Assembly (NCBI RefSeq): GCF_001750285.1
Contig: NZ_MAMP01000012.1
Span: forward strand, 353,751-393,750
Source of the DNA: Domibacillus iocasae
Lineage (GTDB): Bacteria > Bacillota > Bacilli > Bacillales > Domibacillaceae
Direction of reading: 5' to 3'
DNA length: 40,000 bases
Every line of letters starts with the position of its first letter. Within the stretch, counting starts at the first letter, position 1. Both the position numbers and the translations under genes were made by a program. The notes under the pieces are model-generated. The model did no database searches and was not told where the DNA came from. It saw only the letters and a program-made list of their open reading frames with translations. Positions 1 through 40,000 of the stretch are shown here, in pieces.

Positions 1-366
1 CGGAAACTCTTTTTTATACTCTGAAAGAAGTAATTCTGCCAGGGCTTTCCCTGTCTTGCTAGTATGCCAGTAAAAAATGCCGAACCCACGCCGGGATGGA
101 TCTGCATTTGCATTGGCATGATGAGAAATGCCAATAGCAGTTTTATCTTTATCGTACTGAGCATTATATTGACGAGTCCGCTCATTCAGAGAAACGTCTA
201 ATCCCCCGAAAGGCTGCGCTTCATACGTGGAAACTTTACCAGTCAGCAGCCGTTTTACTTCCTGGCCAACTGCTGCATTAAAAGTATGTTCCGGCAGTCC
301 GGGCACTCCCTTGCTTGGTGGGTATGTGTTACGGCCATGTCCAACATCGTTTAGAAGTAATGTCAT
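1..366 (-). CDS. N-acetylmuramoyl-L-alanine amidase endolysin, N-terminal part (C-terminus lies beyond the window start)
   Basis: My own minus-strand translation from ATG 366-364 reads MTLLLNDVGHGRNTYPPSKGVPGLPEHTFNAAVGQEVKRLL...IGISHHANANADPSRRGFGIFYWH. The DxGHG and HHANA motifs fit an Amidase_3-type catalytic domain. The start overlaps the holin stop (TAATG). It is absent from the ORF track because it runs off the edge. Confidence 0.8.
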   Translation of the reverse strand, partial: MTLLLNDVGHGRNTYPPSKGVPGLPEHTFNAAVGQEVKRLLTGKVSTYEAQPFGGLDVSLNERTRQYNAQYDKDKTAIGISHHANANADPSRRGFGIFYWHTSKTGKALAELLLSEYKKEFP

Positions 367-848
367 TACTCTTCACGCTCCTTTTCAATTTCCTTCGGTT
401 CAATAACGGTTTTAGTTGTCACTTCCACAACCGGGCCGACTTTTGTTTCATTGTCTTCTTTCAACTGGGCAAATACGCTGCTGATCTGCTTTGGTACTTT
501 TACACCAAGGTGGCCAAGATTTTCGATAAAGCTGATCCCTTCCATACCAATCAAAAACATAATCATCGTATTCCTCATAAATTGACCGCCTGTACCGGAA
601 ATCGTATCAAGCTGCACAGCGATGATCACGGCAAAAATCATAGCGGTTTTCTTCATAATTCCTTTAAAACCGACTGCTGAATTGAAGTTTTTCGTTTGGA
701 TGGCAACCATCCATCCAGTTGCATAGTCTGTCATCATGAAGATGCCTAAAGCCGTAATCAAGTGGTCGATCCCCCCAACTAAATAAGCGAGAGCTGATAA
801 GCCCCCGCCAACGATTGTGTTATATAAAGTGTCTGTGTTATGCTGCAT
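366..848 (-). CDS. Phage holin (holin_tox_secr / Phage_holin_4_1 type)
   Basis: From the internal ATG at 848 the protein reads MQHNTDTLYNTIVGGGLSALAYLVGGIDHLITALGIFMMTDYATGWMVAIQTKNFNSAVGFKGIMKKTAMIF..., the typical 3-TM holin family pattern. An AAGAGG RBS precedes ATG 848. The track start at 917 adds 23 aa with no RBS. The gene lies directly upstream of the amidase. Confidence 0.85.
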   Translation of the reverse strand: MQHNTDTLYNTIVGGGLSALAYLVGGIDHLITALGIFMMTDYATGWMVAIQTKNFNSAVGFKGIMKKTAMIFAVIIAVQLDTISGTGGQFMRNTMIMFLIGMEGISFIENLGHLGVKVPKQISSVFAQLKEDNETKVGPVVEVTTKTVIEPKEIEKEREE

Positions 849-917
849 GCCGCACCTCTTTCTGATTTTAGATACTAAAAAGAGACTTGCGAATGCGAGG
901 CCACTGAAAAAGTCCAT

Positions 918-969
918 TTAAAAACAAAAAGAAGAGAACGACCTACTACATATAGGTTGTTATCTTCTT
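918..969 (-). terminator. Intrinsic terminator downstream of the methyltransferase-like cargo gene
   Basis: Long imperfect hairpin AAGAAGAGAACGACCTA/TAGGTTGTTATCTTCTT (929-969), followed on the minus strand by TTTTGTTTTT (918-928). Confidence 0.5.
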
Positions 970-1154
970 TTATTATCTGTATATTGATGAAAATCTTTGA
1001 TGATTTCAAAAAGCATTAGTTTTTCAGTGCCCTCGCGAACGCAAGCCTCTTTTTCTGCACATAATCTTTTAAAAATAAATGTTATACTGAATAAATCACC
1101 CTGACCTGAGATAATCACAAGTACTAATCAACCATTTGAATTTTAAAATACTTA

Positions 1155-2039
1155 TTAATTTTTTTTAATTTCGCCACAAATTCCAAATGTCAGATATTCT
1201 TTATTTTCGCTAAAATCCCACTTCCAATATCTCGTTAAGAGACTAGACACTTCAATTTTGGTGACAATATCCTGTATGCCTATCAATGCCGCTTGATAGC
1301 CACTTGACGAAACTAAAGCTAATGCTTCCTTTAAACCTTTGTTGATTATAGGAATATATCCAGGTCGAATTGGTAAGGCATCAGACCATGAAATAAGAAA
1401 TCCATTTTCACCACACATATCAAATAGTGAATCATTATAAGCAACTATTATTTTGTTCCTTAAAAAGATAATCCCATCAAGAATTTTATTGTACTCCTTC
1501 TTATCATATTTATTTTGATATTCAGAGAGTATGGTGAAGGCCCAATTATAAAAAAGTTGAGTGTAAATAGCAGAGGATGCAATAATATCAAAGTCTTTAT
1601 TAAGATCGTTCAAGCTTCTTCTGGAGATTCTCTCTAAACTATTAGAAATTTCAATTAAATACTTTACAATTTTCTTTGCTTTCCCTTTTTTTTCAAGTAA
1701 AGATGCAAAATTGTTATAAAAATTAATTTCATTTAAACCTGTGACATCTAATTCAACAAGTTCTATTTTAATTCGGACACTTTCAGGAAGATCTTTAATA
1801 CCATTTTTCATACTTTCTAAGTCAACATCAATTAAATATATCGAGTTAGCTTTGGATGATAGGTACTCAATATCCAGATCATCACAATTACCGGCTCCAA
1901 ACACACCTATTTTATTAACATACTCTCTTTTTGAAAAAACTTCATCAAATAACCCTGTTACTTGCTCCCTGTGATCTTTCCATTTAGTTTTTCTTAAATC
2001 ATCTCTTGATTGATTCATTATTTTTTGAAATCTTTGCAA
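1155..2039 (-). CDS. Class I SAM-dependent methyltransferase-fold protein (cargo gene, function unknown)
   Basis: 294-aa ORF with a TTG start 5 nt after AAGGAGAGG. IGVFGAGNCDDLD resembles motif I (GxGxG), SIYLIDVD the acidic beta-2 end, and DFDIIASSAIYTQL motif III/IV. It is visibly AT-rich relative to its neighbours. It occupies the xepA/xhlA position of PBSX but shows no similarity to XepA as I recall it. Confidence 0.55.
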   Translation of the reverse strand: MQRFQKIMNQSRDDLRKTKWKDHREQVTGLFDEVFSKREYVNKIGVFGAGNCDDLDIEYLSSKANSIYLIDVDLESMKNGIKDLPESVRIKIELVELDVTGLNEINFYNNFASLLEKKGKAKKIVKYLIEISNSLERISRRSLNDLNKDFDIIASSAIYTQLFYNWAFTILSEYQNKYDKKEYNKILDGIIFLRNKIIVAYNDSLFDMCGENGFLISWSDALPIRPGYIPIINKGLKEALALVSSSGYQAALIGIQDIVTKIEVSSLLTRYWKWDFSENKEYLTFGICGEIKKN

Positions 2040-2101
2040 ATATACCTCTCCTTATAACTTAATTTTCCAATATAACACTACCAAAGTATTGATTAATTGT
2101 A

Positions 2102-2130
2102 TATATATCTTTGTGAATTAAGAAATTCAA
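2102..2130 (-). promoter_or_regulatory. Candidate sigmaA-type promoter for the methyltransferase-like gene
   Basis: On the minus strand: TTGAAT (2130-2125), 17-nt spacer, TATATA (2107-2102), about 60 nt upstream of the start. Confidence 0.3.
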
Positions 2131-2271
2131 TATTATTGTTTTGATTATTAATACTTGTCTGTATAATGCACCATCTTTCACACGCCTTTCAACTTTTTGT
2201 ATTTAAAAGTGCCGCCCGGAGGCGACATGGTTTTTGTACATAAAAAATACACCTATCATTTGATGGTGTTA

Positions 2272-2430
2272 TTACGCAGCTTCTTTTGCTTCAAGAAGGG
2301 AGACTAGCTCATTGTATTGTTCCTGTGTAATGCGGTTATTAAGCAGGAATACATCCAGCTTGATGGTCATTTCCTCTTTTGTACCGTACGTCCCGTTTTC
2401 GATTACCTTTTTGCAGTATGTGTATGTCAT
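2272..2430 (-). CDS. XkdX-like small tail-fibre-associated protein (52 aa)
   Basis: ORF below the track cutoff: MTYTYCKKVIENGTYGTKEEMTIKLDVFLLNNRITQEQYNELVSLLEAKEAA. An AAGGGA RBS is present. Its position after the XkdW-position gene and the ...ITxEqY... motif are reminiscent of the XkdX family. Confidence 0.5.
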   Translation of the reverse strand: MTYTYCKKVIENGTYGTKEEMTIKLDVFLLNNRITQEQYNELVSLLEAKEAA

Positions 2431-2450
2431 GTCTCTTCATCCCTTTCTTT

Positions 2451-2711
2451 TTATAATCCAAGTTCAATCGACGATAAACGAAAATCAAGGTCAATCATAT
2501 ACTGAGCTACCTCTGTATTCGAAGACATCAGTGATTCTATTTCCTGCGAAGGCACAGTAGTATATACAATATCTCTCTGCAATTCGGCATCAGAAAAAAT
2601 AAGGAAATTGCCTTCTGAAATATTTCTCTCTTCTATTAATAGAAGATGACCATTTTGTGCCTTCACCTGTTCACGGTCGTTAATACTTTTATACTCGATG
2701 GTATATAACAT
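2451..2711 (-). CDS. Hypothetical protein at the XkdW position (86 aa)
   Basis: Track ORF 2451-2738. I prefer ATG 2711 (MLYTIEYK...), which is preceded by AAGGGAG and does not overlap the fibre gene stop at 2725. Confidence 0.55.
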   Translation of the reverse strand: MLYTIEYKSINDREQVKAQNGHLLLIEERNISEGNFLIFSDAELQRDIVYTTVPSQEIESLMSSNTEVAQYMIDLDFRLSSIELGL

Positions 2712-2724
2712 GTAATCACTCCCT

Positions 2725-4179
2725 TTATATAACCACATTGGACACTAATGCGCCGCTTGCTGATATTCTAAAATTGTTACAGTGGCAATAACTACCGAAT
2801 TCACTCCACATTCTAAGTTCTATGGATGAATTTGCTGGCACGTCAATATCCTCTGTGTATACAATTGCTGTTGTACTATTAGGTACTCGCAATGTCCCTT
2901 TAGCAACCCCATTTATGAATATCTGATGTTTGGCAGACGAGTCACCTCCCCAAGCACCAAATGAAACACGGTATATACCCGGCACGACAACATTAATCTG
3001 TTTTGCGATCGTTGGTGAAGTATTAGTACCACTCATGTTCTTTTGCTGGTCGTTGGCTTGAAGTACAACAGTACCGGGCTGTATTTTAAATAATGTTAAT
3101 GTTCCATCTATACCAAAAATATTCTTTCCCGACAAGATATTGGCGGCGATTAAATCGGCATCTCCTGCTACAATACCAGACCCATTATGGAAACCTGCCG
3201 GTATAGCTTGATTGGCGGCACTTGGGGTAATATTAATGGCTCCCCTATTTGCCATTGTTCCAGATACCAATCCTGCATCTGTACCAATTGTCTTGCCCGA
3301 TAATACATCAGCGGCTACTGCTGTTCCATACTCACCCCCTTCACCCTGTAATATAAAAGCCCCTGCACCAGCGTTTACTGCTGAATTATAACGAACAGTG
3401 TATATACCGTTAGCTTTTAAATTTGTAACGTCATTTCCATTTGCCTTTTTAATAGCTTTCGCACCTAACCCATTTACATTAAGCGTTGCTGCACCTGTCG
3501 AGTCGGCATTGACTGTGATTACAATACCCATTCTGTTTGTATAAGCAGTAGGCGCTGGATCAAGTGTTATGGCGTATTCATTGCCGGTATTGATTGTTGT
3601 AGCAGTGCCTGGATGCTTTACATAGTCGGCCAAATGTGTCGTAACTTCCTGGTCAAGATTATCAAGACTTTTCATCATTTTTCGCTTATCAATAAGCTGT
3701 GCTTGCTCGATGGCCGTGTTTCCTGCTGGTACATCAACGACACGCAGCAAGAAAGCTCCTGCCGGCAATACAGGCTCAACAGGAGAAGCAGCTGGTACAC
3801 CTGCTGCATGCTGAATAGTTCCGGCTGCCGCAACAAAAACAATGTCTTTTCTAGGATTCGTGGCGTCTGCCGCTGATACAGTGATGGTTTTGACAGCGGT
3901 ATAATCAAAACGTTTTCCGTCCGGCATGTAAATAACCCCCGGCTGAACATGAATGTTCATATCCGGTGTAACAGAAGCAAGCACATTTAAACCGGTTTGG
4001 ACGCCGAATCCAATATTTTCAATTTGCCTTATTTCTTCCTCTGCTTTCAAGACCACTTTTTCATCTATTTTTTCCCAGTTGTCATTCACCATGGTTTTTA
4101 GATCAAACGTCTGGTTTCCATCTGCGACAGGATCTTTTTTCAACAGACCGAGCCGCGGTGTATTGCTTGTCAAATTCAC
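2725..4179 (-). CDS. Tail fibre protein (XkdV-like)
   Basis: The N-terminus TPRLGLLKKDPVADGNQTFDLKTMVNDNWEKIDEKV is the conserved fibre/baseplate-attachment motif. The rest is Gly/Ala/Thr-rich with repeated (D/N)xLSGK..G.DG..GT motifs. The gene is downstream of the baseplate genes. Confidence 0.8.
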   Translation of the reverse strand: MNLTSNTPRLGLLKKDPVADGNQTFDLKTMVNDNWEKIDEKVVLKAEEEIRQIENIGFGVQTGLNVLASVTPDMNIHVQPGVIYMPDGKRFDYTAVKTITVSAADATNPRKDIVFVAAAGTIQHAAGVPAASPVEPVLPAGAFLLRVVDVPAGNTAIEQAQLIDKRKMMKSLDNLDQEVTTHLADYVKHPGTATTINTGNEYAITLDPAPTAYTNRMGIVITVNADSTGAATLNVNGLGAKAIKKANGNDVTNLKANGIYTVRYNSAVNAGAGAFILQGEGGEYGTAVAADVLSGKTIGTDAGLVSGTMANRGAINITPSAANQAIPAGFHNGSGIVAGDADLIAANILSGKNIFGIDGTLTLFKIQPGTVVLQANDQQKNMSGTNTSPTIAKQINVVVPGIYRVSFGAWGGDSSAKHQIFINGVAKGTLRVPNSTTAIVYTEDIDVPANSSIELRMWSEFGSYCHCNNFRISASGALVSNVVI

Positions 4180-4700
4180 GCACCTCCTGCGAATTTATTT
4201 AATGGTGTCGATTCAAGTTGGGCAATCGTCATCGCATTTACATCACGAATCAATAAATACCTGAATTGAAATTCTACAATCCGATGTCCGGGCAAAATTT
4301 TACGCAAAGCTATTTTCATATCTTCCAAGTTTTCAGGTACACCAAATACATCATTGAAGGTAATAAGAAACTTGGATTGTCCTTGAATCGGCTGAACCTG
4401 CACCGATCCATGTTGAAAGGATTCAGCAACACTTTTGATGAGCTTTGCGCTTAATGTGCCAGACCCTCTTTTTCTTGCTTTCAGCATGCTTCTCCTGTGG
4501 TCAAGCGGCTTGGATAGATCCACTGGAATACTAAGCTCATTTTCCATAACAGAAAGCCCCCATGTGGCTGTATCGATAAAGGTATTGTCAAGCACATTTT
4601 CAATGGCAAGATCCAATCGGTCCCATATCTTGCCTTCCACACGGCAGGCTTCTTGGAAATCCGGTGAATCCCGATAAACTTTCGGCAGATGATTAAGCAT
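4176..4700 (-). CDS. Baseplate/tail protein, DUF2313 (XkdU / Mu gp48-like)
   Basis: MLNHLPKVYRDSPDFQEACRVEGKIWDRLD... matches the family N-terminus. The track start (TTG 4739) overlaps the upstream gene, so ATG 4700 is preferred. Confidence 0.7.
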   Translation of the reverse strand: MLNHLPKVYRDSPDFQEACRVEGKIWDRLDLAIENVLDNTFIDTATWGLSVMENELSIPVDLSKPLDHRRSMLKARKRGSGTLSAKLIKSVAESFQHGSVQVQPIQGQSKFLITFNDVFGVPENLEDMKIALRKILPGHRIVEFQFRYLLIRDVNAMTIAQLESTPLNKFAGGA

Positions 4701-4710
4701 ATTTTCTTGA

Positions 4711-5757
4711 CTAGACAACGAAATCCACCGTCCCAACAATCGGCGCTTCGACTTCTTGAAGGATTAGATTATCTTCCAGCCCATTGATCATCAAGCCGGC
4801 ATAATCCACTACGCCGTTTATATTGAGCAGTAAAGCACCGAGCTGTCTCAATCGGATAATCGGCTCAACGCCTTCACGGAACGTCAGAGTTTTCATGTAC
4901 TCTTTCAAGGATGCGGCAAAAGTTTCCTTCACCGTTTCCAATGTCGTTGCCGTAGTCAATACAAGTGTGGACGTTACATTTATACTGATCGAAGTTGCGC
5001 TTTCCACGGTGACGAATGAACTAGCCGGCGCTTGCCCTTCACCCATGCCTGCTACTGGATCTATATACTGTTGCGCCTGCTGAACCAACACGGCAGAAGG
5101 TGGCTGATAGTCTTCATCGACAATCACGACTTTCACCGTATCCGCTCCGTTCCAGTTTGCAAATACTTTGACAGCTCCAACGCCGCTGACTTCTAAAGCC
5201 CATTGACGATAATGAGCATTGTTTCCACTGGCAGCCGGATCGGTAATTCGTTCCTCATACCGTAATTTCAAGGCGTCTGGATCTTCTTCATCCTGACCCA
5301 AAACAAGCACTTCGCCCAAAACGGCTGTCTGCAAGCCATCAATCGTTTCAAGTGGCAAAAGGACAGTTCCGGCCGGTAATGTATTGCCGATCACTCCGGC
5401 GGTTTCACATTCCAATAAAACCGGATCGGATTGAATCACGGTAAAATATAATTCTTCTGCAGAAAAGCGGCTGTCTATCGGCGGCGGTACATTGAAGGTA
5501 CCGGATCGCACGGCAGGCGTTGCCGATTCTGCTACTATATCCATTTCAGCTGTTTTCATTTTCAAATAATCGCCTTCACTTGTGGCCACAAAGACCAGTT
5601 CAAGCACCCGATCCAATGAGCGGTACGCATTGGCAGCCATTGCCGCTGTTTTTGCATAAGACGCATATAAGGGGGATGTTTCGCTTATATCAAATTCATC
5701 CCCTGTATCGTTAAGCATTTCTTCAAGCAAGGCTTCATACGTATATTGTTCAAACAT
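4711..5757 (-). CDS. Baseplate J-like protein (XkdT-like)
   Basis: 348 aa. Size, position and N-terminal pattern (MFEQYTYEALLEEMLNDTGDEFDISETSPLY...) are typical of the Baseplate_J family. Confidence 0.8.
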   Translation of the reverse strand: MFEQYTYEALLEEMLNDTGDEFDISETSPLYASYAKTAAMAANAYRSLDRVLELVFVATSEGDYLKMKTAEMDIVAESATPAVRSGTFNVPPPIDSRFSAEELYFTVIQSDPVLLECETAGVIGNTLPAGTVLLPLETIDGLQTAVLGEVLVLGQDEEDPDALKLRYEERITDPAASGNNAHYRQWALEVSGVGAVKVFANWNGADTVKVVIVDEDYQPPSAVLVQQAQQYIDPVAGMGEGQAPASSFVTVESATSISINVTSTLVLTTATTLETVKETFAASLKEYMKTLTFREGVEPIIRLRQLGALLLNINGVVDYAGLMINGLEDNLILQEVEAPIVGTVDFVV

Positions 5758-6191
5758 TATGCTGATAGCACCTCCTCAAAGCCCAGTTCGCCTGCGGCTG
5801 TGTCTACAATAAACGACACATGAAAGGCATCTTCCATGTGCCGGATCTCGAAACTGTGTACCCGATTGATCCGTTCATCATAAATAATGGCTTCTGTCAC
5901 AAGGCGTTCAATCTCCATCATTTTATATTCCGGTGTGGTGTCCGGATCCGAAAGCATTTCGCCTAATTCATTGCCGGTATCGGCTGAATAAATGGAATGG
6001 GCATAACGGGGGATCCGAAGGGCCATCATGACGAATTGACGGACCGCTTCAAGCCCCGAAATTAATTCTGATGTAAGCCGCCCCGTTTCAAAGTTGAATC
6101 GGTATGTTTTTTGCTCCAGTAAAATTCTTTCCAATGATAATTCTTCGTTCGCATCGATTTCTTCAATAATGACTTCCGGTGTCAATGCCAC
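5757..6191 (-). CDS. Baseplate wedge protein, DUF2634 (XkdS-like)
   Basis: 144 aa with a GTG start. The motif YRFNFETGRLTSELISGLEAVRQFVMMALRIPRYAHSIYS and the synteny support the call. Confidence 0.7.
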   Translation of the reverse strand: MALTPEVIIEEIDANEELSLERILLEQKTYRFNFETGRLTSELISGLEAVRQFVMMALRIPRYAHSIYSADTGNELGEMLSDPDTTPEYKMMEIERLVTEAIIYDERINRVHSFEIRHMEDAFHVSFIVDTAAGELGFEEVLSA

Positions 6192-6202
6192 TTAAACCCC
6201 TC

Positions 6203-6532
6203 CTATTCCCATTGATTGACACGATCCAAGATAAAATATTTTGTTGAGTCCAATCCTTGTACGGCTGCAACCATGAGCTCATCGCCTGCCTGCAATTCGT
6301 TATTGAAGGTAATGGTACTGGCTGCCCCATTGATTAAGACTTGTTTGGTGTGTTTGGAAAGCGTTTCTGGAATGATAAAGTTTTCAGCAGGGTAAATCTG
6401 TCTGTCATCGTTCATCAAGCGGATCTTCAAATTCGGCGCCGGTGATTCCACATCGGCAGGGATCAGCCGTACAGGCCTGTTTGCTTCTCCGTTTTCCTGC
6501 GCCGCCAATAAAATTTTATGAAGCATGTTCAA
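6203..6532 (-). CDS. Baseplate spike/plug protein, DUF2577 (XkdR-like)
   Basis: 109 aa. Supported by synteny between the XkdQ-like and XkdS-like genes. Confidence 0.65.
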   Translation of the reverse strand: MNMLHKILLAAQENGEANRPVRLIPADVESPAPNLKIRLMNDDRQIYPAENFIIPETLSKHTKQVLINGAASTITFNNELQAGDELMVAAVQGLDSTKYFILDRVNQWE

Positions 6533-6538
6533 ACCTCC

Positions 6539-7975
6539 TTACAGCACTCTCCGGATGTGGGCGAAATGCTTGCCCCAGTATGAGCTTGTCGCTTTTGTGT
6601 AGCCGTGCTCCTTGCAGCCACTACCTCCAAGGCTGATACAGTAGCCGGTTCGTGTGACAATGCCAACATGACTGATGGCATCCGGTCCTCTTTCTGGAAT
6701 GGTGCCTTTGAAAAAGACCAAATCGCCTGCCTGTGCATCGGCTGTCGCCACCTTGCGCCCTTTTTTCACTTGAACAGCAGTTGTCCTGCCGATGCTTACA
6801 CTGGACTTGCCATAAACAAACTGCGTAAAAGCGGAACAGTCACCTTTTCCTCCTGGGATATTATTCACGCCATATCCATACGTCAAATCACCGATATAGG
6901 ATTTCGCTGTTTTTACGACTTCTGCTGCTTTTCCGGTTGCGGCTGCCTCTCCCGAAGAAGATCCTGTCCCCGTGGAAGTAGCTGCTGTTGGCTCTTCTAC
7001 CTCTGGATATTCATTTTTCAGCACCAATTTCAGGCTCATTGTGTGCTTGTTTCCGGAAAACGTGTGCGTGTCGGTATCCACAAAATACGGGCCATTCACA
7101 TTAATGTCAGGGATTCTGACCCGAATGCCCACATTGCTTGTGACGGTTTCGATTCCGATGCATTCTACATCAAGAGTTTTCTTGACGCCTTTCTTTTCTG
7201 CCAGCACCTTTTTTGCCCGTGCCGTCAGCTGTGCTTTATTCAGGTTTTCAGTGACTTTTTCATAATATTGCAAGGTCCCGTATCGTGTTTTTCCGGCGCT
7301 GTCCACCACTGTTACTGTGACAGGCTTTGCCCCTTCACCCGATACCATTTTTACTTTTGTCGCTGTTTCCTGAATGGATGTGATGTAGTTGAAATCCGTC
7401 ATGTTATTGCCTAATTCCAGCACCCACTGAAGATCATCCGTCTTTATTTCACTTAAATACATCTTTCCCTGTCGAGAATAGACCCCGTATCGCTTTTTCG
7501 TGGCTTTATGGGTTTGTACCATTCCCCGAAGCAAAATGTCATACAGGGCTGTTTCTGTGTCCACAAGAAGCGTTTTGATTTTATGAGCTGTGTTAGGGAA
7601 AGGGACATGCGGAATCCCGAAATCTTTACAGATCCTTGTGGCGACTTGATCCAAGCGCTTGCCGGCAAAAGATGCTCCATACACTTCTTTATTCAGCAGC
7701 AGGTACTGAAGCAAATCAAAGGCTGTAATGGTCATTAGGCCGCTTTTGTTCTGCCCTCTATCCATGACAATGCCCCGAAACAATTCAGCACCCCGCCATT
7801 TGAATAAAACGGTATCGCCTTCCGTGACTTGCGGTGGATCATGATAGCCGGACTTGTCCTTAAAAATCGTAGCTTCAATTTTTCTGGCAGCCTGGAACCG
7901 CTGGCCGCTCCATGTGATGGTTTGTGCAGGAATCTCCAACATGTAGCCTGATTTCATCAAAAATAATTCCATCAT
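6539..7975 (-). CDS. XkdQ/YqbQ-like tail protein fused to a C-terminal NlpC/P60 endopeptidase domain
   Basis: The N-terminus MMELFLMKSGYMLEIPAQTITWSGQR is XkdQ-like. The C-terminus GGKGDCSAFTQFVYGKS...AGDLVFFKG...ISHVGIV is the Cys-His NlpC/P60 signature. ATG 7975 overlaps the upstream stop (ATGA). Confidence 0.8.
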   Translation of the reverse strand: MMELFLMKSGYMLEIPAQTITWSGQRFQAARKIEATIFKDKSGYHDPPQVTEGDTVLFKWRGAELFRGIVMDRGQNKSGLMTITAFDLLQYLLLNKEVYGASFAGKRLDQVATRICKDFGIPHVPFPNTAHKIKTLLVDTETALYDILLRGMVQTHKATKKRYGVYSRQGKMYLSEIKTDDLQWVLELGNNMTDFNYITSIQETATKVKMVSGEGAKPVTVTVVDSAGKTRYGTLQYYEKVTENLNKAQLTARAKKVLAEKKGVKKTLDVECIGIETVTSNVGIRVRIPDINVNGPYFVDTDTHTFSGNKHTMSLKLVLKNEYPEVEEPTAATSTGTGSSSGEAAATGKAAEVVKTAKSYIGDLTYGYGVNNIPGGKGDCSAFTQFVYGKSSVSIGRTTAVQVKKGRKVATADAQAGDLVFFKGTIPERGPDAISHVGIVTRTGYCISLGGSGCKEHGYTKATSSYWGKHFAHIRRVL

Positions 7976-8664
7976 GGGATTGTCAGCACCTGGCCAGGAT
8001 AGATCCATTTGCCTGGCTGCCGAATGTTCCGCTTATCGCGTTTGATGAGCATATCTTTGTTGGCATTCCAGATTTTTTTCCACTGTAAGCTGTCCTTGTA
8101 GATGTCTTTAGCAATGTTCCACAGTTCATCACCTTTTTTGACTTTGTACGTTTTCGGCTTTGTGGCTGCCTTTGGATCGGGCCGGTTCGAACTTGTCGTT
8201 GTTGGCTTTGCCGGTTTCTTTGTATCAATCTTTTTGTTTTTCACAAAAATATACGTATGCAGCGTGAGCGAATAATTCAGATCACCGATTGCGCCGCCGA
8301 CTTCATCATGAGGAAACTCCTCAATGGACACAGGGGAATTAATATTCGTGCCTGTCACAATAAAGCGGCACGGAAGCCCGCTGTCCCGCCATCGTTCAAT
8401 GATAGCGATATATTCCCGCGGCTTTAACACCTGTGAAGTTGGCATTTCAACCAAAGGCGTCGTGTAATGACGCGGAAAAAAAGACGAAAACGAAAACGTC
8501 TTCGCCCCTGTTTTCTGCAAAACGGTCGCTTCACCCAGATTAGGCAGATAAATTTTTTCATTATTGCTGGGACTGCTGAAATCAATAGATGAAGGCAGGA
8601 TAGGCAGGCGTATTTTTTCTTTGCCCTGTGACAACCAAAACTGATAAATGCTTTTTTTAGCCAT
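7972..8664 (-). CDS. LysM-domain tail protein (XkdP-like)
   Basis: The C-terminal sequence YKVKKGDELWNIAKDIYKDSLQWKKIWNANKDMLIKRDKRNIRQPGKWIYPGQVLTIP is a LysM motif. The gene lies directly after the tape measure gene. Confidence 0.8.
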   Translation of the reverse strand: MAKKSIYQFWLSQGKEKIRLPILPSSIDFSSPSNNEKIYLPNLGEATVLQKTGAKTFSFSSFFPRHYTTPLVEMPTSQVLKPREYIAIIERWRDSGLPCRFIVTGTNINSPVSIEEFPHDEVGGAIGDLNYSLTLHTYIFVKNKKIDTKKPAKPTTTSSNRPDPKAATKPKTYKVKKGDELWNIAKDIYKDSLQWKKIWNANKDMLIKRDKRNIRQPGKWIYPGQVLTIP

Positions 8665-11600
8665 CTACCGCCAAACCTCCCATCGCATTGTATTCTTCTT
8701 CGATTTTCTTTTCCACGGCTTTAACGGCAATCACGCCGACTTTTTCTGCATCCATATCGTTGTGATAATGGCTTTCGCCCATGATCTGCACAATGACATC
8801 CCGTACACTGCTTTTGACAGCTTGGACGCTTCTGCTCATGGCAGATTGTACGTTGTTCACTTGTTCAGTCGGCAATATTACTGGAGCACTTGCGGCTGCT
8901 ACCGGTGCCGACGAAACGCCCAAAGCGCTTTGTGCATAGTCAAGCAAGCCCAGGGCACGGCTTCGGTGTTGTTCGAGAGGGATAATAACCTCTTTCTTGT
9001 TGCCTTCCCCTACACGGGCAATGTGATCATGTGTGATAACACCGCCTCTTTCATAAGGCTTGTATCCGCCGCCATTCATCATGCTCTTAATACCTGGATG
9101 ATTCATCACACCGCCATACCGTGAATCCATGTAACGAATGGCTGCTAAAGCTGAATGAAGCGGATTGGTCCGATCATTGAAGCCACCGACTTTATGAGCA
9201 TTAAAGGTTGAGCCGATAATCTGGAACAATCCGACTGACGGATCGCCCCTTTGTGCGTTAATGTCCCAGTCATTTATCGCATTAGGGTTGAAACCGGACT
9301 CTTTCTGCGCAATGGTCATCAAAGGATTGAGTAAGCTCATCGGCTTTCCGAGCATCGCCAACGCCTGCATGATCGCTTGTGACGCCATACCTGCCCCGCC
9401 GCCGCCGAAATTGCCACTAAATGCTGTCATCAATTCATCAGCCTTACTTTTCGCAATGTTTGATACATCCACGCCGCTGAATCCTTTAACTACACCCATC
9501 GCGGACCAGTAACCGTTCTCTATCATTCTCTTTGCCGGCGATGCAATGCCTAGCTCTTGCCGGAATGCGGTATCAACTCTGTTTGCCAGATCTTTCGCCG
9601 CTTCTGTGACACTGCTTCCTTGGCTGTTCATTCCGGTGACGAAATAGCCAATCATGCCAGAACCCCAATCATAAGCTTTCGGAACGAATGCTCTTGTCGG
9701 TGTTTCTACATGGTTTCTCAGCCAAATACTCATGCCGACCGGAATCGCCTTGATGCCTTCTTTAAAGTTGTACACAAGAGCAGATCCATATGGCCGTGAT
9801 CCGGCTGCCGCTGAATTGAGTGGCTGATAAATTTCACTGCTGATCCAAGCTGTCATTTTCAGCGGCGATGTATTCAAACCGCTCATAAAGCCGTAAGCGA
9901 AGGCATAGCCATAATGGTTCGCACTTGTGGCTGCATTGCCCAGTGGCGCATACACTTTTTCCAGAAGCCAATTCGTCACCGTCACTGGTGCGGTATTCAG
10001 CCCCTGTGCAAATCCATAAGCAAAGGCATAGCCAAAGTGATTTGCGCTTATCGAAGCGTTGCCCGTTGGCGCATACACCTTTTCAGTAAGCCATCCCGTC
10101 ACATTGATTGGAGAAGTATTCATGCCTTGTACAAAACTGTATGAAAAGGCGTAACCAAAATGATTTGCGCTTGTCGCTGCATTTCCCATCGGTGCATAGA
10201 CTTTTGATGACAGCCATGTGACGACTGAAACTGTTGCCCCATTCAATCCATTAGAAAAATTCGTGGCAAAGGCTTTTCCATATGTGCTTCCTTTTTCAGA
10301 CAAGGCTTTTAACTCTTTTTCCACACCTGCAGTTACAGAGCCAGACGTTCCCGTGGCTGCTTCTTTCTTTTCACCACCGCCGAACATGCCGCCTATCCAG
10401 CTGCCGATCTTATCTCCGCCAAAATAGCCGAGTGCACCGCCTGCCAATGTGCCAAGCGGTCCGAGAAGTGAACCAGCTGCCGCTCCTGCCGCTGCTCCAC
10501 CAAATCCTCCGACAGCTCCTCCGATGGCTTGGTTTCGTTCCTGTCCCGCCTGTGAAGTGAAGATATCGTATGCAGCTATGCTGAGTCCCACTGGAAGAAC
10601 AGCTTTACCGAGTGTGCCGAGCATTTTGCCGCCCTTTCCGCCTTTGGTGGTTTTTCCTCCGCCAGTGCCGAAAATAGGGTTGTCCTTTGGCGCTTTAATT
10701 TTGAAGAGATCCTTCAATTTAGTGGACAAAGTACCGGTTGATTTTGCTCCATCCTTTGCCTTTCGATCCATCCTGCTCATGCTGTCCGTGACATCATCAA
10801 GCCCTTTTGTGCCGCCTTTCCCACCTTTTCCGCCTTTCAGACCTTTTACAAAGTCTAAAGCATCCCCCAATTTTTTAAGAGTAGGGATAACAACTAAAGC
10901 GCCCAAACCCAAAGCACCAATTGCTACTGTTCCAATACCAATGGCCGGACCAAGTATGTTAAAGTGATCGACACCGAATTGAATAGCTGGCACTAATTTG
11001 TCACTGAAAAAACCAGCAAAGTCGGAAATGGATGTGGTCATATCTTCAATCGCGGCTTTTCCTTCTGAAGATGAAAGCCATGTGTTCAGTTTCTCAGCAG
11101 CAGGAACCATACTGGTCAAGATCCCTACGCCCACATCGCTAATAGTTGACTTCAATTCCCGTCCGGCATCATTGATCGGTGTCATCGGATTGTTCTTCCG
11201 CATCGTATCAAACTGTTTGTTCAGTTCTCCTGTTGCTTTTGCCGGTTCGTTAACAGCTCCCGCCATATCCAGGATTGGCTGTTTAAGATCCTCGTATTTT
11301 GTCCCGATTAGCGTGGTTGCAATCGCTACTCTGTCCTGTTCATTCGTAATTTCAGATAATCCTTTAGCCATCCGGAACATGGCTTCCTGCCCTGTATACG
11401 AGCCATCTTCAAAGCCTTTAAACATTTTCTTCGCTTCATCAGCACCGAGAACCTTTTTGAATGCCGCCACTTGATCATCTGACATTTCGTTACGTTTCAA
11501 GTTGAATTCACGCATACTATCTGCCATATCGTCGAAATTCCGGGCGCCGCCTTTTGTTCCAGCCACAAAGGCAGCCGATACTTGTTCTGGTGCCATTTGC

Positions 11601-12442
11601 ATGTCCACAAAACTGGAAGAATACTCATTAAATGTGTCTAAAAGGTCCTCGTACTGATCCCCAGCATTCTTGAATACGTACGCAATGTTGTCACCAGCAC
11701 GGCCTGTATCCATGTCGAAGTTTTTTATCATGCTTCCTAATGCACGATCCACTTCCGGCACATCTTTTTGGTACAGCTGCGCGATTTGATTTGAGGTCAA
11801 TACGGCATTTTTCAAGCCATCGCCTTTTAGATCCGTCTGCTGTGCCATATTTTGAAAGGACATTGCCACTTCTTCACGAGAATTCCCAGTCTTTTGATTG
11901 TAAAAAATATCATTGACAACGCTATTCACACCACTGACAGACCTACCTGTAGTAGCGGCTGTTCGGGCATTCGTTTCCATTGCCGATGCAGCGCCTGCCA
12001 CAGCCATACCGCCTGCCAATCCAGTACCTGCCGTTATTTTCAAAGCAGTGTCTTGTAATCCCTGCAAACGAGCTTCAATATTGGAAATAGCAGCAGTCGC
12101 TTGATCATCGACGGACACTTTCGCTTCGGCATGTGTGCCGCTGATTCCTTTTGCTTTCTTTTGGATCGCATCCATTTTTGAAGATGCCTGGTCATTTACG
12201 GAAACAGTCGGCTTCGCATGAATCTTCCCCGCGGTACCTAAGTCATTCTTAATCGTTTTGATTTTTCCGGAAGCCCCATCAATCACCGAAAGAGTAGGGC
12301 TGGCTTTGGCTTGGTCTAAGCGATTGAGTGCTTTGCTGGATGCCTGTGTCACGGATTCTACTTTTTCCAGGCTGCCATGAAGCCCTTTAAGCTTGCTGGA
12401 TATATGGTCTTTCATTTCAAATGTTGCGGTTAATGTTGCCAA
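8657..12442 (-). CDS. Tail tape measure protein with Gly-zipper membrane segments and a C-terminal lytic transglycosylase (SLT) domain
   Basis: 1261 aa with a TTG start 7 nt after AAGGAGG. It is coiled-coil rich, with KGGKGGKGG and GGxxG runs. The SLT motif IAQKESGFNPNAINDWDINAQRGDPSVGLFQIIGSTF lies near the C-terminus. Confidence 0.9.
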   Translation of the reverse strand: MATLTATFEMKDHISSKLKGLHGSLEKVESVTQASSKALNRLDQAKASPTLSVIDGASGKIKTIKNDLGTAGKIHAKPTVSVNDQASSKMDAIQKKAKGISGTHAEAKVSVDDQATAAISNIEARLQGLQDTALKITAGTGLAGGMAVAGAASAMETNARTAATTGRSVSGVNSVVNDIFYNQKTGNSREEVAMSFQNMAQQTDLKGDGLKNAVLTSNQIAQLYQKDVPEVDRALGSMIKNFDMDTGRAGDNIAYVFKNAGDQYEDLLDTFNEYSSSFVDMQMAPEQVSAAFVAGTKGGARNFDDMADSMREFNLKRNEMSDDQVAAFKKVLGADEAKKMFKGFEDGSYTGQEAMFRMAKGLSEITNEQDRVAIATTLIGTKYEDLKQPILDMAGAVNEPAKATGELNKQFDTMRKNNPMTPINDAGRELKSTISDVGVGILTSMVPAAEKLNTWLSSSEGKAAIEDMTTSISDFAGFFSDKLVPAIQFGVDHFNILGPAIGIGTVAIGALGLGALVVIPTLKKLGDALDFVKGLKGGKGGKGGTKGLDDVTDSMSRMDRKAKDGAKSTGTLSTKLKDLFKIKAPKDNPIFGTGGGKTTKGGKGGKMLGTLGKAVLPVGLSIAAYDIFTSQAGQERNQAIGGAVGGFGGAAAGAAAGSLLGPLGTLAGGALGYFGGDKIGSWIGGMFGGGEKKEAATGTSGSVTAGVEKELKALSEKGSTYGKAFATNFSNGLNGATVSVVTWLSSKVYAPMGNAATSANHFGYAFSYSFVQGMNTSPINVTGWLTEKVYAPTGNASISANHFGYAFAYGFAQGLNTAPVTVTNWLLEKVYAPLGNAATSANHYGYAFAYGFMSGLNTSPLKMTAWISSEIYQPLNSAAAGSRPYGSALVYNFKEGIKAIPVGMSIWLRNHVETPTRAFVPKAYDWGSGMIGYFVTGMNSQGSSVTEAAKDLANRVDTAFRQELGIASPAKRMIENGYWSAMGVVKGFSGVDVSNIAKSKADELMTAFSGNFGGGGAGMASQAIMQALAMLGKPMSLLNPLMTIAQKESGFNPNAINDWDINAQRGDPSVGLFQIIGSTFNAHKVGGFNDRTNPLHSALAAIRYMDSRYGGVMNHPGIKSMMNGGGYKPYERGGVITHDHIARVGEGNKKEVIIPLEQHRSRALGLLDYAQSALGVSSAPVAAASAPVILPTEQVNNVQSAMSRSVQAVKSSVRDVIVQIMGESHYHNDMDAEKVGVIAVKAVEKKIEEEYNAMGGLAVDG
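9602..10216 (-). repeat. Five tandem 123-nt (41-aa) in-frame repeats inside the tape measure gene
   Basis: WL(S/T/L)xK(V/I)YAP.GNA..SANH(F/Y)GYAF.Y.F..G(M/L)NT.P... recurs. The anchoring Trp codons sit at 10216, 10093, 9970, 9847 and 9724, exactly 123 nt apart. The fifth copy is degenerate. Confidence 0.8.
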
Positions 12443-12454
12443 GTCATCGCCTCC

Positions 12455-13095
12455 TTACTTCTTCGGCTTATGATCTTTGAGATACTTTTCGACAGAAGCA
12501 TAAACAAAGGCTTTCATTCCATCCTTCATTTCCCACAAGTCTTTCAAATCCTGCGGCTTCCATTCTCTTTCGTGCAATAAAAAATGAGCGTAAACCGCAT
12601 CACGGTCTCCGCTCTCAATTAGTTTTTTGCTTCTGAAACAAGATCCTCAAATGTGTCCATATATCCGTTAATACGTTGCGCCGCTTTCATAAATTCTGCG
12701 TATTCCCCGCCGACAGACAGCATTTTCTTCAAGACTTCCACCGGATCTTGTGCGCCGAATGATTTCAGCAAGTCCTTGTCACGGAAGTTCGGATAAACAG
12801 TGGATTCAATGCCCATACGAGCGATCCAACGAGGGCGGTCAAATTCTTCCCCAACTTTTTTCGATCCTTCATAAACTGGTGTGTAACAATCCGCTTCTAT
12901 TTCTTCAATGCGTTCTGTTGTGATCGGCTTCATAACGAATGGAATAACTTTTCCTTCTGCATCAACATAACGTCTTGATACAACAACGTTTTCCTCTGTG
13001 ACTGGCTTCTCTTTGCCGGCCAAGAAAAAACTCATATCCCGTGTGTTCGATACTACCGCTGCTTTTTCTACTGCTTCTGTTTTTGGTGTTGTCAT
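12455..13095 (-). CDS. Predicted -1 frameshift fusion product of the tail assembly chaperone (XkdN-like body plus a 55-aa extension)
   Basis: The -1 frame downstream of the slippery site is open to the stop at 12455-12457 (LIESGDRDAVYAHFLLHEREWKPQDLKDLWEMKDGMKAFVYASVEKYLKDHKPKK). It has no start codon with an RBS of its own. The position between the chaperone and tape measure genes matches the conserved G/GT arrangement. Confidence 0.5.
12619..13095 (-). CDS. Tail assembly chaperone (XkdN-like)
   Basis: 158 aa, acidic C-terminus, positioned between the tube and tape measure genes. It resembles the Phage_XkdN family. Confidence 0.75.
   Translation of the reverse strand: MTTPKTEAVEKAAVVSNTRDMSFFLAGKEKPVTEENVVVSRRYVDAEGKVIPFVMKPITTERIEEIEADCYTPVYEGSKKVGEEFDRPRWIARMGIESTVYPNFRDKDLLKSFGAQDPVEVLKKMLSVGGEYAEFMKAAQRINGYMDTFEDLVSEAKN
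12622..12628 (-). other. Slippery heptamer A_AAA_AAC (programmed -1 ribosomal frameshift site)
   Basis: The last codons of the chaperone read GCA AAA AAC TAA. A_AAA_AAC fits X_XXY_YYZ in the zero frame, directly before the stop. Confidence 0.5.
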
Positions 13096-13167
13096 TTTGT
13101 GTTTCCTCCAGTTAATTGAATGATTTTTTTAAATAAAGGCTCTGTTATCGTTTGTTGTTGATTTTTA

Positions 13168-13200
13168 ACCAAAAGAAAAACCACTCATAAAGAGAGGTTT
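13168..13200 (-). terminator. Intrinsic terminator after the hydrolase cargo gene
   Basis: Hairpin AAACCACTC/GAGAGGTTT (13178-13200, one mismatch), followed on the minus strand by TTTTTCTTTT. Confidence 0.45.
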
Positions 13201-13245
13201 CTTGAACTAACGATTCTCGTTAGCTGAATAATTGAATTAGATTAA

Positions 13246-13839
13246 TTAATGTTTCAGAAAAAAGTTTACCATCTCGTTAAATGTTTTATCTGCTGATTCT
13301 CTATTATGCTTAGAGGAGTACGGGTCAGTAAATCCATGTTGTCCTCTACATTTATTTATCTTGACATTCTTTTTATCTAAAGTTGAAATTAACTGGTCAA
13401 TATTAAATGATTTTTCTTCTTGCGGAAAGAACAGCAGTGCAGGACACTGAGGTGATATTTCTACATAATCCCTAATGCGTGAACCATAGTATCCAACGAT
13501 TCCATCAACACGTTTTTCCTCACTACACAACCAAGCAACCGTTGCTCCTACACTAAACCCGACAACAAACACCTTTTGATATTCATTTTTAATATCTGAT
13601 ATCAAATCTCTAATTTTATGCAAAGCATTAATAAAACCTATATTCCCCATAAAATTACGATAAGCAATTTCCTCTTGAGAATAATCAAAAGGTGCTTTTT
13701 GTTCTAATAAATTAGGGCAAATGACATCAAAATCATATGCCGATAATAATTGACAAATATCCTTCATATGCTGGTTAATTCCATAGATTTCATGAATTAC
13801 AATGATTGCAGTATCGGAGTTTTTCTGTTTATTAATCAT
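13246..13839 (-). CDS. Dienelactone hydrolase-family alpha/beta hydrolase (cargo gene)
   Basis: 197 aa. AIIVIHEIYGINQHMKDICQLLSAYDFDVICPNL is the DLH-type N-terminus. VVGFSVGATVAW is a nucleophile elbow (GxSxG). A C-terminal GQHGF contains a His. A GGGGGAGGTG RBS is present. The gene is AT-rich compared with the flanking tail genes. Confidence 0.7.
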   Translation of the reverse strand: MINKQKNSDTAIIVIHEIYGINQHMKDICQLLSAYDFDVICPNLLEQKAPFDYSQEEIAYRNFMGNIGFINALHKIRDLISDIKNEYQKVFVVGFSVGATVAWLCSEEKRVDGIVGYYGSRIRDYVEISPQCPALLFFPQEEKSFNIDQLISTLDKKNVKINKCRGQHGFTDPYSSKHNRESADKTFNEMVNFFLKH

Positions 13840-14007
13840 TTTTCACCTCCCCCGATTATCTACTCTCATTATACAATTAATACTAAACCCTATCTTTGCT
13901 TCTTTCGTTAAACTGCCCATAAGTTAAGCAAGAAAATCAACAATGACGTTTAACAGAGCCTAAATAAAAAGAGAAAAGGCTGCTAAAAGCCACCCCTTCT
14001 TTCCGGA

Positions 14008-14454
14008 TTAAAATCCTGCTGCTAATTCTTCAGGCAGATCCGCATCTTCGAATGTGAACGGCATTTCTTGTTCAAGAACCGCGCCTTCCGCATTCAATTC
14101 AGCAATTTTCGTGCTGTCAAAGTTTACATCGTAAATTGTGACACGTTCAGTGCCACGTTTAGATCCTTTGTCATCCAATACTTCCTGGAATGTGAAATAA
14201 GGATCTGCTCCTGTTTTGATGTAGTTAATCATCAATTTAACAAATCTCGATGTGACTTTGTAAATAACCAAATTCCCAGTACCGCTTGCGCCGATGGTTT
14301 TGTGGCCATCCATACGGCGACCAAGTACAGCTACTGTCGTTTTGTTTTTCTCAATGGTCGCTTCAAAGCTCTTTACATAAGCCATTTCTTCGCCATCCAA
14401 AAAGAGGCGTCCTTCTTTACCGCTGATCGTATTACCCGAGCGGAATGCTGTCAT
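14008..14454 (-). CDS. Tail tube protein (XkdM-like)
   Basis: 148 aa directly after the sheath gene. The pattern SGKEGRLFLDGEEMAYVKSFEATIEKNKTTV...GTGNLVIYKVTSRF is typical of XkdM-type tube proteins. Confidence 0.85.
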   Translation of the reverse strand: MTAFRSGNTISGKEGRLFLDGEEMAYVKSFEATIEKNKTTVAVLGRRMDGHKTIGASGTGNLVIYKVTSRFVKLMINYIKTGADPYFTFQEVLDDKGSKRGTERVTIYDVNFDSTKIAELNAEGAVLEQEMPFTFEDADLPEELAAGF

Positions 14455-14477
14455 ATTTTATTGCACCTCCTGTGTTT

Positions 14478-15842
14478 TTAGCGTACTGTTACGCCGAAAT
14501 AGAATTTCTCTGCGGCGTCCACCGGCTGAGCGCCAATGTTGATGAAAAAGCCATCTGCATCTGTATTCAATGTAATCTGAATGTCCGTTGACGAATCAAA
14601 ATTCTGCAAAGCGCCGCCTTCTTGCAAAGTATTCATGTACAAAGTAGCGGCTGTGTGGATAATCTGCATCCCATCGCCATTTGCCGGAATATCCGAACCT
14701 GCATCTTTTTTCGCCTTGATCAGTGCCTTGACTTCACGGATCAAATCGTTTTGAATGCCATCCAGGATGCGGATGATCTTGTTTTTCTGGAACCGCTTGT
14801 CTTTTGTTGCACTTAATGTGACAAGTGAGTTAATGTCTTTTTCGACTGATACCGTTCTGTCAGCTGGATCGTATGTCAACATGAAATCACCGTTTTTCAG
14901 ACCGATGATTGTTTCGTCGTTATCGAAGCGAGGAGATACATCGACAGCCCCTTCGTATTCAACGAATGTGAGTGATTGATACATCGTTGCGCCTGCGCTT
15001 GCACCCGCGACCCATGCCACTGTTTGAGCAGGAGTTAAAGTTTCGCCAGTAGCCAAAACAGCGCCATTGGTAACGTTTGTGACTCCTTCATAATCACTTG
15101 CATAGTTAGATAACACGGCACGTACTTTCCGGCCATGTTCTTCCCGAAGGCGTCTGATGAAGGAAACGAACGTTGCTTTCAGCTCATCATTTGCTGTCAC
15201 CGGTAATCCGATTGTGTCAAACTGTGCATTTTCGGCAGCCGTTAAGAAATCCGTGTATTCAAGGTTTGTAACAGTGCCATCAGTGCCGCCGGTTAATGTG
15301 ACACCTGCAGTAGCAACTAAATCGGCCGTACCTGCGAAAATAGCCCATTCATTCGCTTTTAACTCAGCGGCTGTTGTGACTGTCTGCTTATCCACCAATT
15401 GCGTCCCTGCAAACGTAGAAACATCAAATTTCGTTGAATCTAATACATTAACTTGCACAACGACTTTGATTGTATTGCCGATGACCCCACCATGCAACGC
15501 TGTCGCTGTCACGGCTGTTGTGCCCGTGCCTGCCACTGCTAATTGACCAGTTGCCTTCGTTCCCTCATTCAAGCGGTAGACAAGGACAGTCTGGCTTTTC
15601 TTTTTCGCTTCCCGAATGAGAAGGACAGACGCATGGTCAAGATCCACCCCAAGCTTTTTCTGAAAATCGCCTTCATCGGTGATTTCAATAAACGATTTTG
15701 CCTGCCCCCATGATAAAGAGACAGGAAGGGCAACTCGTCCGCTGTTTCCTGCTGCTAAACGGTTTTGTGCCGCTGATTTAAACAGAAAATACATACCAGC
15801 CCGTGCTTTTTCAACGCCTTCTGTAAATGTTCCGCTGTTCAT
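14478..15842 (-). CDS. Contractile tail sheath protein (XkdK-like)
   Basis: 454 aa. The N-terminus GTFTEGVEKARAGMYFLF..., the size and the synteny with the tube gene support the call. Confidence 0.9.
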   Translation of the reverse strand: MNSGTFTEGVEKARAGMYFLFKSAAQNRLAAGNSGRVALPVSLSWGQAKSFIEITDEGDFQKKLGVDLDHASVLLIREAKKKSQTVLVYRLNEGTKATGQLAVAGTGTTAVTATALHGGVIGNTIKVVVQVNVLDSTKFDVSTFAGTQLVDKQTVTTAAELKANEWAIFAGTADLVATAGVTLTGGTDGTVTNLEYTDFLTAAENAQFDTIGLPVTANDELKATFVSFIRRLREEHGRKVRAVLSNYASDYEGVTNVTNGAVLATGETLTPAQTVAWVAGASAGATMYQSLTFVEYEGAVDVSPRFDNDETIIGLKNGDFMLTYDPADRTVSVEKDINSLVTLSATKDKRFQKNKIIRILDGIQNDLIREVKALIKAKKDAGSDIPANGDGMQIIHTAATLYMNTLQEGGALQNFDSSTDIQITLNTDADGFFINIGAQPVDAAEKFYFGVTVR

Positions 15843-15844
15843 GC

Positions 15845-16042
15845 TTATTTAACCTCCTTCTTAAAGAACGCTTTAATCCGGCGCTCTGCTTCTGTTTTTG
15901 TGATTTCTGTTTCTTCTGCTTTTGAAAACACACCGTCAAACACTTCGGGCTTTACACCGAATAATTCCCGGGCATGTTCACGCAACTCATACAACAGAAA
16001 CTTAGCTTCTTCTTTTTTGATTTCTTCCGCTTTTGCTGTCAT
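15845..16042 (-). CDS. Small YqzN/YkzM-like protein
   Basis: 65 aa, charged and helical. It sits just upstream of the sheath gene, as ykzM/yqzN do in PBSX/skin. Confidence 0.45.
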   Translation of the reverse strand: MTAKAEEIKKEEAKFLLYELREHARELFGVKPEVFDGVFSKAEETEITKTEAERRIKAFFKKEVK

Positions 16043-16482
16043 AATTTCACCTCACTTTCAATGGTTACTTTATTAAGCGGCTGCACTTCTTCCCGCTCAT
16101 AGAAATAGCGGCTGTCCCACGTTAAAATAATGAGGGCCATGCCGCTGCTTCCTTGCCTTGATTCAATTCGGTTTAAACGAACATATTCGCCTGTGTGCGC
16201 TCCCTCTGGATCGAGGAGAGGCACAAGCAAACGGCGGGCACGAATGGCATCTGCAATCAGTTCCGCTTCTGCATGGGCCTGCTGTGTACTCTCATGAAAG
16301 AGCTTGACTGACAGGCTGTATGTTTTCATGAAGGTTGAAAGAGTGTCCTTCCCGTCAAAAGCAAAAGCTGGCGGAAAATACATGGACGGTACCTGCAGTT
16401 CTTCCGGCACTTCGTCTTCATAGAGCAGCACTGGAAACAGCTGATGAAAAGCGCTCCTAATTGACATTACTTCCGGATTCAT
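16039..16482 (-). CDS. Tail completion/terminator protein (XkdJ/YqbJ-like)
   Basis: 147 aa. The call rests on synteny only; the start and stop overlap both neighbours. Confidence 0.55.
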   Translation of the reverse strand: MNPEVMSIRSAFHQLFPVLLYEDEVPEELQVPSMYFPPAFAFDGKDTLSTFMKTYSLSVKLFHESTQQAHAEAELIADAIRARRLLVPLLDPEGAHTGEYVRLNRIESRQGSSGMALIILTWDSRYFYEREEVQPLNKVTIESEVKL

Positions 16483-16994
16483 CGGGCACTCCCTAACGAA
16501 TCAAGCCAGCCCTGCAGGCGTTTCTCCAGGCTCTTTTCAAAGATCTTTTCAAAGATGGCCATTGCATTATCCCAGTAGCCAGATCCGTCCACCCATTTCA
16601 CTTTCAGCAGCATGCCTGTTTCAGCATTTTTGTCATACTCAAACCGATCCCCCACCCAGCGTCCAGGTACCCAGCGCCGGTCTTTCCCAGAATCCAGGTC
16701 AACCGTTGTGTGACCATCATTAGCGAAGCTCGCATACGAAACGTTACTGCCCACCGCAAGAGTCAGCCCGCCTTCTGACATGCTCCATACACCGTCGTTA
16801 TCGCCACGATTAAAGGAATTGAGCAGGCGGCGAGTATCGACGGTTTCTGTCCGAATGATTTCATCCTGGATGATTTCTAAAAACTCCATACCGGATGCTT
16901 CCAGCCACAGGGAAAACTCTTTTTTCGCTTCCGAGTTAGCGGCCTTTTCAACCTGCTTCATGAATTCCTTGAGACCTTTCATTTCTACACTCAT
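16479..16994 (-). CDS. HK97 gp10-family tail component (XkdI-like)
   Basis: The motif LEIIQDEIIRTETVDTRRLLNSF is typical of the HK97 gp10 family. Confidence 0.75.
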   Translation of the reverse strand: MSVEMKGLKEFMKQVEKAANSEAKKEFSLWLEASGMEFLEIIQDEIIRTETVDTRRLLNSFNRGDNDGVWSMSEGGLTLAVGSNVSYASFANDGHTTVDLDSGKDRRWVPGRWVGDRFEYDKNAETGMLLKVKWVDGSGYWDNAMAIFEKIFEKSLEKRLQGWLDSLGSAR

Positions 16995-17347
16995 AGCCGC
17001 ACCTTCCTTACTGCCGTTACTTCCTGATGATGATTGCGAATCTTCCGCGGCTTCTGCAGAATAAATTCCTCACCATCCCAGACGACTTTATCATTCATAA
17101 GAATGTCTGCATTCGGCAGAAAATGGACTAGGAATCTTTGAAGAAGCGCCTGAGCAGGATCTCCTTGTACAACCGTCTGGCTTTTTTCTATAAAGAGACA
17201 CGGCACATCTACGGATACTGGCACTAGATTATGTTCCTTATTTTTCACAATAAAAGAAGCGTCCACCCCGTAAGTAGGAGTGGCGCTATTCTGTGCTTCT
17301 AGCCGGTAAACATCACATCGATGAGTAAGCAGCTTTTTATAACTCAT
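16991..17347 (-). CDS. Head closure/head-tail adaptor (XkdH/YqbH-like)
   Basis: 118 aa. HRCDVYRLEA... is a typical head-closure N-terminus, and the synteny fits. Confidence 0.6.
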   Translation of the reverse strand: MSYKKLLTHRCDVYRLEAQNSATPTYGVDASFIVKNKEHNLVPVSVDVPCLFIEKSQTVVQGDPAQALLQRFLVHFLPNADILMNDKVVWDGEEFILQKPRKIRNHHQEVTAVRKVRL

Positions 17348-17742
17348 AGCGCTCGCATCCTAAAACGCGCATTTCCTGTCGCCGTGGCCTCATCAGGAAG
17401 AATGAATGCTTTCAGCAGTCCGGAAACATCCGGCTTCGACGTGCCGCTCGTATCTGAAACTGTGTAAGAGTAGTCACCGATCTTCTCACTCTTAATGCCT
17501 TTTGTGAGTGATTCATCTGAATTAACTAAGGCATAATATTGAGCCATTTTTTTTATGGCCAACTTTACTTCGTCAGGAAGCGGCTGATAATCCGCTCCAC
17601 TGAAATCGTGACCGACAATCCCTTTTACTTCGACTTCCGCTTCAAGAATGTCTTGCTTAAGCAAAGCATCCGGCCGCTCCTTCACTTCATCGAAAACGGT
17701 ATACGCAATCAATTCAGCGGTTGTAATGAGCAAAGGAATCAC
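17344..17742 (-). CDS. Head-tail connector (YqbG-like, DUF3199 / gp6-like)
   Basis: 132 aa. Supported by synteny and the ITTAELIAYTVFDEVKERPDALLKQDI N-terminal pattern. Confidence 0.6.
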   Translation of the reverse strand: MIPLLITTAELIAYTVFDEVKERPDALLKQDILEAEVEVKGIVGHDFSGADYQPLPDEVKLAIKKMAQYYALVNSDESLTKGIKSEKIGDYSYTVSDTSGTSKPDVSGLLKAFILPDEATATGNARFRMRAL

Positions 17743-18071
17743 TCTCCTGCTTCTTGTAACTGGAGAATAAGCGCAACGCGCTCATCCTCATTGTTTGTGC
17801 CTTCTACCTCGCCGCCAAGCTCAATAATGAGGTCTTTCTGTTCTTCTGCGCTGAGCTTTTTAAGAGAGGTTTTTGTATGCTTCTCACCAGATGGCGGGGT
17901 ATTACCAGGAACCCCCTCATCTGTAGCTGACTCTACTAATTCAAAATAGCCCGTTTCCATAATTTCGTCGGCTTCTTTTTGCGTGTTGGCCATAACAAAA
18001 GGATTGCGAGCATCTGCACTCACAATCCCGCTATACGACAACGTATTTTTCAGCTTTAACTTATACGCCAT
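17739..18071 (-). CDS. YqbF-like protein with a C-terminal HeH/SAP-like motif
   Basis: 110 aa directly after the capsid gene. The C-terminus KKLSAEEQKDLIIELGGEVEG...RVALILQL resembles a Rho-N/HeH motif. Confidence 0.5.
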   Translation of the reverse strand: MAYKLKLKNTLSYSGIVSADARNPFVMANTQKEADEIMETGYFELVESATDEGVPGNTPPSGEKHTKTSLKKLSAEEQKDLIIELGGEVEGTNNEDERVALILQLQEAGE

Positions 18072-18086
18072 TATTTGCCCTCCTTA

Positions 18087-19007
18087 TTAGGCTAATCCTT
18101 TGATAAGGACCGCCGCGTCTTTTTCCTCAATGACCGGATCGAAATCCAAATGCACGACGTAGAAACGCTTGTCCTGCATAATGGCATCTTTGCCTTCAGT
18201 CGTTTTACGAATCTTTACATCATAAGAGTTCACGACGATTAGGTTCTTTGGATTCACCAACATAATCTGATCTGCTGGCATTCTCGGAACCGCAACAGAC
18301 GGAATGCTTGCTGGTGCATTCAGAATGGATTCAGACAAGCCGCCGCCGTTTTGAATGCTTTGGTTAAGCAAATAACGCTCCCACTTTTGTTTCATGGAAG
18401 GAGCCATCAACCAGCGCAATGTACCGTTATTATATTTATCTGGCATTTGAGACAGTGCATCATAAAAGACATTAAGTGAAATAGCACCGGCGTCTTTTGC
18501 GGCACGGTCCTCCACATGAGAGTCTGCCCCTAACTGTTTCAACCATCCGTTATTGATTTTCAAGAAATCATAATCTACATCGGTATTTAGCGTCGCTTCA
18601 TCACCATTTAAGTAAAGGTCTTCAAGATCAACGCCTAGCTGCTGCGTCATAAGGCTAGTCACTGTATCTTCAAAGCTCTGTCCCTCGATGTTTTCACGAA
18701 GAGACTCTTCTGTGATTTCCCAAGGAAGACGGACAGCTGTAGTTGCATACTCTACCTTGCTGAATTTTACTTCCTGGCGGTTTCCGTCATCGGTATTTTC
18801 CGTCTTTTTACGAAGAATACGTGAATCGATGCCGATTTTGTCAATTTCACCTGTCTTTGCTGTCCGCATCTCTGTGCGGATAAGTCCGCCAAGCACCGTT
18901 GCTTCAAATGTCTGCTGAACAAATTTTTTCGACTGCTCCGGATTCAGTAATCCGGATGTAACTGTGCCCGTTGTAATCGTATTTTTCATAATTGTTTGGT
19001 TATCCAT
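18087..19007 (-). CDS. Major capsid protein (XkdG/YqbE-like)
   Basis: 306 aa directly after the scaffold/protease gene. A strong RBS is present, and size and synteny fit. Confidence 0.8.
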   Translation of the reverse strand: MDNQTIMKNTITTGTVTSGLLNPEQSKKFVQQTFEATVLGGLIRTEMRTAKTGEIDKIGIDSRILRKKTENTDDGNRQEVKFSKVEYATTAVRLPWEITEESLRENIEGQSFEDTVTSLMTQQLGVDLEDLYLNGDEATLNTDVDYDFLKINNGWLKQLGADSHVEDRAAKDAGAISLNVFYDALSQMPDKYNNGTLRWLMAPSMKQKWERYLLNQSIQNGGGLSESILNAPASIPSVAVPRMPADQIMLVNPKNLIVVNSYDVKIRKTTEGKDAIMQDKRFYVVHLDFDPVIEEKDAAVLIKGLA

Positions 19008-19022
19008 TAAATGTTCCTCCTT

Positions 19023-20204
19023 TTATAGAACGCCGTTAAGATAATGTTTTTGAACCGACTCTTCTTTTGGATCTTCCTGCGCCTGTTTTGTAATACTGCG
19101 TGTTTTTTCAATAGCGTCTAAGCGGCTGGTGATTGGCTCCAGGCTTTTTGTTAATGCTTCGGTTACCTGCTTAGCCACCTCTTCTTCACCTGATTGATCA
19201 ACAGCTGTTCCTTCTTCTTTTTCAAGATCAGCAAGCTTTTTACTGATTGGAGACAGTGCATCATTAATCATTTTTTGAATGTCTTCTGCTTTCATTTCGT
19301 CTTCCTCCTCTTCCACTTCTGCTTTCAGCTCATTGAGTGCATCAAAAGCGGCATTAATTTTGTTCATGCGGGCAGCGGAAATCTTTTTGCCGGCTTTCTG
19401 GATTGTTGCTGGCTTTGATTCCATAGCTTTTGCAATATCACCGGTAGTCTGAATCTCTTGAACAATTTCAAAAAACTCCTGTGTAGCTTCAATCAAGCGC
19501 TGGAAATCAGTAGCCTCCGGTGTACGGTTATCCCATAACGCACTATAATAAGCGCTGTCCAATCCGTCCCAAGCCGCCCAAAGGTTACGGCGTTGCTGAT
19601 TTTGCTCGTAATTATCACGAACTTCACCTTTTTGAATAGCGGTACCGCCCGTAAAGAAGTTTTTGAGCAAATTAAAAAGCCCCGCTTCCTGGTTATTTGA
19701 AGGAGCGACAGGCTCTGCAGCATTCTTTTCAATTGTTTCAGCGGTACCGGCCATAGAGTAGCCAGTGATTTCGCCTTTTTGAATCTCTTCCCATATTTCA
19801 TCAGATGCTTTTGTGACCATGATCCAGGAGCCCTTTGTAATTTCCTGCTCTCCAAGTGTAAAGTCTGCAGGTGCGATATACGATTCTACCACTTCACCCA
19901 CGCCACCTTCGAAATCATGCTGCTTGTCGATGTTTCGGGCATCCTTCATAAAGCCATGAGCGGCTTTTTCGATTTCCTCAGCAGTCATAAAATCTCCGTG
20001 AGCATCTTCCATATTGGGCTCGTAAACAAGGCCGTAAACGAGCTGCTGGGCGGCTTCCTCTTTATTGATAAAGACCTTTACTTCTTTTTGAAATGTTGGT
20101 TCCGATCGATGGGCGGACTTTGTGAAGAAAAACTGCTTTTGATTAGCGGCTTTGTCCACGTATGAAACATGTGTAATTTGTGCATTAACTAATTGTCGTG
20201 TCAT
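19023..20204 (-). CDS. XkdF-like prohead protease/scaffold protein
   Basis: ITHVSYVDKAANQKQFFFTKS and VYEPNMEDAHGDFMTAEEIEKAAHGFMK are XkdF-domain motifs, and the C-terminus is a coiled-coil scaffold. ATG 20204 follows AAGGAGGTG by 9 nt. The track GTG at 20216 lies inside the RBS. Confidence 0.8.
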   Translation of the reverse strand: MTRQLVNAQITHVSYVDKAANQKQFFFTKSAHRSEPTFQKEVKVFINKEEAAQQLVYGLVYEPNMEDAHGDFMTAEEIEKAAHGFMKDARNIDKQHDFEGGVGEVVESYIAPADFTLGEQEITKGSWIMVTKASDEIWEEIQKGEITGYSMAGTAETIEKNAAEPVAPSNNQEAGLFNLLKNFFTGGTAIQKGEVRDNYEQNQQRRNLWAAWDGLDSAYYSALWDNRTPEATDFQRLIEATQEFFEIVQEIQTTGDIAKAMESKPATIQKAGKKISAARMNKINAAFDALNELKAEVEEEEDEMKAEDIQKMINDALSPISKKLADLEKEEGTAVDQSGEEEVAKQVTEALTKSLEPITSRLDAIEKTRSITKQAQEDPKEESVQKHYLNGVL

Positions 20205-20311
20205 TTTAATGTTCACCTCCTTTCACTACTAAGTATATTCTTAGAAGATCCTTCTGAATTACCACCTAAACACTTCTTCATTAAATAAGATAAATTTAGT
20301 TTTACGCATAC

Positions 20312-20336
20312 AAAAAAAGCCGGTTTTTTTCCGGCC
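20312..20336 (-). terminator. Strong intrinsic terminator after the diguanylate cyclase gene
   Basis: On the minus strand: GGCCGG-AAAAAAA-CCGGCT followed by TTTTTTT. Confidence 0.8.
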
Positions 20337-20379
20337 TTTCTGTATGTATAGTTCCGTTAACACTACTAATATGAAATTC

Positions 20380-21933
20380 CTATTGATCACTTGCGATAAT
20401 TGTTTTGTTTCTTCCTTCTTGTTTTGCCCTGTACAATGCTTGGTCAGTCATATTTAATAACTCTTCAAAATGAATTGTCATCGTTGACGTGTTTCCAATT
20501 CCAATTGAGAGGGTAACCGGCTTACCTGTAGGACTATTCGTTGTTTCCAATGATTTTCGAATTTTTTCCGCTACCATTTGGGCAGTTTCCAAGCCCGTGT
20601 CAGGAAGAATAATCAAAAATTCTTCGCCGCCTATACGGAAACACAAATCAATCTCTCTGGTTTCTGTCTTAACCATGTCGGCAACATATTTTAGTACTTC
20701 ATCTCCTAGTATGTGTCCGTATTGATCATTTATTTTCTTAAAATGGTCAATATCAAATAAAATGATTGAGTAGATATCTAAATCTTTAATAGTCTTTTCT
20801 AAGTAACGACGATTAAAATAACCTGTTAATGGATCAATATTTGATTCATTCTCAGCATAGTTGGCTCTTTTCTCATAAAAATCAAAAGCTATTAATACAG
20901 CCCGCTTTAATTCCTTTAATTCAAAATACCAATCAGGGATATGCGGTTTAGTTATCACCTTATTTTCTGTAATTTGTTGTGCGTAAGCGGCTAAGTCTCT
21001 TATAGGCTTCACAAATTTGCGTAATAAGATATAAGTTATTATATATACCAGCGTAATAAATGGAAGAGTACTTACACTTACTTGTTTTGTCAATTCAATA
21101 GTTGGTTTCAATACAGCTTCTTTAGGTGTTTGAGATACGATTCCCCAGTGACCTACTGATGAGTTGGAAGAGGCATAGCCTGCTAACATTGTTATTCCTT
21201 TTGAATTAACAATCTCTTGACTTCCATCCTTCCCCTGTAAAACTTTTTTAATAACCTCATTATCTTTTACGTTCTCTCTAATTCTACTAGAATCGGGATG
21301 ATAAATAAGATTTCCTTTAGAGTCAACTACATATACATATGAACCGCTTTCATGCTGTGGATGTTCGCCAAGTATATTGGAAAGACTGTTATTCTCGTCT
21401 AAATTGATTGATCCTCCAAGAAATCCTGTATAATTACCATTGGCATCATAAACCGGAAAAGAAATGAGCATTATGAGATGACCATTAAGGCCCACATAAG
21501 GTTCAGATATTAAAGGCACTTTTTTTCTTAACGCTTCCCTTGCGCCAATTGTATTCGTCTTTCGCCCCTTCAAATCCGTATGCGGTGCTGCTGAAACAAC
21601 CTGGCCTGTTTTATCTACAAACCAAGTTGCGTTAAAAAAAGAAGTGGCTGCTAACATGGTATTTAATTTATGTTGTATAGTTTCAGGATCTTTCGTTAAG
21701 AATTCATCTTCTTGTGATTCTATACGGAGATTTTTTACCATGTCTTTAAAAAGGGAATCCGTTGTATCAGCGAGCTTTTGAGCATAAAATTGATTATCTA
21801 CTAAATAGTTGTTCTCCAGGTTACTTTTACTTACTAAAATACTAGAAGCCGAACTCCCAATGAAAGTGCCTAAAACTGCAAAAGTCAACAACGTTAATGA
21901 CAGAATATTTATGTTAAGTTTAATAGATTTCAT
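20380..21933 (-). CDS. Membrane-bound sensor diguanylate cyclase (TM - double-Cache-like ectodomain - TM - GGDEF)
   Basis: 517 aa. An N-terminal TM (LSLTLLTFAVLGTFIG) is followed by about 250 aa with a Cache-like pattern, then a second TM (LPFITLVYIITYILL). The C-terminus reads DPLTGYFNRRYL...FDIDHFKKINDQYGH..GDEVLK...REIDLCFRIGGEEFLIIL...ALYRAKQEGRN. The GGEEF A-site is intact and RxxD lies 5 aa upstream. The gene is AT-rich. Confidence 0.85.
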   Translation of the reverse strand: MKSIKLNINILSLTLLTFAVLGTFIGSSASSILVSKSNLENNYLVDNQFYAQKLADTTDSLFKDMVKNLRIESQEDEFLTKDPETIQHKLNTMLAATSFFNATWFVDKTGQVVSAAPHTDLKGRKTNTIGAREALRKKVPLISEPYVGLNGHLIMLISFPVYDANGNYTGFLGGSINLDENNSLSNILGEHPQHESGSYVYVVDSKGNLIYHPDSSRIRENVKDNEVIKKVLQGKDGSQEIVNSKGITMLAGYASSNSSVGHWGIVSQTPKEAVLKPTIELTKQVSVSTLPFITLVYIITYILLRKFVKPIRDLAAYAQQITENKVITKPHIPDWYFELKELKRAVLIAFDFYEKRANYAENESNIDPLTGYFNRRYLEKTIKDLDIYSIILFDIDHFKKINDQYGHILGDEVLKYVADMVKTETREIDLCFRIGGEEFLIILPDTGLETAQMVAEKIRKSLETTNSPTGKPVTLSIGIGNTSTMTIHFEELLNMTDQALYRAKQEGRNKTIIASDQ

Positions 21934-21942
21934 AATAAACTT

Positions 21943-21972
21943 AGTATATATAATTAAATTGTTTCACTGCAA
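21943..21972 (-). promoter_or_regulatory. Candidate promoter of the cyclase gene, implying a near-leaderless mRNA
   Basis: On the minus strand: TTGCAG (21972-21967), 18 nt, TATACT (21948-21943). Only 9 nt separate the -10 from the ATG, and no Shine-Dalgarno is visible. Confidence 0.3.
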
Positions 21973-22018
21973 TTGCATTTTGGTTTTATCAGGTACTTTT
22001 TTCTTTCTAAACTTTAAT

Positions 22019-22924
22019 TTATTTTAATTTTTCCAGTACCTTCTTCCTTAGCTCCTCTTTCTCTTCCTTGCTCAGCCCCATGATGTCTTTATTCACCACA
22101 GGCGAAAGCACACAATGGCAATTTACCCGCTCGCCTGCAGGTAAAGAAGTGTCACGGGGATGATCGGCTGCATGGCCGTTCACATCAAATGTTTCATCAA
22201 CGGCAACTTCTTCACCGTCCAGATCCACATGCGCTTCACGTGGATTATTTTTCTTGCTGCCTGAATGCCGCCAACGCTTCTTTTCGACTGCTGGGCTTTG
22301 CCGGTATGATTCCGCCTGCGCAACAGAAGAGGCAGTCAGTATTTCGGTAATAGCGGTTGTACGTGCTCGCTTTCGGTCAAACTGCGGCAGATCCTTTATA
22401 GCCAGCTCGGCGTCCTGGATGGAGCCGCCTTCTTTAATGACCTTTTTTAATTCTCTCTCCAATGCATCATGAGAGTTGAGCTTCATCAGCTTGCCTAAAT
22501 CAGCAGACCATTCTTCAATCCAGGTAACGGATCGGTTAGACAGGACTTCAAAAGGTACATCCTTATCAATAGAATCCATTAGTTCAGCGGCTAGTCCTGC
22601 CACTGTCAGTTGCAGAAACGATGATGTTTCCTCTTGCATCTCTTCCGCAAATTCATCCGCAGCAAAAAGGTTGCTGGTGATGTAAATAAGGAGCGCTTCG
22701 AGTGTAATATCCTTGCTGACGAATGATTTTACGCCATCAACAAAATGCTTCCGCTGTTTGCGCAGAAGCTTGGCCACTTTCTTTTCATAATCTTCAACAA
22801 AGCCTGGTATCTGATCCAATCCAGGGAAATCCGGTACTAGATCCGTCAGCTTTTCCTCGTCTTCTTCATCCACTTTGGCAATATAGTCATTCAAGCTTTT
22901 TAAAAGCTTTTCTGCCTTGCTCAT
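22019..22924 (-). CDS. Minor head morphogenesis protein (SPP1 gp7 / Mu F family)
   Basis: The C-terminal sequence RWRHSGSKKNNPREAHVDLDGEEV...PGERVNCHCVLSP is the Phage_Mu_F signature. The gene follows the portal gene. Confidence 0.85.
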   Translation of the reverse strand: MSKAEKLLKSLNDYIAKVDEEDEEKLTDLVPDFPGLDQIPGFVEDYEKKVAKLLRKQRKHFVDGVKSFVSKDITLEALLIYITSNLFAADEFAEEMQEETSSFLQLTVAGLAAELMDSIDKDVPFEVLSNRSVTWIEEWSADLGKLMKLNSHDALERELKKVIKEGGSIQDAELAIKDLPQFDRKRARTTAITEILTASSVAQAESYRQSPAVEKKRWRHSGSKKNNPREAHVDLDGEEVAVDETFDVNGHAADHPRDTSLPAGERVNCHCVLSPVVNKDIMGLSKEEKEELRKKVLEKLK

Positions 22925-24459
22925 GACTGCATCGCCTCGAGCACATCACGCATATCTTTCATAATGTTCAGCAGATCCGTGTTCGGTTCCGCTTGGGATT
23001 TTAATAAAGAGATCAGCGGGTTTGCCTGCTGACCTTGCTGCAAGTTATTTAATACGATTTGGAAAGGTACGTTATATTCATCAGGGAGCGCTTCAAGGTC
23101 TTTACCTAGCAATTGTCCTAGCAGGTCCCTCAAATCGTTAGGAGCGACTCCTCCTGCGCTTGCAAGTGGCGCTATCGCTTGCGCTGTTTCAATCGGATCA
23201 CTAAAGTTTGGTCCGTTTAATGATGCTTCCACATTGTAAATCTCTAAATCAGAAAGAAAAAGCGTGTTTAGCTTGCCAGTAATGGCTTGCCGCTCTGGTT
23301 CAAAGACCTGCTCTTCTGTAATTTTACGAGCAGTATCTGCAGTTGCCTTGTTATAATCCTTCGATTCACCTGTGTAAATCGGCGGCAGACGAAACGATGA
23401 GCGAAGTTTATCGCGGCTTTTCTCGTCATATTCCAGAAAAAGAGCATCTTGCTGCAGAATTTCAGCCAAGGATTTGATTTGTACTTTAACCGGTGCCGTC
23501 TTTTCCTCCCCAGTATCCTCTTCACTGGTAATGCCCTCAGCTTCTAGGATTAGAAACTTGTGCGCGTTCTCAACACCTTCAATACCGTTCATGTATTCCT
23601 GCAAATTGGTATAAGCTTCCTCAGTCAACATCCCATTCTCAACAGTAATAGCAGCCGGAACATGCCTGCCCTGCTTGAAATACATATAGTTCAGCTCTTC
23701 CGCTTTCCGGGCACCATATTGATGGATGATATGCCCTACCCACCTTGGAATTCCATAGGTTCCGGAACCCAGCTTGAAATGAATGATTTCTGTTGCCAAG
23801 AGATTCTCAGGTGTACTTTCATCAAATTTTCCTGTCGTAAGGTTCATCGGCCGCGGATCTCCGTACTCCTTAAAGTACACTTTTTTGCCGTTGATCATTT
23901 GCACATATTTTCGGAACGTACGCCACCGTTTGATTGTCTTAAGCTGGCCGTTTTCCGTAATGGTATAATCCACTTCTTCCGGTACGGTCCGCTTGCATAC
24001 ACGAATATATTGACCATCCACATATTCAATTCCAGCCGGGCGGTTCAACGAATCACGCAAAGCCTCAATATATCCATTCCCCATTTTTTCACGGTCTTCA
24101 AGAGCATAGCCCAGAATCGTTTCCGCTTCCTCGTCATAATTCAGATACCGAATAAATTCTTCAAGGCGGGTCCACTCTTCATCGGCTTTAGTTTTCAAAT
24201 CATCCTTTGTGTCTTTTGAATTGTAGTCAAAACGGTATTTCGGTACCAGACCAAAGCCTAGAATATTCACGCGGTACGCTTCCACACATTGCTGCAGGAT
24301 GGTAGAATACTCCCCAATCAACTTAAGCTCTTTTAGGTTGTATGGCGGCTCAATAATATCGCCATCGTATGACGCTTTAAATGGGTCATCATAAATTTGT
24401 TTCGTAGTTGAAGCAGTTTGCGATTTAATAACCGTTGCTTTCATTTTGCGCTCTCCCAT
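22921..24459 (-). CDS. Portal protein (PBSX/XkdE family)
   Basis: 512 aa directly after the large terminase gene. A GAGGAGG RBS is present. Confidence 0.85.
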   Translation of the reverse strand: MGERKMKATVIKSQTASTTKQIYDDPFKASYDGDIIEPPYNLKELKLIGEYSTILQQCVEAYRVNILGFGLVPKYRFDYNSKDTKDDLKTKADEEWTRLEEFIRYLNYDEEAETILGYALEDREKMGNGYIEALRDSLNRPAGIEYVDGQYIRVCKRTVPEEVDYTITENGQLKTIKRWRTFRKYVQMINGKKVYFKEYGDPRPMNLTTGKFDESTPENLLATEIIHFKLGSGTYGIPRWVGHIIHQYGARKAEELNYMYFKQGRHVPAAITVENGMLTEEAYTNLQEYMNGIEGVENAHKFLILEAEGITSEEDTGEEKTAPVKVQIKSLAEILQQDALFLEYDEKSRDKLRSSFRLPPIYTGESKDYNKATADTARKITEEQVFEPERQAITGKLNTLFLSDLEIYNVEASLNGPNFSDPIETAQAIAPLASAGGVAPNDLRDLLGQLLGKDLEALPDEYNVPFQIVLNNLQQGQQANPLISLLKSQAEPNTDLLNIMKDMRDVLEAMQS

Positions 24460-24462
24460 GAG

Positions 24463-25791
24463 TTACCTCCTCTCTCTAGTCGGTCTTTTTCGATTCGGCC
24501 GTTCCCTTTGTCTTTTCTCTTTCAAGTCCGCCACTTCGTAATTGTCCAGGCCATACCAGATAGCCGATAACGTATGCGGATCAATCTTGAATTCATCCTC
24601 AATGATGTTTCCATTCTTATCAACTGCATACGTTAAATCCTTCAATTCATAAATAGTATTGGTGCATTGACTAGAACAAATGATTTTTCTAAACCGCTTC
24701 ACCTTTTTCGTATATTGAAGCCGGGAGCCTTTATACTTCTTTGCGCCCATCATGTTGAAACCCAGCTGCCTAAAATATTTGATCGTTTTCGGTTCGGCGC
24801 TATCCGCTTTAATCAACTCTTTCGATTCAGCAAATTCCTTTATCGCCTCAGCTGTTTGATCATCGGTCATTCCATTCTTATAAAATTCCCAATAGATGTA
24901 GAGAATCTTCTTTTCATGATCGACAGCTAGTCGAAGCAAAGCATTGTAAGAATTGACGAAACCGAAATCCATGCCAGCCCTCATAAGCGGCTTATTTATG
25001 TTCTCGATCGCAGCCATCACTTCTTCATGCGGCTTTATCGCGAATTGCAGCAGCACCTTCACGCCGTTCACACCAAATTGACCTTTCCTGGCAATGCGGT
25101 AAAGGTCTGGATCATATTCTTTCAGTTCATCCAATTGAGCGATATAACTTTCTGGCAAGAATAAATTGTCTTCAGCTGTTGAGTGGTGGTAGTACGTATC
25201 ATTTGTGACTAATGTTCTCTTTTCGTATAATTCAGCATCGTCCAGTATGAGACGCTTATTCATATCATCACGAAAAAAATGTTTAAAGGACCAGTTATCT
25301 TCCCCAACCGGGTTAGTGGAAAGAATCATGTGCAGCTTCAAAGTTGGATGCCTGAGCCGGCCAAGTAATTCTTTAAACCCTGCATACTTTACTTCTGAAC
25401 ACTCTTCAATCCAAACAATAGAGATATTGTTAATCGATTTTAATTTTGCAGGCCGGTCCATACCTTTAAAGATGATCTTGCTTCCATTAGGAAAGCGGAT
25501 CTGCATAGGTGAAGTCATGCATTTAACATGATCATCAAGCCCTAAGTCAATCACCAGCTCCTCCAGCAAAGAAAAGGTGGAATCGCGGTGTGTATCGTAT
25601 ACTTCACGTACAACGAGAGCGGTACGCTTTTCTTCCAACATCTTTAAAATAATTTTTAAAGCTACGTGATAGCTCTTACTGCTGCCATATCCGCCGACAA
25701 GAAACTGAAATTTCGTTGACCACTCGAATAGGAAATCTTCAAAATGAGGATTAACTTCTTTTTCAACCATTTCAATCGCTAATTCACTCAT
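24463..25791 (-). CDS. terL: Terminase large subunit (PBSX XtmB / Terminase_3 type)
   Basis: 442 aa. Walker A-like VGGYGSSKS, and WIEECSEV as the Walker B/coupling motif. A nuclease-domain C-terminus is present. Confidence 0.9.
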
Positions 25792-26684
25792 GATGGATCA
25801 CCTTTTCGCTTAATCATGATTTGAATTGGACGATCTGATTTATCATCTGATAGCTTTTTGATCTCCACTTTTGATTTTTCAATCTCAATTTTTAGTTTCT
25901 CCTGCTGCAGCTGCTTTTGCTCCTTCTCAGAAAGAAGATCAAAGTATTTCGTCAGCATATCCAGCGCCTTCATTCTGTCAGCCAGCTTCACCACAACACC
26001 GTCGCGGCCCTGCCGGATTTCGCTGACAATCGTTCCGTCAATTTCATCGCTGTTTTTGAAGAACATTTCATTGTAGGATTCAACGCGCGGTACCATTTCT
26101 TTCACTTCGCCGTCTTCGTTAAGAAGCGTATCGTATTTGCCTGTATGAATGTCTTTTCTCTGGAACGTAACATAATCAGTAATGTCTGCAAAAGCGATTT
26201 TAACGTAATAATCGATCACGTCTCTGGCGTTAATAAAAAGCTCTTCCTGCAGTCCTGCTTTTAGCTCACGAATATACTCCGCAACCTTAGCATTTCTTAG
26301 CAAGCGACTCCCTTCAACATGAGCCGATTCTTTTGCATATCCTGCTTTAATTGCAGCCATCGTTGCATTGAAGCTTTTTAGGTAGTGCATGCAGAAAAGC
26401 TCTTGTTTATCAGTCAATTCAGCGATTTCCGCTTCTTCAGCATCAGGCTCTTTTCTATTTGGAGCATGCGCTTTTTTGGTTCCCTTTTCATTTGGAGTAC
26501 TCCGTATTTTTTTATGGAGTACTCCATTCAATTTATCGTTCCATTTATCTTTGGACTTCCATCCGCTGATCGTTTTTTCTGGAACGCCTAATTGTTCAGC
26601 AAGAGCACGATTTGTTATTTCTCTATTATGCTGCTTCCATATTTCGAAAGCTTCATCCCGTTTCGGATCTCTCTGTCTGGCCAC
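25788..26684 (-). CDS. terS: Terminase small subunit (N-terminal HTH plus Terminase_2 domain)
   Basis: [21 protein letters not shown] is the [49 protein letters not shown] is the Terminase_2 motif. The gene overlaps terL by 4 nt. Confidence 0.85.
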
Positions 26685-26720
26685 GTCACATCACCACCAC
26701 CTCCGTGATTGTTTTTGAGC

Positions 26721-26749
26721 AAAGAAAAAAGCACCTCATAATTTGAGGT
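26721..26749 (-). terminator. Intrinsic terminator between a small cargo ORF and terS
   Basis: On the minus strand: ACCTCA-AATTA-TGAGGT followed by GCTTTTTTCTTTGC. Confidence 0.55.
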
Positions 26750-26767
26750 ACTCATTACCAAGTTTCT

Positions 26768-26974
26768 TTACCAAGGGGATCTATTGCTTATTTTAGCGGG
26801 TTTTGTAAAATGAATTGATGTAACATTCCCCATGTTCACCGCCTGATGGTCTTCGCTGGTATACCATTCTGAAGTAGTTAGCATTTTCAGAATCTCTCCC
26901 TCGTTTTCACCTTCAATTTCAAGCCTTTTATAATTTTCTTTATCAAACGTAAAAAGCACACTGTATTTAGCCAT
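26768..26974 (-). CDS. Hypothetical small protein (68 aa)
   Basis: ATG 26974 is preceded by AAAGGAGGTGGGGG. The longer track version (to 27139, TTG start) has no RBS. Confidence 0.5.
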   Translation of the reverse strand: MAKYSVLFTFDKENYKRLEIEGENEGEILKMLTTSEWYTSEDHQAVNMGNVTSIHFTKPAKISNRSPW

Positions 26975-27074
26975 TCCCCCACCTCCTTTTGCCTTACATT
27001 TCGACAAAAGGAGATAATTTCCTGCGTTCATCATATTCGTTTTAGTGATATGATTACCCAGGCGAGGTGACAAA

Positions 27075-27245
27075 ATGGAAACTGAACAGAAAATTGATTT
27101 AAATGTGACATACAACATTTTAGAATACCCGGACATCAAAAGCGGCCGTTGCGATAATTGCGATAACGCTCAATTTAAGAGCTCGATTAAAAATGCTATT
27201 TTTTTACGCGAGTGCCGTAAGTGTGGAATGAAGAAAATAATTTAA
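27075..27245 (+). CDS. Small zinc-ribbon protein (56 aa, CxxC...CxxC)
   Basis: METEQKIDLNVTYNILEYPDIKSGRCDNCDNAQFKSSIKNAIFLRECRKCGMKKII. A GAGGTG RBS is present, and a terminator follows directly. The ORF is below the track cutoff. Confidence 0.5.
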   Translation: METEQKIDLNVTYNILEYPDIKSGRCDNCDNAQFKSSIKNAIFLRECRKCGMKKII

Positions 27246-27275
27246 CCCCGCCAACTGGCAGGGGTTTTGTTTTTT
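27246..27275 (+). terminator. Intrinsic terminator
   Basis: CCCCGCC-AACT-GGCAGGGG followed by TTTTGTTTTTT. Confidence 0.6.
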
Positions 27276-27309
27276 AGCAAAGAAAAAAGCATCACAACGG
27301 GTGCCTTGC

Positions 27310-27468
27310 TTACAATTTCTTTTTCAAATCATCCACTGTCTTTTCCAGTCTATCTTTCGTATCTTTCCTGTTTTGATTATCGGCTAATTGATCAACTTTA
27401 GCATTTAACTTTTTTAGCTCTTCAAGAATTTCTCTTAGAACAGGACCATTCATTTCGGATATACCCAT
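27310..27468 (-). CDS. Small coiled-coil protein (52 aa)
   Basis: MGISEMNGPVLREILEELKKLNAKVDQLADNQNRKDTKDRLEKTVDDLKKKL. A GGGGGTGG RBS lies 5 nt upstream. The ORF is below the track cutoff. Confidence 0.45.
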   Translation of the reverse strand: MGISEMNGPVLREILEELKKLNAKVDQLADNQNRKDTKDRLEKTVDDLKKKL

Positions 27469-27550
27469 ATTTCCACCCCCTTTTTCCTAACATTTCTACA
27501 TTCATAGAGGAAAAACCTCTTTAATTAGCGAATATTGTAAGAAAAGGGGG

Positions 27551-27925
27551 GTGAAAATTTTGGAAGAAACAACTTTTTATAATAACCGAGGCAAACCCGT
27601 CGCTTATACTCAAGATGAAACTTATATTTATCTGTTCTCTGGAAAACCAGTTGGATATTTTGATCAGGATTCCATCTTTTCTTTTTCAGGCAAACATCTT
27701 GGTCGTTATAATAATGGTTGGGTTAGAGATAATAGTGGAAAATGTGTGTTTTTTACCGTTAATGCATCTGGCTCAGGTCCTGCTAAACCCGCTAAATCAG
27801 CCAAACCGGCAAAAGGCGCTAAATCAGCTAAGCCTGCTAAAGGAGCTAAGCAAGCACGCCCTGCAAGACCAGCTAATAGTCTGAGCTGGTCTAGTTTATC
27901 TTTCGAATGGTTCTTCAATCAGTAA
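27551..27925 (+). CDS. 4-fold beta-flower-like protein with an Ala/Lys/Pro-repeat C-terminal tail
   Basis: There are four internal repeats of (S/R)GK(P/H/C)(V/L)(A/G/F)(Y/R/F): RGKPVAY, SGKPVGY, SGKHLGR, SGKCVFF. These are followed by PAKPAKSAKPAKGAKSAKPAKGAKQARPARPA (DNA 27778-27872). The start is uncertain: GTG 27551, or TTG 27560, which has better RBS spacing. Confidence 0.55.
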   Translation: MKILEETTFYNNRGKPVAYTQDETYIYLFSGKPVGYFDQDSIFSFSGKHLGRYNNGWVRDNSGKCVFFTVNASGSGPAKPAKSAKPAKGAKSAKPAKGAKQARPARPANSLSWSSLSFEWFFNQ

Positions 27926-27926
27926 A

Positions 27927-27961
27927 TAAAAAGCACTACCTTAAAGAGGTAGTGCTTTTTT
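27927..27961. terminator. Bidirectional terminator shared by convergent genes
   Basis: A perfect 11-bp stem AAGCACTACCT/AGGTAGTGCTT is flanked by an A-run and a T-run. Confidence 0.8.
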
Positions 27962-28026
27962 AATGCTATTGATTTGTCTTTCTCATATATACGTCATCTG
28001 TACGACAAAAAATTCTTATTATTGTT

Positions 28027-28491
28027 TTAAGCATACAAGTCAATAATATGTTCTTTATATTCAGCCTTTGGTAAAGTACCGTCCTTCTTGAATTCAAATT
28101 CTAACTTTATCACTATTTCTTCGCCAGTTTTTTCCCGTAATTTATTTAACAGTTCTATGTGTGAGTCTAAATTTTGCTTAAATCTTCTAATTGAATTCCA
28201 AATAATCCGTAATGCTACACGCCTGTTTGAATTAATCTCTTTTTTTAATTTCTCTTTTTGGTTTTTTGAAATTTTAGCACCACGATTAATGCTATGAATG
28301 TATTCGGATCTATGTTTGATTATTTCGCTGTAAGCATGGATTGGAAAAACAATTTGTAAAATCACTACATTTAATAAGCGTCTAAAAAGAAACTTGGTTT
28401 TGGAGTAATAAAAAATCCTTAATAAAAGACCCAGAAAAATGGAGATAGTAAACGCAACGAATAGAATTTTAAAATCATGATTAGTTAGCAT
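28027..28491 (-). CDS. Membrane-anchored protein of unknown function (1-2 N-terminal TM, charged coiled C-terminal part)
   Basis: 154 aa, very AT-rich, no family recognised. It is the second gene of a two-gene unit. Confidence 0.6.
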   Translation of the reverse strand: MLTNHDFKILFVAFTISIFLGLLLRIFYYSKTKFLFRRLLNVVILQIVFPIHAYSEIIKHRSEYIHSINRGAKISKNQKEKLKKEINSNRRVALRIIWNSIRRFKQNLDSHIELLNKLREKTGEEIVIKLEFEFKKDGTLPKAEYKEHIIDLYA

Positions 28492-28510
28492 TTAGTTCAC
28501 CCTTTCTTTT

Positions 28511-28969
28511 TTAAGCAGTCTTTTCCTTGGATTCGCTCCAAATTTTAGGGGCACTTCTTACTCCGTAATTAAATATTTCTATACCTAATAGTACAATTAT
28601 AGCCACAAAACTATAAAACACATAATTTTTCGCACTAAAAGGTTCAATCATACTTGTTAAAAAGTTATTTGTATTTCCGGATAACATGTATCCATCTTTT
28701 CCGTTTTCAAGTATTAGAAAGTTAAAAAAGCCTGCAGCATCTACACAAGCAAATAGCACAGATAAAACAATACCCATGCATCCGATTATTCTTTCCAACC
28801 CTAGATTATAATATGCTACATTTGAATAATCAATGATGAGCATAAGAAAAAAGACTAGCCTTGAAGCAAAAAATATTTTTGTTTCAAGTTCTGTACTAGG
28901 CTGAAAATTAATCAAAAAAAGGTTTGCGCCAATTAGTACGGCTCTGAAAAGAGTAAGGAAAAATTTCAT
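28511..28969 (-). CDS. Polytopic membrane protein of unknown function (about 4-5 TM)
   Basis: 152 aa with a GGTGGA RBS, very AT-rich. It is the first gene of a two-gene unit. Confidence 0.6.
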   Translation of the reverse strand: MKFFLTLFRAVLIGANLFLINFQPSTELETKIFFASRLVFFLMLIIDYSNVAYYNLGLERIIGCMGIVLSVLFACVDAAGFFNFLILENGKDGYMLSGNTNNFLTSMIEPFSAKNYVFYSFVAIIVLLGIEIFNYGVRSAPKIWSESKEKTA

Positions 28970-29009
28970 TTTTTATCCACCTATTGGAAATCTTATACTT
29001 CATCATACA

Positions 29010-29039
29010 ATAATACCTAATTTGACCTATAGTTGTAAA
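29010..29039 (-). promoter_or_regulatory. Candidate sigmaA-type promoter of the two-gene membrane unit
   Basis: On the minus strand: TTTACA (29039-29034), 18 nt, TATTAT (29015-29010), about 40 nt upstream of ATG 28969. Confidence 0.4.
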
Positions 29040-29075
29040 TACCCTTTTTTAAATCCGTACAAACGAAATGTTTTT

Positions 29076-29570
29076 TTATGAAACTAAAAAAAGGCTGCCG
29101 TTTTTTCTAACTTCAATTTTCTGCTCTGCTCGTTCTAAGTACGTCTGGACAGATGACTTAGTAAGCCCTAATAATTCTGCCGTATACTCGAATGTGATTC
29201 CTTCCGCTTTAATCAATGTAAATACATCTTTTTCCCTCGTTGTTAAATCCCCAAGCACATCATCCAGCAACCATTTCTCATCAGCTGTCAGCTTTCTTTC
29301 TTCGCTGGCCACAATTCGATTCGGAACAACAGCTTCAATCAGTTTCGGATCCAACGTATAAGCCCCTGTCCGATCAGCCCCGCGTCTTGCATCCGGATTC
29401 CGGCCGGACACCATCCACTGAATAGCAAATTCCACTTCGCTGATCATGCTGTTAATGAGCGTCTTATCCTGGAGGTCCTGTTCCAACAATTCCGGTTTGG
29501 CTTCGATGGCTGCCTTCACTTCCTTCAGCGCTCGTAATGATTGTTTGTATTCGTAAATGAGTGTCCGCAT
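29076..29570 (-). CDS. Sigma-70-like late gene activator (Xpf-like)
   Basis: The C-terminal sequence LTTREKDVFTLIKAEGITFEYTAELLGLTKSSVQTYLERAEQKI is a sigma region-4 HTH. Size and position upstream of the packaging genes match PBSX xpf. ATG 29570 is preferred over the track TTG at 29600, which lies in the terminator T-run. Confidence 0.7.
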   Translation of the reverse strand: MRTLIYEYKQSLRALKEVKAAIEAKPELLEQDLQDKTLINSMISEVEFAIQWMVSGRNPDARRGADRTGAYTLDPKLIEAVVPNRIVASEERKLTADEKWLLDDVLGDLTTREKDVFTLIKAEGITFEYTAELLGLTKSSVQTYLERAEQKIEVRKNGSLFLVS

Positions 29571-29596
29571 GTTTATTCCCCATTTCTTTTTATTAA

Positions 29597-29651
29597 GCAA
29601 ATAAAAAAGGACACCAAACAGCGCACGATTTTTCGTGTCTGTTCAGTGTCC
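29597..29651 (-). terminator. Strong intrinsic terminator immediately upstream of the sigma-like gene
   Basis: A 43-nt imperfect hairpin spans 29609-29651 (GGACAC..AACAG..CACG / CGTG..CTGTT..GTGTCC). It is followed on the minus strand by TTTTTTATTT. Confidence 0.7.
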
Positions 29652-29674
29652 TTCAGATGGCTGAGAGAACTATT

Positions 29675-30388
29675 CTATTGTTTCTTTTTGATTAAATGCT
29701 TTCTTTTTATGTCCCCTTTTCCTCCTACTGTAGAATCGAAAAAATATAGGGCGCAATAAATCAAAGCAACTATGGTGGTCAAATAAAAAATAATTATTCT
29801 AAATGTGGAAGAAAAAATTTCATTGTCCTTATCTACTATTACGTCTGCAAGAGCTACTAGCGCGATGAGCGCTAATATTATACAAATATATTCAAAAACT
29901 TCTTTCAATAAAAAAAGTATATTTCCAGGAAGGCTAATCCATCGATTAATTGTTTTTTTCTTTATCCACCAATTCAAATCTTTGGAACTCACCATCAGTT
30001 TTTCCCAATAATGTTTTTCAACTTGTTTTGTCAAATAAAAGAATTCATCTATCAGTTCTTTATTAGAGATACTCCCTTCTCTTATTTTTATGGATAATTC
30101 ATGAAAGTTACTAATCAGTTTATCATCGTACAGTTTGTAAATCTCATCATTATTTGAATAGAATAAAATAAACTTCTTAACCTTTTTAACGTTATACTTA
30201 TTTACATTTGTAATTAGTAACGCTTCTTTATACATCTTTGCAATAAGGCTATCCATACTGTCTTCAACCATTAAAGAAAACTTTTTTCCTCTCTCGCTTA
30301 GTTTTCCTAAAGAAAAAGCCAGCATTGCAGAAATAACGGCCACAATAATAGGTATATATTCTTTAATGTTTATAAAAGCATCTGTCAA
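29675..30388 (-). CDS. Membrane protein of unknown function (N-terminal TM, helical middle, C-terminal TM pair)
   Basis: 237 aa. The TTG start overlaps the upstream stop (TTGA), with GAGGGGG 7 nt upstream. The gene is very AT-rich. Confidence 0.6.
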   Translation of the reverse strand: MTDAFINIKEYIPIIVAVISAMLAFSLGKLSERGKKFSLMVEDSMDSLIAKMYKEALLITNVNKYNVKKVKKFILFYSNNDEIYKLYDDKLISNFHELSIKIREGSISNKELIDEFFYLTKQVEKHYWEKLMVSSKDLNWWIKKKTINRWISLPGNILFLLKEVFEYICIILALIALVALADVIVDKDNEIFSSTFRIIIFYLTTIVALIYCALYFFDSTVGGKGDIKRKHLIKKKQ

Positions 30389-30579
30389 AAATCTTCCCCC
30401 TCTTCCCGTCTCATCCGCTTCACCTTGCCCTGATGCGTGACAATCTTGTATTCCCCATGCGGAGGCAGCTCTCTGATCTTGACCTTCCCGTCACAGACCA
30501 CCAAAACACATGTACTTGGTATTTCCATTATATCCAATTCTAGCTTCATTGTGGATATATCAATCTCGTATTCTCTCAT
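30385..30579 (-). CDS. XtrA/YqaO-like small protein
   Basis: 64 aa. The pattern CVLVVCDGKVKIRELPPHGEYKIVTHQGKVKRMRREEGEDF resembles the XtrA/YqaO family as I recall it. Its position ahead of the sigma-like gene matches PBSX. Confidence 0.5.
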   Translation of the reverse strand: MREYEIDISTMKLELDIMEIPSTCVLVVCDGKVKIRELPPHGEYKIVTHQGKVKRMRREEGEDF

Positions 30580-30633
30580 AGTCGAGGAGCCCCCAGTCTG
30601 TTAAAATAGAATTGCGAGTAATATTGAAACAGG

Positions 30634-30664
30634 CCGGGGACATGTTCTCGGTTTTTTTCTTTTG
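30634..30664 (+). terminator. Orphan plus-strand terminator-like hairpin
   Basis: CCGGGGA-CATG-TTCTCGG (7 bp including 2 G-U pairs), followed by TTTTTTTCTTTT. No plus-strand gene lies upstream of it. Confidence 0.35.
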
Positions 30665-30780
30665 TCACAGAAAATTTACAATTTCAGAAAATAATTACAA
30701 ATTACGAGGTAAAACCCTTAATTTTTACATATTTATGTTTTATACTCTTTTAAAACCCTTTACAGGCTAGGGAGGATCAC

Positions 30781-30948
30781 ATGGAGCAAAGCCAATTAAT
30801 TTCTACTAGTCTAGATTCACAAATTAACGATCTTCGATTTCAGATGATTATTGCTGGGCAGCAACATGGCCTTAGTAGCCCTGAAACCTTACGATACAGC
30901 GAAGAATTGGATAAGCTAATTCTTGAATTTCAACTACAATATAGATAA
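30781..30948 (+). CDS. Spo0E-family aspartyl-phosphate phosphatase-like protein (55 aa)
   Basis: MEQSQLISTSLDSQINDLRFQMIIAGQQHGLSSPETLRYSEELDKLILEFQLQYR fits the Spo0E/YisI/YnzD pattern I..R..M......GL....T...S(Q/E)ELD.LI..(Y/F)Q. A GGGAGGA RBS is present. The gene is on the opposite strand to the phage backbone and is below the track cutoff. Confidence 0.7.
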   Translation: MEQSQLISTSLDSQINDLRFQMIIAGQQHGLSSPETLRYSEELDKLILEFQLQYR

Positions 30949-31060
30949 TTGAAACTTGTGATCAATCTTTCTGGGCTTTTGTGAATAATTTTTTTATCAA
31001 GTGGTACATACTAGTACTGTCAGTTTAAAACCCTACTTCTTCAACTCGACAGCCTTTCTG

Positions 31061-31095
31061 CAGTCAGAGCCCCCGCCTGGCTGTTTTTTGTTTTT
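31061..31095 (+). terminator. Probable terminator of the Spo0E-like gene
   Basis: CAGTCAG-N9-CTGGCTG (one mismatch), followed by TTTTTTGTTTTT. Confidence 0.45.
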
Positions 31096-31220
31096 CAAGA
31101 AGTCCATATTCTTATGTTTTTTTGCTTATTGGTAATAAGTAGTATAGACTTGGTTCATCAAGCTGTAATTACACCCCTGTTGTTGCAGGTTGATCGCTCG
31201 GGAGCATTTGCTTCTGGGTG

Positions 31221-31499
31221 TTAATTGAATCCCCACTGCTTCTTCGCCATTTCCAAGCGTTCCGGCGTTAAATCCTGATACTTCGCTAAAATGTGTTCAT
31301 CACTTAATCCTTTTTCCATAAACCGCATGTATTGTGCTTTACTCAAATTTCCGTTCGAATTAACTGTGCGCTTTGGCCGCTCCTGCTTCTTCATGTTTCG
31401 TAAATAAGCAGGCAATTTTGATTCAAACTTTTCTGCGCAATAGGCTTTTACTTCTTCTGGCGTCCACTGCTGCTCAATTACTGCTCCATGGTATGCCAT
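31221..31499 (-). CDS. Hypothetical phage protein (92 aa)
   Basis: Track ORF. It overlaps the upstream gene by 22 nt. No family recognised. Confidence 0.55.
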   Translation of the reverse strand: MAYHGAVIEQQWTPEEVKAYCAEKFESKLPAYLRNMKKQERPKRTVNSNGNLSKAQYMRFMEKGLSDEHILAKYQDLTPERLEMAKKQWGFN

Positions 31500-31771
31500 T
31501 TTTGTTTTCCTCCCGTCAGTTCTTCAAAACATTCCTTATTCTTCGTAAGAAGCGCCAGATCAATAAGCACTGTTTTGTCCTGATACTCATTAAGCAAATT
31601 ATCTGCTGGTTGCAGACGGTATGATTCAAACAGCGCACGAGTTGGCACCAGCCATTTCAGTTCACCATCTTTGACACTGGCCACTCTCTTTATTTCCACT
31701 TGACCCCCGTAGAGGGTAATTGTTGTGATATAGCCGATTACAATATCATCACCTACTGCGACAGAGCCCAC
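31478..31771 (-). CDS. IDEAL-domain-like protein
   Basis: The C-terminal sequence VLIDLALLTKNKECFEELTG resembles the IDEAL motif. The GTG start lies almost inside GGAAGGAG, so the exact start is uncertain. Confidence 0.5.
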   Translation of the reverse strand: MGSVAVGDDIVIGYITTITLYGGQVEIKRVASVKDGELKWLVPTRALFESYRLQPADNLLNEYQDKTVLIDLALLTKNKECFEELTGGKQKWHTMEQ

Positions 31772-31906
31772 TCTCCTTCCAACATGGCTGCCATCCCTTT
31801 AATTACATTTTTTTTCGTTACATAATCTAACAAAAAATGTTTGTTTTTATTAAAACCGGGTAAAATATCAATTCAAAGATTTCAAAAATAAGGAGGTTTT
31901 CTAAAG

Positions 31907-32077
31907 ATGCTACCAATTGAACTTTTCGGATGGATCATATCATTTCTTTTAATGGTCAGCTTTATTGGTTCATTAGTGTTCGTATCAAGAAAGCCCACAT
32001 TGTTTTCGAAATCGGAATACGATTCACCGCAAAATAATAATCAAAATCCCGAACGAAAAGGTAAACAATTTTATTAA
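31907..32077 (+). CDS. Small single-TM membrane peptide (56 aa)
   Basis: MLPIELFGWIISFLLMVSFIGSLVFVSRKPTLFSKSEYDSPQNNNQNPERKGKQFY. A strong AAGGAGG RBS is present, and a terminator follows immediately. Confidence 0.5.
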   Translation: MLPIELFGWIISFLLMVSFIGSLVFVSRKPTLFSKSEYDSPQNNNQNPERKGKQFY

Positions 32078-32100
32078 AGCGCTTATAGCGCTTTTATTTC
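32077..32100 (+). terminator. Intrinsic terminator
   Basis: AAGCGCT-TAT-AGCGCTT followed by TTTATTT. Confidence 0.6.
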
Positions 32101-32156
32101 GTCTTCATATTCCATTATTAAGCTAAAGAATACTTACATCTAGGAGTGACATCACA

Positions 32157-32399
32157 ATGGATTTTGACACCATCAAAGACAAACTTGAAGCTCTTTGTTG
32201 CTACAATAATATTCGTATTACCTATTCATTCGATAAGGACAAACACCCTTATTTAAAGGCACAATGCAAAAATGGTACAGAAACAATACAGGTAAGGATT
32301 CTCTCCAATAATGAATTAATCGAATTTGATTCAATTGAAAAAGCAGCTTCTGCCATAGAAATGCTACTTCAGACTGAACCTCTTGAAGACATCTCCTAA
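32157..32399 (+). CDS. Hypothetical protein, paralog A of a two-member small-protein family
   Basis: 80 aa. It shares M.F..IK..LE......I.Y.F....HP......KN....IQ.........E........AAS.I..L with the ORF at 32859-33077. Confidence 0.6.
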   Translation: MDFDTIKDKLEALCCYNNIRITYSFDKDKHPYLKAQCKNGTETIQVRILSNNELIEFDSIEKAASAIEMLLQTEPLEDIS

Positions 32400-32422
32400 A
32401 ATGACACAGCACCAGATTTATT

Positions 32423-32451
32423 CAGCCAAGTACCAATTGCTTGGCTGTTTT
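32423..32451 (+). terminator. Hairpin/terminator after paralog A
   Basis: CAGCCAAG-N9-CTTGGCTG followed by TTTT. Confidence 0.45.
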
Positions 32452-32494
32452 CCACCGAAAACACAACTTCTTTTATCCTTCAGGCTCACCCCTT

Positions 32495-32716
32495 TTAAAA
32501 TGGTTTCATTTGTTCAAAAAACGCTGGTTCTTCTTGCTTATCAAAAATGTCCTCTTCAATGACTTGATCTGATACGGTTTCTATATTTTCGATTTTGGTC
32601 TCCAGCTCTATTAAGTCGAAATGTTCAAACCAGTGAACCGGATAACAGGCAAGCACCCTTTTTAAATCGTCTGTTTCGTAAACATCAACGAGCAGTTCAT
32701 ACCCATATTCCAGCAT
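32495..32716 (-). CDS. Highly acidic small protein (73 aa)
   Basis: MLEYGYELLVDVYETDDLKRVLACYPVHWFEHFDLIELETKIENIETVSDQVIEEDIFDKQEEPAFFEQMKPF. ATG 32716 lies 7 nt after AAAGGAGTG. The longer track start lacks an RBS. Confidence 0.55.
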   Translation of the reverse strand: MLEYGYELLVDVYETDDLKRVLACYPVHWFEHFDLIELETKIENIETVSDQVIEEDIFDKQEEPAFFEQMKPF

Positions 32717-32858
32717 CTCAAGCACTCCTTTATGACGTGATATGGACGTACTGTTTAGCAGTCTCATGATTGTGGTACATTTACTACTAAATACATTCAT
32801 TGGATTTCTTTCGACTTTTTTTAGTCCCTTTCCTCTGGTGAGAAAGGAGGAAAATGAA

Positions 32859-33077
32859 ATGTCCTTTGAGAGTATAAAGATGTTGTTAGAGTTTATGCAG
32901 CATCATAGGAGTACTGAAATCATTTATACTTTCAAAAATAACAACCATCCTGTAGCTATAGTTAGTTTGAAAAACATTGGTATAATACAAATTATATTTT
33001 CTCAACTGCCACATGAAATCAGCTACTACCATGATGCAGATGAAGCTGCATCTGTTATCGACAAACTAATAAATTAA
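32859..33077 (+). CDS. Hypothetical protein, paralog B (72 aa)
   Basis: ATG 32859 follows AAAGGAGGAAAATGAA. The track start at 32742 would add a hydrophobic, RBS-less extension overlapping the convergent gene. Confidence 0.6.
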   Translation: MSFESIKMLLEFMQHHRSTEIIYTFKNNNHPVAIVSLKNIGIIQIIFSQLPHEISYYHDADEAASVIDKLIN

Positions 33078-33091
33078 AAGTTTTTTATACT

Positions 33092-33122
33092 AACTCCTTT
33101 GAAATTTCAGAGGAGTTTTTTA
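33092..33122 (+). terminator. Intrinsic terminator after paralog B
   Basis: AACTCCTTTGA-AATT-TCAGAGGAGTT followed by TTTTT. Confidence 0.65.
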
Positions 33123-33148
33123 ATTGCACAGTTTCGGTCATCTGCTGC

Positions 33149-33283
33149 TCAATTCTCACATTCCAATTCTTCATAGAAATAAGTGGATTTTTTGTTATCT
33201 ACAGCATCTCTTAAATCATAATCAGCGTAATAAAATCCCATAGGTTCTTTGCACTTGGCACATGGAAAAGTCAATATTGGCAA
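33149..33283 (-). CDS. Possible small CxxC protein (44 aa), speculative
   Basis: A TTG start follows GAGGAAAGAAT. The protein reads (M)PILTFPCAKCKEPMGFYYADYDLRDAVDNKKSTYFYEELECEN. There is no other support. Confidence 0.2.
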   Translation of the reverse strand: MPILTFPCAKCKEPMGFYYADYDLRDAVDNKKSTYFYEELECEN

Positions 33284-33377
33284 ATTCTTTCCTCGTTCAC
33301 AATTTCGTTCTAATGTTGAGTATTAATTTTTTTTATTGTGGTAAAATTATTTAGAAACGGTTAGGAGGCAGTTCTAT

Positions 33378-34217
33378 TTGAGTGTATATTTAAACGATCA
33401 GTATGTTGTTGACATCTCGAACAAAATATTGAGTCTGCGGGACCAGTTGATTAAGGAAAAAGCTAATCTGGACAGCAATCAAGTCCATGCAAACATTGAA
33501 AAGCATTTAAAAAGCTGGCGTAAAAATCTTGTTGAAATTTACGCTTATTCTATTTCAAGAGATATGGACGCCACATTCAGTATTTTGAGGGAATGGGGAG
33601 ACGAAGCTGTCGATACTCTGGTGAATCTGAATCTGCCCCTGGATATTGCGCTTGATGAAGTGCGGGATTATCGGAACCTAATCGGTCTTATCATTAAAGA
33701 TGAAGCCATTAAATACGATTTATCCTTTGATCAATTTTATGAGATCCTTTCACGGTTTGGTGCCGTGGTGGACCGGGCTGTTCACTGGCTTAGCATGTCT
33801 TATACAAGAAAATTCCTTACCCGTATCAATGCTGCAGAAGCAGTCGCTCTGGAATTATCAATACCTGTCATTAAAGTAGCTGAGACTGTCGGCGTTCTTC
33901 CTTTAATAGGAGACATTGACACGAAAAGAGCACAGGAACTAATGGATAAAGCCATGGCAAAAAGCAGTGAATTGTCTTTAGAATATATCGTTATAGACTT
34001 ATCAGGCGTTCCCATCATCGATACCATGGTAGCAGATCGAATATTCAAAGTTATAAACGGTCTTTCTCTTTTAGGGATTAAAGCATTACTGACAGGGATC
34101 AGACCCGAGATTGCCCAAACCATGATTAACTTAGGCGTCAATGTCAACACTTCAGATATCCCCGTCTATTCCTCTCTGCAAAAAGCTTTGAAAAGTTTAC
34201 GAGTGGAGAGCCTTTGA
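33378..34217 (+). CDS. RsbR-family stressosome sensor paralog (N-terminal helical sensor domain plus C-terminal STAS domain)
   Basis: 279 aa with a TTG start 9 nt after TAGGAGG. The C-terminal half ELSIPVIKVAETVGVLPLIGDIDTKRAQELMDKAM...YIVIDLSGVPIIDTMVADRIFKVINGLSLLGIKALLTGIRPEIAQTMINLGV closely follows the RsbRA-RD STAS consensus. This includes both Thr positions (DTKRA, IDTMVA) that I recall as RsbT phosphorylation sites. Confidence 0.8.
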   Translation: MSVYLNDQYVVDISNKILSLRDQLIKEKANLDSNQVHANIEKHLKSWRKNLVEIYAYSISRDMDATFSILREWGDEAVDTLVNLNLPLDIALDEVRDYRNLIGLIIKDEAIKYDLSFDQFYEILSRFGAVVDRAVHWLSMSYTRKFLTRINAAEAVALELSIPVIKVAETVGVLPLIGDIDTKRAQELMDKAMAKSSELSLEYIVIDLSGVPIIDTMVADRIFKVINGLSLLGIKALLTGIRPEIAQTMINLGVNVNTSDIPVYSSLQKALKSLRVESL

Positions 34218-34245
34218 TTTTCTGAATCAAAAGGTAATTTACAAG

Positions 34246-34285
34246 CACGAGTGAAGAGTTGTCTTTCACTCGTGTTTTTGCTTTT
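34246..34285 (+). terminator. Strong intrinsic terminator after the RsbR-like gene
   Basis: CACGAGTGAA..TTCACTCGTG stem (10+ bp), followed by TTTTTGCTTTT. Confidence 0.75.
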
Positions 34286-34378
34286 AGACGAACTGTTGAG
34301 TAACTAGCTACTGTCGTACTCAAGACTGTACCAGTTTTTTTATAGTGAGTTTTCAACACTTCAAAACTTCTGAACGGT

Positions 34379-34591
34379 TCATGCCGCATCACCGCCTGTT
34401 TTTTCTTCCGCTTCAAGCCGAGCCTCTGCTTCTTCCAAGTGCTTTTTAAAAGCCGCGTCTTTTGCCTGCTGCTCTATTTCGCTTAATGGCTTATGCCCTG
34501 GCTTCGGCTGAAACATGTACATGCCTGATCCCTGATATGTTACTTGGCGTACACTGCTGCTTTGTAAAATGATTGCATCTTGATTAGCCAT
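34379..34591 (-). CDS. Hypothetical phage protein (70 aa)
   Basis: Track ORF. It overlaps the stop of the loader gene by 8 nt and is the last gene of the early operon. Confidence 0.55.
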   Translation of the reverse strand: MANQDAIILQSSSVRQVTYQGSGMYMFQPKPGHKPLSEIEQQAKDAAFKKHLEEAEARLEAEEKTGGDAA

Positions 34592-35537
34592 GCTTTCTCA
34601 GCCTCCAGTCCTGACCTTCTGCATCCATCAGGAATTTATATTTTTCATCACTGCACTGCCCGATTAGCCGGCTGGCGGCTGCATACCCGATCTTGTCTGC
34701 CAATGTGCCTCGGTCTTCGTTGCTGTTAAAAATAATCGGCATCTGCTTGCGGTACCGTTCATTAATGATTTGGTAATACATCGTTTCCCGCGCTTCCGTC
34801 CAGCTTGATTTACCGATGTCATCCCAGATCAGCACATCTGCATCGAGTGCCGGCCCGAGAACCCGGTTCAGCTGTTCACCCTCGTCGCCTGCCCGTTTTG
34901 CCTGCATCAGCTCGTTAATGAAAACTGCATCTGAGACAACCAGCACCCGGAAGCCTTCTTTCAGTAACAGCTTTGAAATCGCAATTTGCAGGTGTGTTTT
35001 GCCAATACCAAAATTGTTATGTTGGTTCTTGATTCCAGCCCGATCAGCAGCCGGTAATTCTTTTAACCGCTGTTCACCCACTGAAGCAATAAGACCGAAA
35101 TTATACGATGGAATGATCTTTTTCTTACGGCCTTCATTGTCGGTACCGATACGGAATAAATTCACATAATCAAGCGCCATCTTTTTCATGTCCAGCTGAT
35201 ATCTCGCGTTTGTGGCATAGTTTTCAAAATTCGCTTTCTGGAACTCGTCTGGGATCATCGACTGCTTAAAGCGGCGCTTCCATGCCTTCTGATCCTTGCA
35301 TTCGCAAAAAGTGGCGAAATCCTGCAGAACCTCTTTTCCATTTTGCATCACCGGTCTTTTACGAAAAATCAATTCTGTGTCTTTACAGATCGGGCATTCA
35401 TATTGCGCATCATCCGCCCCAGGCATTTCGAGCGGCTTCGATGTCTCGGAAGAGCTGCTCTTTTGATTTGCCTTTGCTTGCAGATCCGCCATTACGTCCG
35501 CGATACTGGTGAATCGGGGTTGTTCCGGTTTCGCCAT
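34584..35537 (-). CDS. DnaC/IstB-like helicase loader ATPase (YqaM-like) with an N-terminal Cys-rich (zinc-binding-like) region
   Basis: YECPICKD...FCECKD is the Cys cluster. NFGIGKTHLQIAI is a degenerate Walker A, and DVLIWDDIG is Walker B. ATG 35537 is taken as the start (AAAGGAG 10 nt upstream). Later starts at 35492 or 35426 are possible. Confidence 0.7.
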   Translation of the reverse strand: MAKPEQPRFTSIADVMADLQAKANQKSSSSETSKPLEMPGADDAQYECPICKDTELIFRKRPVMQNGKEVLQDFATFCECKDQKAWKRRFKQSMIPDEFQKANFENYATNARYQLDMKKMALDYVNLFRIGTDNEGRKKKIIPSYNFGLIASVGEQRLKELPAADRAGIKNQHNNFGIGKTHLQIAISKLLLKEGFRVLVVSDAVFINELMQAKRAGDEGEQLNRVLGPALDADVLIWDDIGKSSWTEARETMYYQIINERYRKQMPIIFNSNEDRGTLADKIGYAAASRLIGQCSDEKYKFLMDAEGQDWRLRKHG

Positions 35538-36417
35538 GTGGGTTCCGCTCCTTTTCTTGATTTTCAATGTGCCGGTCTAATAAAATCGGCAGGCAGTAAC
35601 CAAAGCTATTAATCTTGTCCCTAGAATGTTTAGGGTGATATTCCGCGAATATTTGTTCAAGCCATTCAAGCGTTTTGTTAACATCAATATCATGAGCAAT
35701 TAGCTCCAAAATGTAATTCCGATCTTTCGTGTTAACATCAAATCCACCTATGTTGGCCAGAGTCATATATCGATCACGTATCTGCATATAAGCGTTTGAA
35801 GAGTTGCCTGGTATTTGCCCCACACTTCCAGTGGACAGCTGAGCATTTTCGGTTGTAGGCACCCCGCCAGTTGGTTCTTCGTGCGCGTTATTAGCAGCAG
35901 TATTGTATTTAATATTGTTTTTAATCTTTCTTTTATGGGTGGCGGATTGCCCACTAGCACTAGGGGGTATTTCGCCACTACTACTAGGGGGCATTTCGCC
36001 ACTACTACTAGGGGGCATTTCGCCACTACTACTAGGGGGCATTTCGCCACTAGTGTCATCTTGACCACTAGTAGGCAAAACGCCACTACCTTTATAATTT
36101 TTGACGGTCCACTCTTCATAGTTTTTATTAAAAGAAACAATTTTTGTTTTTGTAGTAGACCCTGGATTCATCTCCAGAATCACTTTATTCTGAATAAGTG
36201 TTTTTAACGCTTCACTTACTCGTTTACGCTCCAGATGTGTGACAGACTCGATGTACGAAAGAGAAAACTCGCATTCTTTTCGGTTCCATCCGTATGTGTT
36301 CCGCCACAAGGCCATCAGCAGCTTATATTGATTTTGCGTAAATTGAAAATGCTGAATCACATCCAGAATCTCGTTGGCAATCTTGGTGTATCCGTGCTCC
36401 AGCTGGACATCCGCCAC
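35410..36417 (-). CDS. Replisome organiser (phage replication protein O-like N-terminal wHTH plus DnaD-like C-terminal domain; YqaL-like)
   Basis: The start is GTG after GAGGAGG. The N-terminal sequence GYTKIANEILDVIQHFQFTQNQYKLLMALWRNTYGWNRKECEFSLSYI is the Phage_rep_org_N pattern. The repeat-encoded linker is (SGEMPPSS)x3-4. The C-terminal domain is helical. Confidence 0.75.
   Translation of the reverse strand: MADVQLEHGYTKIANEILDVIQHFQFTQNQYKLLMALWRNTYGWNRKECEFSLSYIESVTHLERKRVSEALKTLIQNKVILEMNPGSTTKTKIVSFNKNYEEWTVKNYKGSGVLPTSGQDDTSGEMPPSSSGEMPPSSSGEMPPSSSGEIPPSASGQSATHKRKIKNNIKYNTAANNAHEEPTGGVPTTENAQLSTGSVGQIPGNSSNAYMQIRDRYMTLANIGGFDVNTKDRNYILELIAHDIDVNKTLEWLEQIFAEYHPKHSRDKINSFGYCLPILLDRHIENQEKERNPHGETGTTPIHQYRGRNGGSASKGKSKEQLFRDIEAARNAWGG
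35960..36055. repeat. Four tandem 24-bp direct repeats (candidate origin iterons) inside the replisome organiser gene
   Basis: CTAGGGGG(T/C)ATTTCGCCACTACTA occurs at 35960, 35984, 36008 and 36032, with the last copy diverging at its 3' end. A nearly pure A/T stretch at 35901-35936 lies adjacent. Confidence 0.6.
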
Positions 36418-36421
36418 CTGC

Positions 36422-36589
36422 TCACCCCTCCTCTCGTTCTCTCTTTTTCATTACAGCTTTCTTCTTTATTTTTACGAGCTCCAGATGTGGGTGAGAGCTT
36501 TTAAAGTAGCTCCTCACCCATCTGATGTACTCATCGTTGCTTTTGGACATTTGCCGGATAAATGACGGGATATCCATTTCGAATTCCAT
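36422..36589 (-). CDS. Small basic protein (55 aa), translationally coupled to recT
   Basis: MEFEMDIPSFIRQMSKSNDEYIRWVRSYFKSSHPHLELVKIKKKAVMKKREREEG. Its ATG overlaps the recT stop (TAATG). Its stop lies 4 nt before the GTG of the organiser gene. Confidence 0.4.
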   Translation of the reverse strand: MEFEMDIPSFIRQMSKSNDEYIRWVRSYFKSSHPHLELVKIKKKAVMKKREREEG

Positions 36590-37491
36590 TACTGCTTGCC
36601 GAATGGAAGATCATCTTCAGCAATATCAATCGTTTCAAAATCAATATCTTTAGCCGATGGCTTTTTCGTTTCTTTCTTTGGTTCCGGTTCTGCTGGCGGC
36701 GTTTTCTCCGGCAGATCAATTAATTCATGCTGCACATCAATTACTTCACTCATATCTGATGCAATTTCTTTCTTGATTGTTGAATCAGCTTCAACGGTCT
36801 TCTGAAACTCAATCGATTTTGGAGCGTATTTTAAAACTTCCTTCAATACTGTTTTCTTGGCCATCGCGTCATAATTCGTTTTCCAAGGGCTTGTCCAGCC
36901 TTTTTGCACCGCCTGGCTGAATTTATTGGCATGCTGATCGATGCGTTCCCGGGTCCAGTAGACGAAATCAAAGCCGCCATTCTGCAAGTGATAAACCGCA
37001 TAGTAGCCAATGGGTTCACCTTCTGGAATACTGGCTGGTACATGTTTTAAATCCTTGTACAGACCGTATTCAAATGTTAATTCGTCATTTCCATAAACTT
37101 CGTGGGCGTAAATTGCCTTGTATTGTCCGCTTCGTACGGCTAAATCGATTAAGCCTTTATAAGAAAGCTGGAACTGTACCTGCTTGCCATAGGGAATTAA
37201 GTACGCCTGACCAAGTCCTGTATTTGGCTCAACACCCAGCTGAGCGGACTGCATGATCGCCGCAAGAAAGGACATTTGATCGCATTCCAGAAGCTTTGGC
37301 GTGGTCCGTACAGCCGTTAAAGCAATGCGTGCCATACGGTCGGCATCCATGTGTTTCGGAAGAGCCCGTTGAATCTCGGGCCCCATTCGTTTTAATAAGC
37401 CGTTCAATGACTGTTCTGGTGAGACCTGTTTCGCTGGCGCGTTCTGCTGTTTCTTTGCCAGCTCGTTTTTGATCGTGTTATTTGTTGCCAC
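36589..37491 (-). CDS. recT: RecT-family single-strand annealing recombinase
   Basis: 300 aa. The motifs TAVRTTPKLLECDQMSFLAAIMQSAQLGVEPNTGLGQAYLIPYGKQVQFQLSYKGLIDLA are classic RecT. Confidence 0.9.
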   Translation of the reverse strand: MATNNTIKNELAKKQQNAPAKQVSPEQSLNGLLKRMGPEIQRALPKHMDADRMARIALTAVRTTPKLLECDQMSFLAAIMQSAQLGVEPNTGLGQAYLIPYGKQVQFQLSYKGLIDLAVRSGQYKAIYAHEVYGNDELTFEYGLYKDLKHVPASIPEGEPIGYYAVYHLQNGGFDFVYWTRERIDQHANKFSQAVQKGWTSPWKTNYDAMAKKTVLKEVLKYAPKSIEFQKTVEADSTIKKEIASDMSEVIDVQHELIDLPEKTPPAEPEPKKETKKPSAKDIDFETIDIAEDDLPFGKQ

Positions 37492-37505
37492 GGTAAAACC
37501 CCCAG

Positions 37506-38486
37506 TTATTTAATTTTGAAAGGACGGGATGTGCTTTGCTTGACGTACGCTTCGTAAATGTCCGGCTGCTCTTTTTTGAGCCGTGTTGAATCAATTCGGT
37601 TCGCTACCTGCGCTTTCCACGTGATCTTTTGTTCACCGAGAAAGGCTGTTTCGTTTTCCTGCATGGCCCCTTTGAGGACGTTCTGGCATTCGGTCATTTT
37701 CAGCTCGAGTTCTTTCTTTTCCGCTTCCAGCGCTTTATAGGAATCGATGTACACCTGCAGGTCGGACGTTAATTCAATCGTGCTGTCCGGCGCATGCTGC
37801 GGGTACATGGCTTTTAATAAGTCACTGGATGCAACGGATCCATCGAACGGCGGTGGATTATTCGCTAAGACGTGATTTTCCCAAAACTCTTTTTCGATGT
37901 TAATGAGATAGTCGATCAGCTCTTCATCACGCTCGATTCGCTTATGGATGAACTTGTTTCCGCCAACCAGTACTGCAATCCACCACGCTTCATATCCGGT
38001 CACAGCCATATAATGCTGGCATTGGAGTAAGTAAGACGCTGGGATCTCATCGCCTTCCCACTCACCTTTCAGAAATTCGGATGCTGTTTTGCATTCAAGC
38101 CCTTCTTTTTTACCGGCAATCAGCCGGTCCACATTTGCATAAATGAAGTCGTATTCTGGATGCTTTAAGATCGCGTTCCGACGCCGCACCTTCAAGCCTG
38201 TACGACGGGCAAACTCCTGGGCGACCAGATCCTCATTCAGTGCGCCGAAGTACGCTGCTTCACTTCCTTCCTCAAATCCGCCTTGTTCATTCACAGTAAA
38301 GATTTCTTCTGATTCAATTTGATTCGTTTTTTCCAGATATACTTTCATCGGTGAGCTATACTTGTTAACGCCGGCAATGGCCGCACAATCACTGCCTCCA
38401 ATACCGTTACGTCTCTCCATAAGCCAGTCGTGCTGTGATAAATCAGTCGTTGAAATGGCGTTCATGTTCTTTGCCAAATTCTTCAC
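37506..38486 (-). CDS. YqaJ-type viral recombinase exonuclease (lambda Exo-like)
   Basis: 326 aa. WLMERRNGIGGSDCAAIAGVNKYSSP is the YqaJ N-terminal motif, and LECKT carries the catalytic Lys. The gene is paired with recT. Confidence 0.85.
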   Translation of the reverse strand: MKNLAKNMNAISTTDLSQHDWLMERRNGIGGSDCAAIAGVNKYSSPMKVYLEKTNQIESEEIFTVNEQGGFEEGSEAAYFGALNEDLVAQEFARRTGLKVRRRNAILKHPEYDFIYANVDRLIAGKKEGLECKTASEFLKGEWEGDEIPASYLLQCQHYMAVTGYEAWWIAVLVGGNKFIHKRIERDEELIDYLINIEKEFWENHVLANNPPPFDGSVASSDLLKAMYPQHAPDSTIELTSDLQVYIDSYKALEAEKKELELKMTECQNVLKGAMQENETAFLGEQKITWKAQVANRIDSTRLKKEQPDIYEAYVKQSTSRPFKIK

Positions 38487-38548
38487 TCCCTTGATTCAGT
38501 TTTGATTGTGCAGTACACTATTCATAAGAAATATTTTTTAAAACAGTC

Positions 38549-38571
38549 GACTCCTACTCGCGATAGGAGTC
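38549..38571 (-). terminator. Hairpin (attenuator/terminator-like) between the YqaI-like gene and the exonuclease gene
   Basis: An 8-bp stem GACTCCTA-N7-TAGGAGTC starts 5 nt after the stop. The minus-strand T-run is weak (TGTTTT), while the plus side has TTTTT. Confidence 0.4.
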
Positions 38572-38575
38572 TTTT

Positions 38576-38794
38576 TCATGCTTCAGCCTGCTTTTCTAAT
38601 GCGTCCAGGTGCTGAACCGCATATTCAGCAAGATTTTGTTCCAATACAACTGAGCCATCTTTCATAATGAAATAGATGTCGTTGCTCATAATCTCGTCTC
38701 CGAAAATGTCTTCCACCGGATAGTCAGATTCACGCTCTTGAAAATGCTCTGGAAAGCCCGTCCGTTCAATTTTCTGGATAAGTGGATGATCCAT
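38576..38794 (-). CDS. YqaI-like small protein
   Basis: 72 aa. EDIFGDEIMSNDIYFIMKDGSVVLEQNLAEYAVQHL resembles YqaI of the skin element. It is the first gene after the regulatory intergenic region. Confidence 0.5.
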   Translation of the reverse strand: MDHPLIQKIERTGFPEHFQERESDYPVEDIFGDEIMSNDIYFIMKDGSVVLEQNLAEYAVQHLDALEKQAEA

Positions 38795-38834
38795 TTTTTT
38801 ACCTTCTTTCTGATAGTTAATGTTCTCCTATAGG

Positions 38835-38991
38835 CATCGAAATGAGATTAGAAGAAAATTTTTCGACATATATCGACAAATACTTAGTGCATATCGATTA
38901 ACAACGTGATATGATGTATCCATACATAAGTAACGTTCGCTCCGATATTTTTATCAGCGGGCGTTATTTTTTTGGTCTTTTTTATATCGAT
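38835..38991. promoter_or_regulatory. Cluster of ATATCGA-core repeats (candidate operator array / early promoter region)
   Basis: The copies are: CATCGA at 38835; TCGACATATATCGACA at 38863-38878 (two TCGACA copies 10 bp apart); ATATCGAT at 38891-38898; CCGATAT (inverted) at 38942-38948; and ATATCGAT at 38984-38991. Confidence 0.35.
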
Positions 38992-39085
38992 CCCACACAG
39001 GCCGTGTCACCCAGGCCATTGACCAAATACTGATTCCCATGATTGTTAACAGAATTGTTTGTGCTGCATCAAACACCCAGTACAT
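38954..39085 (-). CDS. Possible small TM peptide (43 aa), speculative
   Basis: MYWVFDAAQTILLTIMGISIWSMAWVTRPVWDRYKKDQKNNAR. No clear RBS. Confidence 0.2.
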   Translation of the reverse strand: MYWVFDAAQTILLTIMGISIWSMAWVTRPVWDRYKKDQKNNAR

Positions 39086-39188
39086 GACGCTTCTTCACCA
39101 CTTTCGCTTTTATTCCTTGCTGGTTAAGTTGCTTTACTATCACTTGGTATGGCTTGCGTCGCTTCCTTGGCTTGTCCTTTTTCTTCAT
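39072..39188 (-). CDS. Possible highly basic peptide (38 aa), speculative
   Basis: MKKKDKPRKRRKPYQVIVKQLNQQGIKAKVVKKRHVLGV. Its ATG overlaps the TGA of the upstream HTH gene (ATGA). Confidence 0.2.
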
Positions 39189-39742
39189 GCTTGCCCTTCA
39201 ATGATCTGTTCCTGGTTCACATAGCCCCGTGCTATCAGCTTGTTGTAATGCTTTTGCCAAATACCGAGATAGCTGATTTCTGCCTCTTCACAAACCACTG
39301 CTAGAAAATGTTCAATTCCTGTTATGACATCAACCAGCTGTACAAGTGTCTCTTCTAAATCCTGCCGGTCAAAGGATGGGATAAAAGATAAATGATTGGA
39401 CATACAGCATTTTTCTAAAAAGCTTTTTGCTTCCTCCAATTCTTCAAGCAGCTTCTCTTTTGTGCTGGACCTGTGCAGATCCACTTTCTTTCCTTCTAGC
39501 CGTACAGGTCCTGTTCGCGTATATTCGTGACGGACAGCCATTGCGAGCCAAGGATCATCTTTCTTTCCAACGATGCTCCTTGATATGTCGGGCGGCAGTT
39601 TTGCCCTGCCGTTTTCGTAAGCAGAGATCGTTTCCCTTGAAACATTTTCTTCGATTGATAGCTGCAACTGTGTCTGTGTGCCACGCGCTTCTTTTAGTGC
39701 GCGGCCAATATTACCTTTTACCACTGACTTTTCCCCCTTCAT
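39185..39742 (-). CDS. XRE-family HTH regulator with a C-terminal helical domain
   Basis: GNIGRALKEARGTQTQLQLSIEENVSRETISAYENGRAKLP is an HTH_3 motif. The gene is on the same strand as the lytic genes, so it is Cro/early-regulator-like rather than a divergent repressor. Confidence 0.7.
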   Translation of the reverse strand: MKGEKSVVKGNIGRALKEARGTQTQLQLSIEENVSRETISAYENGRAKLPPDISRSIVGKKDDPWLAMAVRHEYTRTGPVRLEGKKVDLHRSSTKEKLLEELEEAKSFLEKCCMSNHLSFIPSFDRQDLEETLVQLVDVITGIEHFLAVVCEEAEISYLGIWQKHYNKLIARGYVNQEQIIEGQA

Positions 39743-39778
39743 TTACCAATCTTTTGTATGAGGCATGGTAAAATATAG

Positions 39779-39973
39779 TTACATAGCATCTTTGAAAAAC
39801 TTACTATTTTCTTTGACCCAGCGAGTATTGTTGTCTATCCACTCAAACAGCTGGTGAGTCGGGATAAGTATTCCTGCTTCCCGAAAAACCGGAAAATCTG
39901 CTCGGTGCATTAATTCAGTTGCTTTGGTTTCACCGATCTGCAGCACTTCTCTTAGCTGTTTTTTTGTTAGCAT
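39779..39973 (-). CDS. Small HTH protein (excisionase/MerR-like HTH_17 type)
   Basis: MLTKKQLREVLQIGETKATELMHRADFPVFREAGILIPTHQLFEWI. No SD is visible, and the frame stays open upstream to the window end, so the true start could lie outside the window. Confidence 0.55.
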   Translation of the reverse strand: MLTKKQLREVLQIGETKATELMHRADFPVFREAGILIPTHQLFEWIDNNTRWVKENSKFFKDAM

Positions 39974-40000
39974 TGGAGGCAGCTGGCCTCGGCTATCCAG

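Follow-up and report, generated by a model that had tools for sequence, protein, structure and literature searches.

A transposase-free insertion cassette with IS1595-type ends carries a dienelactone-hydrolase-family gene and separates tail tube from tail chaperone in a Domibacillus iocasae prophage

Between the tail tube and tail assembly chaperone genes of a prophage in Domibacillus iocasae lies a segment of 823 bp (13138-13960, minus strand) that is, in all probability, a non-autonomous mobile insertion cassette (MIC) that descends from IS1595-family insertion sequences of the ISBwe1-like group. Coordinates refer throughout to the window, meaning the whole stretch of 40,000 nucleotides that was analyzed. 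Defined by both similarity and empty-site breakpoints, the cassette is complete and has no transposase gene; read along the minus strand it comprises a left terminal inverted repeat, a -10 box and ribosome-binding site, a gene of the dienelactone hydrolase (DLH) family, two hairpins, and a right terminal inverted repeat. The hydrolase gene is the only long ORF within these limits, and the G+C content of the element is 32.4%, compared with 42.1% in the rest of the window. Elements of this type are an ordinary kind of mobile element, and the window cassette joins a known kind.

The insert sits in a tail operon on the minus strand, where a sheath gene (14478-15842) and a tube gene (14008-14454; Pfam DUF2001, E=5.5e-48) are followed by the 197-aa DLH-family ORF (13246-13839) and then by an XkdN-type tail assembly chaperone gene (12619-13095; E=3.6e-32), with the cargo gene co-oriented with the operon. 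In four related prophages (L128-L131), tube and chaperone genes are separated by only 60-80 bp that contain no DLH gene, which agrees with the preliminary description of this DNA, where the two genes were said to be normally adjacent, and which marks the ORF as an insertion between them. All of the sequence features listed in that description were found at the positions it gave. In a set of 50,697 phage records, no match was obtained with megablast for 12400-14700 or with blastn for the cassette. The prophage itself is PBSX-like and otherwise looks intact.

Inverted repeats of 11 bp had been described on either side of the hydrolase gene, and AGGCTCTGTTA (13137-13147) and TAACAGAGCCT (13951-13961) are indeed an exact inverted pair of that length. 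However, the true extent of the repeat is about 28 nt and its perfect core, at the tip, is the 10-bp sequence GGCTCTGTTA; over the whole 28 nt the repeat is imperfect. The left terminal inverted repeat (GGCTCTGTTAAACGTCATTGTTGATTTT, 13933-13960, minus strand) is the one nearer the promoter and fits the consensus of a broader repeat family, and the right one (GGCTCTGTTATCGTTTGTTGTTGATTTT as read on the plus strand, 13138-13165) aligns with it ungapped at 22/28 identical positions. The AAATAAA reported beside each arm is present, but together with the eleventh base pair it forms part of an 8-bp direct repeat, TAAATAAA. This is a target-site duplication, with one copy on the chaperone side (13130-13137, TAAATAAA on the plus strand and TTTATTTA on the minus strand) and the other on the tube side (13961-13968, TAAATAAA on the plus strand); it is perfect (8/8) and directly flanks both repeat tips. 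Mononucleotide shuffling of the two flanks produces an inverted repeat of 11 bp in ~1.6% of cases. Alone, such a match is only suggestive, and the decisive evidence is comparative.

Of the related prophages, L129 provides the empty site. It corresponds to the window minus 13138-13968, bar three substitutions in a hairpin that follows the tube gene, and it contains the 8-mer TTTATTTA as a single copy at 2329-2336; in a blastn comparison of the window with L129, the alignment is interrupted at 13961 and 13137, and its two segments share exactly 8 bp. The preliminary description had left a choice between two accounts of the repeats, one in which the gene entered the loop of an intergenic hairpin that already existed, with the 11-bp half-sites as remnants of its stem, and one in which the repeats are the ends of a small mobile cassette. 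The arms are complementary and intergenic, and the ancestral spacer does hold a hairpin, as a reading by loop insertion would have it, but this ancestral hairpin differs in sequence and lies wholly outside the element (13972-14000, minus strand; present in L129 and L130). Further, there are no GGCTCTGTTA half-sites in L129, nor in the looser empty sites of L128, L130, and L131, and the same arms bound a non-phage chromosomal copy of the cassette as well as many unrelated elements. Because the L129 empty site is devoid of these half-sites, insertion into a hairpin loop is refuted, and we give this account practically no credence. The alternative offered, in which the repeats delimit a small mobile cassette, is upheld by the duplication, by the empty site, and by boundaries that match at a second locus.

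That second locus is in the chromosome of Cytobacillus purgationiresistens, assembly GCA_030813235.1, where a copy with 96.8% identity over 824 bp occupies a non-phage site. The similarity starts and stops at the GGCTCTGTTA tips, and the flanks, which on one side encode a MerR-type regulator together with an ABC transporter and on the other a transporter of short-chain fatty acids, are unrelated to the window. This chromosomal copy is bordered by a 7/8 duplication (TAAAAAAA / AAAAAAAA). Since the same repeats bound it, the repeats must have arrived with the element. DLH cassettes occur in the prophage of the window, in a chromosome (L001, L002), and in a third context (L138), and a remnant is found in L137. 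The four near-identical DLH cassettes differ by ~3%, and two of the four are without one or both ends; the window cassette may itself have become inactive. In the L001 copy, part of the second hairpin is missing. A 73%-identical copy (L133) retains only the tip of the left repeat. No repeats were found around the DLH homologues L134-L136 (68-74% identity; Peribacillus and Neobacillus), and therefore the DLH gene family is not generally cassette-borne. An exact-sequence look-up of the window DLH protein returned no record, and its relatives were reached through a 97% homologue and the cluster to which that homologue belongs.

The repeats of the window are members of a large family. In a scan of one genome per species, at least 119 stretches match the repeat pattern; nearly all of the matches listed are from Bacillaceae, and 228 repeat copies yield the consensus GGCTCTGTTAAA-N6-TGTTGATTTT. 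Among the 73 nearest inverted pairs in the matches listed, the flanking 8-mers agree at 8/8 positions in 39 and at 7/8 in 15, whereas control 8-mers taken one step further out from the same 73 pairs never agree at more than 5/8. Across the family the duplications are 92% A+T. A first scan of viral sequences, with 17 specified bases, gave six matches, four of which were chance matches, and only L005 and L006 proved real; at the viral loci L142, L148, and L149, which are cut by locus ends or degraded, no partner repeats were found.

These observations bear on the reading that the hydrolase gene is an ordinary "moron", the term from lambdoid phage genomics for an additional transcription unit placed between conserved genes of a phage, and that it was gained by illegitimate or homologous recombination, with its inverted and direct repeats present by chance. 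The low G+C content, the possible -10 box and terminator, and the location between conserved phage genes are all as one would expect of such a unit, and the shuffling frequency given above leaves some room for a fortuitous inverted repeat. However, chance would also have to explain a perfect 8-bp duplication that abuts the tips, similarity to other copies that ends at just these points, a combined signature of repeat and duplication seen in 39 of the 73 listed pairs and in none of the controls, and repeats that are those of IS1595-family insertion sequences. We thus consider recombination with accidental repeats extremely improbable as a source of the insert and retain transposition of an IS1595-derived cassette.

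Three sorts of element share this repeat type and the AT-rich 8-bp duplications: IS1595-family insertion sequences, numerous miniature inverted-repeat elements (MITEs) of 127-282 bp, and transposase-less cassettes. One link to a transposase is L005, an insertion sequence in which the same repeats and an 8-bp duplication surround a 342-aa transposase that matches the NCBIfam IS1595 model (221 bits, E=1.6e-65). In L141 (B. cytotoxicus pCh1_14), the same repeats and the duplication TTAAACAA accompany a gene annotated as "IS1595 family transposase", and in L140 (B. mycoides KBAB4 pBWB401), repeats of the same design accompany one annotated as "IS1595-like element ISBwe1 family transposase"; in L030, a frameshifted transposase gene is enclosed by these repeats, and the duplication is perfect. 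The window repeats fit GGCTCTGTTA-N8-TGTTGAT, the design common to these four elements, and the transposases found between or beside repeats of this type are all of the IS1595 family (L005, L030, L104, L140, and L141, with remnants in L027, L031, and L117).

Other families that generate 8-bp duplications are IS6/IS26 and ISL3, whose ends begin GG(C/T)xCTGTT or GGCTCTT. Descent of the element from one of these would be suggested by the size of the duplication and by a likeness of the first 7-9 bases, and an IS6-family transposase is encoded ~1.3 kb from one related cassette (L139), though it is not bounded by these repeats. Set against this are the uniform IS1595 assignment of the transposases at these repeats and the score of the L005 transposase against the ISL3 model, which is 16.8 bits where the cut-off is 180. 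We rejected derivation from IS6/IS26 or ISL3, as no such transposase bounded by these repeats was found, and we regard it as very unlikely in comparison with an IS1595 parentage.

Several sister cassettes carry different cargo between the same kind of ends. Those at genomic sites encode a SnoaL/DUF4440 protein (L012), a MarR regulator with a GNAT protein (L055 and L070), or an HTH protein with a DUF2975 protein (L110), and the cassette on a B. pseudomycoides plasmid (L139, cargo DUF4303) shares that plasmid with a degraded ISBwe1-like transposase gene. Two are in prophages: L146, and L006, which encodes a 90-aa membrane protein and, in a different phage, is flanked by the tape measure and distal tail genes, co-oriented, like the window cassette, within its tail operon. 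A literature search with the repeat sequence retrieved only unrelated eukaryotic primer sequences, and in the literature searched we found no description of a Bacillaceae family of MITEs and cargo cassettes with ISBwe1 ends.

A tblastn search with the L005 transposase found no transposase in the element or in the 40-kb window. Because it encodes none, and autonomous members of the family encode a DDE transposase with an N-terminal zinc ribbon, the cassette is classed as an IS1595 derivative and not as an insertion sequence, and because its interior is occupied by the hydrolase gene, with no transposase gene present, it cannot move alone. For the same reason, we infer that mobilization would depend on a transposase supplied in trans. 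IS1595-family elements produce AT-rich 8-bp direct repeats (PMC12561309), and a cognate transposase can activate both MICs and MITEs (PMC3129680). In the history that we propose, an IS1595-type DDE transposase, encoded by a full-length copy at another genomic site, would have recognized the repeats and put the element into the AT-rich 8-mer TTTATTTA, thereby duplicating it; the 8-mer is part of the T tract that follows the tube terminator and is situated 42 nt ahead of the start codon of the chaperone gene. In this history the hydrolase is a hitch-hiking bacterial gene and not a tail component, and for the phage the cassette amounts to an acquired moron-like unit, possibly with its own transcription signals.

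The cargo was said in the preliminary description to be a DLH-type alpha/beta hydrolase, and further analysis supports this. The protein matches Pfam DLH (PF01738) above the curated threshold (E=3.7e-23, 82.7 bits, cut-off 21) over profile positions 10-214 of 217, and the residues invariant in 36 homologues include Ser96 (in GFSVG), His168 (in GQHGF), Glu142, and Glu17. A PDB profile search matched ClcD, the Pseudomonas dienelactone hydrolase (E ~1e-14), with Ser96 aligned to position 123, His168 to His202, and Glu17 to Glu36; Glu142 falls one alignment column from ClcD Asp171 and is probably the catalytic acid. An AlphaFold2 model of the 197-aa protein (mean pLDDT 88.7) was compared by Foldseek and gave TM-scores of 0.81-0.89 to the ClcD structures 1din, 1zi9, and 1zj5. 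The cargo gene is intact, and its product, as modeled, is a serine hydrolase that has the dienelactone hydrolase fold and both the catalytic Ser and the catalytic His. The window protein and ClcD (PDB 1din, 1zi9) have in common the alpha/beta-hydrolase fold, the HE(I/L)xG motif, the nucleophile elbow, and the HGF histidine, but they are only 19-23% identical, the window protein is ~35 residues shorter, and its nucleophile is Ser where that of ClcD is Cys. No catechol or chlorocatechol pathway genes were found near the cassette.

An intact ORF, co-oriented with the operon and with its catalytic residues conserved, could also be taken to mean that the hydrolase serves the phage, as a virion-associated or lysogenic-conversion esterase whose tail position is adaptive, and the like orientation of L006 in its own tail operon points the same way. 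Such a role would be compatible with transposition. However, none of the four related prophages has the DLH gene, ~97%-identical copies are found in non-phage contexts, no Pfam domain other than the hydrolase was detected in the 197-aa protein, and the family is a widespread chromosomal one in Bacillaceae (1842 homologues at E <= 0.001). Moreover, what the repeat family targets is simply AT-rich 8-mers. We therefore think a selected phage function unlikely and favor the passenger gene of a mobile cassette.

Expression signals of the cassette were read from the sequence. As previously described, a TATAAT -10 box (13868-13873, minus strand) and a ribosome-binding site (GGAGGTG, 13844-13850, minus strand, 7 nt before the ATG) are present upstream of the hydrolase gene, and L133, with 73% identity, retains the stretch GTATTAATTGTATAATGAGAG, part of which is also kept upstream of the repeat-less homologue L134. 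Because a promoter scan found no acceptable -35 box for the cassette (six promoter-like sites against 6.1 expected), we infer promoter activity only provisionally. A terminator scan likewise gave none qualifying for the cassette, its sole terminator-like match being inside the ORF. Since the scans gave no qualifying site, the case for expression signals is built on the -10 box, conservation in L133, and RNA folding. Past the DLH stop codon, two hairpins (13169-13224, minus strand) fold at -21.5 kcal/mol (z = -2.5); the first is CUAACGAGAAUCGUUAG, and the second, which lies immediately inward of the right repeat, is a terminator-like stem with UUUUUCUUUUGG after it. The insertion sequence L005 and the cassettes L006 and L139 also have a T-tract hairpin in this position.

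The terminator-like hairpin reported downstream of the DLH gene is thus real, with its U tract, and so is its location within the tail operon, but it is not the first of its kind there, as one that follows the tube gene belongs to the ancestral operon. The L129 version of this terminator or attenuator has a 13-bp stem (-21.1 kcal/mol, z = -3.1); in the window it carries two mismatches and is weakened to -13 kcal/mol. The ancestral post-tube hairpin means that read-through between tube and chaperone genes was already required, and the cassette contributes a second U-tract hairpin to this interval, which may act as a terminator and could alter tail gene expression.

The closest known relatives are ISBwe1 and related Bacillus IS1595 elements, which share the repeat design GGCTCTGTTA-N8-TGTTGAT(A/T) with the window element. 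AT-rich 8-bp duplications like that of the window bound the insertion sequences L141 and L005 but not the ISBwe1 copy L140, in which the flanking 8-mers are reverse complements of each other and not direct repeats. L005 and the window cassette have the T-tract hairpin inside the right repeat in common. In ISBwe1-like insertion sequences the transposase gene is often followed by a single small cargo gene; in contrast, the window element has no transposase gene and holds the hydrolase inside instead. The same concept, IS ends around cargo with no transposase and mobilizable by the parent IS, is represented by MIC231 of the Bacillus cereus group, which is derived from IS231 (IS4 family) and was reportedly described by De Palmenaer and colleagues in 2004, as cited in PMC3129680; the window cassette differs in having an IS1595 and not an IS4 parent, as well as in its repeats and duplication length. 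Siguier, Gagnevin, and Chandler are said, in PMC3129680 and PMC12561309, to have introduced in 2009 the "transporter" insertion sequences of the IS1595 family, whose ends enclose genes not involved in transposition. L005, L141, and L140 are of such a type; "transporter" elements retain their transposase, whereas the window cassette either lost one or never had one. As an extra gene between tail genes, absent in relatives, with lower G+C content and a possible -10 box and terminator, the cassette resembles a moron; what it adds is the route of acquisition, by transposition, which for morons is usually unknown.

The apparent puzzle of an esterase inside a tail operon thus gives way to a clear history, the jump of an IS1595-type cassette into the T tract that follows the tube gene, and the locus is a clean case, with its empty site, of gene gain by a prophage through transposition. 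For annotation, it follows that the hydrolase should not be taken for a tail or virion protein. The second terminator-like hairpin between tube and chaperone genes constitutes a natural test case for polarity in tail operons. The analysis also reveals a large Bacillaceae family of MITEs and cargo cassettes with ISBwe1 ends. A broader and more tentative reading, which is possible although we would not presume it, is that ISBwe1-type cassettes are a general and so far undescribed vehicle that delivers gene units to Bacillaceae prophages and chromosomes, each unit consisting of a start region, a small cargo gene, and a built-in terminator by the right repeat, and landing in AT-rich intergenic tracts such as the T tracts of terminators. 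If this were true, the family would offer a concrete transposition route by which phages acquire morons, together with a swappable pool of cargo that would include hydrolases, SnoaL-like proteins, GNAT and MarR proteins, DUF4303 proteins, and small membrane proteins.

The structural operon on the minus strand is that of a PBSX-like myovirus prophage, and it encodes the small and large terminase, portal, capsid protein, sheath (14478-15842), tube (14008-14454; Pfam DUF2001, E=5.5e-48), an XkdN-type tail assembly chaperone (12619-13095; E=3.6e-32), a 1261-aa tape measure protein (8657-12442) and baseplate genes. Between the tube and chaperone genes lies a 197-aa ORF (13246-13839, minus strand) that the preliminary description had taken for a dienelactone hydrolase (DLH), and a profile search agrees (Pfam DLH, E=3.7e-23). 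The other features it had listed are also present: the GFSVG motif, a strong ribosome binding site (GGAGGTG, 7 nt 5' of the ATG), a TATAAT at 13868-13873 (minus strand), and an AT-rich insert (G+C 32.4% vs. 42.1% in the rest of the window). The ORFs downstream, on the chaperone, tape measure and baseplate side, are intact. Just downstream of the chaperone gene and before the tape measure gene sits a 40-aa ORF (12455-12577, minus strand) without a Pfam hit, in a position usually occupied by the frameshift-extended chaperone product (xkdN/xkzB in PBSX).

The insert had been described as bracketed by 11-bp inverted repeats unlikely to arise by chance. These are exact (13137-13147 and 13951-13961), but about 1.6% of shuffles give such a match, which makes it suggestive on its own rather than decisive; the adjoining AAATAAA is likewise present, but it and the eleventh pair are part of an 8-bp direct repeat. 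Complementarity of the ends extends well beyond 11 bp: the left end (GGCTCTGTTA AACGTCA TTGTTGATTTT, 13960 down to 13933) and the right end (GGCTCTGTTA TCGTTTG TTGTTGATTTT, 13138 to 13165) are identical at 22 of 28 positions without gaps, including perfect 10-bp tips. Directly outside the tips is a perfect 8-bp direct repeat, TAAATAAA (13130-13137 and 13961-13968). The repeats are the ends of a transposon, and the direct repeat is its target-site duplication.

In four related prophages (chaperone proteins 72%-80% identical), the tube and chaperone genes are direct neighbors, separated by 60-80 bp, and the hydrolase gene is missing. The spacer of one, L129 (TAATCCGGAAAGAAGGGGCGGCTTTTAGTCGCCTTTTCTCTTTTTATTTAAAAAAATCATTCAATTAACTGGAGGAAACACAAAATG), is decisive: it equals the window minus strand less 13138-13968, save three substitutions in a hairpin, and contains TTTATTTA once. 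When the window is compared with L129 by blastn, the alignment falls into two segments with breakpoints at 13961 and 13137, and on L129 these share exactly 8 bp (2329-2336). Two origins had been proposed for the repeats, namely insertion into the loop of a former intergenic hairpin, or the ends of a small mobile cassette. No GGCTCTGTTA half-site occurs in any of the empty sites, which rules out the hairpin loop and confirms a transposition-type insertion; the second proposal holds, with a discrete unit, an 8-bp duplication and an exact empty site. The 823-bp unit, with IS1595/ISBwe1-type ends, sits in TTTATTTA, the duplicated 8-mer, 47 nt past the tube stop codon and 42 nt 5' of the chaperone ATG.

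A genome scan with the pattern GGCTCTGTTA-N8-TGTTGATWTT, using one genome per species, returned at least 119 stretches, nearly all from Bacillaceae among the matches listed. Pairing of inverted copies among these matches gave 73 nearest pairs, whose flanking 8-mers agree at 8/8 positions in 39 and at 7/8 in 15, whereas the next 8-mers outward agree at 5/8 at most; the duplications are 92% A+T. Sizes among the matches listed are mostly those of short transposase-less elements (MITEs; 127-282 bp), with some elements of 344-517 bp, some cargo cassettes and some full insertion sequences. The 127-282-bp MITEs share the same ends and have perfect AT-rich 8-bp duplications (L009-L127; for example, L053 6429-6604, L076 3401-3583, and L062 2449-2724). 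They occur in Neobacillus, Mesobacillus, Ectobacillus, Gottfriedia, Halobacillus, Priestia and other genera and have at least two core types: a hairpin rich in G+C (about 176-185 bp) and an AT-rich type (about 276 bp) in which GCGGAGAAxTTCCG motifs recur. We did not find this repeat type described in the literature searched.

Every transposase found with these ends belongs to the IS1595 family, members of which generate AT-rich 8-bp direct repeats (PMC12561309). The 1611-bp insertion sequence L005 (duplication TAATTTAA) encodes a 342-aa transposase (NCBIfam transpos_IS1595, E=1.6e-65; also Pfam DDE_Tnp_IS1595 and a zinc ribbon) together with a Zn_ribbon_2 cargo gene, and an element on Bacillus cytotoxicus pCh1_14 (duplication TTAAACAA) carries an annotated "IS1595 family transposase." An element in Sediminibacillus albus (L030, 6037-7090; perfect duplication TTTTTAGT) has a frameshifted transposase gene, split into ORFs of 115 and 202 aa in an otherwise complete element, which means either that this copy has decayed or that its frameshifting is programmed in the manner of IS1. 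On B. mycoides KBAB4 pBWB401, the element at 1412-2947 of L140 is annotated as an "IS1595-like element ISBwe1 family transposase"; its flanks, TAATTTTT and AAAAATTA, are mutual reverse complements and not direct repeats, which hints at inversion or at recombination between two copies. An ISL3/IS6 origin was rejected (ISL3 model, 16.8 bits against a cut-off of 180).

Other transposase-less cassettes with the same ends carry cargo unrelated to the DLH gene. These include SnoaL/DUF4440 (L012, 760 bp, duplication TAAATATA); MarR, GNAT and a membrane protein without (L055, 2002 bp) or with FMN_bind_2 (L070, 2562 bp), both duplicating TTTTATTA; HTH_26 with DUF2975 (L110, 1188 bp, 7/8, GTTACAAA/TTTACAAA); and DUF4303 (L139, 676 bp, TTTATCTA) on a B. 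pseudomycoides plasmid that also has a degraded ISBwe1-like transposase gene. Prophages harbor two more, one with a 118-aa ORF in a lysogeny module (L146, 561 bp, 7/8, ATTTTTTA/ACTTTTTA) and one with a membrane ORF (L147/L143, TTTATTTT). In another phage (L006, IMGVR_UViG_2911842816_000001), a cassette of about 540 bp (1835-2373, duplication TTTCAGAA) is inserted 3' of the tape measure stop codon and ahead of the ribosome binding site of the distal tail protein gene; its product is a predicted 90-aa membrane protein that matches no Pfam family. This is a second tail operon with a sister cassette, co-oriented and ending just upstream of the next gene's ribosome binding site.

The DLH cassette itself recurs. 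The nearest protein homolog (97% identity) is at a nonphage locus of Cytobacillus purgationiresistens (L001), between a short-chain fatty acid transporter gene and, at the other end, genes for a MerR-type regulator and an ABC transporter. The DNA is 96.8% identical over 824 bp, and this match is confined to the interval bounded by the repeat tips (window 13138-13960, L001 about 5880-6692); outside it the sequences are unrelated, and the chromosomal copy is bordered by TAAAAAAA and AAAAAAAA. Two further copies of ~97% identity occupy other contexts. One (L138), 3' of a RadC-like gene, retains the left repeat and is rearranged directly past the stop codon; the other (L137; Logan SRR11096037, 3902-6603) encodes the Peribacillus saganii DLH protein, has lost both repeats and has as neighbors a TrkH gene and two genes for large serine recombinases, which suggests that this remnant is now on another mobile element and across genera. 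A 73%-identity copy (L133) retains the left-repeat tip and -10 region, and no repeats were found around homologs of 68%-74% identity in Peribacillus and Neobacillus. The gene family is widespread in Bacillaceae chromosomes (1842 homologs at E <= 0.001), and one of its lineages became cassette-borne. A motif resembling AACTAACGGGGCAGTTTAGTT(A/G)AAGAA (window 13900-13925 and L006 2310-2345, both minus strand; L133 3115-3145; a further locus, L134, about 2410-2445) is seen close to the left repeat in two distinct cassettes, and also 5' of a DLH homolog that lacks repeats and 3' of a second homolog; it may represent a hairpin or a site for regulation or transposase binding.

Across 36 homologs (63%-97% identity to the window protein), His16, Glu17, Ser96, Arg121, Arg123, Glu142 and His168 are invariant. 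A PDB profile search matched Pseudomonas dienelactone hydrolase ClcD (E about 1e-14), with Ser96 aligned to position 123, His168 to His202 and Glu17 to Glu36; Glu142 falls one column off Asp171 and is probably the catalytic acid. The AlphaFold2 model (mean pLDDT 88.7, pTM 0.88) superposes on ClcD structures with TM-scores of 0.81-0.89. The fold is intact, with the catalytic Ser and His in place and a probable acid; to that extent the protein came through the proposed structural check, in which lack of a catalytic triad would have counted against it. We found no link between the protein and tail function.

As to mechanism, the insertion would be the work of an ISBwe1-like DDE transposase, produced from another place in the genome and acting through binding of the 28-nt ends. 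The site used lies in the T tract of an ancestral hairpin 3' of the tube gene. In L129 (2297-2325), this hairpin forms a 13-bp stem without mismatches (-21.1 kcal/mol, z = -3.1) and is strong and intrinsic-terminator-like; the operon would therefore already have relied on partial read-through from tube to chaperone. The window hairpin (13972-14000) is weaker, with two stem mismatches (-13 kcal/mol), which could reflect relaxation or compensation after a second terminator arrived, or simply drift. The cassette contributes this second hairpin and U tract (13169-13203) and possibly its own start signals. Because a hairpin and T tract directly inside the right repeat are common to the DLH cassette, L006, L139 and the insertion sequence L005, the cassette "terminator" looks like part of the insertion-sequence chassis.

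The element is a mobile insertion cassette (MIC) of the ISBwe1-like group, IS1595 family, with a dienelactone-hydrolase-family cargo gene. MICs and MITEs are recognized insertion-sequence derivatives, mobilizable by a cognate transposase (PMC3129680), and cargo-carrying insertion sequences have been described for the IS1595 family (PMC3129680, citing De Palmenaer 2004 and Siguier 2009). Insertion-sequence derivatives with cargo are already known, as are insertion sequences in prophages; a description of the DLH cassette or of the breadth of its family was not found in the literature searched. The DLH cassette is a clean case, documented by an empty site, of a prophage gaining a moron-like gene through transposition, and it draws attention to a large Bacillaceae family of cargo cassettes.

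What the first reader, a model, noticed from the sequence alone, without database searches (positions are those of the whole stretch)
20217..22018. Ligand-sensing diguanylate cyclase (dCache-TM-GGDEF) inserted as a self-contained cargo unit inside the head-morphogenesis operon
A 517-aa membrane sensor sits between the SPP1-gp7-like minor head gene and the XkdF-like scaffold/protease gene. It has an intact GGEEF active site and a canonical RxxD (REID) inhibitory site five residues upstream. The conserved PBSX/skin gene order has only structural genes at this position. The insert is visibly AT-richer than both flanks. It ends in a strong terminator (20312-20336). It is preceded by TTGCAG-18-TATACT only 9 nt from an ATG that has no Shine-Dalgarno, which suggests a near-leaderless, independently transcribed mRNA. 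This is a c-di-GMP synthase with an extracellular sensing domain carried in the middle of a late operon. It could reprogram motility or biofilm formation in the lysogen, or couple an external cue to prophage behaviour. I do not know of a described role for such a gene in this phage family.
Basis: partly seen in the sequence, partly recalled or inferred. Interest (0 to 1): 0.8.

Follow-up and report, generated by a model that had tools for sequence, protein, structure and literature searches.

The report
Prophage-carried sensor diguanylate cyclase cargo gene
A Domibacillus prophage carries, between two head-assembly genes, a complete host-derived membrane sensor enzyme that makes the signal molecule c-di-GMP; it sits in a slot where related phages commonly hold assorted cargo genes, so it is a clear but fairly ordinary example of a phage "moron".

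Summary
Window 20380-21933 (minus strand) encodes a 517-aa TM-dCache_1-TM-GGDEF protein. It has intact GGEEF and REID motifs, about 34% GC against about 45% in the flanks, and a strong terminator. It lies between the MuF-like and XkdF-like head genes of a skin/PBSX-type prophage of Domibacillus iocasae.

One premise is wrong. This position does not hold only structural genes. In 50 of 75 related (pro)phage loci the MuF-XkdF junction holds 250 bp or more of AT-rich extra DNA, with at least 17 unrelated cargo families. The closest relative, a D. tundrae prophage, carries a STAS/RsbR-like gene there. No surveyed relative has a cyclase in this slot.

The gene is host-derived. Its nearest homologues are in Domibacillus (82% in D. 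indicus), and the wider family is chromosomal. The unit shared with D. indicus starts 48 nt upstream of the ATG, taking in the TTGCAG-18-TATACT element, and has no Shine-Dalgarno. In D. indicus and in one further assembly it abuts DNA homologous to this prophage's early region. The promoter match is weak (8 of 12), and transcription is untested.

Best reading: a moron that adds a ligand-gated c-di-GMP source to the lysogen. Phage-borne GGDEF genes are already known, so I file this as a new member of a known kind, of moderate interest.

The parts
20226..22052 (-). Variable cargo slot between the MuF-like and XkdF-like genes. This is the region not shared with the D. tundrae sister prophage.
   Evidence: blastn breakpoints against L004 fall at window 22053 and 20225. 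The D. tundrae slot is 1121 bp and holds a STAS gene instead.
20404..21981 (-). Portable DGC cassette: the unit of DNA homology shared with the D. indicus copy and the L091 copy. It covers the promoter-like element and nearly all of the coding sequence.
   Evidence: 84% nt identity to L001 9917-11494. 81% nt identity to L091 165-1436, starting at the same window position 21981 but ending at window 20714, because the L091 copy is truncated. The flanks differ in each genome.
21967..21972 (-). -35-like hexamer TTGCAG
   Evidence: Read from the sequence. Identical in the D. indicus and L091 copies. Only 3 of 6 match the consensus, so it was not reported by the scan.
21943..21948 (-). -10-like hexamer TATACT, 18 nt after the -35-like hexamer and 9 nt before the ATG
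   Evidence: 5 of 6 match the consensus. No Shine-Dalgarno lies between it and the ATG.
20380..21933 (-). CDS of the 517-aa sensor diguanylate cyclase (TM1, dCache_1, TM2, HAMP-like linker, GGDEF)
   Evidence: 100% identical to P0001, which NCBI names 'sensor domain-containing diguanylate cyclase [Domibacillus iocasae]'.
21133..21744 (-). dCache_1 extracytoplasmic sensor domain (residues 64-267)
   Evidence: Pfam PF02743, 63.3 bits against a cutoff of 45. The closest solved structure is the PctA ligand-binding domain (E 4.6e-6), but PctA's R126/W128/D173 amino-acid-binding positions are not conserved.
20404..20841 (-). GGDEF catalytic domain (residues 365-510). Includes RxxD (REID, nt 20647-20658) and GGEEF (nt 20617-20631).
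   Evidence: Pfam PF00990, E 7.3e-38. Matches solved DGCs 3IGN, PleD and WspR at E 1e-25 to 1e-31. Motif positions.
20303..20350 (-). Intrinsic terminator. The core stem-loop and T-run lie at 20312-20336.
   Evidence: RNA fold -20.7 kcal/mol, z -6.7. The scan also reports the site on the opposite strand. It is not shared with the D. indicus copy.
22019..22924 (-). Upstream flank: MuF/SPP1-gp7-like head morphogenesis gene
   Evidence: PF04233, E 1e-21. phrog_2468 head morphogenesis, E 1.2e-96.
19023..20204 (-). Downstream flank: XkdF/YqbD-like head maturation protease or scaffold gene, preceded by a strong RBS (GGAGGTGA)
   Evidence: PF14550, E 1.5e-48. phrog_3017, E 5e-152. The ATG at 20204 matches P0121 (393 aa).

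Best explanation
The feature is a phage "moron": a self-contained, host-derived cargo cassette (weak promoter, gene, terminator) in a recombination-tolerant slot between the MuF-like and XkdF-like head genes of a skin/PBSX-type temperate myovirus integrated in Domibacillus iocasae.

Shown here:
- The gene encodes a two-TM, extracytoplasmic dCache_1 sensor fused to a GGDEF domain. The GGEEF active site, the N402/D411 guanine-contact positions and the RxxD feedback site are all intact.
- The slot is variable across the phage family, and the DGC is unique to this prophage among the relatives surveyed.
- The cassette comes from the Domibacillus lineage. It occurs, with the same upstream 48 nt, next to phage early-region DNA in two other assemblies.

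Inferred:
- In the lysogen the gene is transcribed from its own promoter as an mRNA with a leader of about 3 nt and no Shine-Dalgarno, insulated from the late genes by its terminator.
- The dimeric membrane protein binds an unknown extracellular small molecule, not an amino acid of the PctA type.
- It then raises c-di-GMP, limited by I-site product inhibition.
- The host's c-di-GMP receptors turn that into reduced flagellar motility and a more sessile or matrix-producing state. In Bacillus these receptors are the MotI PilZ clutch, ComFB, and YdaK/YkuI.

This would be lysogenic conversion that gives the host a new environmental input.
For: Domain identity and motifs: (the invariant columns include N402, D403, D411, R433 and G435-F439). 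Topology. Base composition. Terminator.

Polymorphism: the D. tundrae sister prophage (MuF 92% aa; DNA 78-81% on both sides) has a STAS gene in the slot. Of 75 related loci, 50 have 250 bp or more of AT-rich insert, with at least 17 cargo families and no DGC.

Moron layout recurs: 14 of 41 cargo-bearing loci have a terminator-like hairpin abutting the XkdF RBS, against about 5 expected.

Host origin: the family is chromosomal in Bacillaceae. The output half is 70-72% identical to D. iocasae's own paralogue P0086.

Portability with the promoter: cassette homology begins at the same nucleotide (window 21981) in D. indicus and L091, 3 nt after homology to this prophage's early region ends. No copy has a Shine-Dalgarno, while the neighbouring XkdF gene has GGAGGTGA.

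c-di-GMP outputs in Bacillus: PMC12265714.
Against: - The promoter is only an 8/12 consensus match, and such sites are not enriched in the region.
- Conservation of the hexamers across three copies is not statistically distinguishable from the roughly 84% background identity.
- The gene has the same orientation as the late operon, and the 85-nt upstream spacer is unstructured. It could therefore be expressed mainly by read-through during lytic growth.
- No transcript, enzymatic or phenotypic data exist.
- I did not show that D. iocasae has MotI, ComFB or other receptors.
- One related copy (L091) is a truncated pseudogene, so the cassette is not always kept.
- No c-di-GMP riboswitch or other Rfam element lies in the prophage window.
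Confidence: 0.55

Rival explanations
1. Neutral or transient passenger. The cassette was captured by illegitimate recombination in a slot that tolerates insertions. It confers nothing on phage or host and is on the way to decay.
For: The slot accepts many unrelated inserts, most with no recognisable function. A related copy is truncated to a pseudogene. The D. indicus copy sits in a decayed phage remnant next to an IS605-family TnpB gene. Only one prophage is known with the DGC in this slot.
Against: The 517-aa reading frame and every catalytic and regulatory motif are intact. The cassette persists at 82% aa identity across species in phage-linked DNA, which implies time under purifying selection.
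Confidence: 0.2
2. Late-expressed lytic-cycle factor. The gene is transcribed with the head genes by read-through from the Xpf-type late promoter. The resulting c-di-GMP burst benefits virion production or release, for example by arresting motility, changing the envelope, or excluding superinfecting phage from a dying cell.
For: Same strand as the late operon. No terminator or secondary structure lies in the 85 nt between the MuF stop and the ATG. An Xpf-like sigma factor gene is present at 29076-29600.
Against: There is no Shine-Dalgarno, unlike every neighbouring late gene checked, so translation from a polycistronic RNA should be poor. A strong terminator follows the gene, which would penalise the 15-plus essential late genes downstream unless it is overridden. 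A ligand-gated membrane sensor with product inhibition is an odd design for a timed burst. Sister phages do without it.
Confidence: 0.15
3. Superinfection-exclusion or defence cargo. c-di-GMP made by the prophage enzyme masks or removes receptors (flagella, surface glycans) used by competing phages.
For: Moron slots often hold exclusion or defence genes (PMC11364771). c-di-GMP-dependent surface changes alter phage susceptibility in other species (PMC8669472; VpvC note in PMC10333796). One cargo family in the same slot carries a TM domain (CyanoTRADDas_TM) associated with TRADD-N proteins.
Against: No PADLOC defence model matches beyond weak Cas10-palm fold homology (E 1e-5). No partner effector gene sits in the cassette. 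The idea is entirely inferential.
Confidence: 0.08
4. Structural or assembly component of the head that is conserved at this position.
For: Only its location between head genes.
Against: Absent from the sister prophage and from all 75 surveyed relatives. It is a membrane signalling protein, and its closest homologues are chromosomal.
Confidence: 0.01

Closest known systems
Chromosomal dCache_1-GGDEF sensor diguanylate cyclases of Bacillaceae (Domibacillus, Peribacillus, Cytobacillus; e.g. P0002, P0005, P0017)
   Same: Same length and architecture, and 57-82% identity over the full length. All catalytic and I-site residues are conserved.
   Different: Those with about 60% identity that I examined sit among ordinary chromosomal genes. 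This copy is inside a prophage head operon. Together with its D. indicus sister it lacks a Shine-Dalgarno and carries a -10-like element 9-10 nt from the ATG.
Phage morons as defined for lambdoid phages (HK97/HK022: promoter-gene-terminator units between conserved genes; own knowledge, Juhala/Hendrix 2000; HK97 gp15 example cited in PMC11364771)
   Same: An extra gene between two genes that are adjacent in relatives, with deviant base composition, its own terminator and a candidate promoter.
   Different: A Firmicute skin/PBSX-type myovirus. Promoter activity and expression in the lysogen are untested. The cargo is a large sensory enzyme rather than a small exclusion protein.
GGDEF genes already recorded on phages and other mobile elements. 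Phages: YuA, Bacillus phage SP-15 gp150, Bordetella LK3, a Mu-like marine virus. Other elements: ICE SXT/R391 DGCs and plasmid-borne DGCs.
   Same: A c-di-GMP synthase carried by a mobile element, proposed to alter host behaviour.
   Different: The documented phage examples I could inspect are short GGDEF-only proteins. [quoted passage not shown] This one has a full transmembrane ligand-sensor module. The review PMC10333796 says few c-di-GMP elements are known on phages.
phrog_5594 (PHROGs v4, function unknown) and the IMG/VR full-length hits L094-L101
   Same: A viral or proviral protein family aligning over residues 46-515 (E 4.9e-76). Eight IMG/VR loci have full-length dCache-GGDEF matches.
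   Different: Only 31-34% identical. The two contexts inspected lie at prophage edges: L094 outside the integrase, L096 beyond the lysis genes. They may be host flank. The copy in this window is unambiguously internal to the phage genome.
YqbC-position genes of B. subtilis skin-type elements
   Same: They occupy the same MuF-XkdF/YqbD slot. This is the largest cargo cluster in the survey (12 loci, 194-251 aa).
   Different: Unrelated sequence with no Pfam domain.

Membership tests
GGDEF diguanylate cyclase (active DGC) | GGDEF domain profile match above the curated threshold | tested here: met
   PF00990, 130.3 bits against a cutoff of 23.8, covering profile positions 2-161 of 161. PDB DGCs matched at E 6e-31 to 1e-25.
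GGDEF diguanylate cyclase (active DGC) | Intact GG(D/E)EF active-site loop and metal/GTP-binding residues (PleD N335/D344 equivalents; DxLT and D-I-D motifs) | tested here: met
   GGEEF at 435-439, DPLTG at 367-371, FDIDHFKKIND at 393-403, GD at 410-411. All are invariant across 30 family members. The mapping to PleD numbering is by motif and from my own knowledge.
GGDEF diguanylate cyclase (active DGC) | Primary inhibitory site RxxD five residues upstream of GGDEF | tested here: met
   REID at 426-429, followed by LCFRI and then GGEEF.
GGDEF diguanylate cyclase (active DGC) | Synthesis of c-di-GMP from GTP | not testable with these tools
   Needs an enzyme assay or c-di-GMP measurement in vivo.
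Hypr-GGDEF (cGAMP-producing variant) | Ser in place of the Asp that reads the guanine base (PleD D344 position) | tested here: not met
   The position is D411, invariant in the family. Canonical c-di-GMP specificity is therefore expected. The rule itself is from my own knowledge.
dCache_1 extracytoplasmic sensor | dCache_1 profile above threshold, bracketed by two TM helices | tested here: met
   PF02743, 63.3 bits against a cutoff of 45, residues 64-267. Hydrophobic segments at about 8-30 and 285-306.
dCache_1AA amino-acid sensors (PctA type) | Conserved R126/W128/Y144/D173 ligand-contact motif | tested here: not met
   In the alignment to 5LTX, PctA's 'RSRPWY' aligns to 'TNTIGA' and the D of 'GGDLSL' aligns to S in 'GGSINL'. 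Only the EPY tyrosine is kept. The residue numbering is from my own knowledge.
Phage moron | Present between two genes that are adjacent or differently filled in close relatives | tested here: met
   The D. tundrae sister prophage has a STAS gene there instead. The gap ranges from 2 to 1741 bp across 75 loci.
Phage moron | Base composition distinct from the surrounding phage genes | tested here: met
   0.33-0.36 against 0.44-0.47. The same trend holds across the slot in relatives: 0.28-0.40 against 0.36-0.47.
Phage moron | Own terminator | tested here: met
   -20.7 kcal/mol hairpin plus T7. A terminator recurs in 14 of 41 cargo-bearing relatives.
Phage moron | Own promoter, active in the lysogen | tested here: inconclusive
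   TTGCAG-18-TATACT is an 8/12 match, below the scan threshold. It does co-travel with the CDS in three copies, with the cassette boundary about 9 nt upstream of the -35-like hexamer. Activity cannot be tested here.
Leaderless / near-leaderless mRNA | No Shine-Dalgarno, and a -10 element within about 10 nt of the start codon | tested here: met
   Sequence read. Relatives at about 60% identity have weak GGTG or AAGAG elements instead.
Leaderless / near-leaderless mRNA | Mapped transcription start at or within a few nt of the AUG | not testable with these tools
   Needs 5'-RACE, dRNA-seq or Rend-seq.
Virion structural/assembly gene of skin/PBSX-type phages | Conserved presence at this position in relatives | tested here: not met
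   None of 75 related loci has it.
Known anti-phage defence systems (PADLOC) | Match to a defence-system protein model with partner genes | tested here: not met
   Only weak Cas10 palm-domain homology, E 1e-5. There are no partner genes.

The most novel reading that the evidence does not exclude
Domibacillus temperate phages of this lineage may traffic environmental-sensor genes as portable, promoter-bearing cassettes between several slots of their genomes. Two cargo types are seen:
- The dCache-DGC, found in the head slot here and next to an early-region IDEAL gene in the D. indicus copy and in L091.
- RsbR-like STAS genes, found in the head slot of the D. tundrae phage and in the early region here.

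If so, lysogeny would plug new extracellular inputs into the host's c-di-GMP and stressosome networks. A phage-borne, ligand-gated second-messenger sensor of this kind has not been functionally described.
Probability: 0.25. Interest if true: 0.6.

Novelty: new member of a known kind. Interest (0 to 1): 0.4.

Why it matters
If the enzyme is active in the lysogen, acquiring this prophage would give the bacterium a new chemical input controlling motility and biofilm formation. That would extend lysogenic conversion from toxins and exclusion proteins to sensory second-messenger signalling in Firmicutes.

This is also the cleanest genomic case I could find of a full-length sensor DGC that is unquestionably inside a phage genome rather than at a prophage edge.

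More generally, the survey identifies the MuF-XkdF junction of skin/PBSX-type phages as a rich cargo hot spot worth mining. It holds at least 17 families, most of unknown function.

Tried and rejected
- Megablast of the 9-kb head region against deposited phages found nothing. Context had to come from IMG/VR and genome contigs.
- Exact-protein look-ups for the DGC and for P0086 failed because the D. iocasae assembly is not indexed. I could not see where the host paralogue lies or define the prophage ends.
- Single-protein scans for MuF relatives found only one sister prophage. An XkdF alignment was needed to reach 80 loci.
- A scan of IMG/VR for the conserved promoter string found nothing.
- The terminator and slot borders are not shared with any other locus, so the assembly history of the cassette ends is unresolved.
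- 'Escherichia phage vB_EcoS-683R6 diguanylate cyclase' was rejected as a precedent. The record's region is host chromosome, with dgcM, zntB and dbpA. Many other tblastn hits are unannotated fragments or bacterial WGS records filed as phage.
- Amino-acid ligand specificity is rejected.
- Defence-system membership is rejected.
- A c-di-GMP riboswitch in the prophage is rejected.
- I considered an ECF-type promoter, because TGAAAC lies just after the -35-like hexamer. I dropped it because no CGT-type -10 follows (sequence read, own knowledge).
- Structure prediction was not run. The HMM and PDB sequence evidence already fixes the architecture.
Full report
**1. What is there**

The window is a prophage of Domibacillus iocasae. 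The 517-aa protein is 100% identical to a protein NCBI names for that species (P0001). All late genes are on the minus strand, in skin/PBSX order:
- TerS 25788-26684
- TerL 24463-25791
- portal 22921-24459
- MuF-like 22019-22924
- the ORF in question, 20380-21933
- XkdF/YqbD-like 19023-20204
- major capsid 18087-19007
- YqbF/DUF3199/DUF3599/gp10-like head-tail genes
- sheath 14478-15842 and tube 14008-14454
- XkdN chaperone 12619-13095
- tape measure 8657-12442
- baseplate genes and holin 366-917

Upstream of the late genes lie an Xpf-like sigma factor (29076-29600), a DnaC-like gene, a RepO-like gene, RecT, YqaJ and an HTH protein.

The ORF matches GGDEF (E 7.3e-38) and dCache_1 (E 3.3e-17), both above Pfam's curated cutoffs. 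Two hydrophobic segments (about residues 8-30 and 285-306) place the dCache domain outside the cell and the GGDEF domain inside. GGEEF is at 435-439 and REID at 426-429. The catalytic domain aligns to solved DGCs (3IGN, PleD, WspR) at E 1e-25 to 1e-31. The motifs DPLTG, FDIDHFKKIND, GD and GGEEF are invariant across 30 family members.

GC is 0.33-0.36 across 20001-22000, against 0.44-0.47 on either side. The terminator at 20312-20336 extends to a hairpin of -20.7 kcal/mol, z -6.7.

**2. The premise that fails**

I pulled 80 IMG/VR loci with an XkdF-family alignment and located MuF in 75 of them.
- The MuF-to-XkdF distance runs from 2 bp to 1741 bp. It is 250 bp or more in 50 loci and 600 bp or more in 37.
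- The extra DNA is AT-rich relative to its flanks: 0.28-0.40 against 0.36-0.47.
- It encodes at least 17 unrelated protein families. Most have no Pfam domain. The rest include DinB_2, DUF6883, an HNH endonuclease, a CyanoTRADDas_TM protein and a gp49/66-like protein.
- A B. subtilis skin-type locus has a 228-aa domain-less gene in the slot, the YqbC position.
- 14 of 41 cargo-bearing loci have a well-formed terminator-like hairpin directly before the XkdF ribosome-binding site. About 5 would be expected from the background density in the same loci.

So the junction is a general moron hot spot. An insert here is expected, not anomalous.

**3. The insert is polymorphic and unique**

The closest relative is a D. 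tundrae PAMC 80007 prophage, found in both genome contigs and IMG/VR. It is collinear at 78-81% DNA identity on both sides, with breakpoints at window 22053 and 20225. Its slot holds a 285-aa STAS-domain protein with its own terminator and lower GC than its flanks.

None of the surveyed relatives carries a cyclase in the slot.

**4. Where the gene came from**

Homologues number in the thousands. The first 60 or so are full-length dCache-GGDEF proteins of Bacillaceae at 48-60% identity. Two that I examined lie among ordinary chromosomal genes (L003; D. tundrae L088, about 180 kb from its prophage).

The host's own paralogue P0086 shares the TM2-linker-GGDEF half at 70-72% identity but has an unrelated sensor half at 29%. 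The output module is therefore native to the Domibacillus lineage.

The nearest full-length relative, D. indicus P0002 (82%), gave the most informative result.
- DNA homology with the window runs from 48 nt upstream of the ATG to 24 nt before the stop (window 21981-20404; 84%). It includes TTGCAG-18-TATACT and the ATG, with no Shine-Dalgarno. The terminator is not included.
- Three nucleotides upstream of that boundary, the D. indicus sequence becomes homologous to this prophage's early region. L001 9722-9913 matches window 31596-31404 at 77%. This covers the 3' part of an IDEAL-domain gene (31478-31771) and the start of the next gene.
- A second copy of the same IDEAL gene lies downstream of the cyclase (L001 12354-12479, 82.5%).
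- A further early-region fragment lies upstream (L001 8845-9165 against window 33138-32809). An IS605-family TnpB gene is adjacent.
- A third assembly (L091) keeps the identical IDEAL-to-cyclase junction, but there the cyclase is truncated to a pseudogene.

The cassette is therefore phage-linked in all three genomes but sits at two different places in the phage map.

**5. Transcription and translation**

As a sigma-A promoter the upstream element is weak: 3/6 plus 5/6 with an 18-nt spacer. The scan did not report it, and the region has no excess of promoter-like sites.

Three points favour a real promoter:
- Both hexamers are identical in three copies, while the spacer and the short leader vary. 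With so few sequences this is not significant.
- The cassette boundary lies about 9 nt upstream of the -35-like hexamer, so the unit carries just enough DNA for a minimal promoter.
- No copy has a Shine-Dalgarno, whereas XkdF has GGAGGTGA, and relatives at about 60% identity have weak SD-like elements.

With TATACT ending 9 nt before the ATG, a start about 7 nt downstream would leave a leader of about 3 nt.

Against exclusivity: the 85 nt between the MuF stop and the ATG are unstructured (-1.7 kcal/mol), so late transcripts will enter the gene. The terminator after it must be overridden for the phage to express its remaining late genes. The recurrence of such terminators in relatives suggests this phage family copes with them, by means unknown.

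**6. Likely mechanism**

*Shown:* an intact, I-site-bearing GGDEF enzyme with an extracytoplasmic double-Cache sensor. The guanine-reading Asp (D411) is present, so this is not the Ser variant of cGAMP-making Hypr enzymes (rule from my own knowledge). The sensor's best solved relative is the PctA ligand-binding domain, but PctA's Arg/Trp/Asp amino-acid contacts are replaced. The ligand is unknown and is probably not an amino acid.

*Inferred:* ligand binding shifts the TM2/HAMP-like linker (residues about 307-364; no Pfam HAMP match) and controls dimerisation of the GGDEF domains. c-di-GMP rises until product binds the REID site. The host receptors then act. In B. subtilis these are MotI (a clutch on MotA), ComFB, and the YdaK/YkuI polysaccharide regulators (PMC12265714). 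I did not verify that D. iocasae has them. Domibacillus genomes do encode several GGDEF and GGDEF-EAL proteins.

The prophage window has no riboswitch or other Rfam element, so nothing suggests c-di-GMP feeds back on the phage itself.

**7. Comparison with what is known**

c-di-GMP genes on mobile elements are established, including ICE SXT/R391, Tn21 and plasmids. [quoted passage not shown]

Annotation-level mentions exist for Bordetella phage LK3 (PMC8471281) and a Mu-like marine virus (PMC7785012). Bacillus phage SP-15 has a 183-aa GGDEF-only gene inside a glycosylation cluster.

tblastn against 50,697 phage records found 141 records, all hit through the GGDEF domain only and none over 80% or more of the protein. 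Several of them are host DNA or unannotated fragments.

PHROGs does contain a function-unknown family, phrog_5594, that aligns over residues 46-515 (E 4.9e-76). An alignment-based IMG/VR scan found eight full-length hits at 31-34% identity. The two contexts I inspected are at prophage edges: one outside the integrase, one beyond the lysis genes. They may be host flank.

The present case is therefore an unusually clean example, but it belongs to a known kind.

**8. Verdict**

Cargo status, polymorphism and enzyme integrity hold. The "only structural genes here" premise does not. Independent or leaderless transcription and any lysogen phenotype remain inference.
- Novelty: a new member of a known kind, namely a sensor DGC as phage moron cargo.
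- Interest is about 0.4. It is useful to c-di-GMP and prophage biologists as a testable lysogenic-conversion candidate, and the head-slot cargo survey adds value. It is not very surprising, and it does not open a long-standing question.

Noticed in passing
window 13246-13839 (minus strand), in the low-GC island at about 13000-14000: A second likely moron. A 197-aa dienelactone hydrolase family protein (PF01738, E 3.7e-23) sits between the tail tube gene (14008-14454) and the XkdN-like tail chaperone (12619-13095). GC is 0.33-0.34 against about 0.45 in the flanks. It has no PHROG or PADLOC match.
   Followed up: partly
window 33378-34217 (plus strand); L004 6970-7827: Two Domibacillus prophages carry RsbR-like proteins with a C-terminal STAS domain, 35% identical to each other. 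One is in the early region here. The other is in the MuF-XkdF head slot of the D. tundrae sister phage. A literature search found no description of phage-borne stressosome-type genes. They could tap into sigma-B signalling.
   Followed up: partly
L006-L085 (MuF-XkdF junction, about locus positions 3300-5000): The junction is a cargo hot spot across skin/PBSX-type (pro)phages. It holds at least 17 unrelated, mostly unannotated families, including a 12-member family of 194-251 aa with an N-terminal hydrophobic region, a 424-439 aa family, and a 278-290 aa multi-TM family. Terminators often abut the XkdF RBS.
   Followed up: partly
L001 8800-14100 (D. indicus); L091 1-1440: The D. indicus cyclase lies in a roughly 4-kb AT-rich remnant. 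Copies of a phage IDEAL-domain gene lie on both sides; the upstream copy appears split into two ORFs. An IS605-family TnpB gene is adjacent. In L091 the same junction is kept but the cyclase is truncated at residue 284.
   Followed up: yes
P0086 (D. iocasae chromosome, position unknown): A host paralogue shares the TM2-linker-GGDEF module at 70-72% identity but has an unrelated, shorter sensor region. This is an apparent sensor-domain swap within one genome.
   Followed up: partly
L090 (ON470595.1 5902-12438): The record 'Escherichia phage vB_EcoS-683R6, partial genome' contains an E. coli chromosomal segment (dgcM, zntB, dbpA, smrA). Its 'phage diguanylate cyclase' is host DNA. Many other tblastn hits are unannotated fragments or bacterial WGS contigs filed as phage.
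   Followed up: partly
L004 1-4462 compared with window 24463-27300: The D. tundrae sister prophage is mosaic. Portal through tail genes are 78-81% identical to the window. Its large terminase, however, is a different 594-aa protein, against the 442-aa Terminase_3 here. A weak AbiGi-like ORF lies upstream in a low-GC stretch.
   Followed up: no
window 21961-21966 (minus strand): TGAAAC, identical in all three cassette copies, lies immediately after the -35-like hexamer. It resembles the -35 element of Bacillus ECF sigma factors (own knowledge). No CGT-type -10 follows at the usual spacing, so I did not pursue it.
   Followed up: no
window 1155-2039 (minus strand) and 27551-27925 (plus strand): A 294-aa ORF with no Pfam, PHROG or PADLOC match lies in the lowest-GC part of the window (0.29-0.33), next to the holin. 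A plus-strand 'beta-flower' protein (PF21784, E 1.5e-38) lies between the terminase and the early genes. Both are further candidate cargo.
   Followed up: no

What the first reader, a model, noticed from the sequence alone, without database searches (positions are those of the whole stretch)
20380..34217. One prophage carrying modulators of three separate host decision circuits (c-di-GMP, SigB stressosome, Spo0A phosphorelay)
The three cargo genes are the Cache-GGDEF cyclase (20380-21933), the Spo0E-like phosphatase (30781-30948) and the RsbR-like STAS sensor (33378-34217). They sit at three different insertion points, and each has its own expression signals. Each lacks the partner proteins of its pathway, so each can only act through host machinery. 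Taken together this looks like a prophage-borne 'host signalling hijack' set rather than random morons. This combined interpretation is inference and is the most novel hypothesis I can offer for this window.
Basis: inference. Interest (0 to 1): 0.75.

Follow-up and report, generated by a model that had tools for sequence, protein, structure and literature searches.

The report
Prophage carrying three separately acquired host-signalling genes
A PBSX-like prophage of Domibacillus iocasae really does carry an intact c-di-GMP cyclase, a Spo0E-type sporulation brake and an RsbR-type stress-sensor gene, but they arrived separately rather than as a set; the new point is that related prophages have repeatedly picked up RsbR-type sensors and small sporulation inhibitors.

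Summary
At the stated coordinates there are three intact genes: a dCache-GGDEF cyclase, a Spo0E-family protein and a full-length RsbR paralog. All three lie inside a PBSX/skin-type myovirus prophage whose proteins match Domibacillus iocasae exactly. Each sits in a different cargo slot and has at least part of its own expression signals.

The "co-selected hijack set" reading is not supported. None of about 50 related prophage loci carries the triad.
- The GGDEF gene is unique to this prophage. Its nearest relative (82% aa) sits in a non-prophage island of D. indicus.
- The Spo0E-like gene is a lineage-typical neighbour of xtrA, and phage spo0E is already published.
- The RsbR gene is shared with only a few Domibacillus prophages.

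What does emerge is recurrence by function. A D. tundrae relative carries a different RsbR paralog in the very slot that holds GGDEF here. A Domibacillus sp. relative has Sda directly upstream of the same RsbR gene. Two others carry two or three Spo0E copies. An unrelated prophage carries a third RsbR lineage. I found no RsbR gene in credible deposited phage records and no paper describing one.

Best reading: independent, selectively maintained morons. Moderately interesting, mainly for the stressosome cargo.

The parts
20380..21933 (-). Two-TM dCache_1-GGDEF diguanylate cyclase gene (517 aa). Carries GGEEF, an RxxD I-site (REID, 5 residues upstream of GGEEF) and a DIDHFK metal-binding motif.
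   Evidence: Pfam GGDEF 7e-38 and dCache_1 3e-17. NCBIfam TIGR00254 1e-41. Motifs read from the translation. 100% identical to D. iocasae OES45818.
20404..21981 (-). Extent of the GGDEF cassette: 84% nt identity to the D. indicus chromosomal-island copy. It covers the CDS plus 48 bp upstream.
   Evidence: blastn of the window against L050. Alignment of the upstream regions.
21943..21972 (-). Candidate native promoter TTGCAG-18 nt-TATACT. It ends 9 nt before the ATG and there is no Shine-Dalgarno sequence, so the mRNA may be leaderless. Inference only.
   Evidence: Sequence. Both hexamers and the ATG are conserved in D. indicus, and homology stops just upstream. The element falls below the consensus-scan threshold.
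20319..20335 (-). Terminator hairpin after the GGDEF stop codon: GCCGG-A7-CCGGC followed by T7 on the - strand.
   Evidence: Terminator scan lists the hairpin on the + strand. The - strand sequence was read directly.
22019..22924 (-). Head-morphogenesis (Mu F / SPP1 gp7-like) gene: upstream border of the late cargo slot.
   Evidence: phrog_2468 1e-96.
19023..20216 (-). XkdF-type prohead protease/scaffold gene: downstream border of the late cargo slot.
   Evidence: Pfam Peptidase_S78_2 1.5e-48. The junction varies from 17 to 2289 bp in 24 relatives.
30781..30948 (+). Spo0E-family gene (55 aa) with signature SEELD. It is divergent from xtrA. Ribosome-binding site GGGAGGA at 30770-30776.
   Evidence: Pfam SpoOE-like 1e-12. 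Sequence. Alignment with prophage homologs.
30659..30967 (+). Spo0E cassette, defined as an indel: the flanking sequences abut in the related prophages L048 and L059.
   Evidence: blastn of the window against L048 and L059.
30385..30579 (-). xtrA (PBSX XtrA/YqaO family), the conserved neighbour of the Spo0E gene.
   Evidence: Pfam PBSX_XtrA 8e-17. Divergent Spo0E-XtrA pairs in L001, L052 and L054, with Spo0E-like and XtrA-like hits also in L014.
33378..34217 (+). Full-length RsbR paralog (279 aa): helical N-terminal sensor, long linker helix, STAS domain. Both phospho-acceptor Thr residues are conserved (T182, T216).
   Evidence: Pfam STAS. YtvA_fam C-terminal match 1e-22. phmmer against PDB RsbR, ~1e-25. 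AF2 model plus Foldseek hit to 7b0u. Conservation in 54 homologs.
33299..34303 (+). RsbR cassette: 94% nt identical to prophage L048 of Domibacillus sp. A3M-37. Includes an extended -10-like TGgTAAAAT (33339-33347) and the AGGAGG ribosome-binding site (33363-33368).
   Evidence: blastn. Sequence.
34243..34277 (+). Intrinsic terminator after the RsbR gene (14-bp stem followed by a T run).
   Evidence: Terminator scan.
13246..13839 (-). Fourth, non-signalling moron: a dienelactone hydrolase gene inserted between the tube and XkdN genes (GC 0.32).
   Evidence: Pfam DLH 4e-23. Absent in L059, where the tube and XkdN genes abut. Belongs to a 90% cluster with Cytobacillus and Peribacillus proteins.
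29076..29600 (-). Xpf-like late sigma factor gene: a backbone marker.
   Evidence: phrog_1190 9e-39. NCBIfam PRK06930 133.9 bits.
24463..25791 (-). PBSX-family large terminase gene, used as the anchor for finding relatives.
   Evidence: phrog_2. Identical to D. iocasae OES45882.

Best explanation
The window is a mosaic PBSX/skin-type temperate myovirus prophage of Domibacillus iocasae with several permissive cargo slots. Three slots hold intact, host-type signalling genes that were acquired independently and at different times.

(1) Spo0E-like gene. This is an older, lineage-typical cargo, always divergent from xtrA. It most likely dephosphorylates Spo0A~P and so delays or lowers commitment to sporulation.

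(2) RsbR paralog. It travels as a promoter-to-terminator cassette among Domibacillus prophages. It most likely co-assembles with host RsbS and RsbR proteins, is phosphorylated by RsbT, and so changes what the stressosome senses or its SigB activation threshold.

(3) Cache-GGDEF cyclase. It has been seen in no other prophage and was captured together with its native promoter from a Domibacillus genomic island. It most likely adds a ligand-gated source of c-di-GMP, with motility-down and matrix-up effects.

Shown: the gene identities, intact motifs, cassette borders, distributions and purifying selection. Inferred: expression in the lysogen, the biochemical activities, and any benefit to phage or host. 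The three genes act through host pathways one by one. They are not a co-inherited module. The lineage as a whole does show repeated capture of sporulation inhibitors and stressosome sensors.
For: Identity and integrity.

Prophage backbone.

Independent histories:
- GGDEF is absent from all 49 TerL-anchored relatives. The nearest copy (82% aa, 84% nt) sits in D. indicus between metabolic operons, beside IS605 TnpB and small phage-like IDEAL genes.
- The RsbR cassette is 94% identical in prophage L048. The 65-69% homologs are single chromosomal genes with conserved synteny in Mesobacillus.
- The Spo0E cassette is an indel relative to L048 and L059. Spo0E-like genes are present in L001, L014, L052 (2 copies) and L054 (3 copies), next to xtrA where the gene map was read (L001, L052, L054).

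Selection: dN/dS is 0.155 for GGDEF and 0.36 for RsbR.

Cargo-slot nature: the head-morphogenesis/XkdF gap is 17-2289 bp in 24 relatives, with low GC and diverse contents.

Functional-class recurrence:
- D. tundrae prophage L059/L061 carries a different RsbR paralog (35% identical, both Thr residues kept) in the same late slot.
- L048 has Sda directly upstream of RsbR.
- L060, an unrelated HK97-type prophage, has a third RsbR lineage.
Against: - No expression or activity data exist.
- I could not read the D. iocasae genome, so the host partners (RsbS/T/U, SigB, Spo0A phosphorelay, c-di-GMP receptors) were not verified.
- The Spo0E promoter is not identified, and the GGDEF promoter is weak by consensus.
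- The same slots in relatives mostly hold non-signalling or defence cargo: ADP-ribosyltransferase, RosmerTA-like RmrA, SH3_3, TM proteins of unknown function. Signalling genes are therefore a minority of the cargo.
- No statistical baseline for enrichment was computed.
- Only a handful of Domibacillus prophages could be examined, and two further D. iocasae RsbR copies have unknown context.
Confidence: 0.6

Rival explanations
1. One reading: the three genes are a co-selected 'host signalling hijack' set that works as a unit to steer motility/biofilm, stress response and sporulation for the prophage's benefit.
For: All three are intact, lie in one prophage, and have some expression signals of their own. 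Relatives also carry sporulation and stress modulators.
Against: No relative carries the triad, and the distributions are discordant. GGDEF is in none of 49 TerL-anchored loci, RsbR is in a few Domibacillus prophages, and Spo0E is in a different subset. Divergence from the nearest copy also differs: dS is 0.63 for GGDEF against the D. indicus island copy and 0.10 for RsbR against the L048 prophage copy. The three lie 9-13 kb apart with no shared regulation evident.
Confidence: 0.08
2. Neutral hitch-hikers: host genes picked up by illegitimate recombination at permissive junctions, with no function for phage or lysogen. Signalling genes appear simply because Bacillaceae genomes hold many of them.
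For: The slots accept almost anything. GGDEF was seen only once. A non-signalling dienelactone hydrolase moron sits in the same prophage. Cache-GGDEF and RsbR families are abundant in Bacillaceae chromosomes.
Against: There is purifying selection since divergence (dN/dS 0.155 and 0.36). Catalytic and phospho-acceptor motifs are intact. RsbR was captured three times independently, Spo0E is multiplied, and Sda is present in related prophages. The RsbR cassette is maintained at 92-96% identity in at least three Domibacillus species.
Confidence: 0.2
3. Defence or superinfection-exclusion cargo. The genes protect the lysogen against other phages, for example through c-di-GMP-mediated loss of motility or a surface change that blocks flagellotropic or receptor-dependent phages, or through altered stress or sporulation state acting as a refuge.
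For: The same slots in relatives hold defence-type genes: a RosmerTA-like RmrA in L048 with PADLOC E=3e-160, and many membrane proteins of unknown function. Hot spots in temperate phages are known homes of defence genes (established knowledge).
Against: PADLOC gives no defence-family hit for the three genes apart from generic palm-domain similarity of GGDEF to Cas10. All three belong to ordinary housekeeping signalling families with chromosomal orthologs.
Confidence: 0.1

Closest known systems
Phage- and prophage-encoded spo0E, rap and abrB ('sporulation hijacking'; Bernard et al., bioRxiv 10.1101/2021.07.15.452460; MBE 2023, PMC10075063). Also the 'aspartyl-phosphate phosphatase' of Geobacillus phage vB_GthS_PK2.1 (OP341625).
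   Same: A small Spo0E-family gene carried by a temperate phage of a spore-former, predicted to lower Spo0A~P.
   Different: There is no adjacent RRNPP receptor/propeptide pair here. The gene instead forms a conserved divergent pair with xtrA in PBSX-type prophages.
Stand-alone RsbR paralogs of the Bacillus and Listeria stressosome (RsbRA-RD, YtvA; PDB 7b0u, 6qcm, 2mwg).
   Same: Same length and architecture, a STAS domain with both RsbT phospho-acceptor threonines, and unlinked to rsbS/rsbT as the chromosomal paralogs are.
   Different: It is encoded in a prophage as a mobile promoter-to-terminator cassette. I found no RsbR gene in credible records among 50,697 phage records. Only two RsbR-bearing contigs turned up in IMG/VR pattern scans. 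No paper in the library describes one. The nearest hint is a STAS-fold prediction in Stenotrophomonas phage DLP4 (PMC6469090).
Diguanylate cyclases carried by mobile elements. Examples: genes annotated as diguanylate cyclase in Bacillus phage SP-15 (KT624200) and Escherichia phage vB_EcoS-683R6 (ON470595). From my own knowledge: DgcK/DgcL of SXT/R391 ICEs.
   Same: A GGDEF enzyme carried as accessory cargo of a mobile element, acting on the host c-di-GMP network.
   Different: Only the GGDEF domain is similar (37-44% identity over about 30% of the protein). This one has a periplasmic dCache sensor and is an ortholog of a Domibacillus genomic-island gene.
Phage-encoded sporulation sigma factors and B. 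anthracis lysogeny effects (Schwartz et al., PMC9429907; Schuch & Fischetti, PMC2716549).
   Same: The concept that phages of spore-formers carry homologs of host developmental regulators.
   Different: The molecular targets differ: stressosome, Spo0A~P and c-di-GMP rather than sigma factors. This prophage's own sigma is the Xpf-type late activator.
PBSX and skin elements of Bacillus subtilis.
   Same: The backbone: XtrA, Xpf-like sigma, PBSX-family terminase, XkdF, XkdN, YqaI, YqbF-type genes.
   Different: This element keeps a replication/recombination module (DnaD/DnaC, RecT/RecE) and carries several morons.

Membership tests
GGDEF diguanylate cyclases | GGDEF domain scoring above the Pfam gathering threshold | tested here: met
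   130.3 bits against a cut-off of 23.8. TIGR00254 142 bits against 37.4.
GGDEF diguanylate cyclases | Intact GG(D/E)EF active site, metal-binding Asp motif, and RxxD inhibitory site | tested here: met
   GGEEF, FDIDHFKKINDQYGH, and REID 5 residues before GGEEF, all read from the translation.
GGDEF diguanylate cyclases | c-di-GMP synthesis activity | not testable with these tools
   Needs an enzyme assay or in vivo c-di-GMP measurement.
dCache_1 extracytoplasmic sensors | dCache_1 domain above threshold, flanked by two TM helices | tested here: met
   63.3 bits against a cut-off of 45. Hydrophobic segments at about residues 8-34 and 297-314, judged by eye.
Spo0E family of aspartyl-phosphate phosphatases | PF09388 match above threshold in a small (about 55-85 aa) protein | tested here: met
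   48.2 bits against a cut-off of 23; 55 aa.
Spo0E family of aspartyl-phosphate phosphatases | Signature SQELD motif with the catalytic Asp (established knowledge of Spo0E/YisI/YnzD) | tested here: met
   SEELD: Q is replaced by E and the Asp is kept. Homologs carry SQELD or SEQLD. One paralog class in L052 and L054 has SEELN.
Spo0E family of aspartyl-phosphate phosphatases | Dephosphorylates Spo0A~P | not testable with these tools
   Biochemical assay or sporulation-timing assay needed.
RsbR stressosome sensor paralogs | C-terminal STAS domain of RsbR/YtvA type | tested here: met
   Pfam STAS 57 bits. YtvA_fam C-terminal match 1e-22. STAS part of the model has TM 0.9 to RsbS 6jhk.
RsbR stressosome sensor paralogs | N-terminal helical sensor domain plus long linker helix; total length about 270-280 aa | tested here: met
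   phmmer aligns residues 67-257 to Listeria RsbR 60-250. The AF2 model has five N-terminal helices plus helix 117-159, and its best PDB hit is full-length 7b0u over 280 columns. Overall TM is only 0.41.
RsbR stressosome sensor paralogs | Both RsbT phospho-acceptor threonines (B. subtilis T171/T205; Listeria T175/T209) | tested here: met
   IDT(182)KRA and IIDT(216)MVA. T216 is invariant and T182 at least 90% conserved in 54 homologs.
RsbR stressosome sensor paralogs | Assembly with RsbS/RsbT in the host; host possesses rsbS-rsbT-rsbU-sigB | not testable with these tools
   D. iocasae proteins were not on record in the contig look-up. No partner is encoded in the window.
Phage morons (lysogenic-conversion cargo) | An insertion between backbone genes that is absent from close relatives | tested here: met
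   GGDEF: the junction is 17 bp in L007, L024 and L033. Spo0E: the flanks abut in L048 and L059. RsbR: a discrete 1-kb cassette.
Phage morons (lysogenic-conversion cargo) | Own promoter and terminator, and deviant base composition | tested here: inconclusive
   Terminators were found for GGDEF and RsbR. Promoter-like elements were read by eye only and are weak for Spo0E. GC is 0.35-0.40 against 0.43-0.46 in the backbone.
RRNPP quorum-sensing-linked viral spo0E (Bernard et al.) | An adjacent 250-460 aa TPR/HTH receptor plus a 15-65 aa propeptide | tested here: not met
   The neighbours are XtrA, a 237-aa TM protein, orf92 and orf97. None is receptor-like.
PBSX/skin-type prophages | XtrA, Xpf-type sigma, PBSX-family terminase, XkdF, XkdN | tested here: met
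   PF17356 8e-17. PRK06930 133.9 bits, just under its 136 cut-off, plus phrog_1190. 'PBSX family' TerL. Peptidase_S78_2 and the XkdN phrog.

The most novel reading that the evidence does not exclude
Domibacillus prophages form a lineage in which stressosome sensor subunits (RsbR paralogs) are recurrent, selectively maintained phage cargo. They were captured at least three times independently: the window/L048 cassette, the D. tundrae late-slot paralog, and L060. They are combined with small sporulation inhibitors (Spo0E, Sda). On this reading the prophage inserts its own sensor into the host stressosome and sets the SigB-versus-sporulation decision of the lysogen. The cyclase in this window would add a third lever. 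It would be the first described phage-encoded stressosome component.
Probability: 0.3. Interest if true: 0.65.

Novelty: new variant of a known kind. Interest (0 to 1): 0.45.

Why it matters
Prophage morons that retune host behaviour are well known, and phage spo0E has been described. A prophage-borne RsbR paralog has not, as far as the phage records and the paper library I searched show. If such a subunit really joins the host stressosome, a virus could change what a cell perceives as stress. In spore-formers that bears on whether the cell sporulates, which traps or shelters the phage, or keeps growing. The head-morphogenesis/XkdF junction also turns out to be a well-defined, highly variable cargo slot in PBSX-type prophages. 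That makes it a practical place to mine for new accessory and defence genes.

Tried and rejected
- Megablast of 24.5 kb of the window against 50,697 phage records found nothing.
- Exact-protein look-ups of the window's GGDEF and RsbR, and of the D. iocasae proteins P0001, P0004 and P0007, were not on record. The contexts of the two extra D. iocasae RsbR copies therefore stay unknown.
- I considered that a second, inverted prophage lies next to this one, because TerL (OES45882) and RsbR copy P0007 (OES45866) have out-of-order accessions. I rejected this: portal is OES45820 and TerS is OES45821, so TerL is simply numbered outside the main block.
- RsbR and GGDEF hits in 'Listeria phage LM 4-11-1/4-14-1' records were discounted. 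These are unannotated records that look like host contigs.
- The paper PMC4543499 was retrieved for 'RsbR', but its text says nothing relevant.
- PADLOC gave no defence assignment for any window cargo.
- Spo0A boxes (TGTCGAA) are not enriched in the window: 4 found against 4.9 expected.
- My first dN/dS run for GGDEF was out of register and was redone on a codon alignment.
- Pattern-based IMG/VR scans for the GGDEF and for the head-morphogenesis protein returned only distant relatives or already known loci. The single-protein RsbR scan returned nothing, and the two alignment-based RsbR scans found only the L060 and D. tundrae contigs. These scans have limited sensitivity, so absences are weak evidence.

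Full report
**Observation**

The window is almost entirely one prophage, read on the minus strand. The map is: holin (366-917), baseplate and tail genes, tape measure (8657-12442), XkdN, tail tube, sheath, major capsid, XkdF-type protease (19023-20216), head-morphogenesis protein (22019-22924), portal, PBSX-family large and small terminase, an Xpf-like sigma factor (29076-29600), XtrA (30385-30579), DnaC- and DnaD-like loaders, RecT, a RecE-like exonuclease, and a YqaI-family protein.

The three claimed genes are real and intact.
- ORF 20380-21933(-) is a 517-aa protein with dCache_1 (E=3e-17) and GGDEF (E=7e-38) domains. By direct reading it has a GGEEF active site, a DIDHFK metal-binding motif, and an RxxD I-site five residues upstream.
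- ORF 30781-30948(+) is a 55-aa Spo0E-family protein (E=1e-12) with the signature SEELD.
- ORF 33378-34217(+) is a 279-aa protein with a C-terminal STAS domain.

The STAS protein is a full-length RsbR paralog, on four lines of evidence.
- It aligns with the 278-aa Listeria RsbR over residues 67-257 (E about 1e-25).
- It keeps both RsbT phospho-acceptor threonines. T216 is invariant and T182 at least 90% conserved in 54 homologs.
- Its C-terminus matches the YtvA-family model.
- Its AlphaFold model (pLDDT 81.6) has full-length stressosome RsbR 7b0u as best PDB match, and the STAS part superposes on RsbS at TM 0.9.

Exact protein matches identify the source as Domibacillus iocasae, on a 402,511-bp contig.

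**Insertion points and expression signals**

GGDEF lies between the head-morphogenesis and XkdF genes. In 24 related prophages this junction ranges from 17 bp to 2289 bp. Whenever it is expanded it is low in GC (0.28-0.37 against 0.37-0.46 in the flanks) and holds unrelated ORFs. One of these is an ADP-ribosyltransferase. It is therefore a genuine variable cargo slot.

The GGDEF cassette is defined by 84% nucleotide identity to D. indicus over window 20404-21981. This covers the CDS plus 48 bp upstream. Those 48 bp contain a conserved TTGCAG-18-TATACT element that ends 9 nt before a conserved ATG. There is no Shine-Dalgarno sequence, so the mRNA may be leaderless; that is inference. A GCCGG-A7-CCGGC-T7 terminator follows the stop codon.

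The Spo0E gene is on the opposite strand, divergent from xtrA, with a GGGAGGA ribosome-binding site. Comparison with L048 and L059, where the flanks abut, defines a 309-bp cassette at 30659-30967. I could not identify its promoter with confidence.

The RsbR gene is also on the opposite strand. It sits within a 1-kb cassette (33299-34303) that is 94% identical to one in prophage L048. The cassette carries a TGgTAAAAT extended -10-like element and an AGGAGG site. A 14-bp-stem terminator follows the gene.

GC content of the three genes is 0.35, 0.36 and 0.40, against 0.43-0.46 in the backbone modules.

**The co-occurrence test**

I anchored on TerL and gathered 9 loci from species-representative genomes, 36 from IMG/VR, and 4 by exact look-up of the closest TerL homologs. 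Nearly all have up to 10 kb on each side, enough to cover all three sites in the full-length loci.

- tblastn with every window protein, and HMMs that I built from the homolog sets, find no other GGDEF and no other STAS gene in any of these loci.
- Spo0E-like genes occur in a subset: L001 (Heyndrickxia), L014, L052 (two copies) and L054 (three copies). In L001, L052 and L054, where I read the gene map, they are divergent from xtrA. They also occur on the contig of L013.
- About ten other loci with an XtrA homolog lack Spo0E.

No relative has the triad.

**Separate histories**

GGDEF. The nearest homolog (82% aa) is in D. indicus, in a roughly 9-kb island between metabolic and germination genes. 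It is flanked by small IDEAL-domain genes that resemble the window's early-region ORFs, and it lies next to an IS605 TnpB. Homologs at about 60% identity form a widespread chromosomal Cache-GGDEF family in Bacillaceae. Between the two copies dN/dS is 0.155 with dS 0.63. The gene is under purifying selection, and the two copies are well diverged.

RsbR. Copies at 92-96% identity exist in D. iocasae (two more, context unknown), Domibacillus sp. A3M-37 and D. tundrae. The A3M-37 copy sits in a related prophage, L048 (sigma 91%, XtrA 75%), and has an Sda gene directly upstream. The next tier, at 65-69% identity, consists of single chromosomal genes; in Mesobacillus they show conserved synteny downstream of a PAS histidine kinase. 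Between the window and L048 copies dN/dS is 0.36.

**An unexpected result**

The closest structural relative I found is the D. tundrae prophage L059 (capsid 96%, head-morphogenesis protein 92%). IMG/VR independently calls the same region viral, as L061. In the same head-morphogenesis/XkdF slot it carries a different RsbR paralog of 280 aa. That protein is only 35% identical to the window's RsbR, matches Listeria RsbR at E=4e-30, and keeps both threonines.

An unrelated HK97-type prophage, L060, carries a third RsbR lineage (51% identical). It sits on the opposite strand between a late activator and a DnaB/DnaD/RecT module.

A rough neighbour-joining tree places the Domibacillus prophage copies with the Rossellomorea and Mesobacillus chromosomal genes, not with the D. 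robiginosus homolog. L060 and the L059 protein fall on separate branches. RsbR-type genes therefore entered prophages at least three times. I treat the tree as indicative only.

Other relatives carry a RelA_SpoT-domain gene after xtrA (L054), a glutathione peroxidase beside two Spo0E genes (L052), and a GGDEF-EAL gene near the end of L048. I could not establish whether that last gene lies inside the prophage.

The same slots also hold plainly non-signalling or defence cargo:
- a RosmerTA-like RmrA in L048 (PADLOC E=3e-160);
- SH3_3 proteins and membrane proteins of unknown function in relatives;
- in this window, a dienelactone hydrolase between the tube and XkdN genes.

**Mechanism (inferred from family knowledge, not shown here)**

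- The Spo0E-like protein should dephosphorylate Spo0A~P and so delay sporulation.
- The RsbR paralog should co-assemble with host RsbS and RsbR proteins and be phosphorylated by RsbT. That would change the sensing repertoire or threshold for SigB activation. Chromosomal RsbR paralogs are likewise unlinked to rsbS/rsbT, so 'lacking partners' is normal rather than diagnostic.
- The cyclase should add a ligand-gated c-di-GMP source.

The opposite-strand placement of Spo0E and RsbR, each with its own signals, fits expression in the lysogen. Whether D. iocasae has the required host partners could not be checked, because its proteins were not on record in the contig look-up.

**Comparison with what is known**

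- Phage and prophage spo0E has been described, together with rap and abrB, as 'sporulation hijacking'. One deposited Geobacillus phage has a homolog annotated as an aspartyl-phosphate phosphatase. The RRNPP quorum-sensing partner that defines those published cases is absent here.
- GGDEF genes are annotated in some phages, for example SP-15, but they share only the catalytic domain with this one.
- For RsbR I found no credible phage record. The only hits among 50,697 records are unannotated 'Listeria phage LM' records that look like host contigs.
- Only two IMG/VR contigs carry an RsbR gene by two pattern scans.
- No paper in the library describes a phage RsbR. The nearest is a STAS-fold prediction for a Stenotrophomonas phage protein.

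**Verdict**

The 'co-selected set' interpretation fails its own test. The three genes are best explained as independently acquired, selectively maintained morons. The Spo0E gene is an already known kind of cargo, the cyclase is a one-off capture, and the RsbR paralog is the new element.

The recurrence of RsbR-type and sporulation-inhibitor cargo in Domibacillus prophages is suggestive of selection. It rests on a handful of loci and has no statistical baseline, so I score the finding as moderately interesting.

Noticed in passing
window 13246-13839 (-): A dienelactone-hydrolase moron (GC 0.32) is inserted between the tail tube and XkdN genes. It belongs to a 90%-identity cluster with proteins of Cytobacillus purgationiresistens and Peribacillus saganii, which suggests recent transfer between genera. 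It is absent in D. tundrae prophage L059, where the tube and XkdN genes abut.
   Followed up: partly
window 20217-22018; same junction in L001, L006-L045, L052, L054, L059: The junction between the head-morphogenesis and XkdF protease genes is a hypervariable cargo slot in PBSX-type prophages (17-2289 bp). It is low in GC and its contents are mostly ORFs of unknown function, many with an N-terminal TM helix. One is an ADP-ribosyltransferase (L001) and one an RsbR paralog (L059).
   Followed up: yes
window 26700-29000: The interval between the sigma factor and TerS genes (GC 0.34) looks like another cargo region. It holds two predicted membrane proteins of unknown function (orf154, orf152) and small ORFs. 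Relatives hold quite different genes there (DUF5677, DUF3908, SLH/Big_14, SH3_3, PIN_8).
   Followed up: partly
window 29675-30388 (-); L028 13784-14641: The 237-aa membrane protein between xtrA and the sigma gene has a 31% relative in the late cargo slot of L028. Proteins that look alike by eye (N-terminal TM helix, similar length) occupy the slot in L016, L017 and L030; this was not tested. It would be a family that moves between slots. Function unknown, with no PADLOC or Pfam hit.
   Followed up: no
window 1155-2039 (-): A 294-aa ORF with the lowest GC in the window (0.30) lies between the holin and tail-fibre genes. It has no hit in Pfam, PHROGs, NCBIfam or PADLOC and no homolog in any related locus.
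   Followed up: no
L048 9730-9873 (+): In the related prophage of Domibacillus sp. A3M-37, a 47-aa Sda homolog (a sporulation checkpoint inhibitor of KinA in B. subtilis) sits directly upstream of the RsbR cassette. It lies in a roughly 600-bp insertion that the window lacks.
   Followed up: partly
L048 4463-6436 (-): A RosmerTA-like pair sits between xtrA and the sigma gene in L048: RmrA (HTH plus M78 peptidase, PADLOC E=3e-160) followed by a 253-aa partner. This is the position where the window has the 237-aa membrane protein.
   Followed up: no
L054 1791-2846 (+); L052 1349-1900 (-): Other cargo sits next to the xtrA/Spo0E site in close relatives. L054 has a 351-aa RelA_SpoT-domain protein, which could be an alarmone synthetase or a toxSAS. 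L052 has a glutathione peroxidase.
   Followed up: no
L050 9722-9913 and 12354-12479; window 31404-31596: In D. indicus the GGDEF ortholog is bracketed by direct repeats of an IDEAL-domain gene fragment homologous to window orf97, and it lies beside an IS605 TnpB. These repeats could be the recombination substrates for moving the cyclase gene.
   Followed up: no
window 32157-32399 and 32742-33077 (+): Two small plus-strand ORFs upstream of RsbR are paralogs of each other (shared ...IxYxFxxxxHP... and ...EAASxIxxL... motifs). Their function is unknown, and homologs flank the D. indicus GGDEF gene and occur in L054.
   Followed up: no
phage collection records OR846xxx-OR849xxx ('Listeria phage LM 4-11-1 / 4-14-1'): These unannotated records give hits to RsbR, RsbS-like and several GGDEF genes. 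They look like Listeria chromosomal contigs deposited as phage, and they inflate apparent phage occurrences of host genes.
   Followed up: no
D. iocasae proteins P0004/P0361 (contig 190,602) and P0007/P0362 (contig 402,511): The source genome has two further copies of the same RsbR gene (94-96% identical). One is on the same contig as the window. Their genomic context could not be retrieved.
   Followed up: partly

What the first reader, a model, noticed from the sequence alone, without database searches (positions are those of the whole stretch)
33378..34285. Prophage-encoded RsbR-type stressosome sensor (STAS) paralog
The 279-aa plus-strand gene has the two-domain architecture of the Bacillus RsbRA-RD stressosome co-antagonists. 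The N-terminal half is helical and sensor-like. The C-terminal STAS domain follows the RsbR consensus almost residue by residue (LPLIGDIDTKRAQELM, VIDLSGVPIIDTMVA, LTGIRPEIAQTMINLGV). Both Thr positions that I recall as RsbT-kinase targets are retained. The gene is antisense to the phage backbone, has its own RBS and a strong terminator, and lies in a 2.6-kb accessory island between the replication and late-regulation genes. No rsbS/rsbT partner is encoded nearby, so it would have to insert into the host stressosome. That would let the prophage add or bias an input into SigB activation. Alternatively the prophage could use stressosome output as an induction cue.
Basis: partly seen in the sequence, partly recalled or inferred. 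Interest (0 to 1): 0.8.

Follow-up and report, generated by a model that had tools for sequence, protein, structure and literature searches.

The report
Prophage-carried RsbR stressosome subunit gene
A dormant virus in the soil bacterium Domibacillus iocasae carries its own well-preserved copy of RsbR, a building block of the bacterial stress-signalling complex (the stressosome); similar copies sit in the same place in at least two unrelated viruses of related bacteria, which suggests that these viruses adjust how their host decides between stress defence and spore formation.

Summary
Window 33378-34217 (+) encodes a 279-aa protein with a non-heme sensor-globin N-domain, a long linker helix and an RsbR-type STAS domain. 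The best solved match is Listeria stressosome RsbR (E 6e-25). All three RsbT-target threonines are retained (T182, T216, T248). The gene lies inside a contractile-tailed prophage of Domibacillus iocasae, between the replication genes and a late sigma-like gene. It is antisense to the backbone, with its own extended -10 box, RBS and terminator. No rsbS/rsbT-like gene is in the window.

New findings:
- The gene with its signals is a discrete cassette: 94% nt identity to another Domibacillus prophage, against 75-88% or none in the flanks.
- It is under purifying selection (dN/dS 0.36, p=0.003).
- RsbR-type genes occupy the same slot and orientation in unrelated prophages of Rossellomorea marisflavi and Cytobacillus oceanisediminis, while most family members are chromosomal.
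- In related prophages the gene directly upstream is Sda or a Spo0E-like protein, both sporulation-initiation inhibitors.
- Only 1 of 2.9 million IMG/VR contigs carries the motif, and I found no published report.

The most likely function is a lysogeny-expressed extra RsbR subunit that joins the host stressosome and retunes sigma-B signalling. That step is inferred, not shown.

The parts
33299..34303 (+). Conserved moron cassette: promoter region, RsbR-type gene and terminator
   Evidence: This 1015-bp block is 94% identical in nucleotides to the Domibacillus sp. A3M-37 prophage (L009 9913-10926) and to L010, while the flanking phage DNA is 75-88% identical or unrelated.
33339..33347 (+). Putative extended -10 promoter element TGgTAAAAT (inferred)
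   Evidence: It lies 39 nt upstream of the start codon. Equivalent TGaTATAAT and TGtTATAAT boxes lie 38-40 nt upstream in the other phage-borne copies, while chromosomal relatives have weaker TGnTACCAT/TACCCT boxes. The strict -35/-10 scan found no canonical site, and no SigB-type promoter was found.
33363..33368 (+). Ribosome-binding site AGGAGG, 9 nt before the TTG start
   Evidence: Read directly from the sequence.
33378..34217 (+). RsbR-type gene, 279 aa, TTG start
   Evidence: It is 100% identical to the D. iocasae protein P0001.
33378..33854 (+). N-terminal non-heme sensor-globin domain (helices 7-19, 21-31, 38-60, 63-83, 88-112) plus the long linker helix (117-159)
   Evidence: The AF2 domain model has pLDDT 88 and pTM 0.82. 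Foldseek matches globin-coupled sensor domains at TM 0.57-0.65, the RsbR N-domain 2bnl at 0.50-0.59, and pXO2-61/pXO1-118 at 0.71-0.81.
33855..34217 (+). RsbR-type STAS domain with T182, T216 and T248
   Evidence: Pfam PF01740 covers residues 164-270. Listeria RsbR matches at E 6e-25. Foldseek gives 7b0u RsbR at E 7e-12 and RsbS 6jhk at TMt 0.90. The threonines are retained in all nine sequences compared.
34243..34287 (+). Intrinsic terminator (14-bp stem, 7-nt loop, T-run)
31907..33077 (+). Other plus-strand accessory ORFs in the same island: a 56-aa hydrophobic peptide (31907-32077) and two paralogous small proteins (32157-32399 and 32859-33077)
   Evidence: ORFs. Terminators at 32076-32094 and 33092-33117. 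The two small proteins are paralogs (32% identity, E 9e-8). No Pfam, PHROG or PADLOC match.
29076..29600 (-). Late sigma-like regulator, marking the left boundary of the accessory region
   Evidence: Sigma70_r4_2 at E 3e-9. It is 88% identical in nucleotides to the equivalent L009 gene.
34584..36417 (-). Replication module (DnaC-like loader and DnaD/O-like initiator), marking the right boundary
   Evidence: PHROG 50 at E 3e-47 and PHROG 16826 at E 4e-43.

Best explanation
The gene is a lysogenic-conversion 'moron': a host-derived RsbR paralog (a stressosome RsbT co-antagonist) carried by a temperate contractile-tailed phage of Domibacillus iocasae. It is transcribed from its own sigma-A-type extended -10 promoter, antisense to the lytic genes, so it is probably made in the lysogen (inferred). 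Its STAS domain is 66-74% identical to those of chromosomal and other phage-borne relatives and keeps all RsbT-target threonines. It therefore most likely co-assembles with host RsbS and the resident RsbR paralogs into the stressosome core and is phosphorylated by RsbT (inferred). In B. subtilis the RsbR paralogs are largely redundant within the stressosome, and substitutions in RsbRA retune the timing and size of the sigma-B response. [quoted passage not shown] Related prophages place an Sda or Spo0E-like sporulation-initiation inhibitor immediately upstream of the RsbR gene, and sigma-B itself blocks sporulation through Spo0E in B. subtilis. The selective benefit may therefore be control over the lysogen's choice between stress response and sporulation (speculative).

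Shown: the identity, architecture, prophage location, cassette structure, recurrence and purifying selection. Not shown: expression, assembly with RsbS/RsbT, and any phenotype.
For: RsbR identity: Listeria RsbR at E 6e-25, against RsbS at 1e-11 and SpoIIAA-type at 0.1 or worse. Foldseek of the full-length model gives Listeria innocua stressosome RsbR as top hit (E 7e-12, 285 aligned columns). The N-domain has the sensor-globin fold, including RsbRA 2bnl. T182, T216 and T248 are retained (PMC8942246).

Prophage location.

Discrete cassette: 94% nt identity against 75-88% in the flanks. Terminator; extended -10 boxes in all phage copies.

Selection: dN/dS 0.36 (17 synonymous, 22 nonsynonymous, binomial p=0.003). 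R. marisflavi prophage copies differ by 5-6 synonymous and 0 nonsynonymous changes. L018 vs L022 gives about 0.05 (with dS saturated) and L022 vs L024 gives 0.20.

Recurrence in the same slot and orientation: Domibacillus A3M-37 (L009) and D. tundrae (L021); Bacillus sp. Leaf406 / R. marisflavi prophages with different head and packaging modules (L015-L019); and a C. oceanisediminis SPP1-like prophage (L022). Chromosomal relatives are stand-alone genes (L001-L007, L011-L014, L026-L028).

Sda sits directly upstream in L009 and L021 (E 3e-14). A Spo0E-like gene sits directly upstream in L022 and L023.

Literature: RsbR paralogs share one stressosome through their conserved C-terminal domains, and SigB induces spo0E and blocks sporulation (PMC7522486). 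RsbRA substitutions tune the response (PMC11821858).
Against: There is no direct evidence of expression, assembly or phenotype. The only support is indirect: a chromosomal-looking RsbR paralog in D. robiginosus. The window's own island has no Sda or Spo0E gene, so the sporulation link rests on relatives. The direction of any effect on sigma-B (raised or lowered) cannot be predicted. B. subtilis cells without stressosomes still respond to stress through RsbT (PMC11821858), so one more RsbR subunit might have only a subtle effect. The dN/dS of 0.36 in the Domibacillus lineage is only moderate constraint and rests on 39 substitutions.
Confidence: 0.55

Rival explanations
1. Decoy or titration. 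The phage RsbR acts outside the normal complex, or poisons it. It would sequester RsbT or RsbS, or compete for whatever ligand or signal the N-domain binds, and so mainly damp or block sigma-B activation. This would resemble how the plasmid-encoded stand-alone globin sensor domains pXO1-118 and pXO2-61 of B. anthracis control sporulation.
For: The N-domain model superimposes best on pXO2-61 and pXO1-118 (TM 0.71-0.81, rmsd 2.5 A), which are cytoplasmic proteins that control sporulation (PMC8396549). The near-consensus extended -10 promoters in the phage copies, against weaker boxes in chromosomal copies, suggest higher expression. RsbR proteins are by definition co-antagonists of RsbT.
Against: Unlike pXO1-118 and pXO2-61, the protein keeps a complete, highly conserved STAS domain with all its phospho-acceptor threonines. 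That argues for participation in the normal phosphorylation cycle rather than simple titration. The Foldseek E-values for the pXO hits are weak (0.2-1), and the fold is shared with RsbRA itself.
Confidence: 0.2
2. Passenger gene. It is a host RsbR paralog picked up by illegitimate recombination and carried along with no adaptive role for phage or lysogen.
For: The family is mostly chromosomal. The gene sits in the hypervariable moron slot where phages accumulate cargo. Phage-borne copies are very rare in IMG/VR (1 contig in 2.9 million).
Against: Purifying selection acts in every phage lineage. The ORF is intact, with conserved promoter, RBS and terminator, and the cassette is better conserved than the flanking phage DNA. 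It recurs in at least three unrelated phage backbones and two RsbR subfamilies. D. iocasae holds three copies. The nearest chromosomal relative is only 65-67% identical, so the capture is not recent.
Confidence: 0.12
3. Phage-internal partner switching. The STAS protein would regulate the prophage's own sigma-like late regulator, or couple host stress to prophage induction, rather than act on host sigma-B.
For: A sigma-70 region-4 protein is encoded about 3.8 kb away in the window (29076-29600). A sigma-70 family gene lies directly next to the copy on the C. firmus plasmid. STAS proteins are classic partner-switching components.
Against: No anti-sigma kinase of the RsbW/SpoIIAB or RsbT type is encoded in the window. 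The STAS is RsbR-type and scores far below the cut-offs for RsbV/SpoIIAA-type antagonists (TIGR00377 20 bits against 53; TIGR02886 13 against 115). The gene is transcribed away from the late genes and is terminated independently.
Confidence: 0.08

Closest known systems
RsbR paralogs of the Bacillus/Listeria stressosome (B. subtilis RsbRA, RsbRB, RsbRC, RsbRD; Listeria RsbR1)
   Same: The length (about 275 aa) and architecture match: a non-heme globin-type N-domain, a linker helix and a C-terminal STAS. The RsbR-specific STAS motifs are present, as are the threonines equivalent to RsbRA T171/T205 and RsbR1 T175/T209/T241. Like RsbRB-RD, the gene stands alone, unlinked to rsbS/rsbT (PMC7522486, PMC8942246).
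   Different: It is encoded on a prophage in a moron cassette with its own promoter and terminator. It is only about 26% identical overall to Listeria RsbR in the structural alignment. Its N-domain belongs to a subfamily without a characterised member. Assembly with RsbS/RsbT is untested.
pXO1-118 / pXO2-61 of Bacillus anthracis (plasmid-encoded non-heme globin sensor domains that control sporulation; PDB 3pmd, 3pmc)
   Same: These are also mobile-element-encoded copies of a host signalling sensor domain with the same non-heme sensor-globin fold, and they give the best structural superposition of the N-domain (TM 0.71-0.81). Both cases concern the choice between stress response and sporulation.
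   Different: pXO1-118 and pXO2-61 are stand-alone sensor domains with no output domain, and by my own recollection of the literature they relate to a sporulation histidine kinase. The protein here carries a full STAS output domain and belongs to the RsbR family. Sequence identity is only about 6%.
Phage- and prophage-encoded regulators of Bacillus development (for example Rap-Phr cassettes on phi3T/SPbeta-like phages, and phage-encoded sporulation sigma-factor homologs); cited from my own knowledge, not checked here
   Same: These are host-derived signalling genes carried as accessory cargo by Bacillus phages, thought to bias host stress, dormancy or sporulation decisions. The Sda and Spo0E-like genes next to the RsbR gene in related prophages fit this theme.
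   Different: They act on the Spo0A phosphorelay or on RNA polymerase. None is a stressosome subunit. I found no report of a phage-borne RsbR.
YtvA (blue-light LOV-STAS stressosome component)
   Same: The linker and STAS region are homologous (NCBIfam NF052652 matches residues 150-271 at E 1e-22; PDB 2mwg at E 2e-14).
   Different: There is no LOV/PAS domain, and the score of 80.6 bits is far below the 250-bit family cut-off. By my recollection YtvA lacks the phospho-acceptor threonines.
STAS-like protein of Stenotrophomonas phage DLP4 (BIT20_67)
   Same: This is the only published mention I found of a phage gene linked to the stressosome (PMC6469090).
   Different: It is a small hypothetical protein assigned by an I-TASSER fold match to an RsbS-type STAS (3ZTA). 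It has no sequence-level RsbR similarity and no N-terminal sensor domain, and its host is a Gammaproteobacterium.

Membership tests
RsbR family (stressosome RsbT co-antagonists) | C-terminal STAS domain of the RsbR subtype (closer to RsbR than to RsbS, RsbV or SpoIIAA) | tested here: met
   PDB phmmer gives RsbR at 6e-25, RsbS at 1e-11, and TM1442/SpoIIAA-type at 0.1 or no hit. Foldseek top hit is 7b0u RsbR. Pfam STAS at E 1.8e-15.
RsbR family (stressosome RsbT co-antagonists) | N-terminal helical non-heme globin-type domain joined to STAS by a long helix | tested here: met
   AF2 models have pLDDT 82 (full length) and 88 (N-domain). Foldseek matches sensor globins and the RsbRA N-domain 2bnl at TM 0.50-0.65. 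There is no His in helix 88-112, so a non-heme domain is inferred from the sequence only.
RsbR family (stressosome RsbT co-antagonists) | Threonine phospho-acceptors equivalent to RsbRA T171/T205 (Listeria RsbR1 T175/T209) | tested here: met
   T182 and T216 align to T175 and T209. T216 is invariant and T182 is at least 90% conserved in 57 homologs. T182, T216 and T248 are present in all nine sequences compared. Site numbering is from PMC8942246.
RsbR family (stressosome RsbT co-antagonists) | Assembles with RsbS into the stressosome core, binds RsbT and is phosphorylated by it | not testable with these tools
   This needs co-purification, cryo-EM or kinase assays.
RsbR family (stressosome RsbT co-antagonists) | The host genome encodes the partners RsbS and RsbT (and sigma-B) | not testable with these tools
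   The D. iocasae genome could not be reached. There is no partner in the window. The only indirect support is the RsbR paralog in D. robiginosus and chromosomal paralogs in the other hosts, for example P0090 in the same R. marisflavi genome as L019.
Single-domain anti-sigma-factor antagonists (RsbV/SpoIIAA type) | A stand-alone STAS protein of about 110 aa that matches the ant_ant_sig / spore_II_AA models | tested here: not met
   The protein has two domains and 279 aa. TIGR00377 scores 20.4 bits against a cut-off of 53.45, and TIGR02886 scores 13.3 against 114.75.
YtvA family photoreceptors | N-terminal LOV/PAS domain and a full-length match to NF052652 | tested here: not met
   Only profile positions 124-243 (linker plus STAS) match, at 80.6 bits against a cut-off of 250. 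Pfam finds no PAS domain.
Phage moron (lysogenic-conversion cargo gene) | An autonomous transcription unit (own promoter and terminator) inside a prophage, in a variable region, usually antisense to the backbone, with a mosaic distribution among related phages | tested here: met
   Terminator and extended -10 box (the promoter is inferred, not shown). The gene is on the plus strand against a minus-strand backbone. The cassette is 94% conserved within divergent flanks. The same layout occurs in L009, L015-L019 and L022.
Stand-alone globin sensor-domain sporulation inhibitors (pXO1-118/pXO2-61 type) | A sensor-globin domain only, with no output domain | tested here: not met
   The fold matches (TM 0.71-0.81), but the protein carries a complete STAS output domain.
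Known anti-phage defence systems (PADLOC) | A match to any PADLOC-DB model | tested here: not met
   No hit at E <= 0.01 for the RsbR protein or for five neighbouring accessory proteins.

The most novel reading that the evidence does not exclude
Temperate phages of spore-forming Bacillaceae have repeatedly captured stressosome RsbR subunits: at least two RsbR subfamilies on three unrelated phage backbones. They deploy them from the same moron slot, often in tandem with Sda or Spo0E-type inhibitors, as a phage-controlled input into the host's sigma-B and sporulation decision circuit. A prophage would then rewire the composition of a 1.8-MDa host signalling hub to keep its lysogen out of, or steer it into, dormancy.
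Probability: 0.35. Interest if true: 0.8.

Novelty: new variant of a known kind. Interest (0 to 1): 0.66.

Why it matters
RsbR paralogs are the variable 'turrets' of the stressosome, and what they actually do is still debated: sensing or tuning (PMC11821858). A version that phages have captured and kept under selection is a natural experiment. It implies that adding one RsbR subunit changes host behaviour enough to matter to a phage, and it provides a compact, portable paralog that can be moved into B. subtilis strains carrying one RsbR or none to see what it changes. Its adjacency to Sda and Spo0E-like genes ties phage cargo to the sigma-B/Spo0A cross-talk that governs the choice between stress resistance and sporulation. 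This extends the known set of phage manipulations of Bacillus development (Rap-Phr cassettes, sporulation sigma factors) to the general stress response. It also shows that stressosome subunits move horizontally on phages as well as on plasmids (Priestia and Cytobacillus plasmids).

Tried and rejected
- Exact-sequence look-ups of the three D. iocasae copies (P0001, P0004, P0007) found nothing. The genome-contig scan did not return any Domibacillus genome. I therefore could not place the other two copies or check the host for rsbS/rsbT.
- A megablast of 20 kb of the window against 50,697 phage records found nothing.
- The tblastn hits in 'Listeria phage LM 4-11-1/4-14-1' records are fragmentary, unannotated contigs at 27-31% identity. 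I judged them to be host-DNA contigs carrying ordinary chromosomal rsbR paralogs, not phage genes, but did not verify this further.
- The literature hit for C. difficile phage phiCDIF1296T was a text artefact ('RS_BridgeMapper'). The coral-probiotic paper only lists a chromosomal RsbRC.
- I searched for a SigB-type promoter (GTTTaa-N12-15-GGGtAt), which would have implied feedback, upstream of all copies. None was found. The strict sigma-70 scan also found no canonical -35/-10 pair upstream of the gene.
- I looked for Sda, Spo0E-like and RsbT-like genes in the window. None was found.
- The PADLOC defence models gave no match.
- I considered a partner-switch with the phage's own sigma-like factor and rejected it as the main reading, because there is no kinase and the STAS subtype is wrong.
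Listeria RsbR and B. subtilis RsbS, YtvA and the RsbRA N-domain from the PDB served instead.
Full report
**1. The observation**

Window 33378-34217 (+) is an open reading frame of 279 codons with a TTG start. An AGGAGG box at 33363-33368 lies 9 nt upstream. A strong intrinsic terminator follows, with a 14-bp stem at 34243-34277 and a T-run. The translation is 100% identical to an NCBI-annotated 279-aa protein of Domibacillus iocasae on a 402-kb contig (P0001), so the window comes from that genome. Pfam finds one STAS domain at residues 164-270 (E 1.8e-15).

**2. It is RsbR-type, not generic STAS**

A sequence search of all PDB chains ranks Listeria stressosome RsbR first (278 aa, E 6e-25). The alignment runs from residue 67 to 257, so it extends into the N-terminal half. 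The next matches are:
- Vibrio RsbR (1e-22)
- YtvA (2e-14)
- RsbS (1e-11)
- Moorella RsbS (9e-6)

Single-domain antagonists are marginal or absent (TM1442 at 0.099; no hit for SpoIIAA or RsbV). The NCBIfam models for anti-sigma antagonists score far below their cut-offs. The YtvA model matches only its linker and STAS part (80.6 bits against a cut-off of 250).

T182 and T216 align with Listeria RsbR1 T175 and T209. One PDB entry in that alignment is the Thr-to-Ala variant at exactly that first position. These residues correspond to B. subtilis RsbRA T171/T205, the RsbT phosphorylation sites (PMC8942246; PMC7522486). T248 corresponds to the third Listeria site, T241. T216 is invariant and T182 is at least 90% conserved across 57 homologs. 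All three threonines are present in every phage-borne, plasmid-borne and chromosomal copy I compared.

**3. Structure**

An AlphaFold2 model built from a 57-sequence alignment has mean pLDDT 81.6. It shows six helices (8-19, 21-31, 37-60, 63-83, 88-112 and a long 117-159 helix) followed by an alpha/beta STAS domain. Foldseek against the PDB gives full-length RsbR from the Listeria innocua stressosome as top hit (7b0u, E 7e-12, 285 aligned columns). RsbS follows (6jhk, target TM 0.90).

A domain-only model of residues 1-150 has pLDDT 88 and pTM 0.82. It matches these structures:

| Structural match | TM-score |
|---|---|
| Globin-coupled sensor domains (BpeGReg, DosC, AfGcHK) | 0.57-0.65 |
| B. 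subtilis RsbR N-domain (2bnl) | 0.50-0.59 |
| B. anthracis plasmid proteins pXO2-61 and pXO1-118 (3pmc, 3pmd) | 0.71-0.81 (rmsd 2.5 A) |

The pXO proteins give the best superposition. The PDB describes them as sporulation inhibitors, and they are cited as cytoplasmic proteins that control sporulation (PMC8396549). The Foldseek E-values for all N-domain hits are weak (0.02-1), so this is fold-level similarity only. The N-domain is thus a sensor globin of the kind found in RsbRA, most likely non-heme.

**4. Context**

The window is a contractile-tailed prophage read on the minus strand. From left to right it carries:
- holin (366-917)
- baseplate wedge, tail/lysin and tape measure (8657-12442)
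- sheath (14478-15842) and head protease
- portal, TerL and TerS
- a sigma-70 region-4 late regulator (29076-29600)
- the accessory region
- the DnaC-like loader, DnaD/O-like initiator, RecT, RecE-like exonuclease and an HTH regulator

The RsbR gene lies on the opposite strand, between the replication module and the late regulator. The window has no second STAS gene, no RsbT-like kinase, and no Sda or Spo0E.

The island is not purely antisense. Two minus-strand ORFs within it have DNA matches in a related prophage. It also holds a 56-aa hydrophobic peptide and two paralogous small proteins on the plus strand.

**5. Relatives, and what they show**

*(a) Other copies in Domibacillus.* D. iocasae holds two further copies, at 95% (same contig) and 96% (another contig). 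I could not retrieve their contexts.

*(b) A discrete cassette.* The 92%-identical gene of Domibacillus sp. A3M-37 also lies in a phage region with terminase, XtrA, a sigma-like gene, RusA and an HTH regulator (L009). The best-conserved DNA between the two prophages is exactly the gene with its upstream and downstream signals (33299-34303, 94% identity). The flanks are 75-88% identical or unrelated. This makes it a discrete moron cassette.

*(c) Mostly chromosomal family.* The nearest chromosomal relatives, in Rossellomorea, Mesobacillus, Cytobacillus and Bacillus sp. at 55-69% identity, are stand-alone genes among ordinary chromosomal genes.

*(d) A second phage lineage.* A second RsbR subfamily is also phage-borne. 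Its STAS domain is 66-68% identical to the window protein, but its N-domain is only 33-35% identical. In Bacillus sp. Leaf406 (the only IMG/VR hit) and four Rossellomorea marisflavi genomes, a 274-aa gene sits on the plus strand. It lies just past the DnaB-helicase/G39P/RecT replication module and before the late activator, HNH, terminase, portal and capsid genes. The prophages involved have different packaging and head modules.

*(e) A third phage backbone.* In Cytobacillus oceanisediminis a 275-aa member lies in the same slot and orientation of an SPP1-like siphovirus prophage (L022). A close relative lies on a C. firmus megaplasmid next to a sigma-70 family gene and IS21 elements. A 76-77% relative is chromosomal (L026-L028). 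Within this subfamily the two phage copies are no closer to each other (73%) than to the chromosomal copy (74-77%). The tree and identity matrix therefore suggest at least two, and probably three, independent captures.

*(f) Rarity.* A degenerate DNA scan for GVP[IV][IV]DTMVA across 2.9 million IMG/VR contigs hit only the Leaf406 prophage. An alignment-based scan gave the same result. No record in the INPHARED phage collection holds a close homolog. The phenomenon is real but rare.

**6. Selection and expression signals**

| Comparison | Result |
|---|---|
| Window vs L009 | dN/dS 0.36 (17 synonymous, 22 nonsynonymous; binomial p=0.003) |
| R. marisflavi prophage copies | 5-6 synonymous, 0 nonsynonymous changes |
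| L015 vs L018 | dN/dS 0.14 |
| L022 vs L024 | dN/dS 0.20 |
| L018 vs L022 | dN/dS about 0.05, with dS saturated |

All phage-borne copies carry an extended -10 element 38-40 nt upstream of the start codon: TGgTAAAAT in the window, TGaTATAAT in the Rossellomorea prophages, and TGtTATAAT in Cytobacillus. Chromosomal relatives show weaker TGnTACCAT/TACCCT boxes, and no copy has a SigB-type promoter. These are consensus matches, not evidence of activity. Together with the antisense orientation and the private terminator, they fit a gene expressed in the lysogen independently of the lytic programme.

**7. The neighbour theme**

In Domibacillus sp. A3M-37 and D. tundrae, the gene directly upstream of the RsbR gene is an Sda homolog (PF08970, E 3e-14). 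In C. oceanisediminis it is a Spo0E-like protein (PF09388, with the SQxLDELI signature).

By my own knowledge, Sda inhibits the sporulation kinases. Spo0E dephosphorylates Spo0A~P, and in B. subtilis sigma-B induces spo0E and thereby blocks entry into sporulation (PMC7522486). The window's own island lacks both genes. Still, two different inhibitors of sporulation initiation recur immediately upstream of phage RsbR genes in different phage lineages. That suggests the cargo slot is devoted to steering the host's choice between stress response and sporulation. This is an inference from four loci, not a statistical result.

**8. Mechanism**

*Best-supported reading (confidence about 0.55).* The gene is a lysogeny-expressed extra RsbR paralog. 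It joins the host stressosome through its conserved STAS domain and is phosphorylated by RsbT on T182/T216. By changing the paralog mix, it shifts the threshold or dynamics of sigma-B activation. In B. subtilis the RsbR paralogs are expressed from unlinked genes and share one complex through their conserved C-terminal domains (PMC7522486). Point changes in RsbRA retune rather than abolish the response (PMC11821858). A single added subunit could therefore plausibly have an effect.

*What is shown:* the identity, the architecture, the prophage location, the cassette structure, the recurrence and the selection.

*What is inferred:* expression in the lysogen, assembly into the stressosome, phosphorylation, and any effect on sigma-B or sporulation.

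*Rival readings:*
- a decoy or titration role similar to pXO1-118/pXO2-61
- a neutral passenger gene (argued against by the selection and the recurrence)
- a partner-switch acting on the phage's own sigma-like factor (argued against by the lack of a kinase and by the STAS subtype)

**9. Main gap**

I could not check whether D. iocasae encodes RsbS, RsbT and SigB. The other host species do carry chromosomal RsbR paralogs. For example, P0090 lies on the same R. marisflavi chromosome as the L019 prophage. D. robiginosus has a 57%-identical paralog next to chromosomal genes, although an integrase-arm fragment lies nearby.

**10. Novelty**

Full-text searches returned no report of a phage-borne RsbR. 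The terms tried were RsbR+prophage, stressosome+phage, STAS domain+prophage+sigB, and phage-encoded+RsbT. The nearest mention is a small STAS-like hypothetical protein in Stenotrophomonas phage DLP4, assigned by fold prediction only (PMC6469090).

The protein itself is a new member of a known family. Its carriage and recurrence on temperate phages, in a slot shared with Sda or Spo0E-like genes, is a new variant of the known theme of phages carrying host developmental regulators. Interest is moderately high (0.66). The sequence-level finding is solid and directly testable, but the functional claim is still inferred.

Noticed in passing
L009 9730-9873 (+); L021 2699-2848 (+): An Sda (sporulation inhibitor A, PF08970, E 3e-14) gene sits immediately upstream of the RsbR-type gene in the Domibacillus sp. 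A3M-37 and D. tundrae elements. It lies in a roughly 600-bp insertion that the window lacks.
   Followed up: partly
L022 9683-9841 (+); L023 804-962 (+); L005 about 8550-8672: A Spo0E-like aspartyl-phosphatase gene (PF09388, SQTLDELI motif) sits directly upstream of the RsbR-type gene in the C. oceanisediminis SPP1-like prophage. A 44%-identical Spo0E-like ORF also lies about 1.3 kb upstream of a chromosomal RsbR paralog in Peribacillus deserti.
   Followed up: partly
L005 10937-11335 (-): A 132-aa RsbT-like kinase (HATPase_c_2; ISELxRN and GPGI motifs) lies directly downstream of the chromosomal RsbR paralog in Peribacillus deserti, and another STAS protein lies about 3.6 kb further on. This may be a second stressosome-like module.
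   Followed up: no
Not in the window: D. iocasae proteins P0004 (BA724_16365, 190-kb contig) and P0007 (BA724_02085, same 402-kb contig as the window): The same genome holds two additional copies of the gene, 95-96% identical to the window copy. This suggests several related prophages or a duplication. Their contexts could not be retrieved.
   Followed up: partly
window 35951-36052: A 24-bp tandem repeat (4.2 copies, 96% matches) lies inside the DnaD/O-like replication initiator gene (35410-36417, minus strand). It encodes an SGEMPPSS peptide repeat and may be an iteron-like origin or a variable linker.
   Followed up: no
window 32157-32399 (+) and 32859-33077 (+): Two paralogous small proteins (80 and 72 aa, 32% identity, E 9e-8) lie on the antisense strand of the island, the second followed by its own terminator (33092-33117). 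They have no Pfam, PHROG or PADLOC match. A 56-aa hydrophobic peptide (31907-32077), also with a terminator, precedes them.
   Followed up: partly
window 27551-27925 (+): A second antisense cargo gene encodes a '4-fold beta flower' protein (PF21784, E 1.5e-38). It lies between the small terminase gene and the late regulatory genes.
   Followed up: no
L016 992-8565: In one R. marisflavi genome, the late and structural half of the prophage next to the RsbR gene is replaced by a reverse transcriptase (RVT_1), a SLATT_5 protein, a PIN_12 protein and a PAS protein. This looks like a defence-type island abutting the retained RsbR cassette and replication module.
   Followed up: no
L024 (C. firmus plasmid NZ_CP085391.1, 33896-34723) and Priestia plasmids: RsbR-type genes are also plasmid-borne. 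One lies on a 347-kb C. firmus megaplasmid next to a sigma-70 family gene, a MEDS-domain gene and IS21 elements. Homologs at 41-48% identity occur on 54 Priestia megaterium/aryabhattai plasmid records.
   Followed up: partly
window 34584-35567 (-) and 35410-36417 (-): The mechanically called DnaC-like and DnaD/O-like ORFs overlap by 158 nt. The true start of the DnaC-like gene is probably further downstream in the ORF (for example the ATG of MAKPEQ, 10 codons in, or a later one).
   Followed up: no
window 31478-31771 (-): A 97-aa ORF has a sub-threshold IDEAL-domain match (PF08858, 19.4 bits against a cut-off of 22). Its function is unknown.
   Followed up: no
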